64,000 nucleotides of DNA from a virus (lineage: Duplodnaviria; Caudoviricetes). The translations under genes and the position numbers were made by a program. How positions within the stretch are numbered: the first letter of the stretch is position 1; every line of letters starts with the position of its first letter. The stretch lies in IMG/VR virus record IMGVR_UViG_3300012974_000540, positions 1-64,000 of that record; one strand, given 5' to 3'. Below, piece by piece: positions 1 to 64,000 of this stretch. The notes below the pieces were generated by a model, which was given only the letters and a program-made list of their open reading frames with translations, had not been told where the DNA came from and did not search any database.

Positions 1-850
1 AGCCACCGAGACGATCGGGCCAAACGGACATCTGCCCGGTTATTACCACCGCCTGGAGGTGCTGGGCGATGCGCCGCCGGGCACGGCCTTCGCCCTGCTG
101 CGCTTTACGGGCGCGGGCATCGGCCAGCCAGACCCTTACCTGTTCTTCACCCAGGCGATGCTCGGGAAGACGGCGAAGAACGCCACGGAGGTCTCGGCCT
201 GGACCGCCGGCGGCGTCACCGAGATCGCCGGCGGCATGATCCGCGCCCGCACGATCCAGGCCGACCGGATCGCGGCGAACACCATCGGCGCCAGCGAGAT
301 CAACGCCCACTCCGTCCGCGCCGGCATCCTGTCGGTGGGCGCGATCAGCGCGGGCGAGATCGCGGCGGGCGCGATCCGGGCCAACCATCTGGCTTCGGAG
401 ACGATCATCACGCAGGCCGCGCAGATCGGCACGGCGGTGATCGAGTCGGCGCAGATCAAGGATCTGAGCGTCGATACGCTCAAGGTGGCGAACGGGGCCA
501 TCACCACATTTTCGAGCACCACGCGCTACGACGGCATCGGCGGCGGCAACGTCTGGGTGCAGGGGGCCATCCTCAACGTCTGGGTGCCGCAGCCTCGCAG
601 CGGCCTGCTGCTCTGCACCTTCGCGCTGGGTTACGTGGGCGGCAACAAGACCCACTTCAGCCGCCTGGTGCTGAACGGCGCCAATGTGACCGGCGACCAG
701 GGCGGCATCGGCACGCCGCCGAACGGCGCGGTATCCGCCGGCGTCACGCTGGCGCCCGGCAACAACGTCATCACCTTCGACTGGTATGGGCAGGATGCCG
801 GCATCGTCCTGAACATCCGGTCGCTCACCCTGTTTGTGTCCGCGAGGTGA
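1..850 (+). CDS. C-terminal part of a tail fiber/host-specificity protein (starts before the window)
   Basis: Repeats of the type TIQADRIAANTIGASEI and IKDLSVDTLKVANGAIT, typical of the C-termini of central tail fibers; tail-module context. Confidence 0.7.
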   Translation, partial: ATETIGPNGHLPGYYHRLEVLGDAPPGTAFALLRFTGAGIGQPDPYLFFTQAMLGKTAKNATEVSAWTAGGVTEIAGGMIRARTIQADRIAANTIGASEINAHSVRAGILSVGAISAGEIAAGAIRANHLASETIITQAAQIGTAVIESAQIKDLSVDTLKVANGAITTFSSTTRYDGIGGGNVWVQGAILNVWVPQPRSGLLLCTFALGYVGGNKTHFSRLVLNGANVTGDQGGIGTPPNGAVSAGVTLAPGNNVITFDWYGQDAGIVLNIRSLTLFVSAR

Positions 851-851
851 C

Positions 852-1421
852 ATGCCGCGCTATTACCGCATCCTTCGGCAAGGGGTCTTGGTAGGCGTCG
901 GCCAGGCCGGCGACGGCCAGGAAGTGACGTTCGAGAGTGGCGACCTCCTGCAAGAGGAGATCGATCAGGCCACCTACGAGGCGGCGCATGACCAGCTCAT
1001 GCCGAAGCTGCCGCCCTTGACGCTGGAGAGCCGGAAGGCCCAGGCGTATGTGAGCATCGATGTCGCGGCCGAGGCGGCGCGCCTCACCTGGATCACCGAC
1101 GGCGCCGGGCAGGCGATGGAATACCGCGAGGCGCAGGACGAGGCGACGCGCTTCCTGTCGGCGCCCGAGGGCAGCCAGGACCCGGACGACTATCCCTTCC
1201 TGGTCGCCGAGCAGCAGGCCTTCGCCATCGGCCAGGGCGTCCAGCAGACGCTCGCCGAGATCGCCACCACGATCCATTACGAATACCTGGCGTGGCGCCA
1301 CATCGGCTCCACCATCCGCTTCCTGCGCCGCGAGGCGAAGATGCGCGTCGAGCTGGCGACCTCCATCGCGGAGATCGAGGCGGCCGAGGCGATCGACTGG
1401 CCGCGTCTGCCGACCTCCTGA
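852..1421 (+). CDS. tail fiber assembly/chaperone-like protein
   Basis: Follows the fiber gene; GQAMEY..EA motif and C-terminal AKMRVELATSIAEIEAAEAIDWP. Confidence 0.6.
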   Translation: MPRYYRILRQGVLVGVGQAGDGQEVTFESGDLLQEEIDQATYEAAHDQLMPKLPPLTLESRKAQAYVSIDVAAEAARLTWITDGAGQAMEYREAQDEATRFLSAPEGSQDPDDYPFLVAEQQAFAIGQGVQQTLAEIATTIHYEYLAWRHIGSTIRFLRREAKMRVELATSIAEIEAAEAIDWPRLPTS

Positions 1422-1448
1422 CGCCCCCTGACATTTTCGGAGACTGAC

Positions 1449-4400
1449 ATGGCCGACGCAGGATTGGTGCAGCTCAACTGCGCCCTGTTCGTGGACAGCC
1501 CCTTTGTGTCGCACTTCGTCGGCAACAGCATCCGCCTGTTCGCGAGCTTCGACGACGGGCGGGGCACGCCGGTGGCGGTGCGGGGTCTGCGCTGCTTCGT
1601 GCGGCGCCCCGGCGGCGGGCCGGTGCTGCAATTCCCGCAGGACATGCTCGACGAGGTTTCGCCCGGCCGCTGGGAGATCAACCTGGTGGTCGATGTGCTC
1701 GGCTCCTGGTGGGTGCGGGTCGAGAGCGCCGACCCGCGCGAGAGCAGCGCCGAGCTGAGCTTCGACGTCACCACCTCCGAGGTGCTGCCGGCCCCGCCCG
1801 GCCCGGTGCTGGTCGATGAGAACAGCCGCCTGGTCGTGGTGCCTTCCGGCGGCGTGGTGAACATCCAGCGCGCCGACCGGGCGCCGGTCGTGGACGCGCT
1901 GCGGGGCGATGCCCGGCTGCTGATGGTGCAGGGCAACAATTTCGGCGCGGTGGCGGTGGAAACGCTGCGCGAGGACGCGGCCCGCGCCGGCGCCGAGCGT
2001 TCCGAGCCGCTGATGCGTGAGCTGGCGGGCGGGGTGCTGGAAGACGCGGCGCCCGCCGTGATCGACACGAAGGTGTCCGAGGCGGTGCAGATCGCCGTGA
2101 CGGTGGCCGCGCAGCCGGTCATCGAGCGCATCGAGCGGGCGGCGGATGCCGCGGCGACGAGCGAGCAGATGGCGGCCGGCGCGGCCGACCTCACCCGCGA
2201 GGACCGCCTCGCGGCCGAGGCGGCGCGGGCCTCGGCCGAGCAGCGGGCGGCCCGGGCCGAGACGGAGCGGGCGCGGGCCCAGGCGGCGGCGGATATCGTC
2301 GTGCAGGGCGCTGGCAATCCGATCTTGCGGGTCGAAACGCTGGAGGCTCTGCGCCAGCTCACCGCGCCGCTCGGCACCCTCGCGGAAGTCTATGGCGCGG
2401 CCAGCCAGGGCGTGTACCGCTTCACCGACCGGGGCTGGTCCTATGCGGCGCCGACGCTGGCCGTCCTGGCGCGCCAGGTGGAGGAGATCCCGGCCATCAC
2501 GGCGCCCCGTGTGGCCTTCCTGGGTGCCACCGTGGATGCGGGCGACCTGACGACGGACGCTGATGGCCGCGTGATCGGCGCCATCCTGCCGGATGGACGG
2601 CAGGCGCTGGTGGATGCGGCCGGAGGGCTCAGCCCCGTCGCGCTCGCCAGCGAGTTGATCGAGCGGAATGCGGCGCGGGTGGAGGTGCTGGGCGCTGGCT
2701 CCGGCGGCTTCGCCGCCCTCGACACGGACGAGGATGGCCGCGTCGTCGGAGGCATCTCGCAGTCGGGGCGCAGGACGGCTGTGGCCTCAACCGGCGCGCT
2801 GGACGAGGTGGCGGTCCTGAGCGACCTGTCCGAGCGCATCGTGGCCCGCGTGGATGTCGTGGGCAGTGAGATAGCCCGCGCCGCCAGCAGCATGGAGATC
2901 GACCCGGAAGGCCGGGTGGTGGCGGCCACCGGCGCCGAGGGCACCTTCCGGGCGGCGCCGAATGTCGGTCTCGACCGGGTCGTCACGGAATCCGAGGTGC
3001 CGATCAAGAAGGCCGCCCGCGTGGTGGTCGTGGGCGTCGGTGATGTGGTGGATGCGGTCGTGGACGAGGACGGCCGCGCGCTTCTGGCGCAGACGACGAC
3101 GGCCGCTTATGCGCCAGGGGCGTCTGGGCTGGTGCGCCTGGGCGCCTCCGGCGCGGCCGACCCCCTGAGCTATGACCTGGTGGTCTATGGCGCGACCCTC
3201 ACCGGCATCATGGCCGCCGTGCGGGCGACCAATCGTGGCATGCGGGTCTGCGTGATCGAGCCATCGGCGCACACGGGCGGGATCATCGCCGGGGGCATCA
3301 CCTGGACCGACCAGATGCAGCCCGGCTCACTGTCGGTGAACATCGGAGGCGACACCCGGCGGTACTTCGGCTTGGTCAACGCCGAATATGGCGGCAGCTC
3401 CAACTCACCGCGCTGGGCGTTCGAGCCCAAGGTCGGCGAGCGCGTCGCCAACCGCATGCTCCACGATTGCGGCGCCACGGTCGTGCTGAACTCGCCGATC
3501 TATGGTCCCGGCCAGGTGCTGGTCGGCGACGGCCGAATCCTGGCGATGTCCACGGCGATCGGCTGGGTGAAGGGCAAGTATTTCGTCGATGCGAGCTATG
3601 AGATGGATCTCGGCGCTCATGCTGGCGCGCCGTTCCGCCTCGGCCGGGAAAGCGCCGCCGAGTTCGGCGAGCTCGATGCGGGCTTCAAGCCGAACTACGC
3701 CTATCGCCTACCCGGCTTCAATCCGGCCAATGCCAATCTGTTCCCGATGGTGCGGAAGCCGGATCTTCCGATCGGCTCGGCCGACAACGGTGTGCAGAGC
3801 TATTCGTTCCGCGTGATCGTGCGGCAGTCGGGCGAGAAGCTGCCTTTCCCGAAACCGGATGGTTACCGGACGGAGACCTACGCGCTGGTCAAGGAGTTGA
3901 TCGGGGTGAAAGGGCTGACGAAGTTCCACGACATCGCGGCGGGTGCCAACTGCCCGCTGCCAGGCGGTAAGTTCCAGTGCAATGCCTCGCAGCTCATCTC
4001 AGGTGAGCTGAACGGGTGGAATTTCGGCTACACGAACGCCAATCGCTCTGGCCGCGAGGCCATCATCCAGGAGCACGTCCGCTGGCACCAGGGCCTGCTC
4101 TGGTATCTCGCCAATGATCCGGACTGCCCCGAGGCCGTCCGCCTCGACAGCGCCACCTGGGGCCTCTGTCCGGACGAATTCCAGGATTCGCCCTACGGGC
4201 CGGGCTGGGCGCATGCGCTCTACATCCGCGAGAGCCGCCGCCTGCGCGGCGCCGCGCTGCTGCGGCAGCAGGATGTCTGTGGATACGCGGGGGGGACGTC
4301 ACGCTGGCCGACCAGCGTGGCTACCTGGCGCTACTTCCTGGACTGCCATCCGGTGAATGTCTGGATCGACCCGGATGGCGCCATGCGCGGTGAAGGCACG

Positions 4401-4694
4401 CCTCATGTCGGCCGGCACAGCGACACGATCCACTATGAAGTTCCGGTGGAGACCATGTTCGCGGAAGCCGGCCAGGGTCCATCGAACCTCCTCGTCACCC
4501 TGAACATCAGCTGCACCCATGTCGCCTGGATGCCGACCCGGATGGAGCCGCTGTTCGGGATGATGGGCGAGGCGGCTGGCGAGATCGTCGCCCAGTGCGT
4601 CGGGCGGGGGAACATCCCCGTCCAGCAGTACGACTACCCGCAACTGGCCGCCGCGCTGGTCCAGCGAGGCTCCGTCCTCAAAGTCCCAACATAA
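1449..4694 (+). CDS. tail-associated protein with a C-terminal FAD-dependent oxidoreductase domain
   Basis: N-terminal attachment/coiled region and D.DGRV repeats, then DLVVYGATLTGIMAAVRA, FVDASYEMDL, LYIRESRRL and RMEPLFGMMGEAAG motifs. Confidence 0.7.
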   Translation: MADAGLVQLNCALFVDSPFVSHFVGNSIRLFASFDDGRGTPVAVRGLRCFVRRPGGGPVLQFPQDMLDEVSPGRWEINLVVDVLGSWWVRVESADPRESSAELSFDVTTSEVLPAPPGPVLVDENSRLVVVPSGGVVNIQRADRAPVVDALRGDARLLMVQGNNFGAVAVETLREDAARAGAERSEPLMRELAGGVLEDAAPAVIDTKVSEAVQIAVTVAAQPVIERIERAADAAATSEQMAAGAADLTREDRLAAEAARASAEQRAARAETERARAQAAADIVVQGAGNPILRVETLEALRQLTAPLGTLAEVYGAASQGVYRFTDRGWSYAAPTLAVLARQVEEIPAITAPRVAFLGATVDAGDLTTDADGRVIGAILPDGRQALVDAAGGLSPVALASELIERNAARVEVLGAGSGGFAALDTDEDGRVVGGISQSGRRTAVASTGALDEVAVLSDLSERIVARVDVVGSEIARAASSMEIDPEGRVVAATGAEGTFRAAPNVGLDRVVTESEVPIKKAARVVVVGVGDVVDAVVDEDGRALLAQTTTAAYAPGASGLVRLGASGAADPLSYDLVVYGATLTGIMAAVRATNRGMRVCVIEPSAHTGGIIAGGITWTDQMQPGSLSVNIGGDTRRYFGLVNAEYGGSSNSPRWAFEPKVGERVANRMLHDCGATVVLNSPIYGPGQVLVGDGRILAMSTAIGWVKGKYFVDASYEMDLGAHAGAPFRLGRESAAEFGELDAGFKPNYAYRLPGFNPANANLFPMVRKPDLPIGSADNGVQSYSFRVIVRQSGEKLPFPKPDGYRTETYALVKELIGVKGLTKFHDIAAGANCPLPGGKFQCNASQLISGELNGWNFGYTNANRSGREAIIQEHVRWHQGLLWYLANDPDCPEAVRLDSATWGLCPDEFQDSPYGPGWAHALYIRESRRLRGAALLRQQDVCGYAGGTSRWPTSVATWRYFLDCHPVNVWIDPDGAMRGEGTPHVGRHSDTIHYEVPVETMFAEAGQGPSNLLVTLNISCTHVAWMPTRMEPLFGMMGEAAGEIVAQCVGRGNIPVQQYDYPQLAAALVQRGSVLKVPT

Positions 4695-4706
4695 GGAAAT
4701 CCTCCG

Positions 4707-5585
4707 ATGCCAGTCACGGTTCGCAAGATCGGGCGGAGCGTTCCGAACGAGCTGCTTCCGGTCGCCATCACCGACCCGGCGGAGCTTGCCGTCCGCGATA
4801 TCCCGTCCCTGTCGCTGTGGATGCGGCAGCGGCGCGCGACATACCAGGGCCTCGTGGAAGCGCGGCCCTTCGCCTGGCGCGACTACACCGCCCTGAAGCC
4901 TATGGCGCCCACCGGCACCGGGCTGGCGCCGCGCCCCCTGCGGGATGCCCGGGAGTTCCTGGCCTTCGGCCAGGGCGGCGCGCTGACGCCCACCGACAAT
5001 GGGGCGCTCGAAAGCCCGGCGGGCCTGTCGCTCCGCAACGGCACCAGCGTGACCCTGATGGCGGCGGTGCGCGTGCCGGCCAATGGCGGAGGTGCGGTAA
5101 TCGGCGCGAAGCTGGCGCAGTCCGCCGTGGCAGACCAGAGCGCCAACCTCCGCTGGTGGGGGCTGCGCATTGGCTATGGCAGCGTGCCTGGGCGGGCGGT
5201 GTTCCAGTTCAACGGTGACCAGCGGATCGCGGGGGCTCCGACCGGCAGCAGCGCGGTCGATTACCGCGACGGACGGTGGCACCTCCTCACCGGAATCTTC
5301 AACCACGCCGCCGGCGTGCCAGACAACCAGACCGTGGAGCTGCGGGTGGATGGCGTGCGGGTCGCTCTCACGACCAACACCAGTGTTGTGCGCGCCTTCA
5401 ACCCGACCACCGGCACTGAGGAGGTGCGGATCGGCGCGGCTGGCGCGGTTGGCGACGCAGCGCTGAGCCTGCATTTCGTGGGCGATCTCGGCGACGCGCT
5501 CCTGTTCAATGAGGCGCTGCCGGAAGCCACCCTCGCGATGGTCGAAGGCGCCATCATGGCGAAGTACCCGCCACTGAGTGCCTGA
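4707..5585 (+). CDS. LamG/concanavalin-like beta-sandwich tail protein
   Basis: DGRWHLLTG, LRVDGV, VRIGA and FVGDLGDALLFNEAL motifs. Confidence 0.6.
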   Translation: MPVTVRKIGRSVPNELLPVAITDPAELAVRDIPSLSLWMRQRRATYQGLVEARPFAWRDYTALKPMAPTGTGLAPRPLRDAREFLAFGQGGALTPTDNGALESPAGLSLRNGTSVTLMAAVRVPANGGGAVIGAKLAQSAVADQSANLRWWGLRIGYGSVPGRAVFQFNGDQRIAGAPTGSSAVDYRDGRWHLLTGIFNHAAGVPDNQTVELRVDGVRVALTTNTSVVRAFNPTTGTEEVRIGAAGAVGDAALSLHFVGDLGDALLFNEALPEATLAMVEGAIMAKYPPLSA

Positions 5586-5647
5586 CGTCCCATCCGCTGA
5601 CGTCTGCTTGGCGCGGTCTTTCTGATCCTTCCTATGAGGAGCGCGCT

Positions 5648-5962
5648 ATGGCGCTGTTCGATCCACCGTCCCTCGCGGACGTCGGCTGGTCGCTGGCCGC
5701 CGCTGCTGCGGGCCGGGCGACTCTGATGCTGCGTGCGGCCCGCCGCACGATGACCTGGCACTGGGTGCTCTGGACCCTGGCGTGGGAGGTGCCGATCACC
5801 GCGGCCTGTGGAATCATCGGGTGGGGTTTGGCCGACTGGGCGCAGATCAGCGGCGGCGGGGCCACGGTCCTGATCGCCCTGGTGGCGCGCTACGGCCCGG
5901 ACCGTCTGGAGCCGCTGCTGGAGCAGATGCTGCCGACCCTGGGGCGGAGGAAGCTGCCATGA
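5648..5962 (+). CDS. putative holin
   Basis: 104 aa, hydrophobic segments, basic C-terminus. Confidence 0.55.
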   Translation: MALFDPPSLADVGWSLAAAAAGRATLMLRAARRTMTWHWVLWTLAWEVPITAACGIIGWGLADWAQISGGGATVLIALVARYGPDRLEPLLEQMLPTLGRRKLP

Positions 5963-7392
5963 GCACCGCCCCCGTGCCCTATGCCGAGCTGGAGGCCCTG
6001 GCCGGGGCCTACCGCGAGGCGCTGGAGGATGGCTTCGCCCCGCCTGGCCGCTCCAGCCGGGCGCAGCGCGGCGCCTCGGCGCGGGCGGCCGAGGTCCTGG
6101 GCCTCGACCGCCGGGTGGCCGCCGACCGGCTTACCGTCGCCTCGGCGCTGGGCCTGGCGGTGCCGGGCTGGACGGCGCTGCCGGAGCGGCGCCGTGACGC
6201 GCTGCGGGCGCGCTACCAGGTGCTCGACCCGACCTATCCGGCACACCGCGCACATTCCGCGCGATTGTTGGATCCGGTTTCGCTTGACGCCCCGGCTGCG
6301 CGGCCCCCGGCCGGGCTGAAAACTTTCGCCGGCGAAAATCCCGCCGCTGGGTCGAAAACTTTCGCCGGCGAAAATCCGGGTTCCGGGCCCAGGATTTTCG
6401 CCGGCGAAAATTCCACCGCGCAGGGCGACCTCGTGGCGGCCATCTCGGCCGCCGTCGCCGCCGTGCTGCGGCCCGCGCCCGAGCCGCCGCGCCGCGTCTA
6501 TGCCCAGCCCGCCGGGCCGGGCACCGCCCAGGCCGGGTCGATGTTCGGCACCCAGGCCAAGGCGGAGCCGAAGGTGGTGGAGGAGGCCAGCGACGAGGTG
6601 GTGCGCGACCTGGTGCTCGGGGACAGTCACTTCCACCCCGCCATCGTGCCGCAGGCCACCCGCATGATGACCCTCTGCGGCCTCCATGCCGTCGCCATCG
6701 GGCCGCGCAACCTGGTGCATATCGGCGATGCGGGCGACTGGGCGAGTGTCTGCCGGCACGTCCGGAACGACACCTACCGCGCCCGCTTCAAGCCCCGCAT
6801 CGACGAGGACTTCGAGGCGTTCCGCACCTGCTGGGCGGCGCTGAACCGGCCGATGGACGAGGCCGGGGTGACGGCGAGCCGTCATTTCACCCAGGGGAAC
6901 CACGAGGCCTGGCTGGTCCAGCACGAGGAGGCGGTGCCGGAGTGCTACGGGCAATACACCGGCGAGCTGGACGGGATCATGGCGCTCTCCGGCTGGCACT
7001 CCTATCCCTTCGGCGAATACGTGTTCATCGGCGGCGTGGCCTACACCCATGTGCCGCTGAACCTGATGGGGCGCCCGGCCGGCGGGCAGACCGCCGAGAA
7101 CACCGTCGCGCTCCAGTCGGTCTATGACACGGTCATTGGCCACACCCACCGCTTCGCCATGGGGCGGCGGGTGAAGTTCGGCCCGGCCCAGGCGGTGACG
7201 GTCTTGAACGCCGGCTCGACGATGCCCTTCGGCTATGTCGGCGATTATGCCCAGCGCAGCCAGGGCAGCCACGTCGATAGCGGCGTGCTGGAGGTGGTCC
7301 GCAAGCGCGGCCGCATCATCGGCTGGGCCTTCCGCTCGGCCGAGGAGCTGGAAGCGCTCTACGGCCCGCAGGCCGACAAGCTCCTGGGCTGA
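5959..7392 (+). CDS. calcineurin-like metallophosphoesterase with N-terminal HTH-like region
   Basis: GDSH, HIGD, GNHE, THVP and GHTH motifs; ATGA overlap with the holin gene. Confidence 0.8.
   Translation: MSTAPVPYAELEALAGAYREALEDGFAPPGRSSRAQRGASARAAEVLGLDRRVAADRLTVASALGLAVPGWTALPERRRDALRARYQVLDPTYPAHRAHSARLLDPVSLDAPAARPPAGLKTFAGENPAAGSKTFAGENPGSGPRIFAGENSTAQGDLVAAISAAVAAVLRPAPEPPRRVYAQPAGPGTAQAGSMFGTQAKAEPKVVEEASDEVVRDLVLGDSHFHPAIVPQATRMMTLCGLHAVAIGPRNLVHIGDAGDWASVCRHVRNDTYRARFKPRIDEDFEAFRTCWAALNRPMDEAGVTASRHFTQGNHEAWLVQHEEAVPECYGQYTGELDGIMALSGWHSYPFGEYVFIGGVAYTHVPLNLMGRPAGGQTAENTVALQSVYDTVIGHTHRFAMGRRVKFGPAQAVTVLNAGSTMPFGYVGDYAQRSQGSHVDSGVLEVVRKRGRIIGWAFRSAEELEALYGPQADKLLG
6318..6412. repeat. 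3 x 36-bp repeat containing the palindrome TTTCGCCGGCGAAA
   Basis: Copies at 6324, 6360 and 6396 (in frame, K/R-T/I-FAGEN); same palindrome at 26976 and 28869. Confidence 0.9.
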
Positions 7393-7396
7393 TCCG

Positions 7397-7606
7397 ATGA
7401 CCCATCCTGTCGTCCAGATCCAGACCGTCACCCGGCTCTGGAACTGCCTGCTCGCCGCCCGGCCCGAGCGCCAGGCGCCGCTCGATCCCGCCGAAGTGGC
7501 CTCCCTCCTGGCCGTCGCCGCGCTGTCCGCGCCGGGCCTGCGCCTCTCGGTCGTGGGCCTCGCGGCCCTGGCCGAGCAGATGCGCGACGGCCCCTCGGAC
7601 ACCTGA
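7397..7606 (+). CDS. hypothetical protein
   Basis: Short co-oriented ORF filling the gap. Confidence 0.5.
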   Translation: MTHPVVQIQTVTRLWNCLLAARPERQAPLDPAEVASLLAVAALSAPGLRLSVVGLAALAEQMRDGPSDT

Positions 7607-7635
7607 CCGCACCCCTTTCGCGTAGCGAGGCAAGC

Positions 7636-10600
7636 ATGAGCCCACCCAACCCCGCGCTCGGGACCGAGCGGGGCAGCATCGTCACGACCCGTTCGGGCGG
7701 CCTGATCGATGTCCAGCGCGCCGACCGCGCGCCGCTGGCCCAAGCCCTGAAGCCGGAGGCCCGCCTGATGGCGGTGCAGGACGAGGCCTTTCAGGCCATC
7801 GCCCTGGAGACGCTGCGCGAAGACGCGCGCAGGGCCGCCGTCGAGCGGATAGCGCCCCTGGCAGATGAGGTAGGGCGGCAGGCCGGGGTGGTGGAAGCCA
7901 AGGCCGGGGAGGCCAGCGAGGCTGCCACCACGGCCATCGCCAAGGCCGGGGAGATCCGCGACGCCGCCACCACGGCCGTCGCCAAGGCCGGGGAGGCCAG
8001 CGACGCCGCCGCCACGGCCGTCGCCAAGGCCGAGGAGGTCCGCGGCGCCACCACCACGGCCGTCGCCAAGGCGGGGGAGGCCGGCGACGCCGCCGCCATG
8101 GCCGTCGCCAAGGCCGGGGAGGCCGGTGACGCCGCCGCCACGGCCGCCACCAAGGCCGGCGAGGCCGGCGACGCCGCCGCCACGGCCGTCACCAAGGCCG
8201 GCGAGGCCGGCGAGGCCGCCATCCTGGCTGTCACCAAGGCCGGGGAGATCCGCGACGCCGCCGCCACGGCCGTCGCCAAGGCCGGCGAGGCCGGCGACGC
8301 CGCCGCCGTGGCCGTCACCAAGGCCGGGGAGATCCGCGACGCCGCCGCCACGGCCGTCACCAAGGCCGGCGAGGCCGGCGAGGCCGCCATCCTGGCTGTC
8401 ACCAAGGCCGGGGAGATCCGCGACGCCGCCGCCACGGCCGCCACCAAGGCCGGCGAGGCCGGCGACGCCGCCGCCACGGCCGTCACCAAGGCCGGCGAGG
8501 TCGAGGCGGCTGTGGCTGGCGCTGCCGACCGCGCCGCCGCCGCCGCCAGCCAGGTTCTGGTGAACAAGGTGGACCGTGCCGCGCCCTCGCTGACAGGGCC
8601 GTTGGTGCTCGCGCCGTGCCCGCTGGGGCAGTTGCCGAACGCCTTTGACGGCAAGGGCGCCATCGTGGCGGTGCCGGATGGGCCGAACGGCCACAGCCAG
8701 GTGCAGAGCGATGGCGTCTGCTGGCGCTGGGTGCTGGACGGGAGCGTGGCGGCCTTCTGTAGCGGCGCCTTCAGCTTCACGCGGGCCAGTGAGGGCTACG
8801 GGGTCGAGCAGGGCGGCGGGCTGGTGCAGGCGCCTGCCGGGGTGCCACTGGCAGGCCCGTCGCGCCGCGTCCGGATTTCCGGCCCGGCGACCAATCACCT
8901 CGCGAACACCCTGGGGCTGGGCGCTCAGTCGGGTGGCCTGCCGCCCGGCTGGTCCTACCTGGGCGCCATGCAGGGCGTGGCGGTGTCCTTCTCCGGCCCG
9001 TTCCTGCGCAACAACATGGTGGTTCACCAGATCCGCTGCGTCGGCACCGCGATGGGAACGGGCATAGGCCGGCTCTACTTCAACGGCCTCCAGTCGGTGC
9101 CGGCATCTGAGGGGCAGCCCTGGCACGCAGGCCTGCATATCGCGCTGGTCTCCGGCAGCAACAGCGGCTTCTCGCGGCGCCTGGCGCTGCGCTCCCTTGA
9201 CGCGGCTGGCGGGCCCGTCGGGACTCAGGTCACCAGCGGGGCGATCAGCCCTGGGGCCGATCTCACGGCCGGACCCAATGGGGTGGCCGGCGCGCTGTCT
9301 GGCGCGGGCATTGCCTTCGTGGCGCCCTGCCTGGAGCTGCAGGCATTCGCTTCCGGGAACGTCATCGACGCCACCTACGAGATCTCCCTGCCGATCATGG
9401 GGCCGGGTCTCGAAGTCGGGGCGCCCGCGCTCTCATCCGCCCTGGCGGGAGGGCCGGTTTCGCGGTCCGCCGACGTCCTCACCGCGCCGCTTTCAGCGTT
9501 GGTGCCCTCGACCGCTGCGGGCACCCTGGCCTTCAGCTTCGTCATGCCGCGGGCCGCGGCGGCCGGGCAGGATCAGACCATCCTCCAGCTCGATGATGGG
9601 ACGGATGCCAACGCGATCCGTCTCCGCAACTTCGCGGGCACCACCAACTTCGCGCTGGAGGTGGTGAAGGCCGGGGTGGTGACGGCGGGCACCGCGATCA
9701 CGCTCTACGCGACCGGCCAGGTGGTCCGCATGGTGCTCACCTGGGATGACGCCAGCGCGGCGATGCAGCGCGCAGGCGGCAGCTATATTTCCGTCAACAG
9801 CCCGCCGCCGGTCACCACGCTCCGCATCGGCAGCAACGCCGCGCAGACGAGCTGGCTCAACCAAAGCTTCGGCCCGCTCCGCGTGCTGCCGGCGCGCGTC
9901 AACGCGGCTGGGGCCGCCGCCGCTCTGGCGGCCTTCATCGCGGCCGACACGCAGACCGACCTGGCGCTGCCGGCGCGTCATGTGGCGCCGGGACAGATCG
10001 ACGTGCCCGGCTTGCCGCTGTCGCGCAGCGCGGCAGTGGCAAAGGGGTGGCTCGATGACCAGTTGCTCATCGGCGCCGAACTGATTCCCTTCAAGGCCGG
10101 CTTCAATGGCGCGGTGACACTGCCGCTGCGCACCGCGCTGAGCTTCGTCCGTTCGGCGCGGCTCTGGGACGTGATGTGCGACGGCGTCGCCGACGACACG
10201 GCGGCGATGGATCGCGCCATCAGCGACCTTCAGGGCAAGGTGGACAGCGGCAAGGCGGCGGCGACGCTGCTGGTGCCGGGCGGCGTCTGCAACACCCAGG
10301 GCTTCACGCCCATCCTCGGCGCGCTGAATATCGAGGGTGAGGGGCAGTCCGTCACCGAGTTTCGGCCCTATGTCGGCAACACCCGCCCGGTGTTCGAGGT
10401 CGCCTGCCAGCTCGGCAGCACCGACCTGAGCGCCAACGGATTCCCCGGACCCACCGTGCGGTTGAGGAAGTTCCGCATCTTCGGGGCGTCTGGCAACACT
10501 GATGCGGGGCTTGGCGTGGCGCATGGGGTCTATGCCCACCGGGCGGCCGAGCGGCCTCTCGACGTCTTCGGCGTGGTGCTGGAGGAGGTCTATATTGGGC

Positions 10601-11346
10601 GCATCGCTGGGCGCGGAATCTACGCCACCAGCGGCGTGACGCTGGGCGGGCGCTTCACCCGCGTGCTCAATACCCGCGGGCAGTGCCTCAACCTCAACTC
10701 GACGAATGATGCCCAGTGGTTCGGCTGCGGCTTCGGCGGCGGCTCCGTGCAGACGGCGGTGCTGTCCGGCAACGGCCAGCTCAGCTTCACCGCATGCAAC
10801 TTCTACGCCTCGCCCGAGGACAACATCTATCTGTACGAAGCCGCCGATGCGGGCGGATCGCGGCAGACGATGTTCTACGCCTGCTCGATCGACCGGGCGC
10901 GGCAGCACGGCATGCGGTACGACGTGCAGAACCCCCGCTCCGTGGTGATGCTGATCGCCAGCTACTTCAGCCTCAACGGCCTGCTGACCCCGAACACCTA
11001 CAGCGACATCTACGTGACGGCGGCGGCGGCCAGCGAAAGCCTGATCATCGAGGGTGGCTCGCAGTTCCAGCTCACTCACGCCGACAATCCCGCCATCAAC
11101 GTCAAGCACAACATCGAGTTCGCCACGGGCTCGACCAATCTGGTGCGGACCACCGGCGCGAAGTTCGAGGGCGGGGCGGGGCGGGCGAGCATCAGCAACC
11201 GCAAGGGGCAGCTGTTCACGGAGAACCTTGGCCTGCGGACCTTCGGCGATGGCCGCATGTCCTTGCCGTCGGACTTCCCCACCTCGGCCGCCGGTCTCCC
11301 GGCCGGCTTCCTTTACCGCGATGGCAATATTCTGAGGGTCGCCTGA
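7636..11346 (+). CDS. tail spike/fiber with coiled repeat stalk and C-terminal right-handed beta-helix (depolymerase-like)
   Basis: AKAGEAGDAAATAV repeats; SFTRAS and RSADVL head-fiber-like motifs; CDGVADDTAAMDRAI pectate-lyase-3-like start. Confidence 0.75.
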   Translation: MSPPNPALGTERGSIVTTRSGGLIDVQRADRAPLAQALKPEARLMAVQDEAFQAIALETLREDARRAAVERIAPLADEVGRQAGVVEAKAGEASEAATTAIAKAGEIRDAATTAVAKAGEASDAAATAVAKAEEVRGATTTAVAKAGEAGDAAAMAVAKAGEAGDAAATAATKAGEAGDAAATAVTKAGEAGEAAILAVTKAGEIRDAAATAVAKAGEAGDAAAVAVTKAGEIRDAAATAVTKAGEAGEAAILAVTKAGEIRDAAATAATKAGEAGDAAATAVTKAGEVEAAVAGAADRAAAAASQVLVNKVDRAAPSLTGPLVLAPCPLGQLPNAFDGKGAIVAVPDGPNGHSQVQSDGVCWRWVLDGSVAAFCSGAFSFTRASEGYGVEQGGGLVQAPAGVPLAGPSRRVRISGPATNHLANTLGLGAQSGGLPPGWSYLGAMQGVAVSFSGPFLRNNMVVHQIRCVGTAMGTGIGRLYFNGLQSVPASEGQPWHAGLHIALVSGSNSGFSRRLALRSLDAAGGPVGTQVTSGAISPGADLTAGPNGVAGALSGAGIAFVAPCLELQAFASGNVIDATYEISLPIMGPGLEVGAPALSSALAGGPVSRSADVLTAPLSALVPSTAAGTLAFSFVMPRAAAAGQDQTILQLDDGTDANAIRLRNFAGTTNFALEVVKAGVVTAGTAITLYATGQVVRMVLTWDDASAAMQRAGGSYISVNSPPPVTTLRIGSNAAQTSWLNQSFGPLRVLPARVNAAGAAAALAAFIAADTQTDLALPARHVAPGQIDVPGLPLSRSAAVAKGWLDDQLLIGAELIPFKAGFNGAVTLPLRTALSFVRSARLWDVMCDGVADDTAAMDRAISDLQGKVDSGKAAATLLVPGGVCNTQGFTPILGALNIEGEGQSVTEFRPYVGNTRPVFEVACQLGSTDLSANGFPGPTVRLRKFRIFGASGNTDAGLGVAHGVYAHRAAERPLDVFGVVLEEVYIGRIAGRGIYATSGVTLGGRFTRVLNTRGQCLNLNSTNDAQWFGCGFGGGSVQTAVLSGNGQLSFTACNFYASPEDNIYLYEAADAGGSRQTMFYACSIDRARQHGMRYDVQNPRSVVMLIASYFSLNGLLTPNTYSDIYVTAAAASESLIIEGGSQFQLTHADNPAINVKHNIEFATGSTNLVRTTGAKFEGGAGRASISNRKGQLFTENLGLRTFGDGRMSLPSDFPTSAAGLPAGFLYRDGNILRVA
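7898..8502 (+). repeat. 42-bp (14-aa) tandem repeat, about 14 units
   Basis: Units of the form ccaaggccggggaggccggcgacgccgccgccacggccgtcg seen directly. Confidence 0.9.
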
Positions 11347-11621
11347 TGCTCCATCTCCGCGCCCGCAAGGGCTACGTGCTCATGGAGCGTGCCGCCTCGG
11401 CGGCGGCGCTTGGCTCCATCCTGATCCCCGAGGCGTACCGCCATCGCATGCAGGAGGGTCTGGCCGTCGCGGTCGGCCCTGATGTGCGGGATGTCCAGCC
11501 GGGCCAGCGCGTCCTCGTGGACCGCTGGCTTGGCACCGAGTTCGTCCTGTCCGGCCGGACCTTCTGTGCTGTCGAAGAGCGGCATGTGTTCGGCGTCTTC
11601 GATGAGGTCTCTGGAACATGA
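11346..11621 (+). CDS. GroES-like co-chaperonin
   Basis: MLHLRARKGYVL..GSILIPEA...EGLAVAVGPDVRDVQPGQRVL....GTE matches the Cpn10 pattern; TGATG overlap. Confidence 0.7.
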   Translation: MLHLRARKGYVLMERAASAAALGSILIPEAYRHRMQEGLAVAVGPDVRDVQPGQRVLVDRWLGTEFVLSGRTFCAVEERHVFGVFDEVSGT

Positions 11622-11812
11622 GCCGTCTCTCCCTTTCCCCTGTCGTGGCGCTCGCCGAGCGGGCCGCCGAGCAGGGTGCCGTCACCGCCGTGGTGGTCTT
11701 CATCGACCGTCAGGGCGAGGTTGATTTCTCGCTCACCGAAGGCGTGAGCGAGATCGAGGCCATCGGCCTGCTGGCGGTCGCCCAGCACGAGCTGCTGCGC
11801 AGCCGCGACTAA
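11618..11812 (+). CDS. hypothetical protein
   Basis: ATGA overlap, co-oriented. Confidence 0.55.
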   Translation: MSRLSLSPVVALAERAAEQGAVTAVVVFIDRQGEVDFSLTEGVSEIEAIGLLAVAQHELLRSRD

Positions 11813-11842
11813 CTCCACCCCACCGACAATCTGGAGGCTTCC

Positions 11843-12154
11843 ATGCCGTTGCCAGTCATCCTGGCGCTGTTGCTCCGTCATGCCCTGACGGTGGCCGGCG
11901 GCGCCCTGCTCACCCGTGGCCTCATCGATGCCGACACCGCCGCCTCGCTCGGCAGCGAGGCCGTGGTCGGCGCCCTGGCGACCCTCGCCGCCGTCGGCTG
12001 GTCGGTGGCGCAGAAGCTGCGCGGCCAGGCGCCGCCCGCCGTGCCCGCGATCCCCGCCGCGGTGGATGCGGCGCATGAGGCGGCGGGTCATGCCGGCGCC
12101 GCGGTCAATTCCCTGAAGGCGGCCGTGGACGCGGCCCGGAGGATCGGCCGATGA
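11843..12154 (+). CDS. putative holin (two TM segments)
   Basis: LRHALTVAGGALLTRGLID..VVGALATLAAVGWS; GGAGG RBS; directly upstream of the endolysin. Confidence 0.6.
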   Translation: MPLPVILALLLRHALTVAGGALLTRGLIDADTAASLGSEAVVGALATLAAVGWSVAQKLRGQAPPAVPAIPAAVDAAHEAAGHAGAAVNSLKAAVDAARRIGR

Positions 12155-12939
12155 ACTGGCTGCTCACCGCGCTCCATCTGCTGCGCGAGATCATCCTGCC
12201 CCGCGCCCCGCAGCCCGCCACCGTGCCGGGCATCACCGGCATCCCGGTCTCCACCGTCGGCGGGGTGGTGCTCCAGCCCCGCATCACCGTGGCGGAGATC
12301 CACCGCCTGCTGCGCGCGATGTTTCCGCAGCTCGGCAGCGCGCTCGCCTGGGCCGAGGTCCTGGTGCCGCACATGCTGGCGCGCGGCATCGACACGCCGG
12401 TGCGGGTGGCCGCCTTCCTGGCCCAGGTCGGTCATGAGAGCGGCCGCTTCACGCAGCTGGTGGAGAGCCTCAACTATGCCGCCGACCGCCTGGTGGCCGT
12501 CTTCGGGCGGGACCGGATCTCGGCCGAGCAGGCGGCGGCGCATGGGCGGACGGCCAAGCAGGTCGCCCAGCAGAAGGCCATCGCCAACATCGTCTATGGC
12601 GGGGCCTGGGGGCGGACCAACCTCGGCAACACGGAGCCGGGCGATGGCTTCGCGTTCCGGGGGCGCGGCCTGATCCAGCTCACCGGCCGGGCCAACTATG
12701 CGCGCTGCGCGGCGGCCTTCGGGATGTCGGTCAACGACCTGCCCGCCTACCTCCAGACCATCGAGGGGGCCGCCCGTGCCGCCTGCTGGTTCTGGGAGGA
12801 CAAGGGCTGCAACGCGCTCGCCGACAGCGGCGACTTCCAGGCGCTCACCCGCCGGATCAATGGCGGGCTGAAGGGTCTCACCGAGCGGGAAGATCTCTAT
12901 GCCGCCGCCCGGCTGGCGCAGGATTCCGCCATGGCCTGA
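12151..12939 (+). CDS. glycoside hydrolase family 19 endolysin
   Basis: AAFLAQVGHESG, ESLNY, GDGFAFRGRGLIQLTGRANY and TRRINGG motifs. Confidence 0.92.
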   Translation: MNWLLTALHLLREIILPRAPQPATVPGITGIPVSTVGGVVLQPRITVAEIHRLLRAMFPQLGSALAWAEVLVPHMLARGIDTPVRVAAFLAQVGHESGRFTQLVESLNYAADRLVAVFGRDRISAEQAAAHGRTAKQVAQQKAIANIVYGGAWGRTNLGNTEPGDGFAFRGRGLIQLTGRANYARCAAAFGMSVNDLPAYLQTIEGAARAACWFWEDKGCNALADSGDFQALTRRINGGLKGLTEREDLYAAARLAQDSAMA

Positions 12940-13157
12940 CGGCAACCACCGCCCCCGGGCGGTGTTCTACCGCTGGTTCAATCGTGGTGGCAGATACAGA
13001 GGGGTCGGGTCGGCAATCCTGCCGGTCCGACCCTTTTCTGCGTTCTGGGGCATGTCGTCGTGCCAGGCGTCGCAGCGCCCGCAGAAGCGCTCCCGGATGT
13101 CCATCGGGTGGAAGGAGCGCATCCCGCAGGCCGGGCAGGTGATCGAGGGCGGCTCCG

Positions 13158-13427
13158 TCACCGGGCCGCCCACCGGATGCGCCGCCGGGTGGTGTGGTCG
13201 AGCACCAGGCGCACGCGGTCCTCCTCGAAGATCGGCCGGACGCCGCTGTGCCGCTCGATGGTCTCGCCGCATTCGAGCTGGACCTCCAGGGCGGTGTCGC
13301 CCCAGCGGTGCCGGCCCTGCCCGACCATCTGCCAGTAGCCGTCCGAGGGCACGGCCAGCTCCACGGTGCCGTTCTCGTCCCGCTGCTCGGGCGAGGCGAC
13401 GATGTGGATGCGGTCGGCGGTCGTCAT
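13158..13427 (-). CDS. hypothetical protein
   Basis: Plausible globular ORF; CAGGTG RBS-like. Confidence 0.5.
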   Translation of the reverse strand: MTTADRIHIVASPEQRDENGTVELAVPSDGYWQMVGQGRHRWGDTALEVQLECGETIERHSGVRPIFEEDRVRLVLDHTTRRRIRWAAR

Positions 13428-13617
13428 GGCAGCACCTGTCAGTCAGGCCCGGGCGGAAGGCCCACGGCTCTCATCCGGCTCTCTGGGCCGGCTCCATCCC
13501 CTGGAATCATGCCGGATTCCCCGCGTCAAGGCACGCCTTCGGCGTTCCGGCCCCATCAGCAGGGCGCGGCTTTCCCACGCGGTCTTCCCAAAGCCGATTT
13601 TCGGCGTGCGACGGGTG

Positions 13618-14265
13618 CTAGACGAAAACGGTTCGCGCCTGCGCTTGTCGCGTCGCCTCAACCAGAGGGTCAAATCCCTCCATTTCGCGCGCTATCTGGG
13701 CGAATTTCTCCAGCACGGCCATCGATGCGTAGCGTCCGCCAGCGACCCGAGCGCGCAACTGCTCCCTTTTAAAATAGAGTCGATTCCATACGGCGCGGTT
13801 CTGACCTGTCCTATCGGCCTCGCCGGGATCGATCAGTTCGTATTCGTTCGAGGTCCGCATGTGCTGGTGCAAGAGGTGCGTGCGGCCGGCGACGCGCACC
13901 GGGTAGCGCACGGCGCGGAGGCGGTTCGAGACGCGCAGGAAGCCCCAGGCCACGAGCGTCTGGATGGCGCGCTTCACGCTCGACACCGAGACCTGGGTGG
14001 CCTCGGCGATCTGGTCATAGGAGTGGTAGATGCAGAGCCGCCGGGGGGCCTGCCACAGGAACCACGCGAAGACGGCCCGGCAGGTGGCCGTGAAGGGCCC
14101 CTGCGTGCCGGCGCGGCGGTGCTGGGCGTTCAGCGCCTGCAGCCGGTTCCAGCACGCCACGCGGGCCTCTGTGCTGAGCGCGTGGCGCGTCATGGCGCCA
14201 GTCAGCGCCTGGCGCTGCCGGATCTCTGCCGGGCACGGCTGGCGCGGCTTCTCCGAGAGGGGCAT
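13618..14265 (-). CDS. plasmid-type HTH replication initiator (RepA-like)
   Basis: SYDQIAEATQVSVSSVKRAIQTLVAWGFL winged HTH followed by RTSNEY; downstream of parA and next to a lower-GC region. Confidence 0.65.
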   Translation of the reverse strand: MPLSEKPRQPCPAEIRQRQALTGAMTRHALSTEARVACWNRLQALNAQHRRAGTQGPFTATCRAVFAWFLWQAPRRLCIYHSYDQIAEATQVSVSSVKRAIQTLVAWGFLRVSNRLRAVRYPVRVAGRTHLLHQHMRTSNEYELIDPGEADRTGQNRAVWNRLYFKREQLRARVAGGRYASMAVLEKFAQIAREMEGFDPLVEATRQAQARTVFV

Positions 14266-14329
14266 TCAAGGGCCTCCAGGCCCCCAACCCACGGGTCATG
14301 CGTGATCTGCTGCGACTGGACTCGCAGGG

Positions 14330-14780
14330 CTTTGATTTGCCGACCACATCACAAACGCACAACTCTCTCTCTCTTCTCCGCCTCCTATTTTGCGTCCCCT
14401 GTCGGATCATGCTAGCCGACTGGGGCGAACGCGAAAATTGAGACGGTTTAGTATCGGTTCGCTACTGATAGTGTCGATTGTGTTTAGTTTGAGACTTCAA
14501 TTCGTAGTTGCGTAGCTTTGATTCGGTAAAGAAAGTGCGAGGTGCGTGGGATTGGGTGAGATCGATCGCACGCACTGGATAAAGCGTTGGCTGACTGGAG
14601 GCTTTGAGACGGCCTCGAGTGAGTCGGGTACGAGTACAAGACAGAGTCGAGAGTTAGAGTTAGAGAGTTGTGCGTTTGTTTTTGTGGTCGGGTCGTCTTT
14701 GAGCCCTGCGAGTTCAGTCGCTGTAGCTGACGACACGATGCCTTGAGTTGAGTTCCTTTCCAGATCGTTACGGGAGGGCG
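14330..14780. other. lower-GC region with GAGTY repeats; candidate replication origin or centromere
   Basis: Sharp GC drop; gagtcgagagttagagttagagagttg; lies between the par operon and rep. Confidence 0.4.
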
Positions 14781-14870
14781 TCCGGACCATCCGGGCGCCC
14801 TTTTCGCGTGTGCCGCCACGCGGAAGCTCCAGTTGTGCGGGAGAAATCCGAACATGGCGACAGCGCAATT

Positions 14871-15542
14871 TCATGCCCCGCTGCTCCGAGCAATGTTTTT
14901 CAGCTCAGCAAGGCGTTTTCTGATGCGTAACAGCTCCGCCAGAGCCCGCTTCCGGGCCTCCAGAAGCTGCTCTTCCTCGCGAATCGGCGGCTTCGGCGCC
15001 GCCAGCTCCCGCCGGAATTCGAGAATCCGCGCGCGAGTCGTCGAGGGCGACACCAGGCCGCGCTGCCGCGCCGCCCGCAGCGCCTCGTCCGGCAGCAGCG
15101 CCAGCTGGTAGGCCACGGAATAGGCGGCCGGGCACTGCTCCGCCGGGATGCGGCCCGAATCGACCGCCTCCGCGATGCGGCGGAACTGCGAGGCCAAGCT
15201 GTCGCTCAGCGGGAACAGCCGCCCGAAGCCCGCGGTGAGGCGGTCCCGCTCGGCCTTGGTGTGCAGGTGCCGGCCCAGGTCGTTCAGCGCCCGGCCGATC
15301 TCTAGGAAGGCGGTGCGGGCCGAGGCCCAGGCCGCGTTGACCTGGGCGCGCGCCGTCAGCAGCGCCCGCACCCGCTCCGGGTCATCCGCGAAGCCGGTGC
15401 CCGCGAAGACCTCCCGCACGACGCTGAGCTGGTCCTCCGTGACGGCGGTGAGGTGGCGCAGCTCGACCGCCCGCGCGTCGCGGGTCGGCAGGGCGTCGGT
15501 CTGCAGCGCGCGGGTGCGCCGGAGGGTGAAGCCCCCGCTCAC
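14871..15542 (-). CDS. ParA partner (putative centromere-binding protein)
   Basis: GTG start overlaps the parA stop (GTGA); helical protein with a C-terminal coiled coil. Confidence 0.55.
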   Translation of the reverse strand: MSGGFTLRRTRALQTDALPTRDARAVELRHLTAVTEDQLSVVREVFAGTGFADDPERVRALLTARAQVNAAWASARTAFLEIGRALNDLGRHLHTKAERDRLTAGFGRLFPLSDSLASQFRRIAEAVDSGRIPAEQCPAAYSVAYQLALLPDEALRAARQRGLVSPSTTRARILEFRRELAAPKPPIREEEQLLEARKRALAELLRIRKRLAELKNIARSSGA

Positions 15543-16192
15543 CGGCCCATCTCCCAGGCGACGTAGCGCCACAGGCCCTCGAAGGTCTCCGCGCAGGCCG
15601 CCCGGCTGAGATCCATCACGCCGAGGCCCTTGGCCGCCGTCAGATGGATCTCCTCCAGCAGCGGCACCTCGACCGGGCAGACCGGGCCATGCGCCAGCAG
15701 CTTCGTGCGCGCCGCGCCAAAGGAGCGCGAGCGGCGGGAGGCCCGGTTCAGCACAAAGGCGGCTGGCACCCCGGCCTCGCGCAGCCCGGCCATCCACGGC
15801 GCCACGCTGTCGATGTCGTCCTGGGTCTGCCCGCAGGGGACCAGCACCAGCGTCGAGGCGGCCGAGATCCCGAGGATCGCCGCCGGGTTCAGCTCCACGC
15901 TCGGCGGCGTGTCGATCACCACCAGGTCGGCCTCGGCCTGCGCGGCGGCGGCGATGCTGCTCCGCCAGTCGCTCAGCTCCGCCTGCCGCACCGGCAGCGG
16001 CAGGCAGTCCGGCGCCTGTCGCGCCAGCTCGGCCCGGCGCGCGGCCCAGGTGGTGAGCGTGCCCTGCCGGTCGAAATCCATGCCGAGCACCTGCTGCCGC
16101 GCATGCGCGGCGCAGACCATGAGGTTCCGGCACAGGGACGATTTCCCTACTCCGCCCTTCGGGCTGGAGAGGGTGAGAATACGGGGTGGCAT
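15539..16192 (-). CDS. parA: ParA family partition ATPase
   Basis: Deviant Walker A KGGVGKS; DFDRQG; VVIDTPP. Confidence 0.92.
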   Translation of the reverse strand: MPPRILTLSSPKGGVGKSSLCRNLMVCAAHARQQVLGMDFDRQGTLTTWAARRAELARQAPDCLPLPVRQAELSDWRSSIAAAAQAEADLVVIDTPPSVELNPAAILGISAASTLVLVPCGQTQDDIDSVAPWMAGLREAGVPAAFVLNRASRRSRSFGAARTKLLAHGPVCPVEVPLLEEIHLTAAKGLGVMDLSRAACAETFEGLWRYVAWEMGR

Positions 16193-16447
16193 GAGTGCGT
16201 GCCTCCATGTGTGAGCGCACCCACATCATGCCCAAGCTCGCGCGCGGTGTCATCGGCCTGTTGGCCCCCGCTCGCGCAGCAGGCGCGCATTCGCCTTGCG
16301 CACGCGCCGCGCATGGTTGTCCAGCGCGCGCTGCCAGCGCGTCATGGCGTCTCGCTCCAGGCGCTCTCCGCTGGGACCGCGCGGCCGCATGCGGCGGCCG
16401 TCACGCGCAGGCGTGTCGGGCATGGCATTCTCTCCGGAGTTCCCCGG

Positions 16448-16981
16448 TTACGAATTGCCCTGCTCCGCCAAGGTTGCGCTGCCCGGCAGGGGCATCAGGT
16501 CGAGCGTGATGCCGGCCTCGTCGAACACGGCCGCCGCCTCGCGCGTGGATTCGCCCCAGCGCGCGGCGAACTCCCCGCTCGGCTCCGGCGCCACCACGCG
16601 GCGGATCGTCCGGGTGCCGGCGATGGTGAGCGCGCAGTTCAGGCAGGGATGGCGCGTCGCGTAGAGCGTGGTCCCGGCGAAGTCCGCGTTCAGGATCGCA
16701 TTCGTCTCTGCGTGTAGAGTGTGTTTGTTTTTCCACTCTCGGTTGTTTAGGCGCTCGGGAAGATCCGCCAGCCCTGGCGGCAGGCCGTTGTATCCGAGCG
16801 CCACCTGGTTCGGATGCTCGCCCACCAGCACGGCCCCGACCTTCGTCGTCGGGTCCTTCGCGAAAATCTCCGCCACCGCGTCGGCCAGCCGCAGGAAGCG
16901 GCGGTCGCGCAGGCGCTGAATCACGCCGGGCGAGCGGCGCAGGTGCCGCGTGGCCGGCAGCGTGGCGGTCGGGGTGATCAT
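16448..16981 (-). CDS. dCMP deaminase
   Basis: KDPTTKVGAV, GYNG, HAETNAI and PCLNCA motifs. Confidence 0.9.
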   Translation of the reverse strand: MITPTATLPATRHLRRSPGVIQRLRDRRFLRLADAVAEIFAKDPTTKVGAVLVGEHPNQVALGYNGLPPGLADLPERLNNREWKNKHTLHAETNAILNADFAGTTLYATRHPCLNCALTIAGTRTIRRVVAPEPSGEFAARWGESTREAAAVFDEAGITLDLMPLPGSATLAEQGNS

Positions 16982-17051
16982 CGGAGCCTGGGCCTGCGGG
17001 TTCGAGAGGAAGGGGTAGCCACGGCAGCGGGGCGCCGGCAAGGATGGCGCT

Positions 17052-17954
17052 TTAGGGTGTCCCACCGATCTGGGCCAGCAATTCCCGCCATTCGCGGGCC
17101 GAAAGGCCGCTGTCCGCCTGCGTCACCGCCTCCCCCGCCAGCATGCGGCGCACCACGGCGAGCATCTGCGCGGACAGGGTCACGGCGCCCAGGCGGTAGT
17201 CGCGGAAGGCCTCCGCCACCGCCGGCACCCAGTCCTCCAGCACGCCGAGCATCGCCTCCGCATAGACGCGGATCTCGTATTGCGCGTGGGCATCGGCCCG
17301 CAGGCTGAGGAAGTGCAGGAGGTTGCCGAGGTCCACCTTCCAGTACCACTGGGTGTAGGTGTTCAGCGTCAGGTTCATGCGGGCCAGCTCGCGCGCCAGG
17401 CCGGCGCCCTCCTCGTCCAGCATCCACTCGTAGCCGTCGAAGCAGCGGGTGGCGTCGTCGCGCAGCACGTCCAGCACCCGGCGCGCCAGGTCGCCCTCCA
17501 GCACGCCGCCGCGGCCCTGCCGGTTCGTGCCGCTCTGCGCCGCCAGCTGCTCCGGCGCGGGCAGGTAGAACTCCCGGTCCATGACGCTGTAGCGGGCGCT
17601 GTATTCGTTCACGTTGGCCGTGCGGTGGCGGATCCACTGCCGCGCCACGAAGATCGGCAGCTTCACATGGAACTTGATCTCGCACATCTCGAAGGGGGTC
17701 GAGTGGCGGTGCCGCATCAGGTAGCGGATCAGGCCCCGGTCCTCGGACACGGCGCGGGTGCCGCGCCCATAGGAGACGCGCGCGGCCTGCACCACCGCCG
17801 CGTCGTCGCCCATGTAATCGACCACCCGGATGAACCCATGGTCGAGCAGCGGGATCACCTCGAAGAGCCGCTGCTCCAGCGCGGGCACGGTCGGCCGCCG
17901 CGTGTTGGAGAGGCTGGCGCGCGCCTCGGCGATCTGGCTGGCGATGGTCTGCAT
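17052..17954 (-). CDS. thyX: FAD-dependent thymidylate synthase
   Basis: RHRHSTPFE and [19 protein letters not shown] (ThyX motif). Confidence 0.96.
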
Positions 17955-18205
17955 CAGGGGCGCGGCTCCGGTGGCGGCGTGGGAAGGTCGGCGGCGTGGC
18001 GCGAGAGGCTGGCGACCATGGCGTCCAGGTCGCGCAGGTCGGCGGGCGCGGCCGAGCGCGCCAGCAGGGTGGCCTGGTCGAGCATCGCCTCGATCTGTGC
18101 CCAGAGCTGCTCGCCGAGTTCCAGCGCGCGCTGCTTCAGGGCCTCGGCCCGCTCGGCCTGCTCGGCCTCGGGCGTCGGGTAATTCTCGTCCGGCTCGCGG
18201 GTCAT
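17954..18205 (-). CDS. hypothetical protein
   Basis: Coupled overlaps on both sides. Confidence 0.55.
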
Positions 18206-18525
18206 GCGGCCTTCGGGATCACGCGCCGGGCGGTGGCGGCGTGCTCGGGGCAGTAGGCGGCGCCGGGGCGGTCGGTGGCCGCGTCGCAGTATTGGTGCGT
18301 CGGCCGCCCCTGGTCGCCCCAGAGCGGCCAGCGGCAGCAGCGGCCCTCCCGGCGCGGCTGGCCCTCGGCCGCCGGCGCGGGGCGCATCCAGTTCTGCCGG
18401 CGGGCCAGGGAGATCACCGAGTTCCGCGAGCGCCCGAGCGCCCGCTCCGCCTCGGCGGCATAGTTCTCGGAGCTGAGATAGATCTCCTTCGCCCGCAGCT
18501 CCTCGGCATAGGTCCAGCGGGTCAT
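18202..18525 (-). CDS. gcrA: GcrA-like cell-cycle regulator
   Basis: WT.......L....G.SRNSVI N-terminus and CRWPLW...YC......YCPEH C-terminus. Confidence 0.75.
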
Positions 18526-18788
18526 GCGTCGGTCCCCCAGTGCTTGCAGGTGGCGGTGACGGTGCGGCCTTCCATCCGGCGATGGTGGCAATGGACCCGG
18601 ATGCGCTGGTCGCGCCCCTCCTCGGTGCCGGGCACCACGATGGTCAGGCGGACGGGCTCGCCACCGTCATCGCCGGTCTCCAGCACCAGGCGCCCGATCG
18701 TGCCGGGCCGCAGCGGCGGCACGCTCACCTCCTGCCCGGCGCCGGCTGGCAGGTGGAGCGGGACGGGGGTGCCGATCTCGATGTTCAT
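18522..18788 (-). CDS. hypothetical protein
   Basis: Overlapping operon gene. Confidence 0.5.
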   Translation of the reverse strand: MNIEIGTPVPLHLPAGAGQEVSVPPLRPGTIGRLVLETGDDGGEPVRLTIVVPGTEEGRDQRIRVHCHHRRMEGRTVTATCKHWGTDA

Positions 18789-18950
18789 CGCGCGTCCCGC
18801 TGGTCGAGCAGGGGCATCTCCAGCACCGTGCGGACCATCTGCCGCGCCGCCAGGATGTGCTCCATCAGGTCGGCCTGCGACATCTCGCTCGTGGCGCCGG
18901 ACAGGGCGCGCTCGATCATGCTCAGGGCCGTGGTCAATTGACGCTCGCGC

Positions 18951-19244
18951 TCATTCATCCCTGCATTCCTCCTTCGGCATCCACTCCATCCACAGGACGC
19001 GGGCCTGCCCGTCTCCGGTCGCCAGGGCCTCGACCACTGGCATGCTGTGATCGCCCTGCTCGTAGCGCCGCTCCGCGTCGAAGCGGCGCTCGCAGGCGCG
19101 GGCGAAATCCACCACCGCCTCCATGCGGCCGTATTCGGCGCGGGCCGCCTGCGGGGTCATCCGCCCCTCGCGCACCGCCTGGGCGTAGGCCGCCTTGCGG
19201 AGCGCCAGCTCGCGCTCCAGCGTCGCGACGAAGGGGTGGGCCAT
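18951..19244 (-). CDS. hypothetical phage protein
   Basis: LERELALRKAAY...V.EGRMT..AA motif common in phage proteins. Confidence 0.6.
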   Translation of the reverse strand: MAHPFVATLERELALRKAAYAQAVREGRMTPQAARAEYGRMEAVVDFARACERRFDAERRYEQGDHSMPVVEALATGDGQARVLWMEWMPKEECRDE

Positions 19245-19248
19245 CGTC

Positions 19249-19620
19249 TCAGATGATGCCGGCGCGGGCGGTGGCCTTCTCGGTGCGCCAGATATCGACG
19301 TGCATCGCGTAGGTCTCCCGCCGCGCCTTGGCGGTCTCGAAGGCTATCGCCGCGTCGCGCAGCTCGTCGATGGCGCTGCGGTAGCGGGAGGAGGCCAGGG
19401 CCTCGTTCTCGCGCGCGGCGAAGGAGCTGGCCTCCGAGACGGCCGTATGCACCGCCTTGATGTGCTTCACCATCTCCTTCGCGTATTCGTAGCGGCCACG
19501 GGCGGCGCCGATGTCGGTGTCCAGCGCCGCCATGCCGTGGGCGGCCTGTTCGATCATCTCGCGGGCGATGATGGGCGGCCCCTGGTTGTGACCGGGCCGA
19601 GCGCGGGAATCTGCGTCCAT
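19249..19620 (-). CDS. hypothetical coiled-coil protein
   Basis: GHNQGP N-terminus and DIWRTEKA C-terminus; start just downstream of the operator triplet. Confidence 0.6.
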   Translation of the reverse strand: MDADSRARPGHNQGPPIIAREMIEQAAHGMAALDTDIGAARGRYEYAKEMVKHIKAVHTAVSEASSFAARENEALASSRYRSAIDELRDAAIAFETAKARRETYAMHVDIWRTEKATARAGII

Positions 19621-19634
19621 GGGGCGGGACCATA

Positions 19635-19710
19635 TCACATCGCGATGTGAAGGAAGCCCGAATTTCACATTGCGATGTGAAGAAGGGAGAAATTTCACAT
19701 CGCAATGTGA
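19635..19710. promoter_or_regulatory. three tandem operators TCACATYGCRATGTGA at 30-bp period
   Basis: Copies at 19635, 19665 and 19695. Confidence 0.8.
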
Positions 19711-19833
19711 AGGCGCGGAAGGGGGCCGGAACCCCCTCCCGTCAGAGGAACAGGTGGGCGGCCGCGAAGGCCAGGCAGGTCAGCAGCGCCAGGGCGCCTG
19801 TGAGTCTCTGGACCATGAAGCCCCCCTGCCCTG

Positions 19834-20364
19834 TCAGTGGATGGCCGGAAAAAACGGGATGTCGTCGTCGAGGTCCGGCCCGCCGGCGCCATAGCGGCCC
19901 GTGCTGCCGCCGCCCTGGCGCCCGCCGTCGCGCGGCGCATCATCGCCCCGGCCGCCGCCCCGGCTGCCCCGGTCGTCGCCCCGGTCGCCACCCCGGTCGC
20001 CACCCCGGTCGTCGCCGCGGCTATCGAGCAGCGTCAGCTCGCCGCCGAAATTGCGGACCACGACCTCGGTGGAGTAGCGATCCTTGCCCTCCTGGTCCTG
20101 CCACTTCCGGGTTTCCAGCTTGCCCTCGATATAGACCTTGCTGCCCTTGCGGAGATACTTCTCGGCGATCTCGCCCACCTTCTCATTGAAGATGGCGACC
20201 GTGTGCCACTCGGTCCGCTCCTGGCGGTTGCCGTCGCGGTCCTTGTACGACTCGCTCGTGGCGAGCCGGAGGTTCACCACCCGGCCCCCGTTCTGGAAGT
20301 TGCGCACTTCGGGGTCTTTCCCCAGGTGCCCGATCAAGATCACCTTGTTGACGGAGCCTGCCAT
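19834..20364 (-). CDS. ssb: single-stranded DNA-binding protein
   Basis: [19 protein letters not shown]...DLDDDIPF. Confidence 0.97.
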
Positions 20365-20415
20365 TGCTCATCCTCTGCTGGGCGCGGGGCGACCGGCTGC
20401 GCAGGCCCCAAACGC

Positions 20416-20448
20416 AAAAACCCGCCCAGGCGTCGATGCCTGGGCGGG
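20416..20448 (-). terminator. intrinsic terminator after erf
   Basis: cccgcccaggc/gcctgggcggg hairpin followed by UUUUU on the minus strand. Confidence 0.7.
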
Positions 20449-20470
20449 GGAGTTGTGAAGCGGCCTGGAG

Positions 20471-21286
20471 TCAGCCGGCGGCCTGGGATTCGGCGGGCGC
20501 ATAGTCGAGGCCCTCCAGCGCCGGGGGTTCGCACTTCGCGCGCTCCCGCCACAGATCCACGAAGGTGTCGAGCGTCGCCCTCGGCATGGCCCGCAGCAGC
20601 TCGTGGGCGCCGGTCCAGATCTTGACCGCCTCGCCCCGGTCGCGCGCCTTGTCGAGCTGGCCGCGCAGCGCGGAGACCGCCGAGCGGAAGTCGGCGCTCG
20701 CGCCATCCTTGCCCTTGGGACTCTTCGGCTCCGCCTTCGGCTTTTCGCCCGGCATCGGCTTCGGGTCCTTGTAGCGGATCTGGTCGCGCGCGAAGGCCTT
20801 CTGCGAGCCGGCCGTCGCCGCCTCGGCGTCGTCGTCATCGTCGCCGACGATGCCCGCCAGCGAGCAAAGGCCGTAGCGCCGCAGGTAGGTGATCGCCGCG
20901 CCGATGGCCTGCGGCCCGGCGTCGCGCGCCGCGCAGCCGATCTTCGAGGAGAGCCACTCGCCCGAGCTGTGCGCCAGCACCGTGGTGACGATGATGCGGT
21001 TGCCCTCGACCTCGGGCGCCTGGATGATCGCGATGCCAGCCTTCGGCAGGCACTTCCGCAGCGCGGCGGTGATCGAGGCCAGGGTGGCGTAGCGGCTGCC
21101 ATCCGGATTCGAGCGGCTCTTGAAGGCGTCGTTCACGCCGTCCAGCGCGGCGGCCGGCATCTCGCCCTGCGCCGCCGCCAGGGCCGCGAAGACCTTCGCC
21201 GCCGAGGGGGACATGCGCAGGCCGCCGATGCGCAGGGTCTGCGCCGGAACCTCGGTGTTGATCTCGTTCTCCACCAGCATGTCCAT
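20471..21286 (-). CDS. erf: ERF family single-strand annealing recombinase
   Basis: YATL..I, HSSGEW, QAIGAAITYLRRYGL and GDDDDDA motifs. Confidence 0.9.
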   Translation of the reverse strand: MDMLVENEINTEVPAQTLRIGGLRMSPSAAKVFAALAAAQGEMPAAALDGVNDAFKSRSNPDGSRYATLASITAALRKCLPKAGIAIIQAPEVEGNRIIVTTVLAHSSGEWLSSKIGCAARDAGPQAIGAAITYLRRYGLCSLAGIVGDDDDDAEAATAGSQKAFARDQIRYKDPKPMPGEKPKAEPKSPKGKDGASADFRSAVSALRGQLDKARDRGEAVKIWTGAHELLRAMPRATLDTFVDLWRERAKCEPPALEGLDYAPAESQAAG

Positions 21287-21288
21287 GT

Positions 21289-22179
21289 TCAGGCCTCCGC
21301 CTTCTGCTGCTTCGTCTGGCGCACCGTCCGGCCTCGCCCGTCGCGGACCACCTCGATGCCATGCGCGAAGATCCGCGAGGCGTTCGGCGGCATCATGTTC
21401 TTCAGGTCATCCGCCGCCGCCTTGAAGTCCTCCGCAGCGGCGTAGTTGTCGCGCCAGCAGGCGGCCGCCTCGGCGAAGCTGTTGCTCTCCGCCATGTCGA
21501 TCTCGATCATCTCGCTCTTCGGGATCGGCGGCGGCTCGGGCGGCTGCACCAGCGGATCGCGGCCCGCCTTCACGGCTTCCCAGAAGGCGTGCTCGGCCTC
21601 CACCAGCTCACCGGCATAGATCGGGTCCAGCTCGACCACGAAGCGGGCATAGCCGTCCTTGCCGATGCCGTTGCCGAAGATGACGCTGAGCGCGCTCACC
21701 TTGGCGCCGGTCACCAGCATTTCGTGGTGCATCTGCGCCGTGTAATGCGCGAGCAGGTTTTCGCGCTTCCAGAAGGTGTTGACGTGCTTGGCGTTGATCG
21801 GCCCGCCCAGCTCATCGTCCCAGCCGTCCAGCGTGCAGGCCATGAAAGAGTAGCGCGCGGACTTGGCCCAGCGGCCCCGGCTATGCGGGCGGGTGCCCCA
21901 CTTCTTCTCGTACCAGGCGAGGTTGAACGCCTCGGTCCACTGGCCGAGCTGCACCGGCAGTTCGTCGTCGAGGTTGTCGCCCTCGGCCAGCCCGCGCTTG
22001 ACCAGGGCCAGCTTGTTCACCTCGGCCACGTCGCCCTTGGCGATGATGGTGGCGTCGGAGCCGCCGATATAGCCGCGGCGCTTCTCCTTATGCTCCTCGG
22101 TCAGCCCGAGGAGGCTCAGGTCGGCGATCATGTCATGCCGGAAGCCAAAGGCTTCTGGGCCAGAATTGCCCCAATTCAT
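21289..22179 (-). CDS. YqaJ-like viral recombinase exonuclease
   Basis: RRGYIGGSDA, G...E, MACTLDG and Y.AQMHHEM motifs; adjacent to erf. Confidence 0.88.
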   Translation of the reverse strand: MNWGNSGPEAFGFRHDMIADLSLLGLTEEHKEKRRGYIGGSDATIIAKGDVAEVNKLALVKRGLAEGDNLDDELPVQLGQWTEAFNLAWYEKKWGTRPHSRGRWAKSARYSFMACTLDGWDDELGGPINAKHVNTFWKRENLLAHYTAQMHHEMLVTGAKVSALSVIFGNGIGKDGYARFVVELDPIYAGELVEAEHAFWEAVKAGRDPLVQPPEPPPIPKSEMIEIDMAESNSFAEAAACWRDNYAAAEDFKAAADDLKNMMPPNASRIFAHGIEVVRDGRGRTVRQTKQQKAEA

Positions 22180-22213
22180 CGTGCTAAGTTCCTCTCACAT
22201 CGACATTTCACCT

Positions 22214-22229
22214 TTACATCGCGATGTGA
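22214..22229. promoter_or_regulatory. operator TTACATCGCGATGTGA upstream of the recombination operon
   Basis: 15/16 match to the palindrome; extra half-site at 22195. Confidence 0.7.
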
Positions 22230-22284
22230 AGGGCCGGCAAGACGGAAAAGCCCGACCTCGCCATCACAGCAAGGTCGGGCCCTC

Positions 22285-22422
22285 TCACATGATCAGGAGA
22301 AAGAGCGGCACCGCCACCGCGATGCCGATCCAGAACAGAGCTTCTCCGAGCGTGGAGCGCACCTCGCTCCAGGCCGGGCGGCCGGCATCACCCGGTCGCG
22401 GCTCCCTGGCATTGCCTGCCAT
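22285..22422 (-). CDS. 45-aa membrane peptide (below the ORF-track cut-off)
   Basis: GAGGAG RBS from hammerhead 1; MAGNAREP...ALFWIGIAVAVPLFLLIM. Confidence 0.55.
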   Translation of the reverse strand: MAGNAREPRPGDAGRPAWSEVRSTLGEALFWIGIAVAVPLFLLIM

Positions 22423-22430
22423 CGTCAACT

Positions 22431-22480
22431 CTCCTCATCAGGCCGGCATTGTGCCAGCGACCCCCTGAGAGGGGGTTTCG
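22431..22480 (-). ncRNA. type II hammerhead ribozyme 1 (canonical core)
   Basis: C GAAA CCCCC-UCUCA-GGGGG UC / GCUGGC-ACAAU-GCCGGC CUGAUGA G. Confidence 0.85.
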
Positions 22481-22482
22481 GT

Positions 22483-22662
22483 TTACGGTGCCTCGGGGTC
22501 CTCGCCGTCATGCAGCGCGGCCACGTCACCGTAATCCTCGCCTGTCTCCTCGGCGATCCTCGCCAGGAGCATCTCGGTCGAAATCTCCGGGTCCGCCGTT
22601 GTCAGGCGGTCCCAGGCCGCGCGCACGGCGGCGATGCGTGCCTCCAGGCGGGGACGGCTCAT
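22483..22662 (-). CDS. hypothetical protein
   Basis: TGATG overlap with the upstream gene. Confidence 0.55.
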   Translation of the reverse strand: MSRPRLEARIAAVRAAWDRLTTADPEISTEMLLARIAEETGEDYGDVAALHDGEDPEAP

Positions 22663-23438
22663 CAGCCGTACGCCAGGCGTTGCAGCAGCTCGGCCGCCAG
22701 TCGTGGGTCCGTCTCGCATAGATCCTCCAGATCCGAGAGCGACATGCGGCGCAGTTCCGCCATGGCATCATCCACCCGCATGTCGAGCAGGGGTTCGAGG
22801 TCGGGCGCCAGGGCGCCGTCCAGCATGCCGTTGTGGCGGCCGGAGCCGCCCCAGGGCACGCCTTCCTCGTATTCCTCCTCATCCGACAGCCAGCTCAGGC
22901 CGCGCCGCCAGTTGAGGTTGCTGTAGCTGCACCCCTCCCAGTCCTGGAAGTGCCCGGTGCGGCGGAACTCGCCCCGGCCGTCGAGGAACAGGAGGCGGCT
23001 CCCGTAGGTGTCGTGCTCGATGAACCGCCAGAACGATTCCTGGTCCCAGAGGCCGGGATCGGATCGCAGCATCGGCCGCAGCGCCTTGCTGATCCAGGTC
23101 CAGGTGTCGGACTTGGTTTTGTCCGGCGTCGCGATGGGCAGGACGCCGTTGTGCATCAGCCAGGCCGTCGAGCCGTGCAGGTCGAGGATGGGGTAGGGAT
23201 GGGCCATGGCGTTGTTCACGTCGCCATGCGTGCGCCAGCGGAAATGGATGCCCAGCTCGCAATCCCGCACGCGGTCATAGGCCCGTTGGAATTCGGCCAT
23301 ATGGCGGGACTTCACGGCGCGGGTCCGGCCGCCGTCGTGATACATGAGGCCCCAGCCGTCGGGGTTGTCGTCGGCGCAGGCCTCCAGGGTCTCCGCCGGG
23401 ATCTCGACCCCGGCGGGTTTATGAATGATGACGCACAT
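22662..23438 (-). CDS. class II (Ntn) glutamine amidotransferase-like protein
   Basis: N-terminal MC; NPDGWG, HFRWRTHG, HPY, MHNG and SDT motifs. Confidence 0.85.
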   Translation of the reverse strand: MCVIIHKPAGVEIPAETLEACADDNPDGWGLMYHDGGRTRAVKSRHMAEFQRAYDRVRDCELGIHFRWRTHGDVNNAMAHPYPILDLHGSTAWLMHNGVLPIATPDKTKSDTWTWISKALRPMLRSDPGLWDQESFWRFIEHDTYGSRLLFLDGRGEFRRTGHFQDWEGCSYSNLNWRRGLSWLSDEEEYEEGVPWGGSGRHNGMLDGALAPDLEPLLDMRVDDAMAELRRMSLSDLEDLCETDPRLAAELLQRLAYG

Positions 23439-23445
23439 GGTGCGG

Positions 23446-23500
23446 TGATCCTTTTCAAGCCCGCTGATGTGCGGGCGACCCCCGAAGGGGTTTCGGATCA
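23446..23500 (-). ncRNA. type II hammerhead ribozyme 2 (compensatory U3-A8 core, 6-bp stem II)
   Basis: UGAUCC GAAA CCCC-UUCG-GGGG UC / GCCCGC-ACAUCA-GCGGGC UUGAAAA GGAUCA. Confidence 0.9.
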
Positions 23501-24748
23501 GCGTTCCTCCGCCAGCACCGGAGGCGTCTTCCGCAGCGTGATGTAGCCGTTTGCCTGCATCCAGGCCGCGAGGTCCGGGTGATCCTTGCGGTTCTCCGGC
23601 TGGCCGAACCAGGCGCAGAAATCCTCGGCCCGGAGCGCCGCGGCGCTGGTCCATTGGCAGAAACGGCAGATCGCGTGCGCGAACTCCAGCGCCCGGAAGA
23701 AGCCGGGCCTGCTGACATTCGAGCGGAAGATGCGGATCTCGATGGTGCGGTATTGAACGCTGGGGCCGGCGGCGTCGTAATGCCCCCGGCCCATCTTGCG
23801 GATCTGGGTGGGCGTGGTGTCCCCCCAGAACTGGACGTAGCTGTTTCCGTTGCGTCCGGCGATGTGGGTCACGAAGGGGCGGTTGTCCTCGCTGTGCAGG
23901 AAGCACATGAGCTTGCCCGCGGCGAGGTCACCCAAAGCACGCCGATCGACATGGACGTGCAGGCCGAAGTCGCCCGGCGCGGTCCAGCCGCGCAGCTGCG
24001 ATGCGTCGTGGGTGAAGAAGGTGTCCCACAACTCGCGATGCGCCGCGAGGGTGGCGGGCACGGTCGCGATCTCGAAGCCGCCATGCTCGCTGACGGAGCC
24101 GTCGTGCTTCAGGATCGCGAAGTCGTCCACCGAATCCCTCACCTCATCCACGATCCTGGAGCGATCCACGCCCCGGCGCGGCATCACCTCCAGCTCCACC
24201 CCGAGCCAGAGCGTCGGGAGGGCGCTGGGAGGCTCCTTGTCGGCGCGCAGGAAGCCGGAGTGGGTCGCCAGGGGATCTGCCGTGTTGGCCATCAGGCCCG
24301 GATGCTCGTCCTCATCCTCCGGCTCCTCCGGCGGCTCGTGCTGGTCGTGGCAGGCCTCGCAGAGCCAGCCGTAGCTGGGGTGCCGCTCGGCATAGAGCAT
24401 GTCGCGCTGGAGGCACCGGTCGTCGCAGTGGTCGCAGCGCCGGATGTCGTCCTCGGAGCGGGCGGAGACCCAGCCATCGGGATCATCGATCTCCAGGCCG
24501 GTCGCGCTCGTGGTGAGGTGGCGGGAGTTGGCTTCGCAGTTGTGGATCGTGGTGTCGAGGAACTGCTCCAGCCATTCGCGCGCCACCGGGCGGGGGGCTA
24601 CGACGGCTCGGCAGCGGGCGGCGTGCTGGCACAAATCTTTATAGATCTGCAGCAGCAGCTCGTCGGCCTCGTCGTCGTGGATGGTGCTTTCACCGTAATG
24701 GTGATGATGAATCCACAGCGTCCGGAAGTCGGACAGTCTGGTGGTCAT
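23498..24748 (-). CDS. putative amidoligase (COOH-NH2 ligase family)
   Basis: GVELEV, KHDGSV, FEIAT, GLHVHV and TIEIRIF motifs; adjacent to the GATase. Confidence 0.75.
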   Translation of the reverse strand: MTTRLSDFRTLWIHHHHYGESTIHDDEADELLLQIYKDLCQHAARCRAVVAPRPVAREWLEQFLDTTIHNCEANSRHLTTSATGLEIDDPDGWVSARSEDDIRRCDHCDDRCLQRDMLYAERHPSYGWLCEACHDQHEPPEEPEDEDEHPGLMANTADPLATHSGFLRADKEPPSALPTLWLGVELEVMPRRGVDRSRIVDEVRDSVDDFAILKHDGSVSEHGGFEIATVPATLAAHRELWDTFFTHDASQLRGWTAPGDFGLHVHVDRRALGDLAAGKLMCFLHSEDNRPFVTHIAGRNGNSYVQFWGDTTPTQIRKMGRGHYDAAGPSVQYRTIEIRIFRSNVSRPGFFRALEFAHAICRFCQWTSAAALRAEDFCAWFGQPENRKDHPDLAAWMQANGYITLRKTPPVLAEER

Positions 24749-24756
24749 GATGATCG

Positions 24757-24816
24757 GTCTCTCTCATCAAGCCGGCGAAGGTGCCGACGACCGCCTCGGG
24801 GGCGGTTTCGAGAGAC
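24757..24816 (-). ncRNA. type II hammerhead ribozyme 3 (7-bp stem II)
   Basis: GUCUCUC GAAA CCGCC..GGCGG UC / GUCGGC-ACCUUC-GCCGGC UUGAUGA GAGAGAC. Confidence 0.88.
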
Positions 24817-24826
24817 GGGAGGGCGA

Positions 24827-25294
24827 TCAGCCCCAGCTCGCCGCTTCGTACTCAGGCAGGCCGCTCACGATGATCTCCCGGACCTGGTCGCAGGTGCCGC
24901 GCAGATCCCGATAGATCGCCGTGTCCGAGAACTGGTCGCCCTCGTTGCATTGGTAGAGGAAGCAGTCCAGGGCCTTCAGCCCGTCGCAAAGGGCACCCCT
25001 GTGCTCCGTTGTGTCGTAGCGCAGAAAGAGCCGGTCGCGTGGCGCCCGGTAGGCGTCGTGGAGGGCGGCCAGGGCCGCGTCGGCCTCCGGCTCCTGGTGG
25101 TGCGGATAGCGGTAGGCCACCGCCGCCCGGTTCAGTTGGAACATGGCGCGGGGCAGGCCGTCCAGGTCGTCCATCTGCGCGCTGCTCAGCACATAGGTGT
25201 CGATCTGGCGGGCGACCTGCCCGAGCCATGTTTGCGCAGTCAGCAGGGTCATGATCCGGTCCATGACGTCGTTCTCGATCACGAAAGCGGACAT
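24827..25294 (-). CDS. hypothetical phage protein
   Basis: MSAF..; LN..AVAYRY; KALDCFLYQCNEG. Confidence 0.7.
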   Translation of the reverse strand: MSAFVIENDVMDRIMTLLTAQTWLGQVARQIDTYVLSSAQMDDLDGLPRAMFQLNRAAVAYRYPHHQEPEADAALAALHDAYRAPRDRLFLRYDTTEHRGALCDGLKALDCFLYQCNEGDQFSDTAIYRDLRGTCDQVREIIVSGLPEYEAASWG

Positions 25295-25338
25295 CAGGCG
25301 CGGCTCTCCTGCTGCTGGTGTGGGCTCATGGTGGGGAT

Positions 25339-25390
25339 GTCTCCTCATGCCCGCTGATGTGCGGGCGACCGCCATGCGAGGGCGGTTTCG
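25339..25390 (-). ncRNA. hammerhead-like 4 (AUGAGGA core)
   Basis: CGAAAC-stem III-GUC-GCCCGC ACAUCA GCGGGC-AUGAGGA-G. Confidence 0.75.
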
Positions 25391-25393
25391 GGC

Positions 25394-25756
25394 TTAGTGC
25401 TCGTCCGGCAGGTAGAGGGTCCAGTTCGCCAGCCAGAGAGTCACCTCCCGCATCGGGAAGGTGGTGAAGGGGATCTTCTGGCTGGTGACGCGGTTCTCGT
25501 TTCCGTCCGTGCAGATCAGCTCGGCCTTGCTGGTGGCGAGGTCCACCTTCAGCGTCCAGACCTGGAACTCCTCGGCTTTGACCTTGGGGTCGGTCTGGTG
25601 CGAGCCGATGGCGTCGAGAAGCCAGTACGCCTCGGCATTGTCGGCGAGGTACTTCACCCCGGGGGTGAAGACGAAGCGCCGCATCCAGTGATGGTAGCGC
25701 TCCAGGTCGCCGCAAAAGTAGGACAGTCCGGACGTCAGTTCGCCTTCGCTGAGCAT
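25394..25756 (-). CDS. DUF6876-like protein
   Basis: FTPGVKYLADNAEAYWLLDAIGS, FQVWTLKV, DGN and LYLPDEH motifs. Confidence 0.75.
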   Translation of the reverse strand: MLSEGELTSGLSYFCGDLERYHHWMRRFVFTPGVKYLADNAEAYWLLDAIGSHQTDPKVKAEEFQVWTLKVDLATSKAELICTDGNENRVTSQKIPFTTFPMREVTLWLANWTLYLPDEH

Positions 25757-25761
25757 GGTTT

Positions 25762-25816
25762 GTCTCCTCATCAAGCCCGCTGATGTGCGGGCGACCCCCG
25801 AGGAGAGGGGGTTTCG
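25762..25816 (-). ncRNA. hammerhead-like 5 (UUGAUGA core; anti-SD in loop III)
   Basis: GAAA CCCCC-UCUCCUC-GGGGG UC GCCCGC ACAUCA GCGGGC UUGAUGA GGAGA. Confidence 0.8.
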
Positions 25817-26074
25817 CTAGTGGTCCGGCGGGATGACCGGCGCGCGCGGCAGGGTCTCCAGGGTTCCCACGCAGGCGAAGGCGACCAGGCGCACGGTGTA
25901 GCCCTGGCCGGCCACCTTCATGGCGTGCGGCCGCAGGCTCTCGATGCGGTCCCTGTCGGCGCCGATCATGGGCATCTCGCCGAGCGGCGTGCTGAGGGCG
26001 GGGATGCCCTCGCCGCCCCGGCTGTCGGTGGCGATCCAGGCGTAGAGGGCGTCGATTTTAAGCGGCGGGCTCAT
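25817..26074 (-). CDS. hypothetical protein
   Basis: Array gene; ends at the ribozyme boundary. Confidence 0.6.
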   Translation of the reverse strand: MSPPLKIDALYAWIATDSRGGEGIPALSTPLGEMPMIGADRDRIESLRPHAMKVAGQGYTVRLVAFACVGTLETLPRAPVIPPDH

Positions 26075-26307
26075 GCCTCGTCCGCCTCGTCCTCGTCCGC
26101 CTCATCCTCCTCGATCACGACCTGGCCGACGCGGTTGCCGTTGATGTCGCGCACCGCGAAGCGGGTCGGGCCGTTCGGGCGCCCGCTCTCGCGAAAGCGC
26201 TCGGCGGCCTCCTCCAGGATGCGCGCCACCTCCTCGCCGTAGCCACCGCCGCTTTCCTCGTGGAAGGCGGCGTTGCCGGTGTCGATCTCAATGGTGATCT
26301 TGCTCAA
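26071..26307 (-). CDS. hypothetical phage protein
   Basis: I.IDTGNAAF...EVARIL...RDINGNRVG; TTG start after the ribozyme SD. Confidence 0.7.
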   Translation of the reverse strand: MSKITIEIDTGNAAFHEESGGGYGEEVARILEEAAERFRESGRPNGPTRFAVRDINGNRVGQVVIEEDEADEDEADEA

Positions 26308-26313
26308 GTGTTT

Positions 26314-26364
26314 GTCTCCTCATGCCCGCGACGCGCGGGCGACCGCCACGGGAGGGCGGTTTCG
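26314..26364 (-). ncRNA. hammerhead-like 6 (AUGAGGA)
   Basis: Same architecture as the other copies. Confidence 0.75.
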
Positions 26365-26403
26365 GGTGGGATGGGAGGCCTGCGCCCCCCATCCCGTCTG
26401 CGG

Positions 26404-26661
26404 TTACCGGTCCTGGTGCCAGGACTGGCCCTGGCGCTCGTCGAGCCATCGGCTCACTCGGGCTTCCAGTTCGTCGGTCTGCGCGCGGGTGAGCGTGCCG
26501 TGCTTCTCTTGGACGGCATCGTCGTCGAGATAGTAGAGCTCGATCGCCGCATGAGCAGTCCAGCCCTCGCTGTAGGGCACCCGGTTGACCCGGCTGTTAT
26601 CGACCAGTCCTTCCACGACCTCGGCGAAGATGGCGTCGAGATCGGCGGGTTCATCAGGCAT
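26404..26661 (-). CDS. hypothetical protein
   Basis: AGGGAG RBS then MPDEP. Confidence 0.5.
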   Translation of the reverse strand: MPDEPADLDAIFAEVVEGLVDNSRVNRVPYSEGWTAHAAIELYYLDDDAVQEKHGTLTRAQTDELEARVSRWLDERQGQSWHQDR

Positions 26662-26927
26662 GAGCTTCTCCCTTGTCCGGCGGAAGGCCGGCGCCGCCTG
26701 CGCGGCGGGGAATGGGGGTTGCCGCTCGCTGCTGCGAAGTCGCCCAGGAACACGGTATGCCCACTCCGGCTCCGGCGAACCAGAGGGAGATAGCGGGTCG
26801 GATAGGCCCAGGTGCTGTAGTCCAGGCGCGACTGCGCGAAGGCCGCGGCGACGGCTTCCTCCGGGGTGATGCCCAGGAAGACCAGCTCGCCACCACCCGC
26901 CAGGTCGTGGACAGTCACAGGGGTCAT
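26454..26927 (-). CDS. hypothetical protein (3' part overlaps the next ORF)
   Basis: Start directly after the ribozyme SD. Confidence 0.5.
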   Translation of the reverse strand: MTPVTVHDLAGGGELVFLGITPEEAVAAAFAQSRLDYSTWAYPTRYLPLVRRSRSGHTVFLGDFAAASGNPHSPPRRRRRPSAGQGRSSCLMNPPISTPSSPRSWKDWSITAGSTGCPTARAGLLMRRSSSTISTTMPSKRSTARSPARRPTNWKPE

Positions 26928-26930
26928 GGT

Positions 26931-26973
26931 GTCTCCTCATGCCCCGGATGGGGCGACCCCCGAGGGGGTTTCG
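26931..26973 (-). ncRNA. hammerhead-like 7 (AUGAGGA, short stem I)
   Basis: GAAACCCCC..GGGGGUC GCCCC AUCC GGGGC AUGAGGA G. Confidence 0.72.
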
Positions 26974-26992
26974 GTTTTCGCCGGCGAAAGGT

Positions 26993-27349
26993 CTAGAGCG
27001 AGATGATGGCCCCGCGGGAGATGATGAACGTCTCCCATCGGAGCTTCTGCAAGGCCCGGAACCTCTCGTCGCGGCGCGCCTCGAAATGGGCGAAGCTGCG
27101 CTTGTCGTCCGCCTGCCGGATGCTGGTGGTGATCACCGGATGGCTCTCGCCCGCCAGCTCGCCGGTCATCCAGCGGCTGTTGCCGTGGCAGTCCAGGCGG
27201 CGATCCAGCTCATAGCCGAGATCCGCCAGGCGCTGCTTGGCTTCGGCCAGCCGCAGGGGCGTCATGCCCCTGCGGACCATGTACTCGGCCGAGCGGCGGG
27301 CGCGGTCGTCGCGCAGGGACGCCAGGAGGCGTTCGGTCTGGGTCGGCAT
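26993..27349 (-). CDS. hypothetical protein
   Basis: Array gene. Confidence 0.6.
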   Translation of the reverse strand: MPTQTERLLASLRDDRARRSAEYMVRRGMTPLRLAEAKQRLADLGYELDRRLDCHGNSRWMTGELAGESHPVITTSIRQADDKRSFAHFEARRDERFRALQKLRWETFIISRGAIISL

Positions 27350-27356
27350 GGCGGCC

Positions 27357-27644
27357 TCAGAAGTAGGGCGTGAGTTCGCGGCCCCAGGCGCGGACCAGGC
27401 GGCTGATGATGATCTCGCGCACCTCGGTGTCCCAGATCTCGCCGTGAGCGGGCTCGACGGCGTTCATCTTGGCGGTGAGGCGGTCGTAGATCACCTGGTC
27501 GCTGTCCTTCGCCTTGGTCTCCTCCTTCATCTCGGCGATGATCCGCGCCGCGGCGCGGTTGCCATCGTCGCTGAACATCCCGCAGTGATCGGGATGGTTG
27601 AAGCCGATCTCGCGTGCTTCGTCGGCGTCGTCCATATCGGACAT
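27357..27644 (-). CDS. hypothetical protein
   Basis: GMFSDDGN.A..., HGEIWDTEVRE. Confidence 0.65.
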   Translation of the reverse strand: MSDMDDADEAREIGFNHPDHCGMFSDDGNRAAARIIAEMKEETKAKDSDQVIYDRLTAKMNAVEPAHGEIWDTEVREIIISRLVRAWGRELTPYF

Positions 27645-27650
27645 GGTGTC

Positions 27651-27695
27651 CTCCTCATGCCCGCGAAGGTGCGGGCGACCCCCGGAGGGGTTTCG
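27651..27695 (-). ncRNA. hammerhead-like 8 (AUGAGGA)
   Basis: Same architecture. Confidence 0.75.
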
Positions 27696-27696
27696 A

Positions 27697-28071
27697 TCAG
27701 TGCGTGGCCGTGATCGTCAGCAGGCCGGGCGCGAAGGTGACCGTGACCATCCGTTTGTCCGGGAAGGCCAGCTCCACGTCGCGTCCGAGCAGGTCGATCA
27801 CCGGCTTGCCGTCCACCCTCCCGGTGACCTTCCGCATCCGGATGGTGCTGCCGGGCGGGCCCGCGAAGGGTTCCCGCTCGTGCAGCTCCTCCGGCGTGGG
27901 GATGGCGCAGACGATCCGGCCGGGCCGGTCCTCCTGCGGTGGGTGGACGATGCAGCGGTAGATCGTCCCGCCCCCGAACCCGGCGGCCAGCAGGCGCCGG
28001 CCGTCGAGCCAGATGCGGGGGCGGTTCTTGTTCCGGCCGATGCTGAAGTCGGCCTGGACGGTGGCGAGCAT
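27697..28071 (-). CDS. hypothetical protein
   Basis: IGRNKNRPRIWLDG..L..AGF; KPVIDL. Confidence 0.65.
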   Translation of the reverse strand: MLATVQADFSIGRNKNRPRIWLDGRRLLAAGFGGGTIYRCIVHPPQEDRPGRIVCAIPTPEELHEREPFAGPPGSTIRMRKVTGRVDGKPVIDLLGRDVELAFPDKRMVTVTFAPGLLTITATH

Positions 28072-28364
28072 CAGCCGCCGTCCAGCGCCTTGGCGGTCGC
28101 CAGGAGCAGCTCATGCGCCTCGCGGCACTGGTCCGCCGCGAAGCGTGGGTCCGTGACGCCCTGCTGGGCGTGCAGGCGGGCCAGCCGCAGGGTCTCCGCG
28201 ACCTGGGCCAGGAAGGCGTCCAGGTCGTTCAGGAGTTGCAGCACGTCTTCCAGGTCGTCGGGACTGGCGATGCCGGCCTCGATCAACTGGATATGCGCGG
28301 CCATGTTCTGCACGCGATCCAGCAGGGAATCCCCTGCCGGAGCGGCGGTTTGCTGTTGCTCCAT
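28071..28364 (-). CDS. hypothetical protein
   Basis: Start after the ribozyme SD; TGATG overlap. Confidence 0.6.
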   Translation of the reverse strand: MEQQQTAAPAGDSLLDRVQNMAAHIQLIEAGIASPDDLEDVLQLLNDLDAFLAQVAETLRLARLHAQQGVTDPRFAADQCREAHELLLATAKALDGG

Positions 28365-28372
28365 GTAGAGCG

Positions 28373-28419
28373 GTCTCCTCATGCCCGCGGGATGCGGGCG
28401 ACCGCTCAGGGCGGTTTCG
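28373..28419 (-). ncRNA. hammerhead-like 9 (AUGAGGA)
   Basis: Same architecture. Confidence 0.75.
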
Positions 28420-28432
28420 ATGGTCCTGGGAG

Positions 28433-28726
28433 TTACTCCTCCATCTGCTCCAGATGCTCCTCGATGGCCTGGCGGGCGTATTTGGCGGCATCGAAGACGG
28501 TCATGGACCGCCACCAGTCCTCCCTGTCGGGGGCGGTCTCTTCCTCCACGATGACCTCTTTGAGTTGGTCATCCCGCCAGAACCAGGCGTAGCTTCCGAT
28601 CCCCGACAGGGAGCGGGGCCGGAAGAACCAGGGAGCATCCTCGTCAGCACCCCTGATCGGCCAGCCCGTGACTTCGTAGCAGTCCAGTTGAGCGGTCACC
28701 GGCAGCTTGGCTTTCGCGATAGGCAT
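28433..28726 (-). CDS. hypothetical protein
   Basis: GGAG RBS then MPIAKAK. Confidence 0.6.
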   Translation of the reverse strand: MPIAKAKLPVTAQLDCYEVTGWPIRGADEDAPWFFRPRSLSGIGSYAWFWRDDQLKEVIVEEETAPDREDWWRSMTVFDAAKYARQAIEEHLEQMEE

Positions 28727-28817
28727 CAGGTTATCTCCGTCCGCCGCACTATGCGGCACCCCTTGTAGGGAAGTGTGACAGTCAGTCTGGACGGCGATCA
28801 GGGGGGTGATATGGGGG

Positions 28818-28865
28818 GTCTCGTCAGGCCCGCGCAACTGCGGGCGACCGCTCAGGGCGGTTTCG
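28818..28865 (-). ncRNA. type II hammerhead 10 (canonical CUGACGA)
   Basis: GAAACCGC..GCGGUC GCCCGC AGUUGC GCGGGC CUGACGA G. Confidence 0.82.
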
Positions 28866-28883
28866 CGTTTTCGCCGGCGAAAA

Positions 28884-29294
28884 TCAGGCCGTGTTCCGGT
28901 CCAGCCAGGCGAGCTGCTCGCCGATGCCCAGTCCATACATGGGCACCCTGTAGCGTGGCAGGTGCGGCGTCAGCGCCGCCCGGTAGGGTAGCCCGGCCAG
29001 GAAGACGACCGGCGGGATGGGATCGCCGCAGAGGTCGCGGAGCTGGTGCGCCACGCGGCTGCCCCAGCGGGCGCGTTCTGCGGCGTCGAGGTCGCGCAGC
29101 GTGAGGTCGTAGGGCTCCAGCACCTCCTCGGGGTCCACCAGCCCATGCTGGGCCGAGAGGATCATCCAGGGCGCGCCCTGGCGCTCGACGTAGCGCCGGG
29201 CCTTGGCGAACCATGGCGAGATGTAGAGGTCGCGGGCAATCCGCGCCTCGGGGGCCTTGGCCTTCACGCAGGCGACCAGGTGGAGGTCGTGCAT
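28884..29294 (-). CDS. DUF6884-like protein
   Basis: LVACVKAK...ARDLY.S.WF, W.ILSAQHGL, PYDLTL and GLGIGEQL motifs. Confidence 0.8.
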   Translation of the reverse strand: MHDLHLVACVKAKAPEARIARDLYISPWFAKARRYVERQGAPWMILSAQHGLVDPEEVLEPYDLTLRDLDAAERARWGSRVAHQLRDLCGDPIPPVVFLAGLPYRAALTPHLPRYRVPMYGLGIGEQLAWLDRNTA

Positions 29295-29299
29295 TCAGG

Positions 29300-29346
29300 G
29301 TCTCCTCATGCCGGTGAAAGTGCCGGCGACCGCCCGAGCGGTTTCG
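29300..29346 (-). ncRNA. hammerhead-like 11 (AUGAGGA)
   Basis: Same architecture; stem I GCCGGC/ACCGGC. Confidence 0.72.
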
Positions 29347-29351
29347 GTGGG

Positions 29352-29615
29352 TTAGGCCGCCTCGACCGGGGGCAGCCGGGCCTTCATGGCGCTGGCCTGG
29401 GCATCGGCCAGCAGCCGGAAGGTGCCGAGGTCGTGCAGGCGGTCCTGGCCGTCGATGATGATCCAGTAGGGATAATTGGCCGTGGGGTGTCCGCAATGGC
29501 GCACCTCCAGGCCTGGGTCGCGGATCGAGCGCCAGGCCACGGCCCGCCGGCGCTGGCCGTTGGTGTGCCAGGCGCAGGCTTCCCATCCCGCCATCACGAG
29601 GCGTTTGGTGGGCAT
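29352..29615 (-). CDS. hypothetical protein
   Basis: VRHCGHPTANYPY motif. Confidence 0.65.
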   Translation of the reverse strand: MPTKRLVMAGWEACAWHTNGQRRRAVAWRSIRDPGLEVRHCGHPTANYPYWIIIDGQDRLHDLGTFRLLADAQASAMKARLPPVEAA

Positions 29616-29619
29616 GTTT

Positions 29620-29665
29620 GTCTCCTCATGCCGGCGGAGGTGCCGGCGACCCCAGAGGGGTTTCG
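29620..29665 (-). ncRNA. hammerhead-like 12 (AUGAGGA)
   Basis: Same architecture. Confidence 0.75.
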
Positions 29666-29666
29666 C

Positions 29667-30038
29667 TCATCGCTCGCCGAAGCGGCACCCCACCTCGGCG
29701 CTCAGGGCCTCGGCGTGCAGCCCGGCATAGTCGAGCTGCAGGGGGGTGTAGTTGCTGAAATAATCGCGGTCGGTGTCGCCCGGCCGCAACGTCAGGAAGG
29801 CCATCACCGCCGCCACCGTCGCGTCGCTGTCGATCGCGTGGATCGGCGGGCAGCTAAAGTCCTCGCCCATGAACAGCGGGGCGTCCAGGCCGCTCTGCGT
29901 GAGCCGGTAGCCGATGACCCATCGGCCGTTCTGGGACCGGCCCGTGTCAAAGAGCGTCAGCGTGAAGGACGGCCCCATGCCCCGCCTGTAGGGGTGGAAC
30001 CGAACAAAGCGGATCGGTGTGCCCGAGGGCGTGTCCAT
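29667..30038 (-). CDS. hypothetical phage protein
   Basis: F.GEDF..P.HAIDSD...FLTLRPGDTD.DYF..YTP.QL. Confidence 0.7.
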   Translation of the reverse strand: MDTPSGTPIRFVRFHPYRRGMGPSFTLTLFDTGRSQNGRWVIGYRLTQSGLDAPLFMGEDFSCPPIHAIDSDATVAAVMAFLTLRPGDTDRDYFSNYTPLQLDYAGLHAEALSAEVGCRFGER

Positions 30039-30042
30039 GTTT

Positions 30043-30085
30043 GTCTCCTCATGCCCAAAGACGGGCGACCCCCGGAGGGGTTTCG
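30043..30085 (-). ncRNA. hammerhead-like 13 (AUGAGGA)
   Basis: Same architecture. Confidence 0.72.
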
Positions 30086-30091
30086 GTAGGG

Positions 30092-30604
30092 CTAGCCTCC
30101 GGCCGCGCTGGCCTCGACGGCCTGGCGGTAGATCGCCAGCGCCTCGGCGAAGGGCAGGCAGTTCAGGATCTGGTCGCAGTCCCGCAGCGTGGCGCGCGCC
30201 TTCTCCGGGTTCCGGGTCCACTGCTCCAGGGTCGCCTTCGGCAGCGACTTGGTCTCGTAGATCGGGGTCTGCCCCTGCTTCGTGAACAGGATGCGCCGCT
30301 TCAGGGCTGTCCGCAGATCGCGCTCCGTCAGCCAGTCGCTCAGCAGCTCGTCCACCAGGATCTCGCCGGTTTGCGGCATGGTGTGCGTTCGGCCGCCCAT
30401 GTCGTAGGACAGGGGAGGCAGCGTGGCCGCATAGGCGTTGAGCCGTTCTTCCAGCTCGCGCGGGTGGATCGAGGTGGGGCCACCATGGCCCCGGTTGCTG
30501 GCCTCGCCCGCGCGTTTGCCATCGACATAGATCGATGCCGTGAAGCAGCGCGTCTCCTCGCTCATGGAGGCGACGTACTGCACGTTCCGCAGCTCGATTT
30601 TCAT
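30092..30604 (-). CDS. hypothetical phage protein
   Basis: MKIELRNV....MSEETRCF.A.IYVDGK.....N.GHGG. Confidence 0.72.
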   Translation of the reverse strand: MKIELRNVQYVASMSEETRCFTASIYVDGKRAGEASNRGHGGPTSIHPRELEERLNAYAATLPPLSYDMGGRTHTMPQTGEILVDELLSDWLTERDLRTALKRRILFTKQGQTPIYETKSLPKATLEQWTRNPEKARATLRDCDQILNCLPFAEALAIYRQAVEASAAGG

Positions 30605-30609
30605 GGGGT

Positions 30610-30661
30610 GTCTCTCATCAAGCCCGCGATGGTGCGGGCGACCTGACAGCGTCAGGTTTCG
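30610..30661 (-). ncRNA. hammerhead-like 14 (UUGAUGA; upstream stop codon in stem III)
   Basis: UC GAAA CCUGAC-GCU-GUCAGG UC GCCCGC ACCAUC GCGGGC UUGAUGA GA. Confidence 0.8.
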
Positions 30662-30942
30662 ATGCGTACGTTCCTTTCCGGGGTGATGCGGCTCTGCGCA
30701 TCCCGCCAGGGGCGGTCGTCCTTCCAGACGCGGCGGTTGTAGTGCCACTGCGCCAGGGTGAGGCGGGCATAGCCCTCCAGCAGCGGCTGGGTGCGGATGC
30801 CGCCATCGGCCGCGGTGAAATGCTCCGTGGCGACCTCCTCGCCCGCTTTCGTGCAGCGGATCTGGATCCAGCCGTCCTGGTAGTCACCGTGGACGGTGCG
30901 GCCCTCGTCGTCCGCCGCCTGGGCGGTGAAGGACGTGCTCAT
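30652..30942 (-). CDS. hypothetical protein
   Basis: ATGA overlap; stop lies inside the ribozyme. Confidence 0.6.
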   Translation of the reverse strand: MSTSFTAQAADDEGRTVHGDYQDGWIQIRCTKAGEEVATEHFTAADGGIRTQPLLEGYARLTLAQWHYNRRVWKDDRPWRDAQSRITPERNVRIET

Positions 30943-31295
30943 GCCTCGTGCTCCAATTCGTCGTCTTCCGGCAGGCCGGCTGCGAGCTTCTGGACCATCA
31001 GCCGCATGTTGTTTGCGAGGATGGTCTGCTCGCGCCGCAGCCGGTCCAGGGCGCCGATGGCGGCTTGCAGCTCCTCGGACAGGCCGGCGCTGAATCGCTC
31101 CAGCCGCCTGATGCGAGAGCTTTGCACCTGCTTGTCCCCGATCAGGAGCGCCAGTGCGGCGGCGATCTGCTTCGCCTCCGTCTCCGGGTCGGGGCCGGGC
31201 TGATAGATCTCGATCAGCTCGGGCCGTCCGGACTGGATGGCGAGCGCGACCGCGCCCGGCACCGTGAGGTCCGTTGTGAAGATGGATGAGCGCAT
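30939..31295 (-). CDS. hypothetical coiled-coil protein
   Basis: Start after the ribozyme SD. Confidence 0.6.
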   Translation of the reverse strand: MRSSIFTTDLTVPGAVALAIQSGRPELIEIYQPGPDPETEAKQIAAALALLIGDKQVQSSRIRRLERFSAGLSEELQAAIGALDRLRREQTILANNMRLMVQKLAAGLPEDDELEHEA

Positions 31296-31298
31296 GTG

Positions 31299-31348
31299 GT
31301 CTCCTCATGCCCGCGATGGTGCGGGCGACCTGACGGTGTCAGGTTTCG
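31299..31348 (-). ncRNA. hammerhead-like 15 (AUGAGGA; upstream stop codon in stem III)
   Basis: GAAA CCUGAC-ACC-GUCAGG UC GCCCGC ACCAUC GCGGGC AUGAGGA G. Confidence 0.75.
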
Positions 31349-31569
31349 GTCTGTCGCCGCCTCAGCTCATCTCGAAAGATGCTGAGGTGCAGGTGGCAGA
31401 GCTGTCGGTTTATCCGCCGGCCCAGGTGAACACCGAGCACCGGCGCGATGTCCGGCAGGGCCAGGGTCTCCTGCGTGCTCCGGATATGCCAGCGCAGGCG
31501 CGCTTTCGGCCAGAGCCGCGCGGATGCGCGCAGCTCCTCCGCGTGTCGGCAGGCCGCCGCATCGCTCAC
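31339..31569 (-). CDS. hypothetical protein
   Basis: GTGA overlap. Confidence 0.55.
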   Translation of the reverse strand: MSDAAACRHAEELRASARLWPKARLRWHIRSTQETLALPDIAPVLGVHLGRRINRQLCHLHLSIFRDELRRRQTET

Positions 31570-31952
31570 GCGCTGGCCGCCGCCGGGAAGGGGTCCGTCA
31601 GGGGGCTGAAGATCTCCGCGTCGCCCGAGGCGCTGTCGGCCTCCGGGCGCGTCCAGGCGAAGAACCCCATCGGGTCACCGCCCGGGCGCGAATTGGCGGT
31701 CGCCTTGTCGAAGCCCGGCGGCTTCCGCTGGGTGCGGTTCGCCATCGTGGTGGAGATCATGAAGCTCCGGTGCCGGTTCGCCGCGTGAACGTGCTCCCCG
31801 AAGGCCTGCACCTTCTCGGGCAGCTCGGAGATGCGGCGGATGCCGACGATCTCCTGCGGCGGGCGGCTGCCCAGCGAGAAGCTGGTCTTGAAGCCCACGT
31901 CGGTCCGCACCGCGGGGAGGGCGGTGAGCTTGATCAGATAGGTTGTCGCCAA
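31566..31952 (-). CDS. hypothetical protein
   Basis: TTG start after the ribozyme SD; RKPPGFDKA. Confidence 0.6.
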   Translation of the reverse strand: MATTYLIKLTALPAVRTDVGFKTSFSLGSRPPQEIVGIRRISELPEKVQAFGEHVHAANRHRSFMISTTMANRTQRKPPGFDKATANSRPGGDPMGFFAWTRPEADSASGDAEIFSPLTDPFPAAASA

Positions 31953-31960
31953 GGGTCTTA

Positions 31961-32010
31961 CTCCTCATGCCCGCGAATGTGCGGGCGACCCCCGAGGAGA
32001 GGGGGTTTCG
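31961..32010 (-). ncRNA. hammerhead-like 16 (AUGAGGA; anti-SD in loop III)
   Basis: GAAA CCCCC-UCUCCUC-GGGGG UC GCCCGC ACAUUC GCGGGC AUGAGGA G. Confidence 0.75.
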
Positions 32011-32382
32011 TCAGCCCTTGGCGGGCTGGGTCATCAGGGCGATGGCCTCCTCGGCCAGCCTGATGACGGTCTCGTTCCAGGCGCGCTGCTCCTCCAGCGT
32101 GTAGGGATACCAGCTCGCGGGGCGCAGCCACACGCCATCCACCAGACGCAGGTACATGGCGTCGTCGGGAGCGACGTCGTCCGGCATCAGCGGGGCGTCG
32201 TCGTCCGCCTTGTCCTGCTCCGGCGGGTCGTCCTGGTTGTCGTAGTAACCCGGCGGCGGCGTCTCGGGGCTGAGCAGTTCCGGCCCGCCTGGCACGCTGC
32301 CGTCCAGGTCGTCGATCCAGCGGCCCGTGGCGCGGCTGCCCCGGATGATCTCCTGCAGCCTGGCGACGATCGCTTCGTCCAT
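32011..32382 (-). CDS. hypothetical protein
   Basis: Exactly bounded by ribozymes 17 and 16. Confidence 0.6.
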   Translation of the reverse strand: MDEAIVARLQEIIRGSRATGRWIDDLDGSVPGGPELLSPETPPPGYYDNQDDPPEQDKADDDAPLMPDDVAPDDAMYLRLVDGVWLRPASWYPYTLEEQRAWNETVIRLAEEAIALMTQPAKG

Positions 32383-32386
32383 GTTT

Positions 32387-32436
32387 GTCTCCTCATGCCC
32401 GCAGGTGCGCGGGCGACCGCCACGGGGGCGGTTTCG
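32387..32436 (-). ncRNA. hammerhead-like 17 (AUGAGGA)
   Basis: Same architecture. Confidence 0.75.
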
Positions 32437-32440
32437 ATGC

Positions 32441-33331
32441 TCAGGGCCGCACGATGGTCATCGGCGGTGAGTGGCCGCCGCCGTGGATGGCGGTGGCACG
32501 CACCGGGATCTGGCGGCCATCTTGCAGCGTTCGGGTGTGTGCGCGGCGCCAGTGCGGCGCAACGGTGGCGCCTGTCGGTGCTCCACGCTGCCTGGATCTC
32601 TCCGCCCCAAGCTGGCTGAGCGAGAGGACGCGGATGCTGGAGAGAGGCCGTAAGCGCCCCCTCTCCCGACCCCGGTTCATCTCCCTCCAGGCCTGCGTTT
32701 CCGGGGCGTCCCGCACCTCGACCTCGCCATCTCCCCGGCCGCTGTCCGCCAGGGCGGTTGCGAGGGCGATGCAGTACAGGACCTGCTCCTTGTAGGCTCT
32801 CAGGTCCTGCTCCCGTTCCTCGGGTGTCTGCGGGTCGTCCTTCTCTGGCAGGCCAGGCATTTCCAGACGGACGACGGCGAGCGCCTGCATGGCGAATGAG
32901 TAGCGCCAGCCGGAGGTGATGAGATACCACGGCGACGTCCGTCCGGTGACGGGATCGACGTCGCGCCATGCCTCGAAGCACGTCCAGCTTCCATCGGTCT
33001 CGTCAGCTTGGAGGAACAGGAGAACCTGCTCCACGATGTCCGGGAACTCAGGATCGGTGGTGCCGGTATTCAGCATGAAGACGCATTCGGGGTGCGGCAG
33101 CGGCGGGGCCTGATCCAGCGTGATCTGCCCACCCTGCATGGCGTGGACGCGCTCCACCACCACCGGGTCCGCGAAAGCGAAGACCGGCACGGTCAACCAA
33201 TCCTGCGGAAGCCGGATCTCCCGATACTCGCCGTGGGTGCCGAACGACACGCGGAGACGACCCTTGCGGGCCGCCTCCACGAATGCCGAAAATGCGTCCG
33301 GGAATGCCGGAACCTTGTCGGCGGCGGGCAT
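32441..33331 (-). CDS. hypothetical phage protein with C-terminal PHWRRAH.R motif
   Basis: LPHPEC; VAPHWRRAHTR motif common in phage proteins. Confidence 0.65.
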   Translation of the reverse strand: MPAADKVPAFPDAFSAFVEAARKGRLRVSFGTHGEYREIRLPQDWLTVPVFAFADPVVVERVHAMQGGQITLDQAPPLPHPECVFMLNTGTTDPEFPDIVEQVLLFLQADETDGSWTCFEAWRDVDPVTGRTSPWYLITSGWRYSFAMQALAVVRLEMPGLPEKDDPQTPEEREQDLRAYKEQVLYCIALATALADSGRGDGEVEVRDAPETQAWREMNRGRERGRLRPLSSIRVLSLSQLGAERSRQRGAPTGATVAPHWRRAHTRTLQDGRQIPVRATAIHGGGHSPPMTIVRP

Positions 33332-33684
33332 CACGCGACATCCTCGGCCGTGTCGAGGCCGGCGTCGTCGTAGAGCTCTTTCGCCAGGCGGCCGTGCCCG
33401 AAGAACGCCATCACCTCCTCGATGGTGGTGCAGACGGCGCCTTCGTGGCGGGTGCGCTCGCCCTGCCACTGCGAGAAGCCGACGCGCTCGCAGACATACT
33501 TTCCGCCCTCGGTTTCGTAGAGCGCCAATGCCTGCCTGCGGCCGGTGCTGCCCGAGAAGTCCGGGCTGGCGGTGTCCCAGGAATTGCTGGCGGCACCGAG
33601 GAGCCATCCCTTGAACCGGATGGGCCGCTCCTTGTCCCGCTCCAAGACGTGGGCCCTGGCTGGGGGCTTGGTGTCGTCGGTCAT
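33331..33684 (-). CDS. hypothetical phage protein
   Basis: RD..RPIRF.G.LL, LYET.GGKYV, FFG...LAKELY..AG. Confidence 0.7.
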   Translation of the reverse strand: MTDDTKPPARAHVLERDKERPIRFKGWLLGAASNSWDTASPDFSGSTGRRQALALYETEGGKYVCERVGFSQWQGERTRHEGAVCTTIEEVMAFFGHGRLAKELYDDAGLDTAEDVA

Positions 33685-33780
33685 GATGTTTCCTCGCCCG
33701 AAGACGCAGTCGGGCCTCTGCTGCCGCACAGCGGCACAAGAAGGGTGCCCCGGCGTCGTGGCCGGGCACAACCCTTTCGG

Positions 33781-33827
33781 TTCTCGTCAAGCCGGCGTGA
33801 TTGCCGGCGACCCCCGTGGGGGTTTCG
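33781..33827 (-). ncRNA. hammerhead-like 18 (UUGACGA)
   Basis: GAAACCCCC..GGGGGUC GCCGGC AAUCAC GCCGGC UUGACGA G. Confidence 0.78.
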
Positions 33828-33828
33828 C

Positions 33829-34308
33829 TCAAGCGTGCTGCTCGTCCAGATCGTCCGTCCCGATCACATCGGAGACGAAGACATCCTTCAGCTCCGGTTC
33901 GGGCCAATAGGAGCCGTGGTTGGAGGCCATGTCGTCCATGGCCTGGCCGATCTCGCCGTTGAGATTGGCCTCGACGATGGCGATCGCTTCCTCGGCGCTG
34001 CTGGCCTCGACTTCGACGGCGCCATCACCGGTGCTTTCCGGATAAAGGAACTCCATGCAGATCTGATAGAATTGCGAGCCGGAGCCGCCGTTCAGCTCCC
34101 GCAGGGCATCCTCGTAATCGAGCAGGACCAGGGGATGCTGGCGCGGCAGGGCCAGCGCGGGCTCGCTGTCGTGGGTCAGATAGGCGTGGCGGCCGGTCAG
34201 GGCAGCCGCGGCCGCCTTGCGGACGGCGCGGGGGCCGTAATCGGCCGCGATCTCCTCGAAGCTGCGCAGGCGGCGGGTGCCGGGGCGCAGAACAAAGATG
34301 TCGGACAT
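33829..34308 (-). CDS. hypothetical protein, paralog of 34692-35177
   Basis: RKAAAAALTGRH; VEASSAEEA. Confidence 0.65.
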   Translation of the reverse strand: MSDIFVLRPGTRRLRSFEEIAADYGPRAVRKAAAAALTGRHAYLTHDSEPALALPRQHPLVLLDYEDALRELNGGSGSQFYQICMEFLYPESTGDGAVEVEASSAEEAIAIVEANLNGEIGQAMDDMASNHGSYWPEPELKDVFVSDVIGTDDLDEQHA

Positions 34309-34314
34309 CGCGCG

Positions 34315-34361
34315 TTCTCGTCATGCTGGCGGGATTGCCAGCGACCGCCGGGGCGGTTTCG
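34315..34361 (-). ncRNA. hammerhead-like 19 (AUGACGA)
   Basis: Stem I covaried to GCUGGC/GCCAGC. Confidence 0.75.
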
Positions 34362-34362
34362 G

Positions 34363-34632
34363 TCAGCGCGTTTTTTTGCAGAGCCGTGGGGCCTGCCGGG
34401 GCGGGATGCCGTCCACCACCTCGACCTCCGCCTCCGTGCTGATCCACAACCGCGCGCCGCAGGAGAGCGGCTTGTCGGGTGAATAGACGATGCGGCAGGG
34501 GCCATGGATGACCAGCTCGCTGGCGTAGCGGCGGTGGCGTCCCTCTCGGATGATGACCGGCGGCTCCCGCTGCTCCGGCGCGACATGCATGTTGCGCCGG
34601 ATGCGGTGCTGATAGACGTGAATGAGCTTCAC
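34363..34632 (-). CDS. hypothetical phage protein
   Basis: IHV.QH.IR.N...EPP..., GP..IVYSPDKPLSCGARLWI.T. Confidence 0.72.
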   Translation of the reverse strand: MKLIHVYQHRIRRNMHVAPEQREPPVIIREGRHRRYASELVIHGPCRIVYSPDKPLSCGARLWISTEAEVEVVDGIPPRQAPRLCKKTR

Positions 34633-34639
34633 GGAGGGG

Positions 34640-34687
34640 CCTCTTCAAGCCGGCGGATGTGCCGGCGACCGCCCTGCGGCGGTTTCG
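34640..34687 (-). ncRNA. hammerhead-like 20 (UUGAAGA)
   Basis: Same architecture. Confidence 0.78.
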
Positions 34688-34691
34688 CTGT

Positions 34692-35177
34692 TTAGATCGG
34701 GTTGATGTCCCCGATGGCGTATCTGACCGGATAGGGGTTCGGGTAGTCGTGCATTTCGTGCGCGGACTCCAGAGCCTCCGAGACGTAGCCGTTGTGGTCG
34801 TTGTTGGCTTCCTGCAGCGCCTCCTCGGCGCTGTTGGCGCGGATCGGCACGCGACCTTCGACTTCCGTGGCCGGGAACTCGAAGGTGACATAGACCATGT
34901 AGCGGCGCTTCTCGCCGTCCTGCCTCGTCAGCTCCTCCACGACGTCGCTGTGGGCGACGTAGCGCAGGATGTGGTTGCGCGGCAGGATGACGGTCTGCGG
35001 CGCGTTGGCCTGGCGCTCCCGGTCGTCCACCAGCAGGTGGCGCCCGGTCAGCGCGGCCATCGCCGCCTTGCGGGCGACCGCATCGCCAAAGCTGACGCGG
35101 ATCCACTCAAAGCTCTGCGCGGTGCGCAGCCCGTTGCGGAGGACGATCACGTCGCCCTCGGTTTCAAAGACGGACAT
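34692..35177 (-). CDS. hypothetical protein, paralog of 33829-34308
   Basis: RKAAMAALTGRH; IRANSAEEA. Confidence 0.65.
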   Translation of the reverse strand: MSVFETEGDVIVLRNGLRTAQSFEWIRVSFGDAVARKAAMAALTGRHLLVDDRERQANAPQTVILPRNHILRYVAHSDVVEELTRQDGEKRRYMVYVTFEFPATEVEGRVPIRANSAEEALQEANNDHNGYVSEALESAHEMHDYPNPYPVRYAIGDINPI

Positions 35178-35182
35178 GGTGT

Positions 35183-35239
35183 GCATGCTCTTCATGCCGG
35201 CGGGATTGCCGGCGACCCCTCTACGGGGTTTCGCGATGC
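35183..35239 (-). ncRNA. hammerhead-like 21 (AUGAAGA; upstream stop codon in loop III)
   Basis: GCAUCGC GAAA CCCC-GUAGA-GGGG UC GCCGGC AAUCCC GCCGGC AUGAAGA GCAUGC. Confidence 0.77.
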
Positions 35240-35610
35240 GACAGCGAGAGCGCCAGATTGATGTGGGTGATCTGCTGGTGCAGTTCCAGGATCCAGGGCG
35301 CGTCGAGGGGTTCCAATGTCTCGGCATTGCCCTGGACGGTCGCCTGCCGGAAGGCGCTGTCGCGCTCATCCTCCAGCAGGTTCCGCACATCCATCAGCGC
35401 CGCGCGGGTGGCCGCCACGAAGTGGCCCGGCGGACCCAGCACCCGGTGCAGCAGCGCGGCGAAGGTCTTCGAGAGGTGCAGCGTCCCGCCCCTGGCGGAG
35501 TGGTAGGCGGCCTCGGCCCGGCCTGGGCCATCCGCCAGCCGGTAGCCCGGCGGGCAGCCGGCCTGCCAGAAGCGCTGGCGGTCCATCATTATCTGCATGT
35601 CTGCATGCAT
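35221..35610 (-). CDS. hypothetical protein
   Basis: Bounded by ribozymes. Confidence 0.55.
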   Translation of the reverse strand: MHADMQIMMDRQRFWQAGCPPGYRLADGPGRAEAAYHSARGGTLHLSKTFAALLHRVLGPPGHFVAATRAALMDVRNLLEDERDSAFRQATVQGNAETLEPLDAPWILELHQQITHINLALSLSHRETP

Positions 35611-35617
35611 GCATGCG

Positions 35618-35664
35618 GTCTCCTCGTCATGCCAGTGAAGCTGGCGACCCCTCGCGGGGTTTCG
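35618..35664 (-). ncRNA. hammerhead-like 22 (AUGACGA)
   Basis: Stem I covaried to GCCAG/CUGGC. Confidence 0.75.
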
Positions 35665-35683
35665 GTTTCGCGGGCCTTTGGGG

Positions 35684-36148
35684 TCACGCGGTGGCGGGTG
35701 TCGTCGCCAGCAGCATGGCCTTCAGGTCGTCCCAGCGGGAGCAGGTGTAGCCGGGCAGGCGATGCTGGATGTCCTCCTCGGCCGACGCTATCGCGTTGCG
35801 CAGGCAGCGGAGGCGTTGTTCGGACGGCTCCCGGAGGTAGCTGGCCCAGTCGTCGTGCAGGCACTGCATCAGGAGCAGGATGGTGCTATCGGCGCCGAGG
35901 AAGCGCGGCGCCAGGTAGCCGCGGACCTGCAGCCCGCCCTTGCCCTCCATGTAGGGCTGGTAGAGGCTCGGGGAGATCAGCGCGCCCAGGGCGCACATGA
36001 GTCCGTCCGGCCCGCGATAGAGGCAGTCGCCGCTTTCGTTGACGCTCGGGCGCCCCTGATCGAGCAGGTGCGCCACGATGGCGTCGATGGCGGCGGTGGT
36101 GGCCTCGCGCTGGGTCTGGCCACCGGGGTCGATGTTGGTTTCGGACAT
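35684..36148 (-). CDS. hypothetical phage protein
   Basis: HLL.QG..S....C.YRGPDG.MCA.G.LI; LQ..HD-like motif. Confidence 0.72.
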   Translation of the reverse strand: MSETNIDPGGQTQREATTAAIDAIVAHLLDQGRPSVNESGDCLYRGPDGLMCALGALISPSLYQPYMEGKGGLQVRGYLAPRFLGADSTILLLMQCLHDDWASYLREPSEQRLRCLRNAIASAEEDIQHRLPGYTCSRWDDLKAMLLATTPATA

Positions 36149-36159
36149 GGATATGTCGT

Positions 36160-36228
36160 CCTTTTCATCCGGCGAAGGTGCCGGAACCAAAAGAGGCCGC
36201 CCAACGGTGATTGGGCGGCCTCTTGGTC
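36160..36228 (-). ncRNA. degenerate hammerhead 23 whose stem III is a terminator-like hairpin
   Basis: Stem I CCGGC-ACCUUC-GCCGG and AUGAAAA retained; GAAA missing; 14-bp hairpin plus U-run at 36189-36224. Confidence 0.5.
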
Positions 36229-36667
36229 ATGCGTAGCTGGGGTTCAGTGACGGCAGATCGACCCGCGCCCGCAGCGTCCGGAAACGCATCCCGTCGCCGG
36301 GGGCGGCGATCACCAGCGGCTCGGTGAGCCACTGGATCTGGTCTTCGGTGACGCGGTTCAGCGCGTCACGCGGCCGGAGTTGGTAGCCGTCCAGCGACAG
36401 CGCGATCAGGTAGCGCGTGCCGTCGGGCCGGTATTGTTCCCCATCGACGCTGACCACCAGGACGCTGCAATCGCTGTCCTGGTAGAGGCCCAGCGCCTCA
36501 ACCTGGAGGTCGTGGCGCGGGAAGTGGTCGGGAACGGTGCCATACGTGTGGGTGAGCTGCAGACCGAAGATGTCGGATGCGACCGGCGGAAAGTTTTGAA
36601 ACAGCCGGTCGCGAACGGCATCGGGGATCGGCGCCGTCACGCGCATGACAGGGTGCCTCTTGCTCAT
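36227..36667 (-). CDS. possible degenerate 2H-phosphoesterase-like protein
   Basis: LF..FPP, LVVSVDG...RPDG.RY and SLD..RP.D scaffold; the expected HxT positions read LQLT and YLIA. Confidence 0.4.
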   Translation of the reverse strand: MSKRHPVMRVTAPIPDAVRDRLFQNFPPVASDIFGLQLTHTYGTVPDHFPRHDLQVEALGLYQDSDCSVLVVSVDGEQYRPDGTRYLIALSLDGYQLRPRDALNRVTEDQIQWLTEPLVIAAPGDGMRFRTLRARVDLPSLNPSYA

Positions 36668-36675
36668 GTGTGTAT

Positions 36676-36721
36676 GCTCTTCAGGCCGGCTGGAGTGCCG
36701 GCTACCCCATGCGGGGTTTCG
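36676..36721 (-). ncRNA. type II hammerhead 24 (canonical CUGAAGA, GUA site)
   Basis: C GAAA CCCC-GCAU-GGGG UA GCCGGC ACUCCA GCCGGC CUGAAGA G. Confidence 0.82.
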
Positions 36722-36754
36722 TGTCGCGCCATGGATGGCGAGCATGCGACGTGG

Positions 36755-36860
36755 CGTAGCTGATATGGTGTTAAATTCTTAAAATTCAATGCGTTGTTGG
36801 CATGGCTTCCGCCCAGGCCCCATCCCGCACCTTCACATCGATGTTGCATCCGATGTGATT
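36755..36860. promoter_or_regulatory. AT-rich divergent promoter region with a 26-bp spaced operator variant
   Basis: Minus-strand TTGAAT..CCATAT; TCACATCG-N10-CGATGTGA at 36833-36858. Confidence 0.5.
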
Positions 36861-36935
36861 TCCTCGCTACAGGTTCGCGGAGGAATTGAGGACTTCTCCC
36901 CTTTGCCCAGCCGCCGCAGCGCTCCCGCAGGCGAT

Positions 36936-37310
36936 GTGCCCGCCACATCCGCGCCAAAGCCGTCGCGCCGCGGCCCGCCCCCCGGCATGCCCGAGGCGAT
37001 GCTGGCGGTCTGGAACCGCTATGCGAGCGCGCAGGGGCTGGTGGCGGCCCGCGCCCTGACGCCCAAGCGCCGCACCGCGCTGCTGGCCCGCCTGCGCGAC
37101 ACCTTCGGCGGCGACCTGGCTGGCTGGGAGGGCTATTGCGAGCGGCTGGCGCGGAGCGGCTTCTGCTGCGGCGAGAACGACCGGGGCTGGCGGGCCGACC
37201 TCGACTTCGCCATCCGCCCGGACAGCGCCGTGCGCGCCCTGGAGGGCCGCTACGACAACCGCCAGACGCGCCAGCCAGTGCCGAAGCTGATGCAGCGCTG
37301 GGCCGTCTGA
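36936..37310 (+). CDS. phage replication protein (replisome-organiser C-terminal-like)
   Basis: F.CGENDRGWRADLDF.......LEGRY motif; start uncertain. Confidence 0.65.
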   Translation: MPATSAPKPSRRGPPPGMPEAMLAVWNRYASAQGLVAARALTPKRRTALLARLRDTFGGDLAGWEGYCERLARSGFCCGENDRGWRADLDFAIRPDSAVRALEGRYDNRQTRQPVPKLMQRWAV

Positions 37311-39067
37311 TGCCGCTTCCTGGCGATGTCCTGGACGAGCTGCGCGCGGTGGGCATCCACATGACGCGGCGCGATGTCGGACGGAACTTCAAACTGCTCT
37401 GCCCGCGCTGCAACGGCGGCAATGACCGCGAGAAGGCCCTCTCGGTGCTGCTCGACGCCGATGGCGGCGCGGTCTGGGAGTGCAAGCGCGGCAGCTGCGG
37501 CTGGAAGGGCAATGTCCCCGGCCGCTCGGCCGCGCAGGGCAAGGCCTCCTTCACGCCGCGCCCGAAGGCCTACGTCCGGCCGCCGGCGCCCGTGGCGCCC
37601 ATCAAGACCGATCCGCTCTACGAGTTCTTCGGCGCGCGCGGCATCAGCCGCGAGACCGTCGATGCCTTCGGCTGCTTCCTGACGAAGCGCGCCTTCCCCC
37701 AGCTCGACTGGAAGGAGGCCGGCGCCATCGCCTTCCCGTATATCTGGAAGGGCGAGTACGTGAATGCGAAGTTCCGCTCGCGCGAGAAGCACTTCATCCA
37801 GGAGAAGGGCGCCGAGCCGACCCTGTTCAACATCGACCGGATCGACCTCGACCGGGTGGTGTTCTGCGAGGGCGAGAGCGACGTGATGGCGGTCTTCGAG
37901 GCGGGCGAGCCCTCGGCCGTCTCCCTCGCCAACGGCGCGCCCGCGAAGCTGAAGGAGGAGGTCGATCCGAACGACCTCCGCTACCTGCCGCTCCACACCC
38001 ATGCCGAGCAGCTCGCCCAGGTGAAGTCGTTCGTGCTGGCCGGCGACATGGACGGGCCGGGCCGGAATCACTGCGAGGAGATCGCGCGCCGCCTCGGCAA
38101 GGAGAAGTGCCGCCTGGTGAAGTGGCCGGAGGACTGCAAGGACGCGAACGAGACCTTGCAGAAGCACGGCCGCCAGGCGGTGCTGGCCTGCCTGGACCAT
38201 GCCGCGCCCTATCCGATCAGCGGCCTCTGGAACCTCGGCGTGGACGACATCGCCGTCCTCGACAGCCCGACCTGGTCGCACACCGTCTCGACCGGCTCCA
38301 GGGTGCTCGACGCGCTGTTCCGCATCCCCGTCCAGGGGCGGCTGTTTGTCATCACCGGCGTGCCGAACGCCGGCAAGAGCACCTTCCTGAACTGGCTGGT
38401 GACGCAGCAGGCCCGGCTGCACGGCCGCAAGCTCGCCATCTTCTCGCCGGAGAGCGAGCCGTGGCAGCTCCATGGCAGCCAGCTCGCCGAGGTCTATAGC
38501 GGCAAGCCCTGGCGCGTGATGTCGCCGGACGAGAAGATCGACGCGGTCACCTTCGTCGGGCACCACTTCACGCACATCGCCCAGCCGCGCGAGGACCAGC
38601 TCCCCTCCATGGAGTGGTTGCTCGACCAGGTGCGCTTCTGCGTGCTGCGCGACGGCATCAACGGCGTCGTCATCGACCCCTGGAACGAGATCGAGCACGC
38701 CCGGCCGAACGGGCAGAGCATGACCGAATACGCGAACCTCGCCCTGCCCCGCCTGAAGCGGTTCTGCGCGGTCTATGGGATCAACGTCTTTCTGGTCGCG
38801 CATCCCCGCAAGTTGCAGAGCGACGAGATCCCGACCGGCTACGCCATCGCCGACACGGCCGCCTTCGCCAACAAGGCGGATTTCGGGATCTCGGTGTATC
38901 GCCCCGACCCGAATATTCCCGCGCGCATCGGCATCCTCACCTGGAAGATCCGGTTCAAGTCCCATGGCAGCAAGGGGGCGTGCTGGATGATGTGGGACCG
39001 CGCGAGCGACCGTTTTCACGACTGCGACGAGCAGCCCGACAACTGGCCGCAGCCGGTGCCGGCATGA
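37310..39067 (+). CDS. T7 gp4/Twinkle-like primase-helicase
   Basis: CPRC..C...C zinc finger; TOPRIM CEGESD, D.DGPG, KDANE; Walker A GVPNAGKS; IDPWNE; VAHPRK. Confidence 0.92.
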   Translation: MPLPGDVLDELRAVGIHMTRRDVGRNFKLLCPRCNGGNDREKALSVLLDADGGAVWECKRGSCGWKGNVPGRSAAQGKASFTPRPKAYVRPPAPVAPIKTDPLYEFFGARGISRETVDAFGCFLTKRAFPQLDWKEAGAIAFPYIWKGEYVNAKFRSREKHFIQEKGAEPTLFNIDRIDLDRVVFCEGESDVMAVFEAGEPSAVSLANGAPAKLKEEVDPNDLRYLPLHTHAEQLAQVKSFVLAGDMDGPGRNHCEEIARRLGKEKCRLVKWPEDCKDANETLQKHGRQAVLACLDHAAPYPISGLWNLGVDDIAVLDSPTWSHTVSTGSRVLDALFRIPVQGRLFVITGVPNAGKSTFLNWLVTQQARLHGRKLAIFSPESEPWQLHGSQLAEVYSGKPWRVMSPDEKIDAVTFVGHHFTHIAQPREDQLPSMEWLLDQVRFCVLRDGINGVVIDPWNEIEHARPNGQSMTEYANLALPRLKRFCAVYGINVFLVAHPRKLQSDEIPTGYAIADTAAFANKADFGISVYRPDPNIPARIGILTWKIRFKSHGSKGACWMMWDRASDRFHDCDEQPDNWPQPVPA

Positions 39068-39191
39068 CCCCCTTCCAGGAGCGCGCCGCGTGCCCTGCCT
39101 CCACCGCAGCCTCCGCCACCGCCGCCGTCCCCATGCCGGGGAGCGGGAGCCGGGCCGTGCCCGTGCCGCCGCCGCCGGGAGGGGTGCCACA

Positions 39192-39476
39192 GTGACGGCG
39201 CTGTTTCCGGAGCGCCCGGCCCGCCGCGGCCCGGCGCCGGCCGGCGAGTTCGGGGCCGAGCTGCAGGCGGTGGGCGCCCAGCTCGCGGTCGCCCTCACCC
39301 GCTCCCCCTTGCTGCCGCGCGACGTGGCGCGGCGCGCCAATGTCTCGATGCCCCGGCTGGAGGCGATCCTCGCCGGCCAGTGCGAGGACGTGACCGTGAC
39401 CGAGGTCGCGGCCCTGGCCGCTGCCTGCGGCATGCGGATGTCGGTCCGCTTCGAGCCGACCCGGCAGCCCTTCTGA
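39192..39476 (+). CDS. XRE-type HTH protein
   Basis: RDVARRANVSMPRLEAILAG. Confidence 0.6.
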   Translation: MTALFPERPARRGPAPAGEFGAELQAVGAQLAVALTRSPLLPRDVARRANVSMPRLEAILAGQCEDVTVTEVAALAAACGMRMSVRFEPTRQPF

Positions 39477-39486
39477 GGACCCCCTT

Positions 39487-40053
39487 ATGGACGCCCTGAC
39501 CGCCATCCTCACCCGCAATGACTCCGGCGGGCCCTACGACGCCACGGTGATGCCGCTCAGCATGGAGCGGGCGCTGCTCGGCCTGGTCGGCGACGCCGCC
39601 CGGCTGACGGAGCGGCTGCGGCGCGCCCGCTTCGAGGGGCGTCCTATTGACTGGGTCTTCGCCGACCAGCGCGCGGCCGAGATGCTGCGCTGCCTGGCGC
39701 TCTACGCCCGTGCCCGGGGCAAGGATCTCACCTTCCTCCAGGACATCCTGCTGCGGCAGCTGGGCGAGGTGCTTCCGCCGCCCCCGCCCCCGCCGCCACC
39801 GCCGCCGCCCGCCCAGCCGGCCCTGCCCATCGCCCTGCCGGCGCGGCGGGCGAGCACGCGCCGCCTCGGCAACCCGGGCGAGCGGAACGGCTCGGCCAAG
39901 CTGACCTGGGCGAAGGTCGCCAAGATCCGCGCCAGCAAGGAGGCGGGCGGCAAGGCCCGCGCCATGGCCGAGGAATGGGGCGTCAGCCTCGCCACCATCC
40001 ACGCGATCCTGGGCGGCCGCGCCTGGGCCGAGAAGGATTCACCCCGCGCATGA
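39487..40053 (+). CDS. hypothetical protein with poly-Pro linker and C-terminal HTH
   Basis: GERNGSAKLT...IR...A.EWGVS.ATI..I..G..W. Confidence 0.6.
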   Translation: MDALTAILTRNDSGGPYDATVMPLSMERALLGLVGDAARLTERLRRARFEGRPIDWVFADQRAAEMLRCLALYARARGKDLTFLQDILLRQLGEVLPPPPPPPPPPPPAQPALPIALPARRASTRRLGNPGERNGSAKLTWAKVAKIRASKEAGGKARAMAEEWGVSLATIHAILGGRAWAEKDSPRA

Positions 40054-40310
40054 ACGACACTGAGATCCAGGCCGAGGTGGGCGGCGTCGCCGCCGACCGT
40101 CTCCGCTCCATCATCGAGCGCGTCGAGCGCCTGGAGGAGGAGCGCAAGGCGCTCGCCGACGACATCAAGGACATCTTCACCGAGGCGAAGTCGGCCGGCT
40201 TCGAGGCGAAGGTGATCCGCCAGATCATCCGCCAGCGGAAGCAGGAGCCCGCCGAGGTGGAGGAGCAGGAGACCCTGCTCGACCTCTACCGCCGCGCCCT
40301 GGGGATGTGA
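40050..40310 (+). CDS. gapR: GapR (DUF2312) nucleoid-associated protein
   Basis: AADRLRSIIERVERLEEERKALADDIKDIFTEAKSAGF...LLDLYRRALGM. Confidence 0.92.
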   Translation: MNDTEIQAEVGGVAADRLRSIIERVERLEEERKALADDIKDIFTEAKSAGFEAKVIRQIIRQRKQEPAEVEEQETLLDLYRRALGM

Positions 40311-40311
40311 G

Positions 40312-40485
40312 ATGGGGCGTCGTCGTGCGAGCGGCATGAAAGACCCCTTCGCGGAGGGCTGGGACGCCTGCTGCGAAGGGGCCGGGCTGGAATCATGCCC
40401 CTACCCGGTGGCGAGCGGAGATGCCGCCCTCTGGATGGATGGCTGGCACGAGGCCGTGCATGAGAGGTTGTGCCAGGCGGCATGA
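40312..40485 (+). CDS. Rmf/CrpP-fold small protein (57 aa, below the ORF-track cut-off)
   Basis: EGWDA...G....CPY.......W.DGW. Confidence 0.6.
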   Translation: MGRRRASGMKDPFAEGWDACCEGAGLESCPYPVASGDAALWMDGWHEAVHERLCQAA

Positions 40486-40720
40486 TCGCGGCATCCGGGC
40501 CGGCCGCCTCCGTGTGGCTGGTCCGGCGGGGGTCCGGCGCTGGGCCGGTTGTGGGCCTCCTGCTGCGGGAGATCCCGCCCGGCCAGGAGGCGCTCTGCCT
40601 GCGGCGGCAGGAGGGGCTGGAGCGGCATCCGCTCGACTGGGTGGCCCGCGAGGTGCATCTGCAATGCGGCGCCGCGCTCGACGGCCTGCTGGGCTTTCTG
40701 CCGACGCCCCTCGATGTCGG

Positions 40721-41182
40721 CTAAAAGACGATGATGGGATTCCCGGTGAGGGGCACCTGCAGCATCCGCAGCAGGTCGGCGTATTCCGTCACCGACCGCA
40801 CCACGGCGTAGCGGTGGCCGAAGGCTTCGACGGCGGCCTGGAACTGCTTCTGCTCGCGGCTCTGGTAGGTGCGCTCGGTGAGCAGGCCCTGCGGTAGCTT
40901 GACCTCGACGAATGCGACGGCGCCGTGGGTGACCAGGATCAGGTCGCTGGCGCCCGGCAGCACGCCGGCATCGAGGAGGCGGGCGGCCTCGGCCCTGGCC
41001 CTGCGGCCGCCGTTCGGCACCGCGAAGAGCAGGGCGCGCGGGTCGGCGAAGCGGCGGTGGAACTCGACCAGCGAGGTTTGCAGGTCGTCCTCGGCGTGAC
41101 GCGGCGCCCGCCGGCGGCCCAGGATCGTGGAATGTTCGGCCAAGCCCCCTCGCGGCTTCACATCGCCCTTGCCGAGCTTCAC
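40721..41182 (-). CDS. VRR-NUC domain nuclease
   Basis: E..LQ, FAVPNGG.R, GV.PG.SDL, FVEVK, Q..FQ and VVRS motifs. Confidence 0.85.
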   Translation of the reverse strand: MKLGKGDVKPRGGLAEHSTILGRRRAPRHAEDDLQTSLVEFHRRFADPRALLFAVPNGGRRARAEAARLLDAGVLPGASDLILVTHGAVAFVEVKLPQGLLTERTYQSREQKQFQAAVEAFGHRYAVVRSVTEYADLLRMLQVPLTGNPIIVF

Positions 41183-41415
41183 ACGGAGCGGCTACCGATG
41201 TGAAGAGACGCAGCTTCCGCGATCGGCAGCAAGGCTCGTTCCAATCGGCGCACCGTGGCGAGGGATGGATTCCAATCCGGATCTTCCATGTGACGCAGCG
41301 TGTTGGCGTGGACACACGCCTTCTCGGCGAGGACGCATTTCCGGAGCCCTGCGCTCCGGAAGGCCAGGCGGATCTCGGAAAGGACGGCGTCGATGCGGGG
41401 CGTGGAACTCTGCAT
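41179..41415 (-). CDS. Cro-like HTH regulator
   Basis: LAEKACVHANTLRHM...WNPSLATVRRLE; divergent from the cI-like gene. Confidence 0.7.
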   Translation of the reverse strand: MQSSTPRIDAVLSEIRLAFRSAGLRKCVLAEKACVHANTLRHMEDPDWNPSLATVRRLERALLPIAEAASLHIGSRSV

Positions 41416-41445
41416 GACGATGTGACCTATCACATCGTCATGTGA
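41410..41445. promoter_or_regulatory. two operators in the cro/cI switch
   Basis: CTGCATGACGATGTGA (41410-41425) and TCACATCGTCATGTGA (41430-41445). Confidence 0.75.
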
Positions 41446-41472
41446 CGCGGAACAAGACCAGGGGGTCGTTGA

Positions 41473-42351
41473 GTGATGGTAGTGAAGGCGTCGCAGCCTG
41501 CCAGGAAGAATCCTTCCGTGGGGGCGCGCGCGGAGGCGAAGCCTGTGGTCGTGCAGGTGAGCGCGGCCGAGGCGCGGCTGAGTGATTACCTCTCCGACGA
41601 AGAGGTGGAGCGCGACCGGCAGGGGATGCGCGACACGATGAAGCGCCTCGACCTGGTGCCGAACACCTGGGCGCGGGCAGCCGGGTTCCGCAACGCCAAT
41701 GCCCTCTACAACTGGTTGTCGGGCCGCACCCGGAGCCTGAGCCTGGATGTGCGGGAGCGGCTGGCGGCGGTGCTGCCCGGCGAGACGGCCTGGAGCATCA
41801 TCGGGCGGAAGCCGCCGCGGGCGCGGAAGAACGCGGTCGATGCGGTGATGCGGCAGGTGCCGATCCGCACGGCGGCGCGGGCCAGCCTCTGGCGGCGCGT
41901 CTATGAGCTGCCGAAGCGGGAGCGGGGCAGCATCCTCGCCGTCGCGATGCCCGACAACGACATGGATATCGCCGTCCGCATCGACGACGACAGCATCAAC
42001 GAGCTTTATTCCGCCGGCTCCTATGCCCTGGTGCATAGCCTCCGGCCCCAGGATCGGCTGCGGAACGGCGATGTCGTGCTGGTGGAGCGGCGCCGTGTGC
42101 GCGCCGAGGCCGAGACGGTCGAGATCACGCTGCGCCAGGTCGTGGTGACGAAGCAAGGGGCCGTGCTGCGCTGGCGCAGCCTGAATCCGGACTTCCAGGG
42201 GGACGTGCCCATGCCCTGGCCTTACGAGGGGGGGAAGCCCTTCACCAACCTGCAGGAGCCGAAATTCGCGATCCACAAGCGGTCGGTCTATCGGATCACC
42301 GGCGTGGTGGTCACCGTGCAGACCATGGCGCGGCGCATCTTGAACGGCTGA
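41473..42351 (+). CDS. CI-like repressor (HTH plus S24/LexA-like C-terminal domain)
   Basis: WARAAGF.NANALYNWLSGRTRSLS; RIDDDSINELY..GS, GDVVLV, E.TLR and SLNPDFQ motifs. Confidence 0.75.
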   Translation: MMVVKASQPARKNPSVGARAEAKPVVVQVSAAEARLSDYLSDEEVERDRQGMRDTMKRLDLVPNTWARAAGFRNANALYNWLSGRTRSLSLDVRERLAAVLPGETAWSIIGRKPPRARKNAVDAVMRQVPIRTAARASLWRRVYELPKRERGSILAVAMPDNDMDIAVRIDDDSINELYSAGSYALVHSLRPQDRLRNGDVVLVERRRVRAEAETVEITLRQVVVTKQGAVLRWRSLNPDFQGDVPMPWPYEGGKPFTNLQEPKFAIHKRSVYRITGVVVTVQTMARRILNG

Positions 42352-42389
42352 CAAACCCTCTGGATTGACCCGCCTGGGCGGTGTTTTTA

Positions 42390-42430
42390 TTGACTTTCCA
42401 CCTTCACATCACATAGCTGTGTGATGTGAA
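42390..42430 (+). promoter_or_regulatory. promoter (-35 TTGACT) with a 26-bp palindromic operator variant
   Basis: TTCACATCAC-ATAGCTGT-GTGATGTGAA. Confidence 0.6.
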
Positions 42431-42446
42431 GAATGGGTGGTGCCGC

Positions 42447-43082
42447 ATGGCTCGGAAGCGTCGCTACGTGAAGTCGAGGACGATGACGCTGGTGCGGGAC
42501 AAGCAGAGCGGCATCCTTGTCGCCCACGCCGGCAGCGACTACGGCGCCCAGCACGAGGTGCGCCGTGCCCGTGGGGAAATCGAGATCCGCGACCGTGAGG
42601 TGACGAATTCCGGCGTGCTCGTCGCGCGCGGCGCCTATGTCGTGGCGCCGGGTGCGGTCGAGCGCCTCGCCCGCGACGGCCTGCTCTGCGATCCGCGCGA
42701 CACAGCGGCGAACCGGGCCGCCGAGACGCGGCGGCGCCTGATGGCGGCCGAGACGTTCCGCGTCAGCGCCGAGATCGCCCAGGTGCGCCCGCGCATGGTG
42801 GCCCGCTACGACTCATGCATGTTCAGCGGCGCCATGGCGGTGATTCCCGACGTCATGGCGCATGCCCGCTCCCGCCTGAACCGCTATGTGCCGGTCATGG
42901 GCTGGTGCCGCTTCCTGACGCTGCTGAACGCGGTGGTCTTCGAGTGCGCGACCACGCCGCGCGAGGACCGCATCATCGCCGAGGCGCTGCGGCTCCTGGC
43001 CGACCACCTGGACGCAAAAAACCCCCGAGGTGATACCTCGGGGGCGGGGCACTCAGCCGAGCAGCGGATGCAGGCAGCCTAG
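42447..43082 (+). CDS. putative phage transcriptional regulator (DUF6456-like)
   Basis: VERLARDGLL...AAETFR...ALRLLADHL. Confidence 0.45.
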   Translation: MARKRRYVKSRTMTLVRDKQSGILVAHAGSDYGAQHEVRRARGEIEIRDREVTNSGVLVARGAYVVAPGAVERLARDGLLCDPRDTAANRAAETRRRLMAAETFRVSAEIAQVRPRMVARYDSCMFSGAMAVIPDVMAHARSRLNRYVPVMGWCRFLTLLNAVVFECATTPREDRIIAEALRLLADHLDAKNPRGDTSGAGHSAEQRMQAA

Positions 43083-43439
43083 CTGCGACAGCGACTGGAG
43101 GTCGCGCAGGACGGTCTGTCCGAGCGCGACGGCGAAGGGGGTCACGTCGGCCTCGATGATGTCCAGCAGGCACTGGAGCTTCATCACCAGCTCGCGGCCG
43201 TTCTGCGCGGCGGCCGCGGCCATCTCCCAGTCGAGCACGGTGAGGTCGGCCATGATCTGCTTGGCCTCGGGGCTCTCGGGGTCGAGGTCGCCCCAGGCGA
43301 GGCGCATCTCATTGCCGCGGCGGAGCAGGTCGGGGATGGAATCCGGCACGACGGGCAGGCGGCTCAGGGGGGCGACATCCGGGAAGGTGACGCTGGAGGG
43401 CAGGGAGGTCGTAGGCACCGCGGGCAGAGTGGGGGTCAT
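43053..43439 (-). CDS. hypothetical protein
   Basis: GGAGAGG RBS; helical. Confidence 0.55.
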   Translation of the reverse strand: MTPTLPAVPTTSLPSSVTFPDVAPLSRLPVVPDSIPDLLRRGNEMRLAWGDLDPESPEAKQIMADLTVLDWEMAAAAAQNGRELVMKLQCLLDIIEADVTPFAVALGQTVLRDLQSLSQLGCLHPLLG

Positions 43440-43587
43440 GGACCTCTCCAGGGGGACGGAGTTTCGGAACAATCCGCGAACTCACGTTGCGGCGCCGTGG
43501 TGAAATTGCCTCGAAGGGGTTGATCACGCAAGCGTGAAATTCAACCGACCCGAAATGTGCCTTGGAAAAGAGCCAGCCCGAGTCTGT

Positions 43588-43635
43588 AAACACAGAAACG
43601 CCCACCAGCCTCGGGGAGAGGCTGATGGGCGTTTC
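43588..43635 (-). terminator. long hairpin, probable terminator of the second array block
   Basis: GAAACGCCCAUCAGCC..GGCUGGUGGGCGUUUC-UGUGUUU; the G-U pair favours the minus strand. Confidence 0.55.
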
Positions 43636-44081
43636 GTCGTTCAGTCGTCGGGGAGGGTTTAGGCTTAGAAGGCATGAAGCCTCCTGTGTTCGGGCAGGGG
43701 TGCGGGGCCCTGGCCTACTCGGGGCCTGCTCCTGGCGCTCGTGGGGTCCGCGAGCACCGGGAATCTCTATTGATGTCTTCCCTCCGGAAGTCGGGCCGTT
43801 GTCCAGGCGGCGGTCGTCTAGTCCAGCTCGTCGGGTGCCAGGCGACGTGACGGGATCTGGCAGTGCGGCGTGTGTGGGCCGATGCCGGGCATCCCAGCGT
43901 CGGCACACCTCCCAAGGACTCCAGATGGGACGCCCTGGACGGGGCGGCCACCTTCGCTCGACCCTGCGGGGATTGCTTGATCGGGGTTAGGGGAACTGGT
44001 TGGCGGCGGTGTGCCGGTGACAGATATATGGCGACGCCAGCGCTGTTTTTCAACGCGGGCGTTTCGTTTCTTCTCAGGCCA

Positions 44082-44552
44082 TTACAGGGAAATCGGCGAA
44101 TAGAAGCCGAGCCGGGCGGCGTGCGCATCGAAGGGCCGGCAGCCGGTCTTGATCCATTGGATGATGTGCTGGAGGTCGGTGCCCATCGGGAAGCCCAGGA
44201 AGGCTTCCTCGGTGAGGCCGTCGCCGCCCAGCTCGATCTCCTGCAGCGCATCCCAGACGCGGATCGCTTCCGGGAGGCCGAAGGGGCCGTGGCACCACTC
44301 GTCGGGCACCAGCTGGTGCTCGCGCCAGAAGGCGCCGGTCTCATCCTGCACGACCTGCTGCCCGTCGATCCGCAGGGGCGTCGGGGTGTTCCCGGCGCTG
44401 TAGGGGTGGCCATCCGTGTGCGTGTCGATCTGCGGGATGCGCCCATGATCCGTCACCAAGAAGGTGGCTTTGCTCACGGGCGCGCATTGGTGGGCCACGA
44501 GGACCAGGCCCGAGATCAGATCGCCGGTCGGCGAGCGCAGAAGGGTGTTCAT
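44082..44552 (-). CDS. hypothetical protein
   Basis: Start after ribozyme 25; EE.FL.FP.GT....I..W. Confidence 0.65.
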   Translation of the reverse strand: MNTLLRSPTGDLISGLVLVAHQCAPVSKATFLVTDHGRIPQIDTHTDGHPYSAGNTPTPLRIDGQQVVQDETGAFWREHQLVPDEWCHGPFGLPEAIRVWDALQEIELGGDGLTEEAFLGFPMGTDLQHIIQWIKTGCRPFDAHAARLGFYSPISL

Positions 44553-44558
44553 GGGTCT

Positions 44559-44610
44559 GCTTTCTTCAAGCCGGCGGGAATGCCGGCAATCCCGGAACGG
44601 GATTTCTAGC
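44559..44610 (-). ncRNA. hammerhead 25 (UUGAAGA, AUU site, covaried stem III)
   Basis: GAAA UCCCG-UUC-CGGGA UU GCCGGC AUUCCC GCCGGC UUGAAGA. Confidence 0.75.
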
Positions 44611-44980
44611 TCTGCACCAGCGCGGTGACGGCGATCACGCGCTGGCGCTGGTCCTTCACGGGGGCGAATTGCGGCCCCGATCCGGGAAATACCACGTCCG
44701 GCCGGCTCATGCCCCGCTGGCGGAGCAGCAGGGCGGTGATCTGGGAGACGATGTGGAAGGTCCCGGCGCGCGGTGGCGGCAGGCCGACCACGTCGCCGTA
44801 GATCGGTGGCGGCTCGATCCGCACGCCGTCCGCCTCGGCCGGCTGGCCGCAGGGGTGGACGACGACGCGCGCCACGGTGCCGCTCGGGGGCACCATGCGC
44901 ATGCCGGTGGGGGTGGCGAGCATGACCGGATGTGGGGTGAGATTCACGAACCGCTCGCAGGCGGTCGCTGGTGTCGGCAA
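44606..44980 (-). CDS. conserved phage hypothetical protein (NLTPH family)
   Basis: VNLTPH, PPSG.VARV, GLP.P and IVS motifs. Confidence 0.72.
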   Translation of the reverse strand: MPTPATACERFVNLTPHPVMLATPTGMRMVPPSGTVARVVVHPCGQPAEADGVRIEPPPIYGDVVGLPPPRAGTFHIVSQITALLLRQRGMSRPDVVFPGSGPQFAPVKDQRQRVIAVTALVQS

Positions 44981-44987
44981 AGGTCGG

Positions 44988-45037
44988 TTCCTCTTCATGC
45001 CGGCGGGATGGCCGGCGACCGCCAGGTGGCGGTTTCG
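44988..45037 (-). ncRNA. hammerhead-like 26 (AUGAAGA)
   Basis: Same architecture. Confidence 0.75.
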
Positions 45038-45042
45038 TTTTA

Positions 45043-45354
45043 CTACCACTCGAAGGTGGGCAGTCCTTCCACATCCTCGCCGTCGCCATGCAGGTTGATC
45101 CACCAGCAATCGTGCTGGCGGGCCAGCCGCATGATCCCGAGGAAGGCGTCCGACATGCCGCGCTGGCGCAGCTCGGCGTCGGTTTCGCGGGCGCTGTCGC
45201 TCGGGCAGTTGATGAACCACCCGATCTCGTGGTGGATCACCCGCACCGGGAAGTCATGGCTCTCCCGGTCGAGGGCCTGGAGGCGGTCGTTGTCGGCCTT
45301 CGGGATGTGGCCGGTGGAGATGTTCAGGAAGTGACGAATGGCGTCGTCGGCCAT
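45043..45354 (-). CDS. DUF5983-like protein
   Basis: L.ISTGHI...D, GWFI and A....C.WI...DG.....LPTFEW motifs. Confidence 0.7.
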   Translation of the reverse strand: MADDAIRHFLNISTGHIPKADNDRLQALDRESHDFPVRVIHHEIGWFINCPSDSARETDAELRQRGMSDAFLGIMRLARQHDCWWINLHGDGEDVEGLPTFEW

Positions 45355-45359
45355 GGTTT

Positions 45360-45405
45360 GTCTCCTCATGCCCGCGGGGTGCGGGCGACCGCGAGCGCGG
45401 TTTCG
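45360..45405 (-). ncRNA. hammerhead-like 27 (AUGAGGA)
   Basis: Same architecture. Confidence 0.75.
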
Positions 45406-45454
45406 TGGATGTGGAAAAGGCCCCCCTGCGCGCGGGGCGACAGGGAGGCCTTGG

Positions 45455-45736
45455 TCACGCCCGCCGGCGAAAGCCGACGAGATGCTGCAAGCAGTCGTCC
45501 AGGCTTCCATGCGCGATCCAGATCTTCGTCTGGGCCGGCTTGTGCGCCACGCCCTCGGCCGTCGCCAGGAAGTCCGTGTCCCAGAGGGAGAGGAACTCCA
45601 GGCCGTAGCCGAGGGTGCCGTGGCGGTCGGCCTCGATGTCGTGGGTGGCGAGCATGCCGCACAGGTGGCGGCCGCCGTACACGGTTCCGGGCTTCATCGC
45701 GTTTTGGACGTTCTGCAAGGTTTGCGGTGAGAGCAA
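45455..45736 (-). CDS. hypothetical protein
   Basis: TTG start after the SD of ribozyme 28. Confidence 0.55.
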   Translation of the reverse strand: MLSPQTLQNVQNAMKPGTVYGGRHLCGMLATHDIEADRHGTLGYGLEFLSLWDTDFLATAEGVAHKPAQTKIWIAHGSLDDCLQHLVGFRRRA

Positions 45737-45741
45737 GGGGT

Positions 45742-45795
45742 TTCTCCTCATCGGCGGCGCGGATTGCGCCGTAGCCCCGAGGGGCTTTCGGAGAA
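45742..45795 (-). ncRNA. type II hammerhead 28 (CCGAUGA core, CUA site, 6-bp stem II holding the SD)
   Basis: UUCUCC GAAA GCCCC..GGGGC UA CGGCGC AAUCC GCGCCG CCGAUGA GGAGAA; all stems differ in sequence from the other copies. Confidence 0.8.
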
Positions 45796-45833
45796 GCGAG
45801 CGGCCCACCGGGGCGGGCCGCTCGACACGTTTG

Positions 45834-46097
45834 TCAGGCCAGCAGCAGGTATTGCCGCAGGTGCCGGCTGGCGGCCTCTGCGCGCTTGTGCAGGACGGCC
45901 TGACGGGCCTGGCCGAGCACCTCGGTGCTCCGGTCCATCTTCTGGCTGACATCCTCGGGGATCGCATCGCCGTAGAGGGCGGTGAGCTGGGCCGAGCGTG
46001 CCAGCAGGATCGCCACCTCGGTCTCCACGGCGGCGCGCAGGCGCTCCAGGGGGAGCGTGGCGACGGTGGCGAGGAGGTGGGCTTCGATGTGGCTCAT
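45834..46097 (-). CDS. hypothetical protein
   Basis: Start after the type III hammerhead. Confidence 0.6.
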   Translation of the reverse strand: MSHIEAHLLATVATLPLERLRAAVETEVAILLARSAQLTALYGDAIPEDVSQKMDRSTEVLGQARQAVLHKRAEAASRHLRQYLLLA

Positions 46098-46104
46098 GGG
46101 TGGT

Positions 46105-46159
46105 CTCTCTTTCGCCGGATCTGCGGCTTGTCAGCCCGGCCGCCTGGCCGGGAAGAGAG
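46105..46159 (-). ncRNA. type III hammerhead-like 29
   Basis: CUCUC UU CCCGGCC-AGGC-GGCCGGG CUGACAA GCCG-CAGAUC-CGGC GAAA GAGAG. Confidence 0.75.
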
Positions 46160-46189
46160 TCCCCCTCCCCGTAGGGGAGGGGGGAGAGA

Positions 46190-46564
46190 TCAGTCGTCCA
46201 GTTCCGCCAGCCGCGTCAGCCGGTGGAGAGGGTGCGACGCCCGGTAGAGGACGATCTCCCGCTTGGTGACCTCGGCGACGATGTCCGTCACCGCCCGGAA
46301 GGCGGAGAGGACCAGCTCCGAGGTCATGTCGAGGTTGCCGGCGGTGCCATCCACCAGGTGGCGGAAGCGCATCCCGGCCTCCTCGGCCTGGTCCCGCTCC
46401 GGGAACTGGGCGGGCAGGTAGCAGAGCCGGCTGCGGCCGTTCCCCTGGTTCGTCAGGGTGACGGCGACGGCGTGGCGGGTGTTCGACGTTTGGATCACGG
46501 CATAGCCGGCGGCGAGGCCCGGAAGGCCCGGCTCGCCGATCGGCAAGCTGATCGGGTGGTCCAT
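46190..46564 (-). CDS. hypothetical protein
   Basis: Start after AAAGGA of type III hammerhead 30. Confidence 0.6.
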   Translation of the reverse strand: MDHPISLPIGEPGLPGLAAGYAVIQTSNTRHAVAVTLTNQGNGRSRLCYLPAQFPERDQAEEAGMRFRHLVDGTAGNLDMTSELVLSAFRAVTDIVAEVTKREIVLYRASHPLHRLTRLAELDD

Positions 46565-46571
46565 GGGGGTT

Positions 46572-46621
46572 CCTTTCGCCCGAGTTGGGCTCAACAGCCC
46601 GGCGGGGGGGTGCCGGGTAGG
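46572..46621 (-). ncRNA. type III hammerhead-like 30 (A6U variant)
   Basis: CC UA CCCGGC-ACCCCCCC-GCCGGG CUGUUGA GCCC-AACUC-GGGC GAAA GG. Confidence 0.6.
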
Positions 46622-46724
46622 GTTGGACGCGCCAGATTGGTTTGTGTAATGTTGCCTTTGGCCCGCATCTCCCATGCGGAGATGCAGAAACCCCCGCCCC
46701 ATCTCTGGAGCGGGGGTTCGCGTT

Positions 46725-47147
46725 TCAGGCCTTCGCGGACTTGGTCCTGATGACCACCTCTTCCGCCTCGCCATCAATGACGGGCTTGTTTTCGGCGGTC
46801 TTGGTCATGACCTCGGCCGCATCGGCCACGGCATCACCGATGGTGTTGCCGACGGCCTCGCGGGCGCTGTCGATGGCGTCGCCAACGGCTTCGCTGACAG
46901 CAGACCCGGCTTTGGCGGTGGCGTCGTAGGCCGTGGTGGCGGCGTAGGCGACGCCATCATAGGCCGCGCCGGCCGCCATGGCGCCGAGCCGGAAGGCGCC
47001 CGCCACGAGGGCGATGCCGCCGATGGCGACCACGGCGGTCGCCAGGAACTTCACGCCTTCCTTCGCTCCTTCCTCGACCGCCTTCCCGATGACCGGGGTG
47101 GCGGCGGAGGCAGCGGACTGAAGCATCGGCGCAATAGCGTTGAACAT
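46725..47147 (-). CDS. Ala-rich membrane protein
   Basis: GGAG RBS; one TM segment; followed by a hairpin at about 46688-46719. Confidence 0.6.
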   Translation of the reverse strand: MFNAIAPMLQSAASAATPVIGKAVEEGAKEGVKFLATAVVAIGGIALVAGAFRLGAMAAGAAYDGVAYAATTAYDATAKAGSAVSEAVGDAIDSAREAVGNTIGDAVADAAEVMTKTAENKPVIDGEAEEVVIRTKSAKA

Positions 47148-47275
47148 GGATAGTCTCCGTTTTTGGTATCAGCATCCTTGCTGATGTCTATTATTTGGGA
47201 CTTATTCTAATCATTTCAATAGATAAGCGTCTGAATTTGCTCATTAGTTGAGCAATACTTGGAGTATATTGTCCA

Positions 47276-48163
47276 ATGCCCAGCCTGACCGAGGAGCAAT
47301 GGATCGCGGTCCGGGCGGAGTGGGAAACCGGTGTCGGTTCCGAGCGCGCTCTGGCCCAAAAGTGGGGCATTGACCGCAAGCAGGTCATCCGGCGCCGCTC
47401 GCGCGAGGAATGGGTCCGCCTGGATAGCCAGCGGGACGCCATCGTGTCCGAGGCGAACCTCCGCACCGCCACGCGCGCCATCGAGATCCAGGGCGTCGCC
47501 GAGGAGGTCTTCGACGATGCCGACCCGGTGGTGCGCGAAGCGCGTGTCGCCGCCCGCATCGCCGAGCTGCTGGCCGCCCGCCCGCCGCAGCGGCCCGGCA
47601 CCTCCCCGCCAGGCGCCAATGGCCGCCCCACCCTGCCCCGCCCCGTGCTCTCGGCCGAGCTGCGCGAGTTGGCCCAGCGCGAAAGCCGCGAGGTCGCCAT
47701 CGAGACGGCGGTGCGGACCATCAGCGATGTCTCCCTGGTCCAGATGCAGGAGGCGCAGGAGCAGCGCGCGATGCTCGACGCCTACCGCCGGCTGGTGATG
47801 GAGGTGTTGACCGGCGACGAGGCGACCGCGCGCGCCGCGGCGGGCCGCATCCTGGTGACGCGCGGCGACAGTCTGGCCGCCGCCGTCGCCACCTGCACCC
47901 GCTCCGCTGAGGGAATTCAGAAAATGGAGCGCCTGGCTCTGGGACTCGACAAAGCCCCCGCGAAGGGCGGCCAGTCGGAGGAGGGCGGCACCTCGCTGCT
48001 CAGCAACGAGAACGGGGCGCCGGTGATCGACACCACGCAGCTCTCCACCGAGGACCTCGCGGCCCTGAGCCGCGTCGCCGCGATGCTGGACGGCAGCGAC
48101 GTGGACGACCTGCCGCTGCCGCCCTCGGGGCCCATCATGATCTCGTCGGAGATCTCCGCGTGA
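47276..48163 (+). CDS. putative terminase small subunit
   Basis: N-terminal HTH (W...RAEWE.G..S.R.LA.KWGI...I.RR..E.W.R); immediately upstream of terL. Confidence 0.7.
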   Translation: MPSLTEEQWIAVRAEWETGVGSERALAQKWGIDRKQVIRRRSREEWVRLDSQRDAIVSEANLRTATRAIEIQGVAEEVFDDADPVVREARVAARIAELLAARPPQRPGTSPPGANGRPTLPRPVLSAELRELAQRESREVAIETAVRTISDVSLVQMQEAQEQRAMLDAYRRLVMEVLTGDEATARAAAGRILVTRGDSLAAAVATCTRSAEGIQKMERLALGLDKAPAKGGQSEEGGTSLLSNENGAPVIDTTQLSTEDLAALSRVAAMLDGSDVDDLPLPPSGPIMISSEISA

Positions 48164-49011
48164 CCATCGACACTTCCCGTGCCCTGCAGCTCGCGCGTGC
48201 GCAGCGCGTGGAGATCGAGCGCGAGCTGGGGAAGCGGTCCTTCTACGAGTTCTTCAAGCTGGCCTGGCACCAGCTCGACCCGGTGAAGTTCCTCGACAAC
48301 TGGCACATCAAGCTGGTCTGCGACGAATTGCAGGCCGCCGCCTGCCGGGAGCACCGCAACCTCGTGGTCTGCATCCCGCCGCGCCACGGCAAGAGCCTCA
48401 TCGTGTCGCAGGCCTTCCCGGCCTGGGTCTGGACCTGGTGGCCGGCGGCGAAGTTCATCACCGCCTCCTATGCCATGGACCTCGCCACGCGCGACGCGGT
48501 GGCGACGCGCCGCCTGGTGCAGAGCGAGTGGTACCAGGCGCGCTGGGGCGGCCCGACCGCCATCAAGGCCGACCGCGACCGCATCACCTTCTACGAGACC
48601 GAGGCCGGCGGCTACCGGATGGCGACCTCGACCAATGCCCGCGTGACTGGATTTGGTGCGGACATCATCCTATGCCTGCCTCCAGACGCCGTGGTTCGCA
48701 CGGAGCTTGGTCTGCGCCCCATCGATGCTGTGGTGCAGGGACCGGACCAGATGGTGCTGGCCTTCGACCACGCGCAGGGCGCCGAGGTCTTCCGCCCCAT
48801 CGCCCGCCGGCAGCGGCTTCCTGCCCGCGAGCTGGTGGAGATCGAGACGGCGGATGGGCAGACGCTGCGCTGCACGCTCGATCACCCGGTCTGGGTGGAG
48901 GGCCGTGGTTACGTGCCGGCGGCCGAGGTTCGGGAAGGGGATGAGGTGCTGACGTGCCCGGATGCCTTTACCGGCTGCGCTTCCCGAATGGAAAAACCTA
49001 CATCGGACTGA
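48160..49011 (+). CDS. terL: terminase large subunit N-fragment fused to a split N-intein
   Basis: Walker A PPRHGKS; ...TGFGADIIL then CLPPDAVV...TLDHPVWV..RGYV.A.EV..GDEVL. Confidence 0.9.
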   Translation: MTIDTSRALQLARAQRVEIERELGKRSFYEFFKLAWHQLDPVKFLDNWHIKLVCDELQAAACREHRNLVVCIPPRHGKSLIVSQAFPAWVWTWWPAAKFITASYAMDLATRDAVATRRLVQSEWYQARWGGPTAIKADRDRITFYETEAGGYRMATSTNARVTGFGADIILCLPPDAVVRTELGLRPIDAVVQGPDQMVLAFDHAQGAEVFRPIARRQRLPARELVEIETADGQTLRCTLDHPVWVEGRGYVPAAEVREGDEVLTCPDAFTGCASRMEKPTSD

Positions 49012-49926
49012 GCCGGCATGGCTTGGACTGGCGCTGGCGGCGCCATCTGCGCCAAGCCCTGGATGAGGGTTCCCAGGCGTTGGTTCACCGCGCCATCCGC
49101 CAGCATGGCGCGGCCTCGATCCGGCGTGAGGTGCTGCTGGTCGCGGACGACCTGACCTACCTCGGCATGATGGAGGTCGCCGCCATCCTGCGCTTCGGCA
49201 CCCTCTCCCCGCGAGGCTACAACCTGGTCGGTGGGGGCGAGGGGACGGCGCAGGATCTGCGAGCGGCGCGTCGCGCCACCTGGGAGGCGGCTGGATACCG
49301 CGAGAATCAGAGCGCGAAGCAGAGGCAGGCATGGGCTGGCGGGGAGCGTCGCATAGCCCAGGCCGAGCGGACACGGGCGCTCTGGGCGGGCGAATATGGC
49401 GAGCGGATGCGGACCCGGCATGCGGCGCGCCCCAAAGCTCCCCCGAAAGCCCTTCTCACGCCCGATGAGCGGGCGGCGGCGCTGCGCCAGGCTTGGACGC
49501 CAGAGCGTCGGCTTCGGCAGTCCGCCATCATCAAGGCGGTGGCGGCAACGCGGCGGGATGCGCTCTCCGCACAGGCCCAGGCGCAGATGGCCGATCCCGC
49601 CGCCCGCATGAAGATCGCGAAGTCTGTCTCGCTGCTGGGCGACAAGCGGTTCCGCAAGGCGCGGAAGCCGGTGCGCGGGCACATCCTGCGCGCGCTCTGG
49701 GATCGGATTCCCGAGGTCGCGACCTGGGAGCAGCTCTATCAACTCGGGTTGCGCAAGCAGCTCATCCCGAAAGCCGTGGCGAACGGCAATTTACAGGTGA
49801 TCGATGACGACGAAGCTGGCGCGGGTGAGCGCGGTAAGGCGGGTGGCTGACCTGCCGAGCCACGTCTGCAATCTGGAGGTCGAGGGCACCCACAACTTCT
49901 TCGTGGACGGCGTATTGACCCATAAC
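48673..49926 (+). mobile_element. split intein (IntN 48673-49011, IntC 49804-49926) enclosing a free-standing homing endonuclease gene
   Basis: Block A Cys1; block B TxxH; blocks F/G VCNLEVEGTHNFFVDGVLTHN followed by +1 Cys; two separate ORFs. Confidence 0.88.
48954..49850 (+). CDS. GIY-YIG homing endonuclease with helical DNA-binding repeats
   Basis: GCLY...NGKTYIGLS.....RW..H; E..AI..F.T..P.GYNL..GG. Confidence 0.85.
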   Translation: MPGCLYRLRFPNGKTYIGLSRHGLDWRWRRHLRQALDEGSQALVHRAIRQHGAASIRREVLLVADDLTYLGMMEVAAILRFGTLSPRGYNLVGGGEGTAQDLRAARRATWEAAGYRENQSAKQRQAWAGGERRIAQAERTRALWAGEYGERMRTRHAARPKAPPKALLTPDERAAALRQAWTPERRLRQSAIIKAVAATRRDALSAQAQAQMADPAARMKIAKSVSLLGDKRFRKARKPVRGHILRALWDRIPEVATWEQLYQLGLRKQLIPKAVANGNLQVIDDDEAGAGERGKAGG

Positions 49927-50937
49927 TGCGACGATCCGCACAATGTTCGCCAGTCCGAGAGCCCGGCCGAGCGCGCCCAGGTGCATAGCTTCTGGTTCGA
50001 GGCCATCCCGTCGCGGTTGGACAAGCCAGATCATGGCGTCAAGGTCATTGTTCAGCAGCGCGTCCACGAGAAGGATCTCGCGGGCGAGTGCCTGAAGCGC
50101 GGCTATTACCCGGTGGTCGTGCCGGCGCGCAGCGAGCTGAATCACCCGCAGCGCCATCCGAAAGACCCGCGCCCCGAAGGCGAGCCCCTGTGGCCCACGC
50201 GCATGAGCGACAAGACGCTCAATGCCCTGGCGACGGAGATGGGGTCATACGCCGCGGCGGGGCAGCTCCAGCAGCGCCCGGCCCCGCGCGAGGGCGGCAT
50301 GTTCAAGAAGACCTGGTTCCAGGTCGAGGCGGCGGCGCCGGCGCGCGCCATCATGACGGCCGTGCGGCGGTGGGATCTTGCAGGCACCGAGGCCAGCGGC
50401 GTCGGCAGCGACCCGGACTGGACGGCCGGCGTGAAGATGGGGAAGGACGAGCTGGGCCGCTACTGGGTGCTCGACGTGGTGCGCTTCCGCGACAGCGCCA
50501 GCAAGGTCGAGCAGGCGATCAAGGCCATCGCCCAGCAGGACGGCACCGGCTGCACCATCGGCCTGCCGCAGGACCCCGGCCAGGCCGGCAAGCACCAGGC
50601 CGGATACCTCATCCGCCAGCTCGCCCCCTTCACGGCGCGGGCCACCACCGAGACCGGCGACAAGGCCACCCGCGCCACCCCGTTCTCGGCCCAGGCCGAG
50701 GCGGGCAACGTGTTCATGGTGAAGGGGGACTGGAACGAGGACTTCCTCGACGAGCTGGCCTCCTTCCCGAACGCCTCGCACGACGACCAGGTGGACGCGG
50801 CGGCGGGCGCCTTCGGGATGCTGCACGACAGCGGTGGCGGGATGCTGGAATGGATGCGCCAGCAGGCGTCCGGCATGGAGGCCCAGGCGCCGTCTTCGCA
50901 CTGGACGGTGGAGCGCATGCGCCTCGCGGGCCGCTGA
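49804..50937 (+). CDS. terL: split C-intein fused to the terminase large subunit C-fragment
   Basis: THN/CDDPH; VQQRVHEKDLAG, QLQQRP, WDLA, DWTAG and FPN..HDDQVDA motifs. Confidence 0.9.
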   Translation: MTTKLARVSAVRRVADLPSHVCNLEVEGTHNFFVDGVLTHNCDDPHNVRQSESPAERAQVHSFWFEAIPSRLDKPDHGVKVIVQQRVHEKDLAGECLKRGYYPVVVPARSELNHPQRHPKDPRPEGEPLWPTRMSDKTLNALATEMGSYAAAGQLQQRPAPREGGMFKKTWFQVEAAAPARAIMTAVRRWDLAGTEASGVGSDPDWTAGVKMGKDELGRYWVLDVVRFRDSASKVEQAIKAIAQQDGTGCTIGLPQDPGQAGKHQAGYLIRQLAPFTARATTETGDKATRATPFSAQAEAGNVFMVKGDWNEDFLDELASFPNASHDDQVDAAAGAFGMLHDSGGGMLEWMRQQASGMEAQAPSSHWTVERMRLAGR

Positions 50938-51033
50938 CGACATCGGCGGTCTAACGCAATGATAGAAAAGGATGCCACCTTCACATTGTCGTGTGGTAGG
51001 GATGGGCCTCCATGTGAAGCGCGAAGGCCATCG

Positions 51034-51231
51034 ATGAAGCAGCAGCTGGCGATCTGGTGGCCCGATGCGGGTGATCCGCTCGTCGTCTTCTTCGTCGCCG
51101 AGGCCAGGGGGATCGCGACCATCAGCATGGACGGCGCCCACGCCCTGGTCCCGGCCGATGCGGTCTTCCGCCTCGACCAGATTCCTGACTTCCAGCCCTG
51201 CCGGCTGATGGACGATTGGGGGACCGCCTGA
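51034..51231 (+). CDS. hypothetical protein
   Basis: GAAGG RBS; degenerate operator upstream at 50981. Confidence 0.5.
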   Translation: MKQQLAIWWPDAGDPLVVFFVAEARGIATISMDGAHALVPADAVFRLDQIPDFQPCRLMDDWGTA

Positions 51232-51315
51232 TGGAACCGGCCGACATCCTCGCCACCCTCGCCTTCACGGTCGGCACCGGCATGCCGCAGCTCGTCCTCT
51301 GGTGGCTGCAAGCGC

Positions 51316-51708
51316 GTGCTTGAAAAGCCGGTCCGGCACCGCTCGCCGGGCCACCTGAACTTCATTCGCGGACTGCGCTGCGCCACCTGCCAGCTCGGCC
51401 CGCGATCCACGGCGCACCACCTCACCATCGCGCAGCCGAAAGCGCGGGGCCTGAAGGCCGGAGACCAGTGGTGCGTGCCGCTCTGCGCGCCCTGCCATCA
51501 CCAGCTCCACGCCCATGGCGATGAGCGCGGCTGGTGGAGCAACCAGGGCATCGAACCCCTCCAGCTGGCGGCCCGTCTCTGGGCGACCAGCCCGCATCAC
51601 ACGGACGATCCGGCGGCGCGGCACCCGTCCAAGAAACCCCGTTCCCGGCCTATTCCGAGCCGGCCGCTCAGATGGACACCAGCATGTACCTCGGGTTTGC
51701 GAAGGTAG
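51316..51708 (+). CDS. DUF968/HNH-like zinc-finger protein
   Basis: RS..HL.FIR.L.C..C, AHH and G.K..D...VPLC..CH..LH motifs. Confidence 0.75.
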   Translation: MLEKPVRHRSPGHLNFIRGLRCATCQLGPRSTAHHLTIAQPKARGLKAGDQWCVPLCAPCHHQLHAHGDERGWWSNQGIEPLQLAARLWATSPHHTDDPAARHPSKKPRSRPIPSRPLRWTPACTSGLRR

Positions 51709-51959
51709 AGACGAAGCTCATCCAGGAAGGCATCCTGGAACTGACGATCCGCAGCCGCACCGGCAAAGGGCGGCCCACCGTGATCTCGGTCGATGCCGGG
51801 GGCCTGCGTCGCCTGATCGCCGACTTGCAGGCGGTGCAGCCGCAGGTGGGCGACCGCCAGCAGGGCGAGCGTCGCCTCCGCAGCGAGGTGGAGCAGGTCT
51901 TCCGCGACATGGGCAAGCTGGCGCGGGGCGGAAAACGCCGCGGCGGGGCGCCGGCCTGA
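51684..51959 (+). CDS. hypothetical protein
   Basis: Co-oriented, overlapping. Confidence 0.5.
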   Translation: MYLGFAKVETKLIQEGILELTIRSRTGKGRPTVISVDAGGLRRLIADLQAVQPQVGDRQQGERRLRSEVEQVFRDMGKLARGGKRRGGAPA

Positions 51960-52024
51960 TTGAGCCGCGCGATCCGCTCTGGTATTGCTTTTCCCTCGGA
52001 AGGCGCCCCGCGCCTTTTCGGAAA

Positions 52025-52053
52025 TTGCCTCCCCCTCCCCGATCCTCTAGAAT
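52025..52053 (+). promoter_or_regulatory. sigma70-type promoter of the Y RNA locus
   Basis: TTGCCT-N17-TAGAAT; predicted +1 at about 52060-52061. Confidence 0.7.
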
Positions 52054-52060
52054 CGCAAGC

Positions 52061-52175
52061 GGCGGGTCGCCGTGGAACTGTTCTCATGTCGCCGGTTCGA
52101 GTCCGGTCCGGTGCCCGTCGCATCGGTAGCTCAGTTGGTAGAGCAGATAACCGGTTCCACATTCCCTTATCCGCC
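52061..52175 (+). ncRNA. yrlA: YrlA-type Y RNA (tRNA mimic)
   Basis: Terminal stem GGCGGGUCG/UUAUCCGCC; GUGGAAC/GUUCCAC; T-arm GCCGG-UUCGAGU-CCGGU precedes a loop-closed acceptor-like stem CCGGUGC/GCAUCGG and then the D-arm UAGCUCAGUUGGUAGAGC; upstream of Ro60. Confidence 0.88.
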
Positions 52176-52204
52176 TTGCTGAGTGTGTGAGCGCACACTC
52201 ACAT

Positions 52205-52286
52205 CGACAGGGGAGCCACGGGTCGCCGGCTGGGCGTTATCAGGCATGAGTCGCCCCGCCATCATCTCATCCGTGGCTCCTTGTCG
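52205..52286 (+). ncRNA. second, minimal Y RNA candidate
   Basis: Long terminal stem GGAGCCACGG/CCGUGGCUCC with the same CGGGUCGCCG ... UYAUCCG motif as YrlA; no tRNA domain. Confidence 0.65.
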
Positions 52287-52297
52287 CTCCTTGCCAT

Positions 52298-52315
52298 TTC
52301 ACATCGCGATGTGAA
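52298..52315. promoter_or_regulatory. perfect 18-bp operator TTCACATCGCGATGTGAA upstream of the Ro60 gene
   Basis: Same palindrome as at 19635, 22214 and 41430. Confidence 0.8.
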
Positions 52316-52442
52316 GAATGCGGCAGGCGCCGCAGATCGCCCTCTGGAACAGCGCCTTCCCTCCCCAAGCGGTCGGGCCATCTCCGTTCCTGGCGTCCCC
52401 TCCCCCGGGGTCTGCGGCGCCCTCCATCGCGAGGTGTCGATC

Positions 52443-54068
52443 ATGCCCGACTTCCCAACCCACGCCACGCCGCCCGCTCAGCTGCGTCCGATCACCGGCC
52501 GGGAGGCCGAGATGATCCGCAACAAGGCAGGTGGATACAGTTTCGCCCTGACGCCCTGGGAGCGCCTGGAGCGCTTCCTCATCATGGGCAGCGAGAGCGG
52601 CAGCTACCGCGTCGGCGAGGATGACCTGACGCTGGAGGGCGCCCAGGCGGTGCAGCTCTGCCTCGTGATGGATGGCCCGGAGACGGTGCGCCGGGCGATG
52701 CGGGTGTATCAGGGCGAGGCGGTACCGAAGTGGAAGCCCGCCGTGTTCGCCCTGGCGGTCTGCTCCGTCCATGGGGCGCCCAAGGTCAAGGCGATGATGC
52801 GCCAGGCGGTGGCGAGGCTCCGCACCGCCGCCCACCTGCTGTTCTTCGTGCAGAGCTGCGACCAGCTCGGCAAGTGGCGGCGCTCGCTGCGCGCGGCCGT
52901 GCGGGCGTGGTTCGAGGCCCGCGACCCGGTCAAGCTCGCCCACCAGGCCCTGAAGTACCGCAGCCGCGATGGCTGGGCGCTGGTGGACGTGATGCGCATG
53001 GCCCACGTTCCGATGCGGGGCGACAAGGCGCCCATCGCCCAGTTCCTGCTCGGCAAGCCGCTCGCGGCCGACGCGCCCTCGATCCTGCGGGAATACGAGG
53101 CCATGCGACGCATCGCCACCGCGTCGGATGATCCCGCCGCGCCCCTGGGAGCGATGGCATGGGCGACGGTGCTGCCCCGCGAGGTGATGCCGACCGAGGT
53201 GCTGGCCCATCCGGCCTACTGGGCCCTGGTGGCGCCCAAGGCGCTGCCCCTGGAGGCCCTGCTCCGCAACCTCGCCACGATGTCGCGGCTTGGGGTGCTG
53301 TCGGACCCCGCCACGCTCGATGCGGTGGCCCGCCGCCTGGGCGACGCGGACGAGCTGCACAGGGCGCGGATTCACCCGGTCCAGCTCCTCATCGCCTTCC
53401 TGGTCTATCAGGCCGGCGGCGGTGGCGGGCGGTCGGCCCAGGAGCGCGAGGCGCTGCGCTTCGAGCCGGTGCCCCGCGTGCTGGAGATCCTCGAACGCGC
53501 CTTCTTCAAGATGCTCCAGGGCCGCCCCGCGGTGCGCCGCCGCATCCGGGTCGCCGTCGATGTCAGCACCTCCATGATGCAGGAGACCCTGGGGACGCCG
53601 ATGCGCTGCAAGGAGGCCGCCGCCGCCATCGGCCTCGCCTTCTATCGCAGCTGCGCCGCGGCCGAGATCGGTCTGTTCAACACCCGCTACCCGGCCGCGC
53701 GGGACGGGCAGGCGCCCTACCCCTTCCAGGTGACCCGCGGCTCCGGGCTGATGGACATCGTGCGCCAGGTCGAGCGTGCCAGCGGCGGCACCGACTGCGC
53801 GGCGCCCATCATCGAGGCCCAGGTGGGGCGCCGCAGCTTCGATGCCTTCGTCATCCTCTCCGACGGGGATAGCTGGGCAGGCCGGGACCATGTGGCGGTG
53901 GCGATGGACCGCTACCGCAAGACGGTGAACCCGGACGCCAAGCTGGTCCTGGTCTCGATGACGGGGGCGGGCACCGACCTGGTGGACCCGCTGGACCGCC
54001 AGGCGCTCGGCGTCGTCGGCTTCGACGGCTCGGTGCTGCGGGTGATCGAGGATTTCCTGGCCGGATAG
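52443..54068 (+). CDS. rsr: Ro60/Rsr TROVE-domain RNA-binding protein with a vWA domain
   Basis: N.AGGYSF, L.RFLI.GSE.G.Y, KYRSRDGW, ALLRNLATM, ARIHP, DVSTSM (MIDAS), GGTDC and GFD motifs. Confidence 0.93.
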   Translation: MPDFPTHATPPAQLRPITGREAEMIRNKAGGYSFALTPWERLERFLIMGSESGSYRVGEDDLTLEGAQAVQLCLVMDGPETVRRAMRVYQGEAVPKWKPAVFALAVCSVHGAPKVKAMMRQAVARLRTAAHLLFFVQSCDQLGKWRRSLRAAVRAWFEARDPVKLAHQALKYRSRDGWALVDVMRMAHVPMRGDKAPIAQFLLGKPLAADAPSILREYEAMRRIATASDDPAAPLGAMAWATVLPREVMPTEVLAHPAYWALVAPKALPLEALLRNLATMSRLGVLSDPATLDAVARRLGDADELHRARIHPVQLLIAFLVYQAGGGGGRSAQEREALRFEPVPRVLEILERAFFKMLQGRPAVRRRIRVAVDVSTSMMQETLGTPMRCKEAAAAIGLAFYRSCAAAEIGLFNTRYPAARDGQAPYPFQVTRGSGLMDIVRQVERASGGTDCAAPIIEAQVGRRSFDAFVILSDGDSWAGRDHVAVAMDRYRKTVNPDAKLVLVSMTGAGTDLVDPLDRQALGVVGFDGSVLRVIEDFLAG

Positions 54069-54091
54069 ACCATCCCGCCAGGGCGTGAAGC

Positions 54092-54123
54092 AAAGGCTCG
54101 GCCATTCGGTCGGGCCTTTTTTT
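54092..54123 (+). terminator. intrinsic terminator after the Ro60 gene
   Basis: aggctcggcc-attc-ggtcgggcct followed by a T-run. Confidence 0.8.
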
Positions 54124-54135
54124 ATGGAGGGCGCT

Positions 54136-54402
54136 GTGTCGTCAAAGGATACCTACCACGGGCTCGCGCCTGCCATGGTGAACACGCCCCGAGGGGCCTT
54201 TCCCATCGTCCCGAGCGACCATACGGACCTGCCCTTCGTCACGACCGCCCTCTGGGTCGGCATGCCGGGCAACCTGACTGTGCTGTTCGCCGGCGCCGCG
54301 GCGCCCGTGACGTTCCTGAACGTCCCCGTGGGCCGCTTCCCTGGCCGCTTCGTGCGCGTCCTCTCCGCCACCACGGCGACGGACCTCGTCGGGACTTACT
54401 GA
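54136..54402 (+). CDS. head spike base protein (GTA Rcc01079-like)
   Basis: I.PSD.TDL...T.ALWVG..GNL.V...VTF.NVP.G...RV...TTATDLVG. Confidence 0.7.
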   Translation: MSSKDTYHGLAPAMVNTPRGAFPIVPSDHTDLPFVTTALWVGMPGNLTVLFAGAAAPVTFLNVPVGRFPGRFVRVLSATTATDLVGTY

Positions 54403-54406
54403 GACC

Positions 54407-56119
54407 ATGCAAAACCCCAGCGAGCCCGGGCAGCCGCCCTACCGGGAGGCAGCGCGCGTGACCCCGATCGACCGTTCCCTGGTGGACCGGCTCCTGGGGG
54501 GCGCCCGCAACCTCTTCTCCCCTGAGCGTCCCCCGGCGGTGCAGCCGGCCGGGAGTGACAAGAAGGAACCCTGGTTCGGGCCTGGCCGCCCGCAGGTGCC
54601 GACCGCGCCGCGCGAGGATGTCGCCGGCCGCGCCTTCGACTTCCCGGTGGGCATCAACACCTATGCCCGCCCGCGCGCCCATGAGGGCGTCAGCTTCGAG
54701 CAGCTGCGCGCCCTGGCCGACAACTACGACCTGCTGCGGATCTGCATCGAGACCCGCAAGGACCAGATGGCGAACCTGGAATGGGCGATCCAGCCCAGGA
54801 AGCCGCCCGGCCAGTCGCACCGTCCGAAGCCCTCGCCCCGCTGCCAGGAGATCCAGCGGTTCTTCCGCAAGCCCGACCGGCACCACTCCTGGCAGGACTG
54901 GGTCCGCATCCTGGTGGAGGAGCAGATCGTCCTCGATGCCCCGGCGATCTACAAGCGGACCACCGTGGAGGGGAAACCCTGGGCGGCGGAGATCATCTCG
55001 GGCGACACCATCCAGCCCCTGATCGACGCCACCGGCCGCCGCCCCATGGCGCCCGACCCGGCTTATCAGCAGGTGCTGAAGGGGGGCGTGGCGGCCAGCT
55101 ACACCAACGACGAGCTGCTCTATGTCCCGCGCAACCCGAGGGCCAACAAGCTCTACGGCCTGGGGGTGGTGGAGCAGGTCATCGCCACGGTGAACATCGG
55201 CCTGCGGCGCGAGGTCGCCCAGCTCCACCATTTCACTGAGGGCAATGTCCCGGATGCCCTGATCGGCGTGCCCGAGACCTGGACGCCGATCCAGATCAAC
55301 GAGTTCCAGCGCTACTGGGACGCGCTGATGGCGAGCGAAGAGACGAAGCGGAAGGCGAAGTTCGTCCCAGGCGGCCTGAACTACCTGCCGACCCGCAATG
55401 ACGCGGCCCTGGTGGACCAGTTCGACGAGTGGCTGGCCCGGATCATCTGCTACGCGATGTCCCTGCCGCCCCTGCCCTTCGTGAAGACCTTCAACCGGGC
55501 GACCGCCCAGACCTCCTACGACACGGCCATGGAGGAGGGGCTCGCGCCCATGATGGCGTGGTTGAAGAACGCGATTGATGACCTGATCGCCGACTGGTTC
55601 GGGGAGCCGGATCTGGAGCTGGTCTGGGACAACATCCGCAAGCTCGACCCCACGGAGCAGAACCGCGAGAACCTGCAGCTCATGCAGAGGGGTGTCCGCT
55701 CCCTGGATGAGATCCGCGCCGACATGGGCGATGAGCCGCTGGGCCTCGGCCACATCATGTTCGGCGTCGGCCCGCTCGGCTTCATGTCCATCGCCGACAT
55801 GAAGCGCTGCATCGAGCAGGGCCTGACGATGCCGCAGAACCCCATGATGCCTCCGGAGATGGGCGGCATGCCCATGGGACCAGGGGGAATGCCCCAGGGT
55901 GGCGAGGCCGGGATGATCGACATGCTCCAGGGGGTGGACCCCGCCCTGCTGCACACCGTGGGCCTCAGCCCCGAGGGGAGCCTCCTCGAACCCGCCGACG
56001 ACGACGACGAGGACCTCACCGCCGAGGAAGCCCTGCCTGGGAGCGTCCATCCCGAGGTGTCCCGCACCCTGAACGAAGTGGAGAGCCGCCTTGGCTTCAC
56101 CGACGCTCGCGCTCCTTGA
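54407..56119 (+). CDS. phage portal protein
   Basis: SFEQLRALAD.YD.LR.CIETRKDQ, YVPRNPR..K.YG, F.EGNVP and DEWLARIICYA motifs. Confidence 0.88.
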   Translation: MQNPSEPGQPPYREAARVTPIDRSLVDRLLGGARNLFSPERPPAVQPAGSDKKEPWFGPGRPQVPTAPREDVAGRAFDFPVGINTYARPRAHEGVSFEQLRALADNYDLLRICIETRKDQMANLEWAIQPRKPPGQSHRPKPSPRCQEIQRFFRKPDRHHSWQDWVRILVEEQIVLDAPAIYKRTTVEGKPWAAEIISGDTIQPLIDATGRRPMAPDPAYQQVLKGGVAASYTNDELLYVPRNPRANKLYGLGVVEQVIATVNIGLRREVAQLHHFTEGNVPDALIGVPETWTPIQINEFQRYWDALMASEETKRKAKFVPGGLNYLPTRNDAALVDQFDEWLARIICYAMSLPPLPFVKTFNRATAQTSYDTAMEEGLAPMMAWLKNAIDDLIADWFGEPDLELVWDNIRKLDPTEQNRENLQLMQRGVRSLDEIRADMGDEPLGLGHIMFGVGPLGFMSIADMKRCIEQGLTMPQNPMMPPEMGGMPMGPGGMPQGGEAGMIDMLQGVDPALLHTVGLSPEGSLLEPADDDDEDLTAEEALPGSVHPEVSRTLNEVESRLGFTDARAP

Positions 56120-56336
56120 GCTGGAACGCTTCCACGCCACCCTGGGGGCGGCCATCACCGACCTCACGCGGGAGATCGATGAACTGGAGGAGCTGGGGGA
56201 GGTCTGGCTCCGCTGTGAGGTGCGCCTCCCATCGGGGCGCCTGGCCTGCCACGACGTCCTGCGTAGCGATCTGGTCCGCTCCCTGTCCCGAACACGCGCT
56301 CGCTTCATGAGTGCCATGGAGAGCGCACAAGCATGA
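56091..56336 (+). CDS. hypothetical protein
   Basis: ATGA overlap with the next gene. Confidence 0.45.
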   Translation: MASPTLALLELERFHATLGAAITDLTREIDELEELGEVWLRCEVRLPSGRLACHDVLRSDLVRSLSRTRARFMSAMESAQA

Positions 56337-58234
56337 ACATCGAGCAGGGGGCCATGCAGAAGGCCCTGGTGCTGGCCGGGAGCGTCCTGGCGAAGGGTGG
56401 AGACACCTCCAGGGGTGTCCCCACCCCTGTCTCCACCCCTGTCCCCACCCTCCTGTCCCCAGGCGTGAATCACCGCAAGGACTTAGGGAATCAGGAAGGT
56501 GGGGCCGGTGACTCTTTCGACTCACTCGGGGCCTCGCGCGTCTGGGGTGTCCCCACGCCTGTCCCCGGTGTCTCCACTGTCCCCACCGGCCTGATCGACG
56601 CGCTCGGGGGCTGGCTCGGGAAGTCGGAGATCCTGGCCGAGCTGGGGAAGGCAGACACGGCGACCCGGCAGCTCAGCGACAAGGAGCGCGAGCAGCGGCG
56701 TGCGGCGGCCAAGGCGCGCTGGGCGAAGTACCGGGGCCAGGCCGCGACGGCCGGGATGGCGCCGGTGCGGATCGGTGGCGACGAGGGGCGGCAGCTTCCG
56801 GGTGGGCCTGGGCGGCGGATGACCTCCTCGCTCTACGGCCAGTACCGGGCGCACAAGGACGCCGAGTTCGCGGACGTGAAGCCGGAGGGCGGGCGCGCGG
56901 GCTTCAAGACCTTCGGCTTCCAGCCGCAGCGGCCCAAGGGCATGAGCGAGGAGAGCTACACGCAGCTCGCCACGGCGGCCGGGCGGACGGTGAAGGGCCT
57001 GCGCGAGCAGATCGCGGCGAAGGCGCAGGAGCGGCGGCTGATCCCCGAGGGGACCACCAGCCGGGATTACCGGGCGGCGCTCTCCCACGCCCAGCGGCTC
57101 GCGCTGCATGACGTGGGCCTGGGTTCCTATGACTTCCGCATGGAGGACGAGGCGAAGGGGCGGATGAAGCCCCTGGAGCCCTTCATCCGCTACGCCCGGC
57201 GGCGCACCTACTCGGCGCTGCGGGACGAGCACAAGGGCACCTGGCAGCAGTTCAAGGCGGAGTTCGGCCAGGAGTTCGCCGACCGGCGCGTTGACCTGGA
57301 AGGCAACGTCCGGCGGCGCTTCTACCCGCACATGGAGCTGGTGAGGTCCGAACCTTCGGACCTCCTGAGCTCCGAAGGTTCGGACCTCGGCAAGCGCGTC
57401 CTCACCGACAAGGAGCGGGAGCAGCGGCGCGCGGCGGCCAAGGCCCGGTGGGGCAACCAGCCCCGGAGTGACTATTCGCCGAAGCGCCAGCTGCTCATGC
57501 AGCGCTACGGCATGACCGAGAGCGTGGCGAACGCGGTGGGTGGGCGCTTCAGCGGCAAGTCCCGCCTCTCGGTCGGCGCCGAGGCGGAGGGCAGCTTGCT
57601 CCAGGGCCTCTATGCCCCTGGGGCCTCGGGCGCGGCGCAGGGCCGCAACATCCTCGGCCGCGGGTATGATCGCACCATGAACTCGTTCATGGGGACCGTC
57701 CTGACCGGGACGCGGCGCAACAGCGGGCGGGCGCATGTGGCGCGCCAGCTCTCCGACAGCCGCAGCCCCTACTCCAGCCCGGAGCATTATGGGGCCGGGC
57801 TGCCCTCCGCCCACGGCCGCCGCGTGGCCGAGAAGGAGATCGCGCGGCATGAGGTTGGGCACCTGCTCGACCTCTCCACGGGGCGGAAGCCCGCCTCGCG
57901 CACCGGGCAGTTCCTGGATGGGATGCGCCGGGATAGCCGCAGGGTCATGGAAGGCTTCCTGCGCCAGAACCCCGCGTACAAGGCCCATACGAGCGTCGGG
58001 GCGGCCGTGAAGCCGCTCGGCACCAAGGCCGCGCATGTGGTGAAGATCGTGTCGGAGACCGGGGCCGAGGCGGCGCGCGCCGCCATGAAGTCGCCCGCGG
58101 GCCAGGTCTCCTCCGCGCTGCAGGACCCGAAGACCATCGGCAACGCCAGCCGCACCATGGCGCGCATCATGCTTCGACGCGGCATCCGTCTCGGCAAGGC
58201 CGAGGACGCGGACCTTCTGGAGGACACCCAGTGA
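56333..58234 (+). CDS. basic head-associated protein with duplicated L.DKEREQRRAAAKARW motif and HExxH
   Basis: Motif occurs twice; ARHEVGHLLD; follows the portal gene. Confidence 0.6.
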   Translation: MNIEQGAMQKALVLAGSVLAKGGDTSRGVPTPVSTPVPTLLSPGVNHRKDLGNQEGGAGDSFDSLGASRVWGVPTPVPGVSTVPTGLIDALGGWLGKSEILAELGKADTATRQLSDKEREQRRAAAKARWAKYRGQAATAGMAPVRIGGDEGRQLPGGPGRRMTSSLYGQYRAHKDAEFADVKPEGGRAGFKTFGFQPQRPKGMSEESYTQLATAAGRTVKGLREQIAAKAQERRLIPEGTTSRDYRAALSHAQRLALHDVGLGSYDFRMEDEAKGRMKPLEPFIRYARRRTYSALRDEHKGTWQQFKAEFGQEFADRRVDLEGNVRRRFYPHMELVRSEPSDLLSSEGSDLGKRVLTDKEREQRRAAAKARWGNQPRSDYSPKRQLLMQRYGMTESVANAVGGRFSGKSRLSVGAEAEGSLLQGLYAPGASGAAQGRNILGRGYDRTMNSFMGTVLTGTRRNSGRAHVARQLSDSRSPYSSPEHYGAGLPSAHGRRVAEKEIARHEVGHLLDLSTGRKPASRTGQFLDGMRRDSRRVMEGFLRQNPAYKAHTSVGAAVKPLGTKAAHVVKIVSETGAEAARAAMKSPAGQVSSALQDPKTIGNASRTMARIMLRRGIRLGKAEDADLLEDTQ

Positions 58235-58821
58235 CCGGCAGCGACGCCTTCACGGCCCACGACAAGACGCTCGGCGTCAGCATTTCCCCAGGATATCGAG
58301 CCATGATTGCGCGCGACCCCGACCTCTACCTCTCCATCCCGCCGAGGGTGGCGGTGGCCCGCTCGAAGGAGACGGGGCTGGTCTATGCCAGCGGGCCCAA
58401 GGTGGCGGTGGCGCGCACGGAGGGGTTGGAGATCCGCGAGGTCAAGCCGGTTTCCGATCCAGAAATCCCGCAAAAGTCCTCGGCCCTGACCGGCCTGCGG
58501 CACAACGCGGGCAAGCCTCGGGTGGATCTCGTGGCTCCGTCGATCATGACGGCCATCGCGGCGGTGGCGGCGTTCGGGGCGGAGAAATACGCGGCCCGGA
58601 ACTGGGAAAAGGGGATGGAATACGGGAAGGTCTATGCCTCCCTGATGCGCCACCTCATGGCCTGGTGGCAGGGGGAGGAGGTGGATGCCGAGAGCGGCCT
58701 GCCGCACCTCCACCACGTCGCCTGGAACGTGCAGGCCCTGGTGGAATACGACCGCCGCCTGAAGGCTGGCACGCTGCCTGCTGAGGTTGATGACCGCCCG
58801 CACAAGGCGCTGTCGGCCTGA
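58231..58821 (+). CDS. dATP/dGTP diphosphohydrolase domain protein (DUF5664)
   Basis: G.R.N.GKPR.DL, FGAEKY..RNWEKG, LMRHL..W..GE..D.ESGLPHL.H.AWN. Confidence 0.85.
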   Translation: MTGSDAFTAHDKTLGVSISPGYRAMIARDPDLYLSIPPRVAVARSKETGLVYASGPKVAVARTEGLEIREVKPVSDPEIPQKSSALTGLRHNAGKPRVDLVAPSIMTAIAAVAAFGAEKYAARNWEKGMEYGKVYASLMRHLMAWWQGEEVDAESGLPHLHHVAWNVQALVEYDRRLKAGTLPAEVDDRPHKALSA

Positions 58822-59498
58822 AGCGAAGAACCCCACCCCCTCGGAGGAGAGCGTCAGGTGGGGTGGGGTTCCCGTTCGCTGCCTTGGGTCTGAGTACCCA
58901 GGGCAATCATACACGCCGAGGTTGTGGCTCCAAGCCCGAAGTCGCATTCATCGGCATGGGAGCCTCCGCCTCCGGCTCGGGGAACAGCAGGGCCTTCGCG
59001 GCCTCGGACACCTCCATCATGTCCACCTCCTGGGGCGGGATGCCCTGGAGGGCCGCGCGCCGCTCCACCAGGCGATGCTCCAGGGCCTGGAAGATCGGCA
59101 TGAGGACGCGCTCATGCGCGAGTGCGGATCGGTAGCGCTTCTTGTGCGCGGCGTGGATCTCGTGAACCAGCCGCCGCACGATCTTGTCGTCCTTGTCCCG
59201 AGCCGGCAGTCCGAGTTGCAGCATGGGGCGTCCTCTCTGTGGAGGGGGGGAGCCTCACGCGATGCGGGCCATGCCGTCAATCACTGGTGTGGCGCGCGAG
59301 TTCCCTCGCATGCCGATACCGCCGTTTTGCCCCTGGTTCCACGCCGCCCAGTTCAAGCCCTGGCAACATGTCGGGCTGAATGTGGCGGCCCTTGACTGCC
59401 TCTGGTCCGCATCCGGTAAGCGTGGATTATCGCATGTTATCGGCGCTGACCCGCCCCCCGAAAAAATAATCCCATCCCGCCTGGAAAGGCCCCCGCCG

Positions 59499-60762
59499 AT
59501 GACCCCAGCCTCCCTGTCGGCCGCCTTCGCGGTCGGCTTCATGCTGATGTCCATGCTCAGTGGCGCCATCACCCTGCGGACCCAGCACGAGATGCTGCGC
59601 GCCGTGACGCTGATGGCCCTGGTCTTCGCCTTCATGATGGCGATCAAGGCGATCCGGCTCCTGGGCGTGGAGCTGGGCCTGTGAGCGGGGGCGACATGCT
59701 CGACCAGATCGGGGGCATGATCTCGGCGGTGGTGGTCTCGCTCGGCCCGCTCGGCTGGTTCGCGGTGGCGATCTGCGGCTACCTCGCCTTCAACTGGCTC
59801 TCCGACGTGGCGTGGTCCAGGGCGCGCCACCGCCTCCGGGCCCTGCGGCGGGCGCGGCGCCCGAAGCTCCCGCCCCTGCCCAGCACCACCCTGCGGTCCG
59901 CCGACGACGCCACCGACCGCATCCGGGCCGCCGTGGTGGCGTTCAACGCCGCCGCCCGCGAGGCCATGCAGCTCGGCCTGGTGGTCGAGCTTTACGCGCA
60001 GACGGGCGCACGACCGGGCGTGAAGCCCGCCGCCCCGCGCCTCTCCGTCGAGATACTGGAGCGGCGGTGAGGGAGCGCGGCGTGATGCAATTCGCTCTCC
60101 CCTGGGTGCTCTACCTGCTGGCCGTCCTGGCGATCTTCTACCTGCCCTGACGGGCGCTCGACGGGGGCCGGAGGCGGCCTCCACAGGAAACCCCCTGCCA
60201 TGATGACTGTTTCCCTTGTGATGCTGTCCCTGAGCTTCAGCGGCGTGTTCGTGGCGCTCTGCCACGAGCGCATCCTCCGCGAGCTGCCCTCGCCGTGGCT
60301 ACGCCGCGCCTGCATTGCCCTCGCCGTGCCGTGCCTCACCGTGGGCGCCTGCGTGGCGGCGGTCCTGGCCGCCCCGGCCATCGGCCTCTGGATCACCTGG
60401 GTCGCGGTGTCGGCCCTGAGCCGCGTCGGGTCGGCGTGAGCGCGGTGCGGGATCTCGATGTCGTCGCCCGCGCCAAGGCGCTGCCCGGCTTCGGGGTGCT
60501 GCGGCAGGGCAAGGGCGTGGTGCCGCACCATCCCGGCATCGTCCCCGAATTGGTGGCCGAGGTGGAGCGGCTGCGCGAGGAGCTGGCGGGCGAGCAGCGC
60601 CTGACGTCGCGCGACCCCGACCTCGACCTGGCGCTGCTGGACCGCGCCCATGAGCGCCTGCTGCGGCTCTGGCAGGCGGCCTTGCGCGCGGAGCGGCAGG
60701 ACGAGGCGGACGAACTGGAAGCCCTGCTGGTGGCCTCTGGCTATGGTTGGCCCCCGCGGTAG
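59499..60762 (+). CDS. cluster of small membrane/hypothetical genes (59499-59684, 59681-60070, 60200-60439, 60436-60762)
   Basis: Two GTGA-coupled ORF pairs with hydrophobic segments. Confidence 0.5.
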
Positions 60763-60901
60763 GCATCATCGCCTTGCGGGTGTTGTGGCATTCGGGCACT
60801 CTCGGCTCCGGTGCTTTGGTGCCTGGGCGCCGATCATCTGCCGTATGGCCCTCGCTGCGTTGCACCGCAGCGGGGGTCGCTTGATTCAAGGAGGGCAGTC
60901 G

Positions 60902-61582
60902 ATGCCGCCTGATGCCAGCCAGCCGGATCGCTCCGGGCCGGAAACCGCGCCGCCTTCCGTCCTCGCGGATGCGTATGACCACGTCACCGCCGCGATTGCG
61001 GAAGCGCGCGCCCTCGCGCCCGAGGGTGACGAGGCGGTGGCCTTCGATGTGAGTGCCGGCATCATGTCGGCTGGCGTCTCCGCCATCGCCGGGGAGCTGA
61101 AGCACATGAACCTGGATGCCGGTGCGAAGAAGTACGCGGCGCAGGTGATCGCTCAGCAGGTGATCCAGCGGATGGATCTGGAGAAGCGCCTGATCAGCAT
61201 CCAGAACCAGTGGATGCAGGAGGACAGCAGGGACGCCCTCGCTGCCATCCGCCAGCTCGACGCGGAGGAGGCGGAGGAGGCGGAGGCCATGGATGCGTCC
61301 GCCGAGGGCATCGTGGCCCAGATGACGGCGAATGCCGAGGTGCGGCGAGAGGCCCGCCTCTTCAACCTCATCATGGCGACCATCGAGGCGGAGGACGCGC
61401 GGGACATCGCCATCCCGATCCTGGTGAATGCCCTGGCCTTCCACCTGTCCCGGAACAGCAGGACGATCCGCGAGGGCCAGGACGCCGTGCATGACGTGGC
61501 CGCGTCCATGCGGCAGATCATCCGCGAGCACTGGGACGATGTTCACTACACGCCGCCCGCCGCCGCCGGAGCGGACCTCTGA
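60902..61582 (+). CDS. acidic helical hypothetical protein
   Basis: AGGAGG RBS then MPPDAS. Confidence 0.65.
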   Translation: MPPDASQPDRSGPETAPPSVLADAYDHVTAAIAEARALAPEGDEAVAFDVSAGIMSAGVSAIAGELKHMNLDAGAKKYAAQVIAQQVIQRMDLEKRLISIQNQWMQEDSRDALAAIRQLDAEEAEEAEAMDASAEGIVAQMTANAEVRREARLFNLIMATIEAEDARDIAIPILVNALAFHLSRNSRTIREGQDAVHDVAASMRQIIREHWDDVHYTPPAAAGADL

Positions 61583-62223
61583 TGTCGGACGTGAAGCCGC
61601 AGGGGGCGCCTATGATCGGGCCGGCGGAGGAGCTGCGGACCGAGATCGACGAGCGCGAGAGGGAGTTGGCGCAGCGGGAGGCGCTGGACGGCCCGTTCGA
61701 TGACGTGCTGGACGCGGCGATGGATCTCTCCGATGCCGAAGTGGTTCTGGCCTGCTCCACCCTGCTGGGCCAGATAGCGGCCCGCCGCTGCCAGTCGGAC
61801 GCTGACACCAACGCGGTGCTCGATCTCTTGCGCGATGAGATCGAGGAGGCGGTGCATGGCGAGCGGGATCTGGATGAGCAGTTCGGGCTTGATGAGGGCC
61901 AGGACGCCGCCGGGCCGCAAGTCCCGCCGTCAGGCGAGGGCGATACCTCCGACCAGGAGGGAGAGGATGAGGCGGATCAGGAGAGCGTCGAGCAGCTCGA
62001 CAGCATGATTTGCTTCACCCGGATGATGGTGCTGTTGCAGGAGGAGGAGATGCATGTGGGGCTCGCCGCCCTGGTGGCGGTCACTGCCGAATACCTGTCC
62101 CTTGGCGCGGCCTCGCAGGAGAGAGCCCTGGACGGGGTGGATGAGATGGCAGAGCAGATCAAGGCAGCCATCAAGGATCGGGCCGCGCAGCGGCGGCCTT
62201 CCGCGTCCCAGATCCGGCACTGA
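61582..62223 (+). CDS. acidic helical hypothetical protein
   Basis: TGATG coupling. Confidence 0.65.
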   Translation: MSDVKPQGAPMIGPAEELRTEIDERERELAQREALDGPFDDVLDAAMDLSDAEVVLACSTLLGQIAARRCQSDADTNAVLDLLRDEIEEAVHGERDLDEQFGLDEGQDAAGPQVPPSGEGDTSDQEGEDEADQESVEQLDSMICFTRMMVLLQEEEMHVGLAALVAVTAEYLSLGAASQERALDGVDEMAEQIKAAIKDRAAQRRPSASQIRH

Positions 62224-63035
62224 TGCGGCCGCCGCGCAATCCGTCTCCATCCGATAACACTCCGTTACCGGATGGAATCAGGTTCTCGTCCGAAATGCAG
62301 GTGCTCGCGCAGGCACCGTGGTTCACCCGCGCCTATGAGATGGCGGCCGCCGCGGCGCGTATCCTGGAGGAGAATGGTGTGTCCGACAGCATGACCATCG
62401 CCCTGGGGGGCCGCTGGCACCTCATGCAGACCGCGCGCCCGCTGGCCCGCGATGAGTGACGACGCGAATCCCGGCGTGCCGCGCCGCCGCCCCGACATCA
62501 CCTTCGCCATCGAGCTGGACCCGGTGGAGCTGACGTGCCGCATCGGGGAGGCGATCACGGGCCGCAAGCGCCCGCCCGGCCTGAACGCCGAAGAAGCCCT
62601 GTCGCTCTATCCCGACGACCTGCGGAACGTGATGGAGGACGCCGCCATCACCGCCCTCGAATACCTGCGCGATCAGGTCCAGCACACGCAGCGGCTCCTG
62701 TGACGGGCACGCCGGGCTATCGCATCCTGCGCATGTCGCTGGTCGATGCGGGCTTCTCCTGCACCTGCGGCATGCACTGGAACGCCCCGCTCCTCCAGAG
62801 CTGCCCCGTGGATGTCTTTGTGGCGGCCACGCAGGGGGTTTGGTGCCCGCGCTGCGGCCGAGGCCCCCGGCATCTCGTCGTGGGGCCTGTGCATGACCAG
62901 GCGGCCTGCGAGCGCGCCCAGTCGATGCCGCAGCCGGACTCCGAGGAGCGCGCCTTGATCGAGGTGGATCTGAAGCGCGACCGCGAGCTGGAGGATGCCG
63001 AGCGTCGGAAAGAGGACGACGAGTATGGTGAGTAA
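62223..63035 (+). CDS. three coupled small hypothetical genes (62223-62459, 62452-62703, 62700-63035; the last has a C.CG..CPRCG zinc ribbon)
   Basis: Overlapping start/stop codons. Confidence 0.55.
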
Positions 63036-63047
63036 TGGGGCGGGGTG

Positions 63048-63233
63048 TCAGGTGTCCTGCATGATCCGCCGGTGCCGGGTGGCGGCGAGCGCCGCTTCCG
63101 CCACCGCCGCTTCCGCCAGTTCGCTGATGGTGCGGCCGCTCTCGTCGGCGACGAGCTGCAGGCGGTGCAGCGTGTCGGCGTCCACATAGACGCGGAGGAA
63201 CGTCCCTCCCCGCCCGGCATCGTTCACGGCCAT
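63048..63233 (-). CDS. ribbon-helix-helix-like protein
   Basis: LRVYVDADTLHRLQLVADESGRTISELAEAAV. Confidence 0.55.
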   Translation of the reverse strand: MAVNDAGRGGTFLRVYVDADTLHRLQLVADESGRTISELAEAAVAEAALAATRHRRIMQDT

Positions 63234-63234
63234 C

Positions 63235-63654
63235 CTAGTGCTCCACCCGGCGCATCCTCGGCATGTCGCCGCGATAGTTGATCGGCTGCGCGACATGCGC
63301 CTGGTGCCAGTCGTCCTCCATGTCCTGCGCCCAGGTGGAGCAGGCCTCCAGGCCCTCGACAAAGCCCACCTCTTCGGCCACCCGCCACAGGATCTCGGGC
63401 GATGGCGTGCCCTTCGACAGGAGGTTCGTCAGCGACAGGTGGCGGACGGGGCCGACCGGGTGGCCCAGCTCGATCGACAGGATCGCCAGCAGGCCGCCGC
63501 GCAGCAGCACGGCCCGGCCATCCAGGCTCTCCTGAAGCTGCTTCCGGCGGGCGGGATCATCCGACGCTTCCCGCTCCATCGCGATGTGGAAGGGCTTGTC
63601 GGCGGCTTTCTGGCGCATCTCGCGCAGCGCGTCGCATTCCTGTTGTGTCAGCAT
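63235..63654 (-). CDS. hypothetical protein
   Basis: SIE.GHP.GP.RHLS; AHVAQPI. Confidence 0.6.
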   Translation of the reverse strand: MLTQQECDALREMRQKAADKPFHIAMEREASDDPARRKQLQESLDGRAVLLRGGLLAILSIELGHPVGPVRHLSLTNLLSKGTPSPEILWRVAEEVGFVEGLEACSTWAQDMEDDWHQAHVAQPINYRGDMPRMRRVEH

Positions 63655-64000
63655 CCTGGTGGTCCGTGGTGGGTGGCTCCGGTGGACATCGGCGCCGAGC
63701 GGTGACTAGGATCGTCTTCCCTGCTCTGCGGGGATGACGCCACTCTGACGTCCATTCCGATGGTCTCCCCGCTCAGCGGGGACGGCGGCGCTGGCAAGGT
63801 TCGCAGCGCCGCCTCACGACCTGCCACCGCTCCACCGCCCGACCAGCACGCGCGCGTCGGCCTGGATGCGCCGCTCCGCTGCCTGCTCCATGGCGGCCTG
63901 GGTGCGCGCGGCGGCCTGCACATGCGCATCGACCCAGTTCAGCAGGGCGCGCAGCATCCCGGCCGCGTCGCGGCAGTCGGCATCCTGGCGCAGATCGAGG

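Follow-up and report, generated by a model that had tools for sequence, protein, structure and literature searches.

Type II hammerhead folds, many with a non-canonical core fused to the Shine-Dalgarno sequence, at accessory-gene junctions of an uncultured phage and its relatives

The subject of this analysis is a 93-kb contig of an uncultured phage, approximately 85% complete, whose positions 1-64,000 form the window, that is, the whole stretch of 64,000 nucleotides that was analysed. Small accessory genes in this window are interspersed with approximately 30 hammerhead folds (27 type II and three type III-like), which are split over two minus-strand operons (six copies at 44.5-46.6 kb and 24 copies at 22.4-36.7 kb). 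The short accessory-gene array (44082..47175, minus strand) has approximately seven genes and a sigma70-like promoter ahead of it at 47190-47219. The long array (22285..36667, minus strand) has approximately 32 small genes, mostly without a known family, and ends with an amidoligase-like gene (23498-24748), a class II glutamine amidotransferase gene (22662-23438) and two small ORFs; no promoter-like site was found in 20-37.5 kb. Weinberg, in 2015, reportedly associated such ribozymes with amidoligase and amidotransferase genes. A replication block on the plus strand (37136..42351; primase/helicase, HTH and GapR-like genes), which is devoid of hammerheads, lies between both arrays, and the copies are therefore not on one transcript, contrary to the single long early transcript assumed in a sequence-only reading of the same DNA. 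Directly downstream of the long array are genes for a YqaJ exonuclease, an ERF single-strand annealing protein and an SSB (19834..22179, minus strand), which are candidates for a cassette-shuffling machinery.

A structural descriptor returned exactly 27 type II folds, all on the minus (coding) strand and none on the plus strand, and a covariance model run over the whole contig recovered the same 27 copies and no extra ones. When the 93-kb genome was dinucleotide-shuffled 200 times, no type II descriptor match was obtained on either strand. In the stems, 98% of the cells pair, a level that was reached in 0 of 500 shuffles (slid controls gave 29-43%), and both sides change in 7 of 12 pairs; covariation was also examined on 57 copies, relatives included. 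The covariation supports a type II three-way junction in which stems I and III are closed and stem II is open, with the G·U wobbles of the stems on the sense strand. A typical copy spans approximately 45 nt, and the cleavage triplets across the window copies are GUC, GUA, AUU and CUA. Copies occupy approximately 30 of approximately 38 gene boundaries, and the boundaries without a copy are mostly overlapping or near-abutting stop/start junctions. The sequence-only reading had thus correctly recognized the type II fold, the 27 minus-strand copies and their positions, the sense-strand placement at gene junctions, the covarying stems and the NUH triplets. It had also suggested an Rfam scan, in which only 2 of the 27 copies, at 26316..26364 (42.7 bits) and 25767..25816 (41.4 bits), passed the gathering score of Hammerhead_II (RF02276) and the other 25 fell under this threshold; 10 copies scored at E<10.

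Along the minus strand (each interval is followed in brackets by the position after which cleavage is predicted), the short array contains two type III-like copies, 46572..46621 (46618), recognized by sequence and fold, with an A6U core and a 3-bp stem III, and 46105..46159 (46153), with a C3·A8 mismatch. These are followed by type II copies at 45747..45790 (45772), which has C3-G8 with U4C and a 6-bp stem II and fits an alternative A3·G8 register too, 45362..45405 (45387), with A3·G8 and a core that serves as the Shine-Dalgarno (SD) sequence, 44991..45037 (45017), with A3·G8, and 44562..44607 (44588), with U3·G8, an AUU triplet and no stem II. The long array begins with a fully canonical type II copy at 36677..36721 (36703), followed by a type II/III hybrid with A3·A8 at 36135..36190 (36185), whose stem III arm competes with an upstream hairpin and whose 3′ half lies within the start of the next gene. 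What had been described as a degenerate copy at 36160 is this hybrid, and the type III copies reported earlier do exist, but all three type III-like copies are faulty in the core (A6U at 46621, C3·A8 at 46154 and A3·A8 at 36186). Type II copies with A3·G8 lie at 35623..35664 (35646), 35188..35233 (35214) and 34317..34361 (34343), and those in which an A3·G8 core also constitutes the SD lie at 32389..32436 (32415), 31961..32010 (31987), 31301..31348 (31327), 30045..30085 (30067), 29622..29665 (29648), 29302..29346 (29328), 28375..28419 (28400), 27651..27695 (27677), 26933..26973 (26955), 26316..26364 (26341) and 25341..25390 (25367). U3·G8 is found at 34641..34687 (34667), 33783..33827 (33809), 30614..30661 (30640), 25767..25816 (25793) and 24763..24810 (24789), the last with a 7-bp stem II. 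The remaining copies are the fully canonical ones at 28820..28865 (28846), approximately 94 nt from the next start, and 22434..22480 (22459), the last in the array, as well as 23451..23495 (23477), which has a compensatory U3-A8 pair and a 6-bp stem II and is the best predicted cutter.

Among the 27 type II copies, GAAA, UH and GA-N-R-A are invariant; G5, A6, A9, G12, A13, A14, A15.1-U16.1 and H17 are present in all and U4 in 26, the exception being the U4C copy (45789) already pointed out. The core residues also hold in a search that was not conditioned on GAAA or UH, in which 48 of 54 matches to a hairpin plus SD had both elements in the correct register, and the other six comprised one with UH but no GAAA, two misregistered calls at real copies and three that look like chance. 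N7 and the stems vary while the core stays fixed, a pattern indicating that selection acts on the core of SD-fused copies too. Position 3, on the other hand, is A in 16, U in seven and C in four window copies, so that the 3-8 Watson-Crick pair is absent in 22 of 27 (16 A·G and six U·G) and present in only five (four C-G and one U-A); only four window copies are fully canonical, and in 145 pooled copies the pair occurs in 29. The core formula NUGANRA of the sequence-only reading matches the copies, but its "N" hides this missing pair. Stem II has at least one pair (G10.1-C11.1) in 26 of 27 copies and is mostly 1-2 bp long, with 6-7 bp in the three copies at 45789, 24809 and 23494, which had been noted before together with the U3-A8 pair of the last. 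A pseudoknot of at least 4 bp between loop I and the 3′ tail can be formed in only 2 of 27 copies, with no excess over permuted tails (p=0.87).

The sequence context suggests where this departure comes from: the 3′ catalytic strand reads as the SD of the next gene or directly precedes it. Of 148 descriptor hits, 134 have a start codon 3-17 nt past residue 10.1, and in relatives it mostly lies 7-8 nt after this residue, in agreement with independent gene calls. The 3-8 Watson-Crick pair is present in 7 of 95 SD-fused copies versus 22 of 50 others (145 pooled copies, which are not independent of one another), and the copies that are not SD-fused show a weak residual 3-8 covariation (22 versus 17.4 expected, p=0.04). 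The SD-fused A3 form could also come from a 3-nt slip of a canonical core followed by an SD, and the Rfam alignment places it in this slipped register.

Similar arrays are present in other phages, with 17-30 model matches in each of four other records and arrays on approximately 10 further contigs. Across approximately 14 divergent phage records, the core spacing, G12-A13-A14-A15.1, U16.1, H17 (never G) and U4-G5-A6 are fixed. Canonical and non-canonical forms occupy equivalent junctions: G001 has C3-G8 in 11 of 21 copies, and in L013 canonical copies of types III and II occur together with A3 type II copies. The identity of the flanked genes differs from phage to phage, and the repeats border genes gained or lost in a hyperplastic region. 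For example, the amidoligase gene lies next to the amidotransferase gene in the window and in L057, but two genes stand between them in L001 and five in L003, with the module present at all but one of the added junctions. In addition, copies from one phage resemble each other more than those from different phages do (p<0.001), with shared identity of up to 34 nt, and hairpin I sorts among copies independently of hairpin III.

Our preferred reading, which we regard as about evenly poised between right and wrong, is that a hammerhead-derived junction module supplies the ribosome-binding site (RBS), is an efficient cutter at a few sites and a slow one at most, and allows recombination of gene cassettes. 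The module would descend from a type II hammerhead ribozyme and sit between two accessory genes, after the stop of the first and ahead of the start of the second. The early polycistronic RNA would be cut after the UH triplet at rates differing widely between copies: the canonical copies at 36720, 28864, 23494 and 22479, and probably that at 45789, would be efficient cutters that divide each operon into blocks, whereas the SD-fused A3·G8 and U3·G8 copies would cut slowly or partially because the SD fusion cost the core its 3-8 pair, a ranking that is derived from other hammerheads rather than from the phage copies themselves. With a stem II of 1 bp, the cleavage products would separate at once; a 3′ hairpin bearing a 2′,3′-cyclic phosphate would terminate the upstream mRNA, the downstream mRNA would start with a 5′-OH hairpin followed by a free SD, and newly gained genes would have their stability and translation uncoupled from those of their neighbours. 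At the DNA level, the copies may provide short homologies for the gain, loss and homogenisation of gene-plus-module cassettes, probably via the adjacent YqaJ/ERF/SSB recombinase.

For prophage clusters of 2-3 hammerheads, cleavage has been demonstrated both in vitro and in E. coli (PMC3088659). C3-G8 single mutants had low activity in a complete mutagenesis (PMC9901934), C3G and G8C abolish activity (PMC11167929), and a type II ribozyme with a 1-bp stem II needed a 6-bp loop I pseudoknot for speed (PMC3088659). Dicing into one- or two-gene mRNAs, as put forward in the sequence-only reading, is thus plausible for the few canonical copies by analogy with the prophage clusters but is not established for most, which have neither a C3-G8 pair nor a loop I pseudoknot; slow cutting may also be irrelevant within a short phage infection.

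It is somewhat unlikely that most copies are catalytically dead and only a handful still cut, the scaffold being a non-cutting cis-element such as an SD-exposing or insulating hairpin or a site for a host or phage protein (e.g., an RNase or translation factor). Beyond the pair missing from 22 of 27 window copies and the lack of a pseudoknot, this would agree with the absence of the 3-8 Watson-Crick pair in 41 of 44 copies from loci fetched by protein homology, that is, chosen independently of the hammerhead motif, and with the slipped register from which the A3 form can be derived. Furthermore, 10.1-11.1 is paired in only 6 of 16 copies of the relative G003, stem II being lost in most, and insertions of 1-2 nt before position 3 are tolerated in 12 of 148 descriptor hits, both of which have the look of relaxed catalysis. 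However, the catalytic residues and their exact spacing are fixed over the divergent records while stems and N7 change; an SD or stability hairpin requires none of these residues, and a protein site needing exactly the catalytic ones would be a coincidence.

A natural hammerhead subclass, widespread in this phage group, whose catalytic strand is the SD and which cuts without C3-G8, a pseudoknot or even stem II, we consider unlikely; it would use a different active-site arrangement, the AUY contact of loop I, a metal ion or a protein. Less likely still is that all copies cut efficiently into one- or two-gene mRNAs, the loss being compensated by a tertiary contact, a metal such as Mn2+ or a protein. 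A candidate contact is that of the conserved AUY of loop I on the A-rich tail, since AUC or AUU occurs in the hairpin I interior of 97 of 145 copies versus 23 in shuffles (AUC alone, 43 of 86 versus 10), positions 10.2-10.3 are mostly A, and pairing between a U in stem I and an A in stem II is known to enhance the rate (PMC2553840); this loop enrichment could nevertheless reflect homogenisation among copies. Mn2+ rescues a natural phage variant that has A6C (PMC7151607) and the Penelope hammerhead cleaves only with a protein present (PMC11167929), but no fast A3·G8 hammerhead is reported in the hammerhead literature surveyed, and full pairwise mutagenesis found rescue only by a 3-8 swap (PMC9901934).

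It is highly improbable that the gene units ligate into single-gene circular RNAs or reshuffled mRNAs, an idea raised by Perreault et al. in 2011 (PMC3088659): each unit does carry stem I and the core at its start and GAAA and stem III at its end, so that the type II topology would make the ORF loop II of a rebuilt hammerhead, but a stem II of 1-2 bp would hardly hold the ends together, Perreault et al. found no such products, and neither RtcB, an Rnl2-type ligase nor a reverse transcriptase was found in the approximately 85% complete contig (nor was RtcB found in three related records; a host RtcB is possible). That the repeats are DNA elements only, PeSL-like or attC-like cassettes with an incidental hammerhead match, has equally little in its favour, for although cassette gain and loss at the repeats, homogenisation, neighbouring recombinase genes and the PeSL precedent in T4-type phages (PMC2839356) fit it, the repeats have neither a promoter nor a sense-strand U-tract terminator, the approximately 85% complete contig has no PF00589 match to a tyrosine integrase, the catalytic residues are invariant, Rfam scores the repeats as hammerheads, and the wobbles are on the sense strand.

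The role of self-cleaving ribozymes in phages has been open since 2011 (PMC3088659, PMC6765202). The present family offers 20-30 natural variants in one operon context, from canonical to heavily altered, in several phage genomes, so that the processing hypothesis lends itself to a single pooled cleavage/expression experiment. Should A3·G8 copies or those devoid of stem II cut, a rule of hammerhead catalysis needs revision and standard searches miss many ribozymes, as with the 25 of 27 copies under the Rfam threshold; if the subclass is real, self-cleavage would compete with ribosome loading for one set of nucleotides, and this competition would set the processing and translation of each of 20-30 genes. 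If such copies do not cut, a ribozyme scaffold has been turned into a translation or insulation element and gene-cassette boundary. In either case, the copies are compact natural insulator-plus-RBS parts.

Among known systems, the closest are the clusters of Perreault et al. 2011 (an Agrobacterium triple and pairs in Clostridium scindens and Azorhizobium; PMC3088659), on which, as prophage clusters of 2-3 copies, the mRNA-dicing idea was proposed and tested. Both have co-oriented type II hammerheads with a very short stem II at junctions of phage polycistronic regions, variable genes in between and the same proposed role of producing gene-length mRNAs. The arrangement, whose novelty the sequence-only reading overstated, had thus already been described together with this hypothesis; what is new is the scale and spread of the arrays and, understated in that reading, the non-canonical, SD-fused core across the whole phage group. 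Unlike the efficiently cleaving clusters of 2-3 copies, in which C3-G8 is reported to vary only to U3-A8 (PMC3088659), the arrays have 27-30 copies per genome, with the core fused to the SD, the 3-8 pair mostly missing and no loop I pseudoknot, and cleavage by all members is expected to fail for the 22 copies without the pair. The order GAAA, stem III hairpin, UH, stem I hairpin and NUGANRA is that of RF02276, whereas position 3, opposite G8, is A or U in most copies, stem II has 0-2 bp, and the pseudoknot, typical of type II but not universal, is missing. Hammerhead, twister, pistol and hatchet ribozymes occur near bacterial phage genes, with an unresolved role for which polycistron processing has been suggested (PMC6765202); the phage-like accessory region is shared, but there the ribozymes are scattered and belong to different classes, whereas here almost all junctions are taken by a single homogenised family. 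PeSLs, the promoter and terminator DNA cassettes of T4-type phages (Arbiol et al. 2010, PMC2839356), are likewise repeats that are short and structured, lie between the non-essential genes of a hyperplastic region and recombine with one another so that gene modules are shuffled, but the present repeats have a ribozyme core in place of a promoter or terminator. Unlike an integron attC array, they have no cognate tyrosine integrase. RiboJ insulators are engineered parts in which the core is canonical and the RBS lies outside it, and their cut leaves a 5′-OH hairpin just upstream of the RBS; the phage module, in comparison, is natural and repeated and has the RBS within its core, and its predicted cut would likewise leave a 5′-OH hairpin.

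A structural descriptor of the type II hammerhead (GAAA, stem III hairpin, UH, stem I hairpin and NUGANRA) detected 27 folds in the window, which extend from 22434 to 45790 and are all located on the minus strand, as the sequence-only reading had proposed. No descriptor match was found on the plus strand, nor in any of 200 dinucleotide-shuffled versions of the 93,342-bp, 70% GC contig. A covariance model trained on 15 copies recovered the same 27 and no further match in the contig; with the Rfam Hammerhead_II model, 2 copies passed the threshold and 10 matched at E<10. When these 15 copies are aligned, 98% of the cells in stems are paired and 7 of 12 pairs have changed on both sides, with shuffled and slid controls far below these values, which agrees with the covariation noticed earlier; once relatives are added, both-side changes are observed in 10 of the 12 pairs. 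The additional type III and degenerate copies listed in the same reading correspond to three type III-like folds on the minus strand, located at 46621 (core fault A6U), 46154 (C3·A8) and 36186 (A3·A8, the former degenerate copy), but every one of them carries a core fault. Twister, pistol and other ribozyme classes were not detected by Rfam in the window or in the related arrays scanned.

The contig is an IMG/VR virus record that is about 85% complete (13.5-34.7 kb matched by other assemblies at 99.97-100%). The modules reside in two arrays on the minus strand, made up of small genes that are mostly unknown: a short array at 44.1-47.2 kb, which contains 6 copies behind a sigma70-like promoter, and a long array at 22.3-36.7 kb, which contains 24. 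Since a plus-strand block with primase/helicase genes and a GapR-like gene splits the two arrays, the single long early transcript previously suggested has to be replaced by two transcripts. The placement of the modules on the sense strand at gene junctions was borne out: most copies start no more than 20 nt after the upstream stop, and the next start codon mostly lies 6-15 nt past residue 10.1. Where a junction has no copy, the stop and start mostly overlap or nearly abut. The long array ends with an amidoligase-like gene, a class II amidotransferase and two small ORFs, followed by YqaJ, ERF and SSB.

The GapR-like gene suggests an alphaproteobacterial host, in which the phage could be maintained as a plasmid-like prophage, given this gene and that no integrase was found; INPHARED contains no close cultured relative. 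Genes for ThyX, dCMP deaminase and ParA/CbiA-like proteins are found at about 13600-17950. The terminase large subunit match (48160-50937) is confined to the first 171 residues of a 283-aa ORF, and a 296-aa protein (32441-33331) has a previously recorded weak AcrVA2-like Pfam match, although a Pfam scan at E 0.01 gave no match for it. A Ro60/TROVE protein (Pfam TROVE, vWA_Ro60) is encoded at 52025-54068 and is preceded by structured non-coding stretches, one of them tRNA-like; Ro60 systems are linked to the handling of damaged RNA ends. In addition, the palindrome TCACAT-N4-ATGTGA and close variants recur at 19636-19720, 22223, 36831, 41431, 42402-42440 and 52300, including three tandem copies at 19.6-19.7 kb and others by the YqaJ start and in the divergent 36.8-kb region. 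The palindrome resembles a repressor operator, and similar CACAT/ATGTG sites are present at promoter-like gaps in the related contigs L003, L057 and L059.

With the exception of position 3, the catalytic residues of the element are under selection. G5, A6, A9, G12-A15.1, U16.1 and H17 are invariant in the 27 window copies and N7 is free to vary, as expected of a hammerhead, whereas position 3 holds A in 16 copies, U in 7 and C in 4, giving a 3-8 pair that is A·G in 16, U·G in 6, C-G in 4 and U-A in 1. Stem II is limited to 0-2 bp in 24 of the 27. Only four window copies (36720, 28864, 23494 and 22479) are fully canonical, and the copy at 45789 has U4C. An alternative register with residue 2.1 serving as C3 was ruled out, as 1.1-2.1 covaries like an ordinary pair. 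The C3-G8 pair is a component of the hammerhead active core (PMC3884650), and complete pairwise mutagenesis of it gave low activity for each single change, with rescue by the swap only (PMC9901934). Five copies, those with a Watson-Crick 3-8 pair, have the structure of type II hammerheads; the remaining 22 lack this defining feature and are for now best called hammerhead-derived.

The element is also fused with the translation signal of the following gene. In the 12 copies with G7, the core itself reads as a Shine-Dalgarno (SD) sequence, normally spaced from the start codon. When 145 copies are pooled, 7 of 95 SD-fused cores retain the 3-8 pair versus 22 of 50 others, and residual 3-8 covariation, which is weak, is found in those 50; the pooled values carry a bias, since SD-fused patterns were used to retrieve some of the loci, but the same trend is seen in 44 copies from protein-fetched loci that lack this bias. 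A stricter rule that C3 is excluded from SD-fused cores (0 of 60) was abandoned after the largely canonical relative G001 added 7 such copies. Residue 11.1 is U in 16 copies at junctions of the related contigs L001, L003 and L057, in many of which the upstream UGA stop codon is U11.1, G12 and A13; the module therefore spans from stop codon to SD sequence with zero spare bases. When the 5′ half was not required, 48 of 54 hairpin-plus-SD matches still had UH and a GAAA-closed stem III in register, indicating that the 5′ half is not decaying.

Four related loci were retrieved via the amidoligase protein (36-48% identity) rather than by motif, and the same element occupies nearly every junction of the same array in each of them (20 copies in L001, 7 in L003, 9 in L057 and 8 in L059). 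A Watson-Crick 3-8 pair is present in only 3 of these 44 copies; every L057 copy is U3·G8, and A3·G8 predominates in the other loci. The element appears to be lineage-restricted, since 19 distant amidoligase loci (23-34% identity) contain no copy. Strict DNA patterns had no match in viral contigs, and the hairpin-SD pattern in viral contigs and a pattern search of bacterial genomes gave isolated or chance matches only. Pattern searches also added further metagenome contigs and four virus records, in which the model matched 23, 17, 30 and 17 times; one of these records is a complete 100.9-kb genome, and the two 17-match records are probably one phage, as their copies are shared at a fixed offset. 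What these records have in common with the window is ERF or individual cassette genes; its primase is not shared. The complete phage (L068, G003) has about 30 copies, most of which are A3·G8 and have no stem II pair, even 10.1-11.1 being lost, and GAAA, UH and both hairpins are intact; this is the most altered form of the family. Two near-identical type II copies with a canonical core and no stem II occur 1.3 kb apart in L069 (6725 and 7999), outside the G003 main array. The array of L013 (6560-14620) combines canonical type III copies, which have long inserts, with type II copies of the canonical and A3 forms and with decayed copies, and all of these end in an SD sequence.

The cassettes turn over between phages. 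The amidoligase and amidotransferase genes (22662-24748) form an array end kept in all four protein-fetched relatives; they are adjacent in the window and L057, and are separated by 2 inserted genes in L001 and 5 in L003; of the junctions thereby added, only one has no module. After the amidotransferase come a small ORF, a terminator-like hairpin (about 22245-22283 in the window) and YqaJ-ERF-SSB. Few other cassette genes are shared between phages, and shared ones differ in position. Two paralogous cassette genes (33829-34308 and 34692-35177; 36% identity), one gene apart and each with its own module, likely represent a cassette duplication. Copies are more alike within than between phages, exact shared stretches reach 34 nt, and hairpins I and III sort independently, all of which fits recombination among copies, with YqaJ/ERF/SSB adjoining.

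An active hammerhead cuts 3′ of H17 and leaves a 5′-OH and a 2′,3′-cyclic phosphate. With a one-pair stem II, the products would part immediately, leaving a hairpin at each new end and the SD sequence free. We hold with about even confidence that canonical copies cut well and SD-fused copies slowly, so that each operon would be divided quickly into blocks and only partly or late into single genes. It is rather unlikely that the majority of copies are dead and have been re-used as translation, insulation or protein-binding elements; the catalytic residues other than position 3 are conserved. Less probable still is that every copy is fast via a compensating contact, metal or protein. A type II ribozyme whose stem II is a single pair required a six-pair pseudoknot for speed (PMC3088659), and pairing of loop I with the 3′ tail, 5′ flank or core showed no own-copy excess. 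AUC/AUU is over-represented in loop I (97 of 145 copies versus 23 when shuffled), possibly a tertiary contact or a trace of homogenisation. Circular gene units and a DNA-only cassette are both very improbable, as neither RtcB or an Rnl2-type ligase, for the former, nor a tyrosine integrase, for the latter, was found in the about 85%-complete contig; a reverse transcriptase was likewise not found.

In the searchable literature, with several key papers and the 2011 alignment outside reach, we found no array of 17-30 hammerheads, no hammerhead family whose core serves as SD sequence and no natural family in which A3·G8 or U3·G8 prevails. The sequence-only reading likewise knew of no described array of this size, but the arrangement of hammerheads between genes has been known since Perreault et al. 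(2011), who reported prophage hammerheads flanking single genes and proposed the same processing role (PMC3088659); a 2019 review still listed the purpose of such ribozymes as undetermined (PMC6765202). The arrangement in the window resembles those prophage clusters in that hammerheads flank single genes. However, the pairs and triple described in 2011 cleaved in vitro and in E. coli (PMC3088659), whereas the window contains 27 folds, 22 of which lack a Watson-Crick 3-8 pair.

Follow-up and report, generated by a model that had tools for sequence, protein, structure and literature searches.

Hammerhead-shaped elements at the gene junctions

In a phage of ~93 kb, small early genes are separated by 27 RNA elements shaped like hammerhead ribozymes, all of which lie in the window analysed here (positions 1 to 64,000 of IMG/VR record IMGVR_UViG_3300012974_000540). 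A covariance model built from nine copies (R1) and run unfiltered over the whole 93-kb record returned exactly the 27 type II copies counted in a preliminary description, at 28.9–72.6 bits, all on the minus strand and between window positions 22429 and 45793; the best score below them was 15.5 bits, and E-values of 5e-7 to 1e-20 exclude a chance origin. The span given earlier, 25339–45405, was too narrow, as the copies at 45739–45793, 24758–24813, 23446–23498 and 22429–22483 fall outside it.

One element lies at each gene junction, and every copy is oriented with the genes. A junction runs from the stop codon through C11.1-GAAA, the stem III hairpin and U16.1-H17 (the predicted cut site) to the stem I hairpin, N3-U-G-A-N7-G-A, G10.1, an A-rich spacer and the start codon, and this order of parts, with the 3′ strand of stem II first and its 5′ strand last, is that of a type II hammerhead (RF02276) in 27 of 27 copies. 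Covariation supports stems I and III, with 99.1% of cells paired and both sides changed in 6 of 13 pairs, a level reached in none of 500 shuffles. The Rfam model RF02276 itself, whose gathering score is 37 bits, is passed by only two copies (42.7 and 41.4 bits), the first of them because Infernal treats a CUG as deleted; seven further copies scored 20.4–33.8 bits, and a more permissive search added others down to ~15 bits.

Twelve copies have the core AUGAGGA-G: elements 2 (45357–45408; 1-bp stem II, GAGGAG 7 nt from the start codon), 11 (32384–32439; GAGGAG 6 nt from ATG), 12 (31956–32013; loop III UCUCCUC, complementary to GAGGAGA), 13 (31296–31351; both hairpins those of element 14), 15 (30040–30088), 16 (29617–29668; loop I ACCUCC), 17 (29297–29349), 19 (28370–28422), 20 (27646–27698; the top R1 score, 72.6 bits), 21 (26928–26976), 22 (26311–26367; the 42.7-bit RF02276 match) and 24 (25336–25393). 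The last has the stem I and loop I of element 23 without UUG, and its minimum-free-energy fold is two hairpins with the core strands unpaired; behind it come an 11-aa ORF and, coupled through UGAUG, a gene whose start is at 25294. Elements 3 (44986–45040) and 7 (35183–35236) read AUGAAGA-G, and AUGACGA-G is found in elements 9 (34312–34364) and 6 (35618–35667), in the latter followed by GAG, with a Shine–Dalgarno sequence GAGGAG at positions 8 to 10.4.

The copies with U at position 3 are elements 4 (44558–44610; UUGAAGA-A, 10.1/11.1 an unpaired A/A, H17 U), 8 (34636–34690; UUGAAGA-G), 10 (33778–33830; UUGACGA-G), 14 (30609–30664; UUGAUGA-G), 23 (25762–25819; UUGAUGA-G overlapping AUGAGGA-G, two registers in UUGAUGAGGAG; the 41.4-bit RF02276 match), 25 (24758–24813; UUGAUGA-G, a 7-bp stem II and a complete three-way junction as minimum-free-energy fold) and 26 (23446–23498; UUGAAAA-G, 5-bp stem II GGAUC/GAUCC). 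C is found in elements 5 (36672–36724; CUGAAGA-G, H17 A), 18 (28815–28868; CUGACGA-G, then ~100 nt of untranslated RNA up to the next start codon), 27 (22429–22483; CUGAUGA-G overlapping AUGAGGA-G) and, in one of two registers, element 1 (45739–45793; 28.9 bits with R1 and also recovered by the parse described below; H17 A), which reads either CCGAUGA-G, with U4 replaced by C and a 6-bp stem II GGAGAA/UUCUCC, or CCG followed by AUGAGGA-G. Element 27 closes the array and precedes an ORF of 45 aa and, at ~22240–22270, a hairpin resembling a terminator.

Three further minus-strand elements resemble these copies in part. In the half element at 36140–36226, a terminator hairpin and its U run are succeeded by a hairpin resembling stem I (CCGGC ACCUUC GCCGG), by AUGAAAAGGA and by a start codon; this element has neither GAAA nor stem III and folds at −45.5 kcal/mol (z −5.95). 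At 46098–46166, in front of a gene, lies a junction shaped like a type III hammerhead, with core CUGACAA (C3.A8), in which GAAA and the 3′ strand of stem III (GAGAGA) precede ATG and the minimum-free-energy fold is a three-way junction; a second type III-like element at 46566–46630, with core CUGUUGA (A6 to U) and a weak 3-bp stem III, recovers the junction only partly in its minimum-free-energy fold.

Core variation is concentrated on one base pair

A second, independent parse, anchored on the two hairpins rather than on the core, reproduced the earlier tally exactly: at position 3, 16 of the 27 copies have A, 7 have U and 4 have C, and the A3 cores are AUGAGGA (12), AUGACGA (2) and AUGAAGA (2). 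The invariance described for GAAA, G5, A6, A9 and the UH dinucleotide likewise held, with GAAA, G5, A6, A9 and U16.1 each in 27 of 27 copies and H17 being C in 24, A in 2, U in 1 and never G; U4 and G8 are each kept in 26 of 27, with U4 replaced by C in the CCGAUGA reading, the only one in which element 1 has C3, and G8 by A in element 26. The core bases of RF02276 (U4, G5, A6, G8, A9, GAAA, A15.1-U16.1 and an H17 other than G) are therefore present, whereas pairing of C3-G8 or U3-A8 is not general, the 3-8 combination being C-G in 4, U-A in 1, U.G in 6 and A.G in 16 of 27 copies.

Stem II is similarly reduced. Contiguous pairing amounts to 0 bp in one copy, 1 bp in 16, 2 bp in 8, 5 bp in one (counted by hand) and 7 bp in one, and a re-count gave 6 bp for element 1 in the CCGAUGA register; the usual length is thus 0–2 bp (24 of 27), close to the 1–2 bp proposed earlier, and only three copies reach 5–7 bp. 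The G10.1-C11.1 pair is kept in 26 of 27. No pseudoknot replacing the helix was found, as complementarity of loop I to the 3′ tail or the 5′ flank was at the shuffled level. An A in place of the needed C, in the same letters that serve as a ribosome-binding site, suggests that most of the elements are ribozymes that have been either weakened or converted to translation signals.

The core doubles as a Shine–Dalgarno sequence

In 12 of 12 AUGAGGA-G copies, GAGGAG (core positions 5 to 10.1) ends 5–10 nt before an ATG or TTG, in line with the proposal that the core is itself the Shine–Dalgarno sequence of the downstream gene, and the ORFs behind these copies are 78–157 aa long and reach the next element, with the exception of the 11-aa leader ORF of element 24. 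By spacing, these copies thus have a GGAG-type purine run, complementary to the 3′ end of 16S rRNA, where a Shine–Dalgarno sequence would lie, and GGAG-type sites also precede other genes of the phage. Pairing of a ribosome to G5-G10.1 would exclude formation of the core, so the sequence would imply the mutual exclusivity of ribosome binding and ribozyme folding predicted earlier. The overlap is independent of A3, since one relative (G001) mostly has the canonical CUGAGGAG.

A3, G7 and the loss of stem II are linked: G7 occurs only alongside A3 (12 of 16 vs 0 of 11, Fisher p = 1.8e-4), and stem II exceeds 3 bp in 0 of 39 A.G copies. Otherwise identical neighbouring copies differ from gene to gene at N7 (GAGGAG vs GAGAGA), and because N7 sets the strength of the Shine–Dalgarno sequence, the per-gene tuning that had been suggested for the cleavage rate may instead be one of translation.

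Proposed slow self-cleavage and its alternatives

Our best reading, which we hold tentatively, is that the array punctuates the early polycistronic RNA by attenuated self-cleavage and that the Shine–Dalgarno sequence has been fused into the core. The 27 elements would be type II hammerhead ribozymes or their direct descendants, punctuating long early and accessory transcripts, and self-cutting after H17 is predicted to persist, slowly; after a cut, the stem III hairpin would form the 3′ end of the upstream mRNA, and the downstream mRNA would open with a 5′-OH, the stem I hairpin and, immediately behind it, a free Shine–Dalgarno sequence. A3 may then be a by-product of the fusion. In the putative ancestral form, CUGAUGA + GGAG, GGAG would be Shine–Dalgarno sequence and stem II strand at once; N-N-G-AUGAGGAG, present at 22429–22483, 25762–25819 and 45739–45793, may be this form still visible, and AUGAGGAG looks like CUGAUGA + GGAG minus 3 nt. 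Loss of 3 nt would give AUGA-GGAG, by coincidence a hammerhead core again, displaced by 3 nt and faulty at position 3 alone, and such a shortening would use up the stem II strand and leave the A3 copies with the G10.1-C11.1 pair alone. Its support comes from the restriction of G7 to A3 copies and from elements 23 and 24, which have the same stem I and loop I but are distinguished by UUG.

Slow self-cleavage is favoured by the placement of one element, oriented with the genes, at each junction, by the covariation of stems I and III, by the two type III-shaped elements at the same pre-gene position, and by the full three-way junctions into which the three copies with a 5–7-bp stem II fold. Core variation is concentrated on the 3-8 pair rather than spread, and U3-A8 covariants occur in element 26 and twice in G001. 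No stem I hairpin occurs twice among the 16 A3 copies, their stem III hairpins are of 15 kinds, and their flanking positions are only 30–59% conserved, yet 16 of 16 keep C11.1, GAAA, U16.1, an H17 other than G, U4, G5, A6, G8, A9 and G10.1; we count this invariance for slow self-cleavage because GAAA, U4 and H17 have no part in the Shine–Dalgarno sequence or the hairpins. Against it stand the few RF02276 matches above the gathering score and two defects of the A3 copies, namely A3 itself, as every single mutant of the C3-G8 pair was low in activity in a full mutational scan (PMC9901934), and the loss of stem II without a compensating pseudoknot (PMC3088659).

The same two defects favour the alternative that A3 copies with a 1-bp stem II are dead ribozymes that no longer cleave. 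Selection would then act on a module that gives the upstream gene a 3′ hairpin and continues with a 5′ hairpin, a strong, exposed Shine–Dalgarno sequence and an A-rich spacer; this module would insulate each small gene and set its translation within an uncut polycistronic RNA, while leftover hammerhead letters persist through copy-to-copy homogenisation. The half element works as a leader before its gene without GAAA or stem III, which supports this alternative and counts against slow self-cleavage, and neighbours with identical hairpins differ at N7, altering Shine–Dalgarno strength.

Related phages provide evidence on both sides. A3 is the major form in three of the four genomes of one clade of 93–101-kb phages with portals 48–50% identical, and is absent from a sample of 89 type II hammerheads taken from other phage contigs of IMG/VR (0 of 89). 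Within the clade, GAAA is kept in 83 of 84 copies and UGA at positions 4–6 in most copies of the relatives, although their array genes show no similarity and no array gene is conserved; this persistence of core bases argues for slow self-cleavage. However, positions 4, 8, 10.1 and 11.1 drift in two relatives (G004 and G005) while GAGGA stays, the 10.1-11.1 pair being present in only 11 of 25 and 6 of 12 copies, respectively, and U4 being replaced in several copies (CAGAGGA in three). The free drift of other core positions in relatives that the preliminary description named as contrary evidence is therefore seen at these four positions, but not in GAAA or in the 16 A3 copies of the window. A few G004 and G005 copies have lost the 3′ core entirely and kept GAAA, which fits homogenisation rather than selection since G004 has 14 identical stem III hairpins. 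We nevertheless consider dead ribozymes unlikely, though the main alternative, because the A3 copies of the window are diverse in their hairpins yet invariant at GAAA, U4 and a non-G H17, because GAAA survives across genomes of ~50% portal identity, and because stem I and G10.1 are always 7 nt apart in the window copies, though a Shine–Dalgarno sequence would tolerate other distances.

A more improbable alternative is factor-dependent processing, in which the weakened fold is completed or recognized by a partner, such as an RNA chaperone, the initiating 30S subunit or a protein of the phage or its host, and cutting occurs only then. Conserved core bases in elements that lack stem II, the tertiary contact and the C3-G8 pair are consistent with it, as is loop I, which is AUCCC or a close variant in all four genomes and for which no RNA partner was found in them; the minimal hammerheads of Penelope-like retroelements, low in activity in vitro and suggested by their authors to need other factors in vivo (PMC4209133), are a precedent. 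The clade, however, shares no candidate factor: the three relatives lack the Ro60-like RNA-binding gene found in this phage, and the array genes are unconserved. We regard as very improbable a role at the DNA level, as conserved boundaries for exchange of gene cassettes between phages by recombination, because conservation of the elements around completely different genes and the identical stretches common to neighbouring copies are offset by compensatory changes that preserve RNA helices rather than DNA identity and by a strict gene orientation and fixed relation to stop and start codons that indicate an RNA role, and the repeats may cause recombination as a by-product.

Comparison with known hammerheads

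Cleavage both in vitro and in E. coli was shown for hammerheads clustered around single prophage genes (Perreault et al. 2011, PMC3088659), which supports slow self-cleavage here. The array shares with those clusters (RF02276) the order GAAA, stem III, UH, stem I and 7-nt core strand, an open stem II often of 1–2 bp, and many copies within one operon, one per junction, beside small unrelated genes in phages and prophages; their cores, however, match the consensus ‘almost without exception’, whereas C3 is found here in 4 and A3 in 16 of 27 copies. The ribozyme in Figure 4 of that study likewise has a single G10.1-C11.1 pair as stem II, but needs loop I to pair with bases just 3′ of stem II, whereas the tail here is rich in A and C and loop I in C, U and A, with complementarity between them at the shuffled level. 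Natural U3-A8 covariants of the core pair are known (Perreault et al. 2011; Cervera and de la Pena 2014, PMC4209133) and, as in these, variation falls on the 3-8 pair, but neither the dominant A3.G8 nor the C3.A8 found in the relatives is a Watson–Crick or wobble combination. The Penelope-like hammerheads (PMC4209133) are also an abundant natural class with a stripped-down fold, but they are eukaryotic, of type I, with a short stem III, are thought to act as dimers and have no link to a translation signal. In the literature searched, A3 was not found described as a recurrent variant in nature, and the A3-dominant clade is what is new here. RiboJ-type synthetic insulators, placed before a ribosome-binding site, self-cleave so that each gene receives a defined 5′ end, with a hairpin immediately ahead of that site; these parts are engineered, with a canonical core and the ribosome-binding site outside the ribozyme. 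The phage elements likewise place a hairpin just before the ribosome-binding site, but in the AUGAGGA-G copies that site lies within the core, and that core is non-canonical.

Phage and gene content

The IMG/VR virus record comprises 93,342 bp at ~69% G+C, and the window is its first 64 kb. Because it encodes a portal (54407-56119), a terminase domain (Terminase_6C gene, 49804-50937, plus strand), a Toprim primase-like protein (37136-39067), an S24 repressor-like protein (41473-42351) and also ThyX, ERF and a YqaJ-like exonuclease, the source is a tailed phage and is probably temperate. The cultured phages with the closest portals are Brevundimonas phages (43-44% identity); no hammerhead element was found in the nearest of these by portal, Polewnik (43.7% identity), and the YqaJ-like exonuclease protein returned no match when used as a query for close relatives. 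A likeness of the first gene of the array (36227-36667) to 2H phosphoesterases is unsupported, with no match in Pfam.

A Ro60-like gene (TROVE and Ro60 vWA domains, E 2e-36; PHROG 850) lies between the terminase and the portal at 52281-54068 (plus strand) and is missing from all three related phages identified below; just 5′ of it, a weak hammerhead-like match (51697-51760, plus strand; 19.7 bits) could be its Y-RNA-like partner. A Hint/intein-like domain within 48160-49011 (plus strand), between an unassigned ORF at 47276-48163 and the Terminase_6C gene, suggests that the terminase at 47276-50937 is interrupted by an intein, and the portal match in the related phage G001 is likewise split, by a gap of ~1 kb inside one 953-aa frame. 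Four identical GC-rich 16-nt hairpin-like matches within the ORF at 7636-11346 (1236 aa), arranged as two pairs 42 nt apart (8155-8464, minus strand; 94% G+C), are probably a repeat inside a structural protein gene.

Anatomy of the intergenic elements

A covariance model built on nine copies from the window (R1) and run unfiltered across the whole record recovered 27 elements (28.9-72.6 bits), every one of them in minus-strand orientation within 22429-45793; the next match scored 15.5 bits. The preliminary description had set these limits too narrowly, but its observation stands. One element occupies each junction between small minus-strand genes, with the upstream stop codon 0-8 nt 5′ of C11.1 and the start codon 5-15 nt 3′ of G10.1. 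Pairing in stems I and III identifies them as genuine RNA helices: it holds in 99.1% of cells, both sides have changed in six of 13 pairs, none of 500 shuffles matched the observed values and slid controls paired at 33-45%.

To avoid circularity, copies were parsed from the two hairpins and not from the core motif. Position 3 is then A in 16 copies (AUGAGGA in 12, AUGACGA and AUGAAGA in two each), U in seven and C in four, exactly the tally first given. The reported invariance of G5, A6, A9, GAAA and the U16.1-H17 site likewise held in all 27 copies, H17 being C in 24, A in two and U in one and never G. Position 8 is A once, in the core UUGAAAA at 23446-23498, where it covaries with U3. The G10.1-C11.1 pair is retained in 26 of the 27, and stem II, first described as usually 1-2 bp, has 0-2 contiguous pairs in 24; a real stem II helix is present only at 24758-24813 (7 bp), 23446-23498 (5 bp) and 45739-45793 (6 bp, in a CCGAUGA register), and these three copies fold as full three-way junctions. 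The typical A3 copy, with A where C3 normally pairs with G8, folds as two hairpins with its core strands free. The core was also said to double as the Shine-Dalgarno (SD) sequence, and in all 12 AUGAGGA-G copies GAGGAG (G5 to G10.1) does end 5-10 nt 5′ of the start codon. Two features of the canonical hammerhead are missing from the elements as a class, namely C3 paired with G8 and either a stem II helix or a tertiary contact; they show the remaining hammerhead sequence features, save the gathering score of the Rfam type II model, reached by two of the 27 (seven more fell below threshold in the same search).

Complementarity that would indicate a pseudoknot or tertiary contact, between loop I and the 3′ tail, the 5′ flank or the SD, or between loop III and the SD, was at or barely above the shuffled level. 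Loop III UCUCCUC is complementary to GAGGAGA in two copies (31956-32013 and 25762-25819), and this is not general.

Distribution of A3 and related phages

Scanning IMG/VR with position 3 left free gave at least 118 stretches, and R1 confirmed at least 110 hammerheads in the first 80 loci. Among the matches listed, A3 is absent from all 89 hammerheads outside one contig; their position 3 is C or, rarely, U, and most of them carry either a stem II of 3-4 bp or the GC plus AGCC pseudoknot. When all of IMG/VR was scanned for A3 specifically, only a handful of records came back: the large phages G001 (96.6 kb), G004 (100.9 kb, with terminal repeats) and G005 (95.5 kb), fragments, and one unrelated phage, G006, whose single copy (locus L134, 5420-5471, plus strand; core AUGACGA) has a normal 4-bp stem II (GGCC/GGCC). 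A wider A3 scan of IMG/VR without the G10.1 requirement gave 18 stretches; beyond the clade records, a fragment (L164) was the only one of these confirmed by R1 and is taken to belong to the clade. In GTDB, the A3 pattern matched 20 times, about the number estimated by chance, the sole credible match being a single copy in the alphaproteobacterial Hoeflea olei (L147, 3562-3619, minus strand; 30.2 bits) with AUGAGGAG 5′ of ATG. The GCCCGC-stem subfamily, sought in metagenomes with N at position 3, gave one match, which lies inside a coding region and was rejected as chance.

The portals of G001, G004 and G005 are 48-50% identical to that of the window phage, their elements (~21, ~30 and ~14, respectively) lie in the same part of the genome and the genes between elements are not homologous; it is thus to one family-level clade that both the layout of the array and the A3 form belong. 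The covariance-model search of related phages proposed in the preliminary description found A.G to be the commonest 3-8 combination in G004 (14 of 25) and G005 (6 of 12), as in the window phage (16 of 27), and a minority in G001 (3 of 20). Canonical CUGAGGAG prevails in G001, and thus an SD in the core does not require A3.

A recurrent loop I sequence occurs in all four clade genomes (the window; L129; L135/L136; L137), as AUCCC in 14 of 86 parsed copies and also as AAUCCC, AUUCC and ACCUYC. This recurrence contrasts with the covarying stems and the differing genes, and no pairing partner for the loop sequence was found.

Origin of A3

Three copies contain N-N-G-AUGAGGAG, with CUG at 22429-22483, UUG at 25762-25819 and CCG at 45739-45793, and have both a canonical-register core that runs on into GGAG and, 3 nt further along, the AUGAGGA-G word. 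The copies at 25762-25819 and 25336-25393 (elements 23 and 24) are identical in stem I and loop I, and the difference between them is this very UUG. G7 occurs solely with A3 (12 of 16 versus 0 of 11, p = 1.8e-4), and stem II exceeds 3 bp in none of the 39 A.G copies across the clade. Judging from this comparison of paralogues, the simplest account of A3 would be a 3-nt contraction of core and SD, by which the old A6-U7-G8-A9-GGAG became the new A3-U4-G5-A6-G7-G8-A9-G10.1; one event would then account for A3, for G7 and for the missing stem II.

Leaders and tuning

The start codon after the GAGGAG of element 24 opens an 11-aa ORF (25294-25329, minus strand) that ends in UGAUG, overlapping the start of the next gene, and resembles a translationally coupled leader peptide. 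In this element (25336-25393) the AUG at core positions 3-5 is in frame with a long ORF, but it was rejected as a start codon, since that gene is accounted for by the 11-aa ORF and a start coupled to it through UGAUG at 25294, which has a GGAGAG of its own. At 36140-36226 (minus strand) only the 3′ half of the repeat is present: in this half element a strong terminator hairpin and its U run take the place of GAAA and stem III, and directly after them come a stem I-like hairpin, AUGAAAAGGA and a start codon. The stem I hairpin and purine-rich strand thus act as a leader alone.

Between neighbouring elements with identical hairpins (31296-31351 versus 30609-30664, and 28815-28868 versus 28370-28422), changes in the 3′ core strand lie mainly at positions 3 and 7 and turn GAGGAG into weaker SD words of the GAGAGA or GACGAG type, or the reverse. 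A processing rate tunable gene by gene had been suggested; if there is tuning of that kind, these differences point to translation strength at least as much as to cleavage rate.

Retained catalysis or exaptation

Evidence stands both for and against retained catalysis, and we therefore favour attenuated self-cleavage only tentatively, as a reading of sequence patterns that may quite possibly be correct. No two of the 16 A3 copies in the window share a stem I hairpin, their stem III hairpins are of 15 kinds and their flanks are only 30-59% conserved, yet they keep every remaining core base; among these, GAAA, U4 and an H17 other than G are needed by neither SD nor hairpin, and the distance from stem I to G10.1 is fixed at 7 nt. 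Across the clade, GAAA is kept in 83 of 84 copies and variation is centred on the 3-8 pair (position 3: A 40, C 27, U 13, G 4; position 8: G 64, A 18, U 2), unlike the even spread expected of decay. Two type III hammerhead-shaped junctions also stand at the same pre-gene position (minus strand): 46098-46166, with the non-canonical core CUGACAA and a three-way junction as its minimum-free-energy fold, and 46566-46630, with the likewise non-canonical core CUGUUGA. In both, GAAA and the 3′ strand of stem III form the purine-rich stretch 5′ of ATG.

That the copies are dead ribozymes exapted for other uses is rather unlikely, given this conservation, but several observations argue for it. Single mutants of C3 or G8 are poorly active (PMC9901934), and the sole characterised 1-bp stem II relies on a pseudoknot (PMC3088659), of which none was found here. 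Free drift of the other core positions, named beforehand together with inertness of the A3 copies as a refuting sign, is not seen among the A3 copies of the window and is seen in part in G004 and G005, where bases 10.1 and 11.1 often cannot pair, U4 has given way to another base in some copies (CAGAGGA in three) and GAAA persists in a few copies that have lost the 3′ core. The half element at 36140-36226, a leader with neither GAAA nor stem III, also speaks against retained catalysis. Fourteen identical stem III hairpins in G004 show homogenisation, which could mimic selection.

Cutting that depends on a helper is improbable: A3.G8 hammerheads, and the C3.A8 forms of relatives, would be active in the cell without stem II or tertiary contact, their fold completed by a partner (the initiating 30S subunit, a host chaperone or a phage protein). 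Half of the catalytic core is the SD itself, and translation initiation there would then gate the cutting of each junction or be coupled to it; C3-G8 would be dispensable in this helper-dependent subclass. A role mainly at the DNA level is very improbable.

Comparison with known systems

The hammerhead active site is considered to include the C3-G8 pair as a constant component. Should A3 copies cut, the accepted sequence requirements of hammerheads are too narrow, and a class would escape any search that discards core variants; otherwise, they are a clear natural case of the stepwise conversion of a ribozyme into a signal for translation and mRNA boundaries, and its intermediate forms persist in the same genome. 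Whether they cut bears on the purpose of clustered phage hammerheads.

Clustered type II hammerheads around small prophage genes, stem II of 1-2 bp and U3-A8 covariation have been published (PMC3088659; PMC4209133; reviewed in PMC6155905), and natural hammerheads fit the consensus ‘almost without exception’ (PMC3088659). No report of A3 as a recurrent natural variant, or of an SD within the core, was found in the literature searched. The new part is the A3-dominant, stem II-less clade, in which large phages keep A3 and a near-absent stem II as the predominant form; each genome has 12 to 27 such gene junctions, where the same letters also spell the ribosome-binding site. Hammerheads of Penelope elements provide a precedent for an abundant, minimal and poorly active class.
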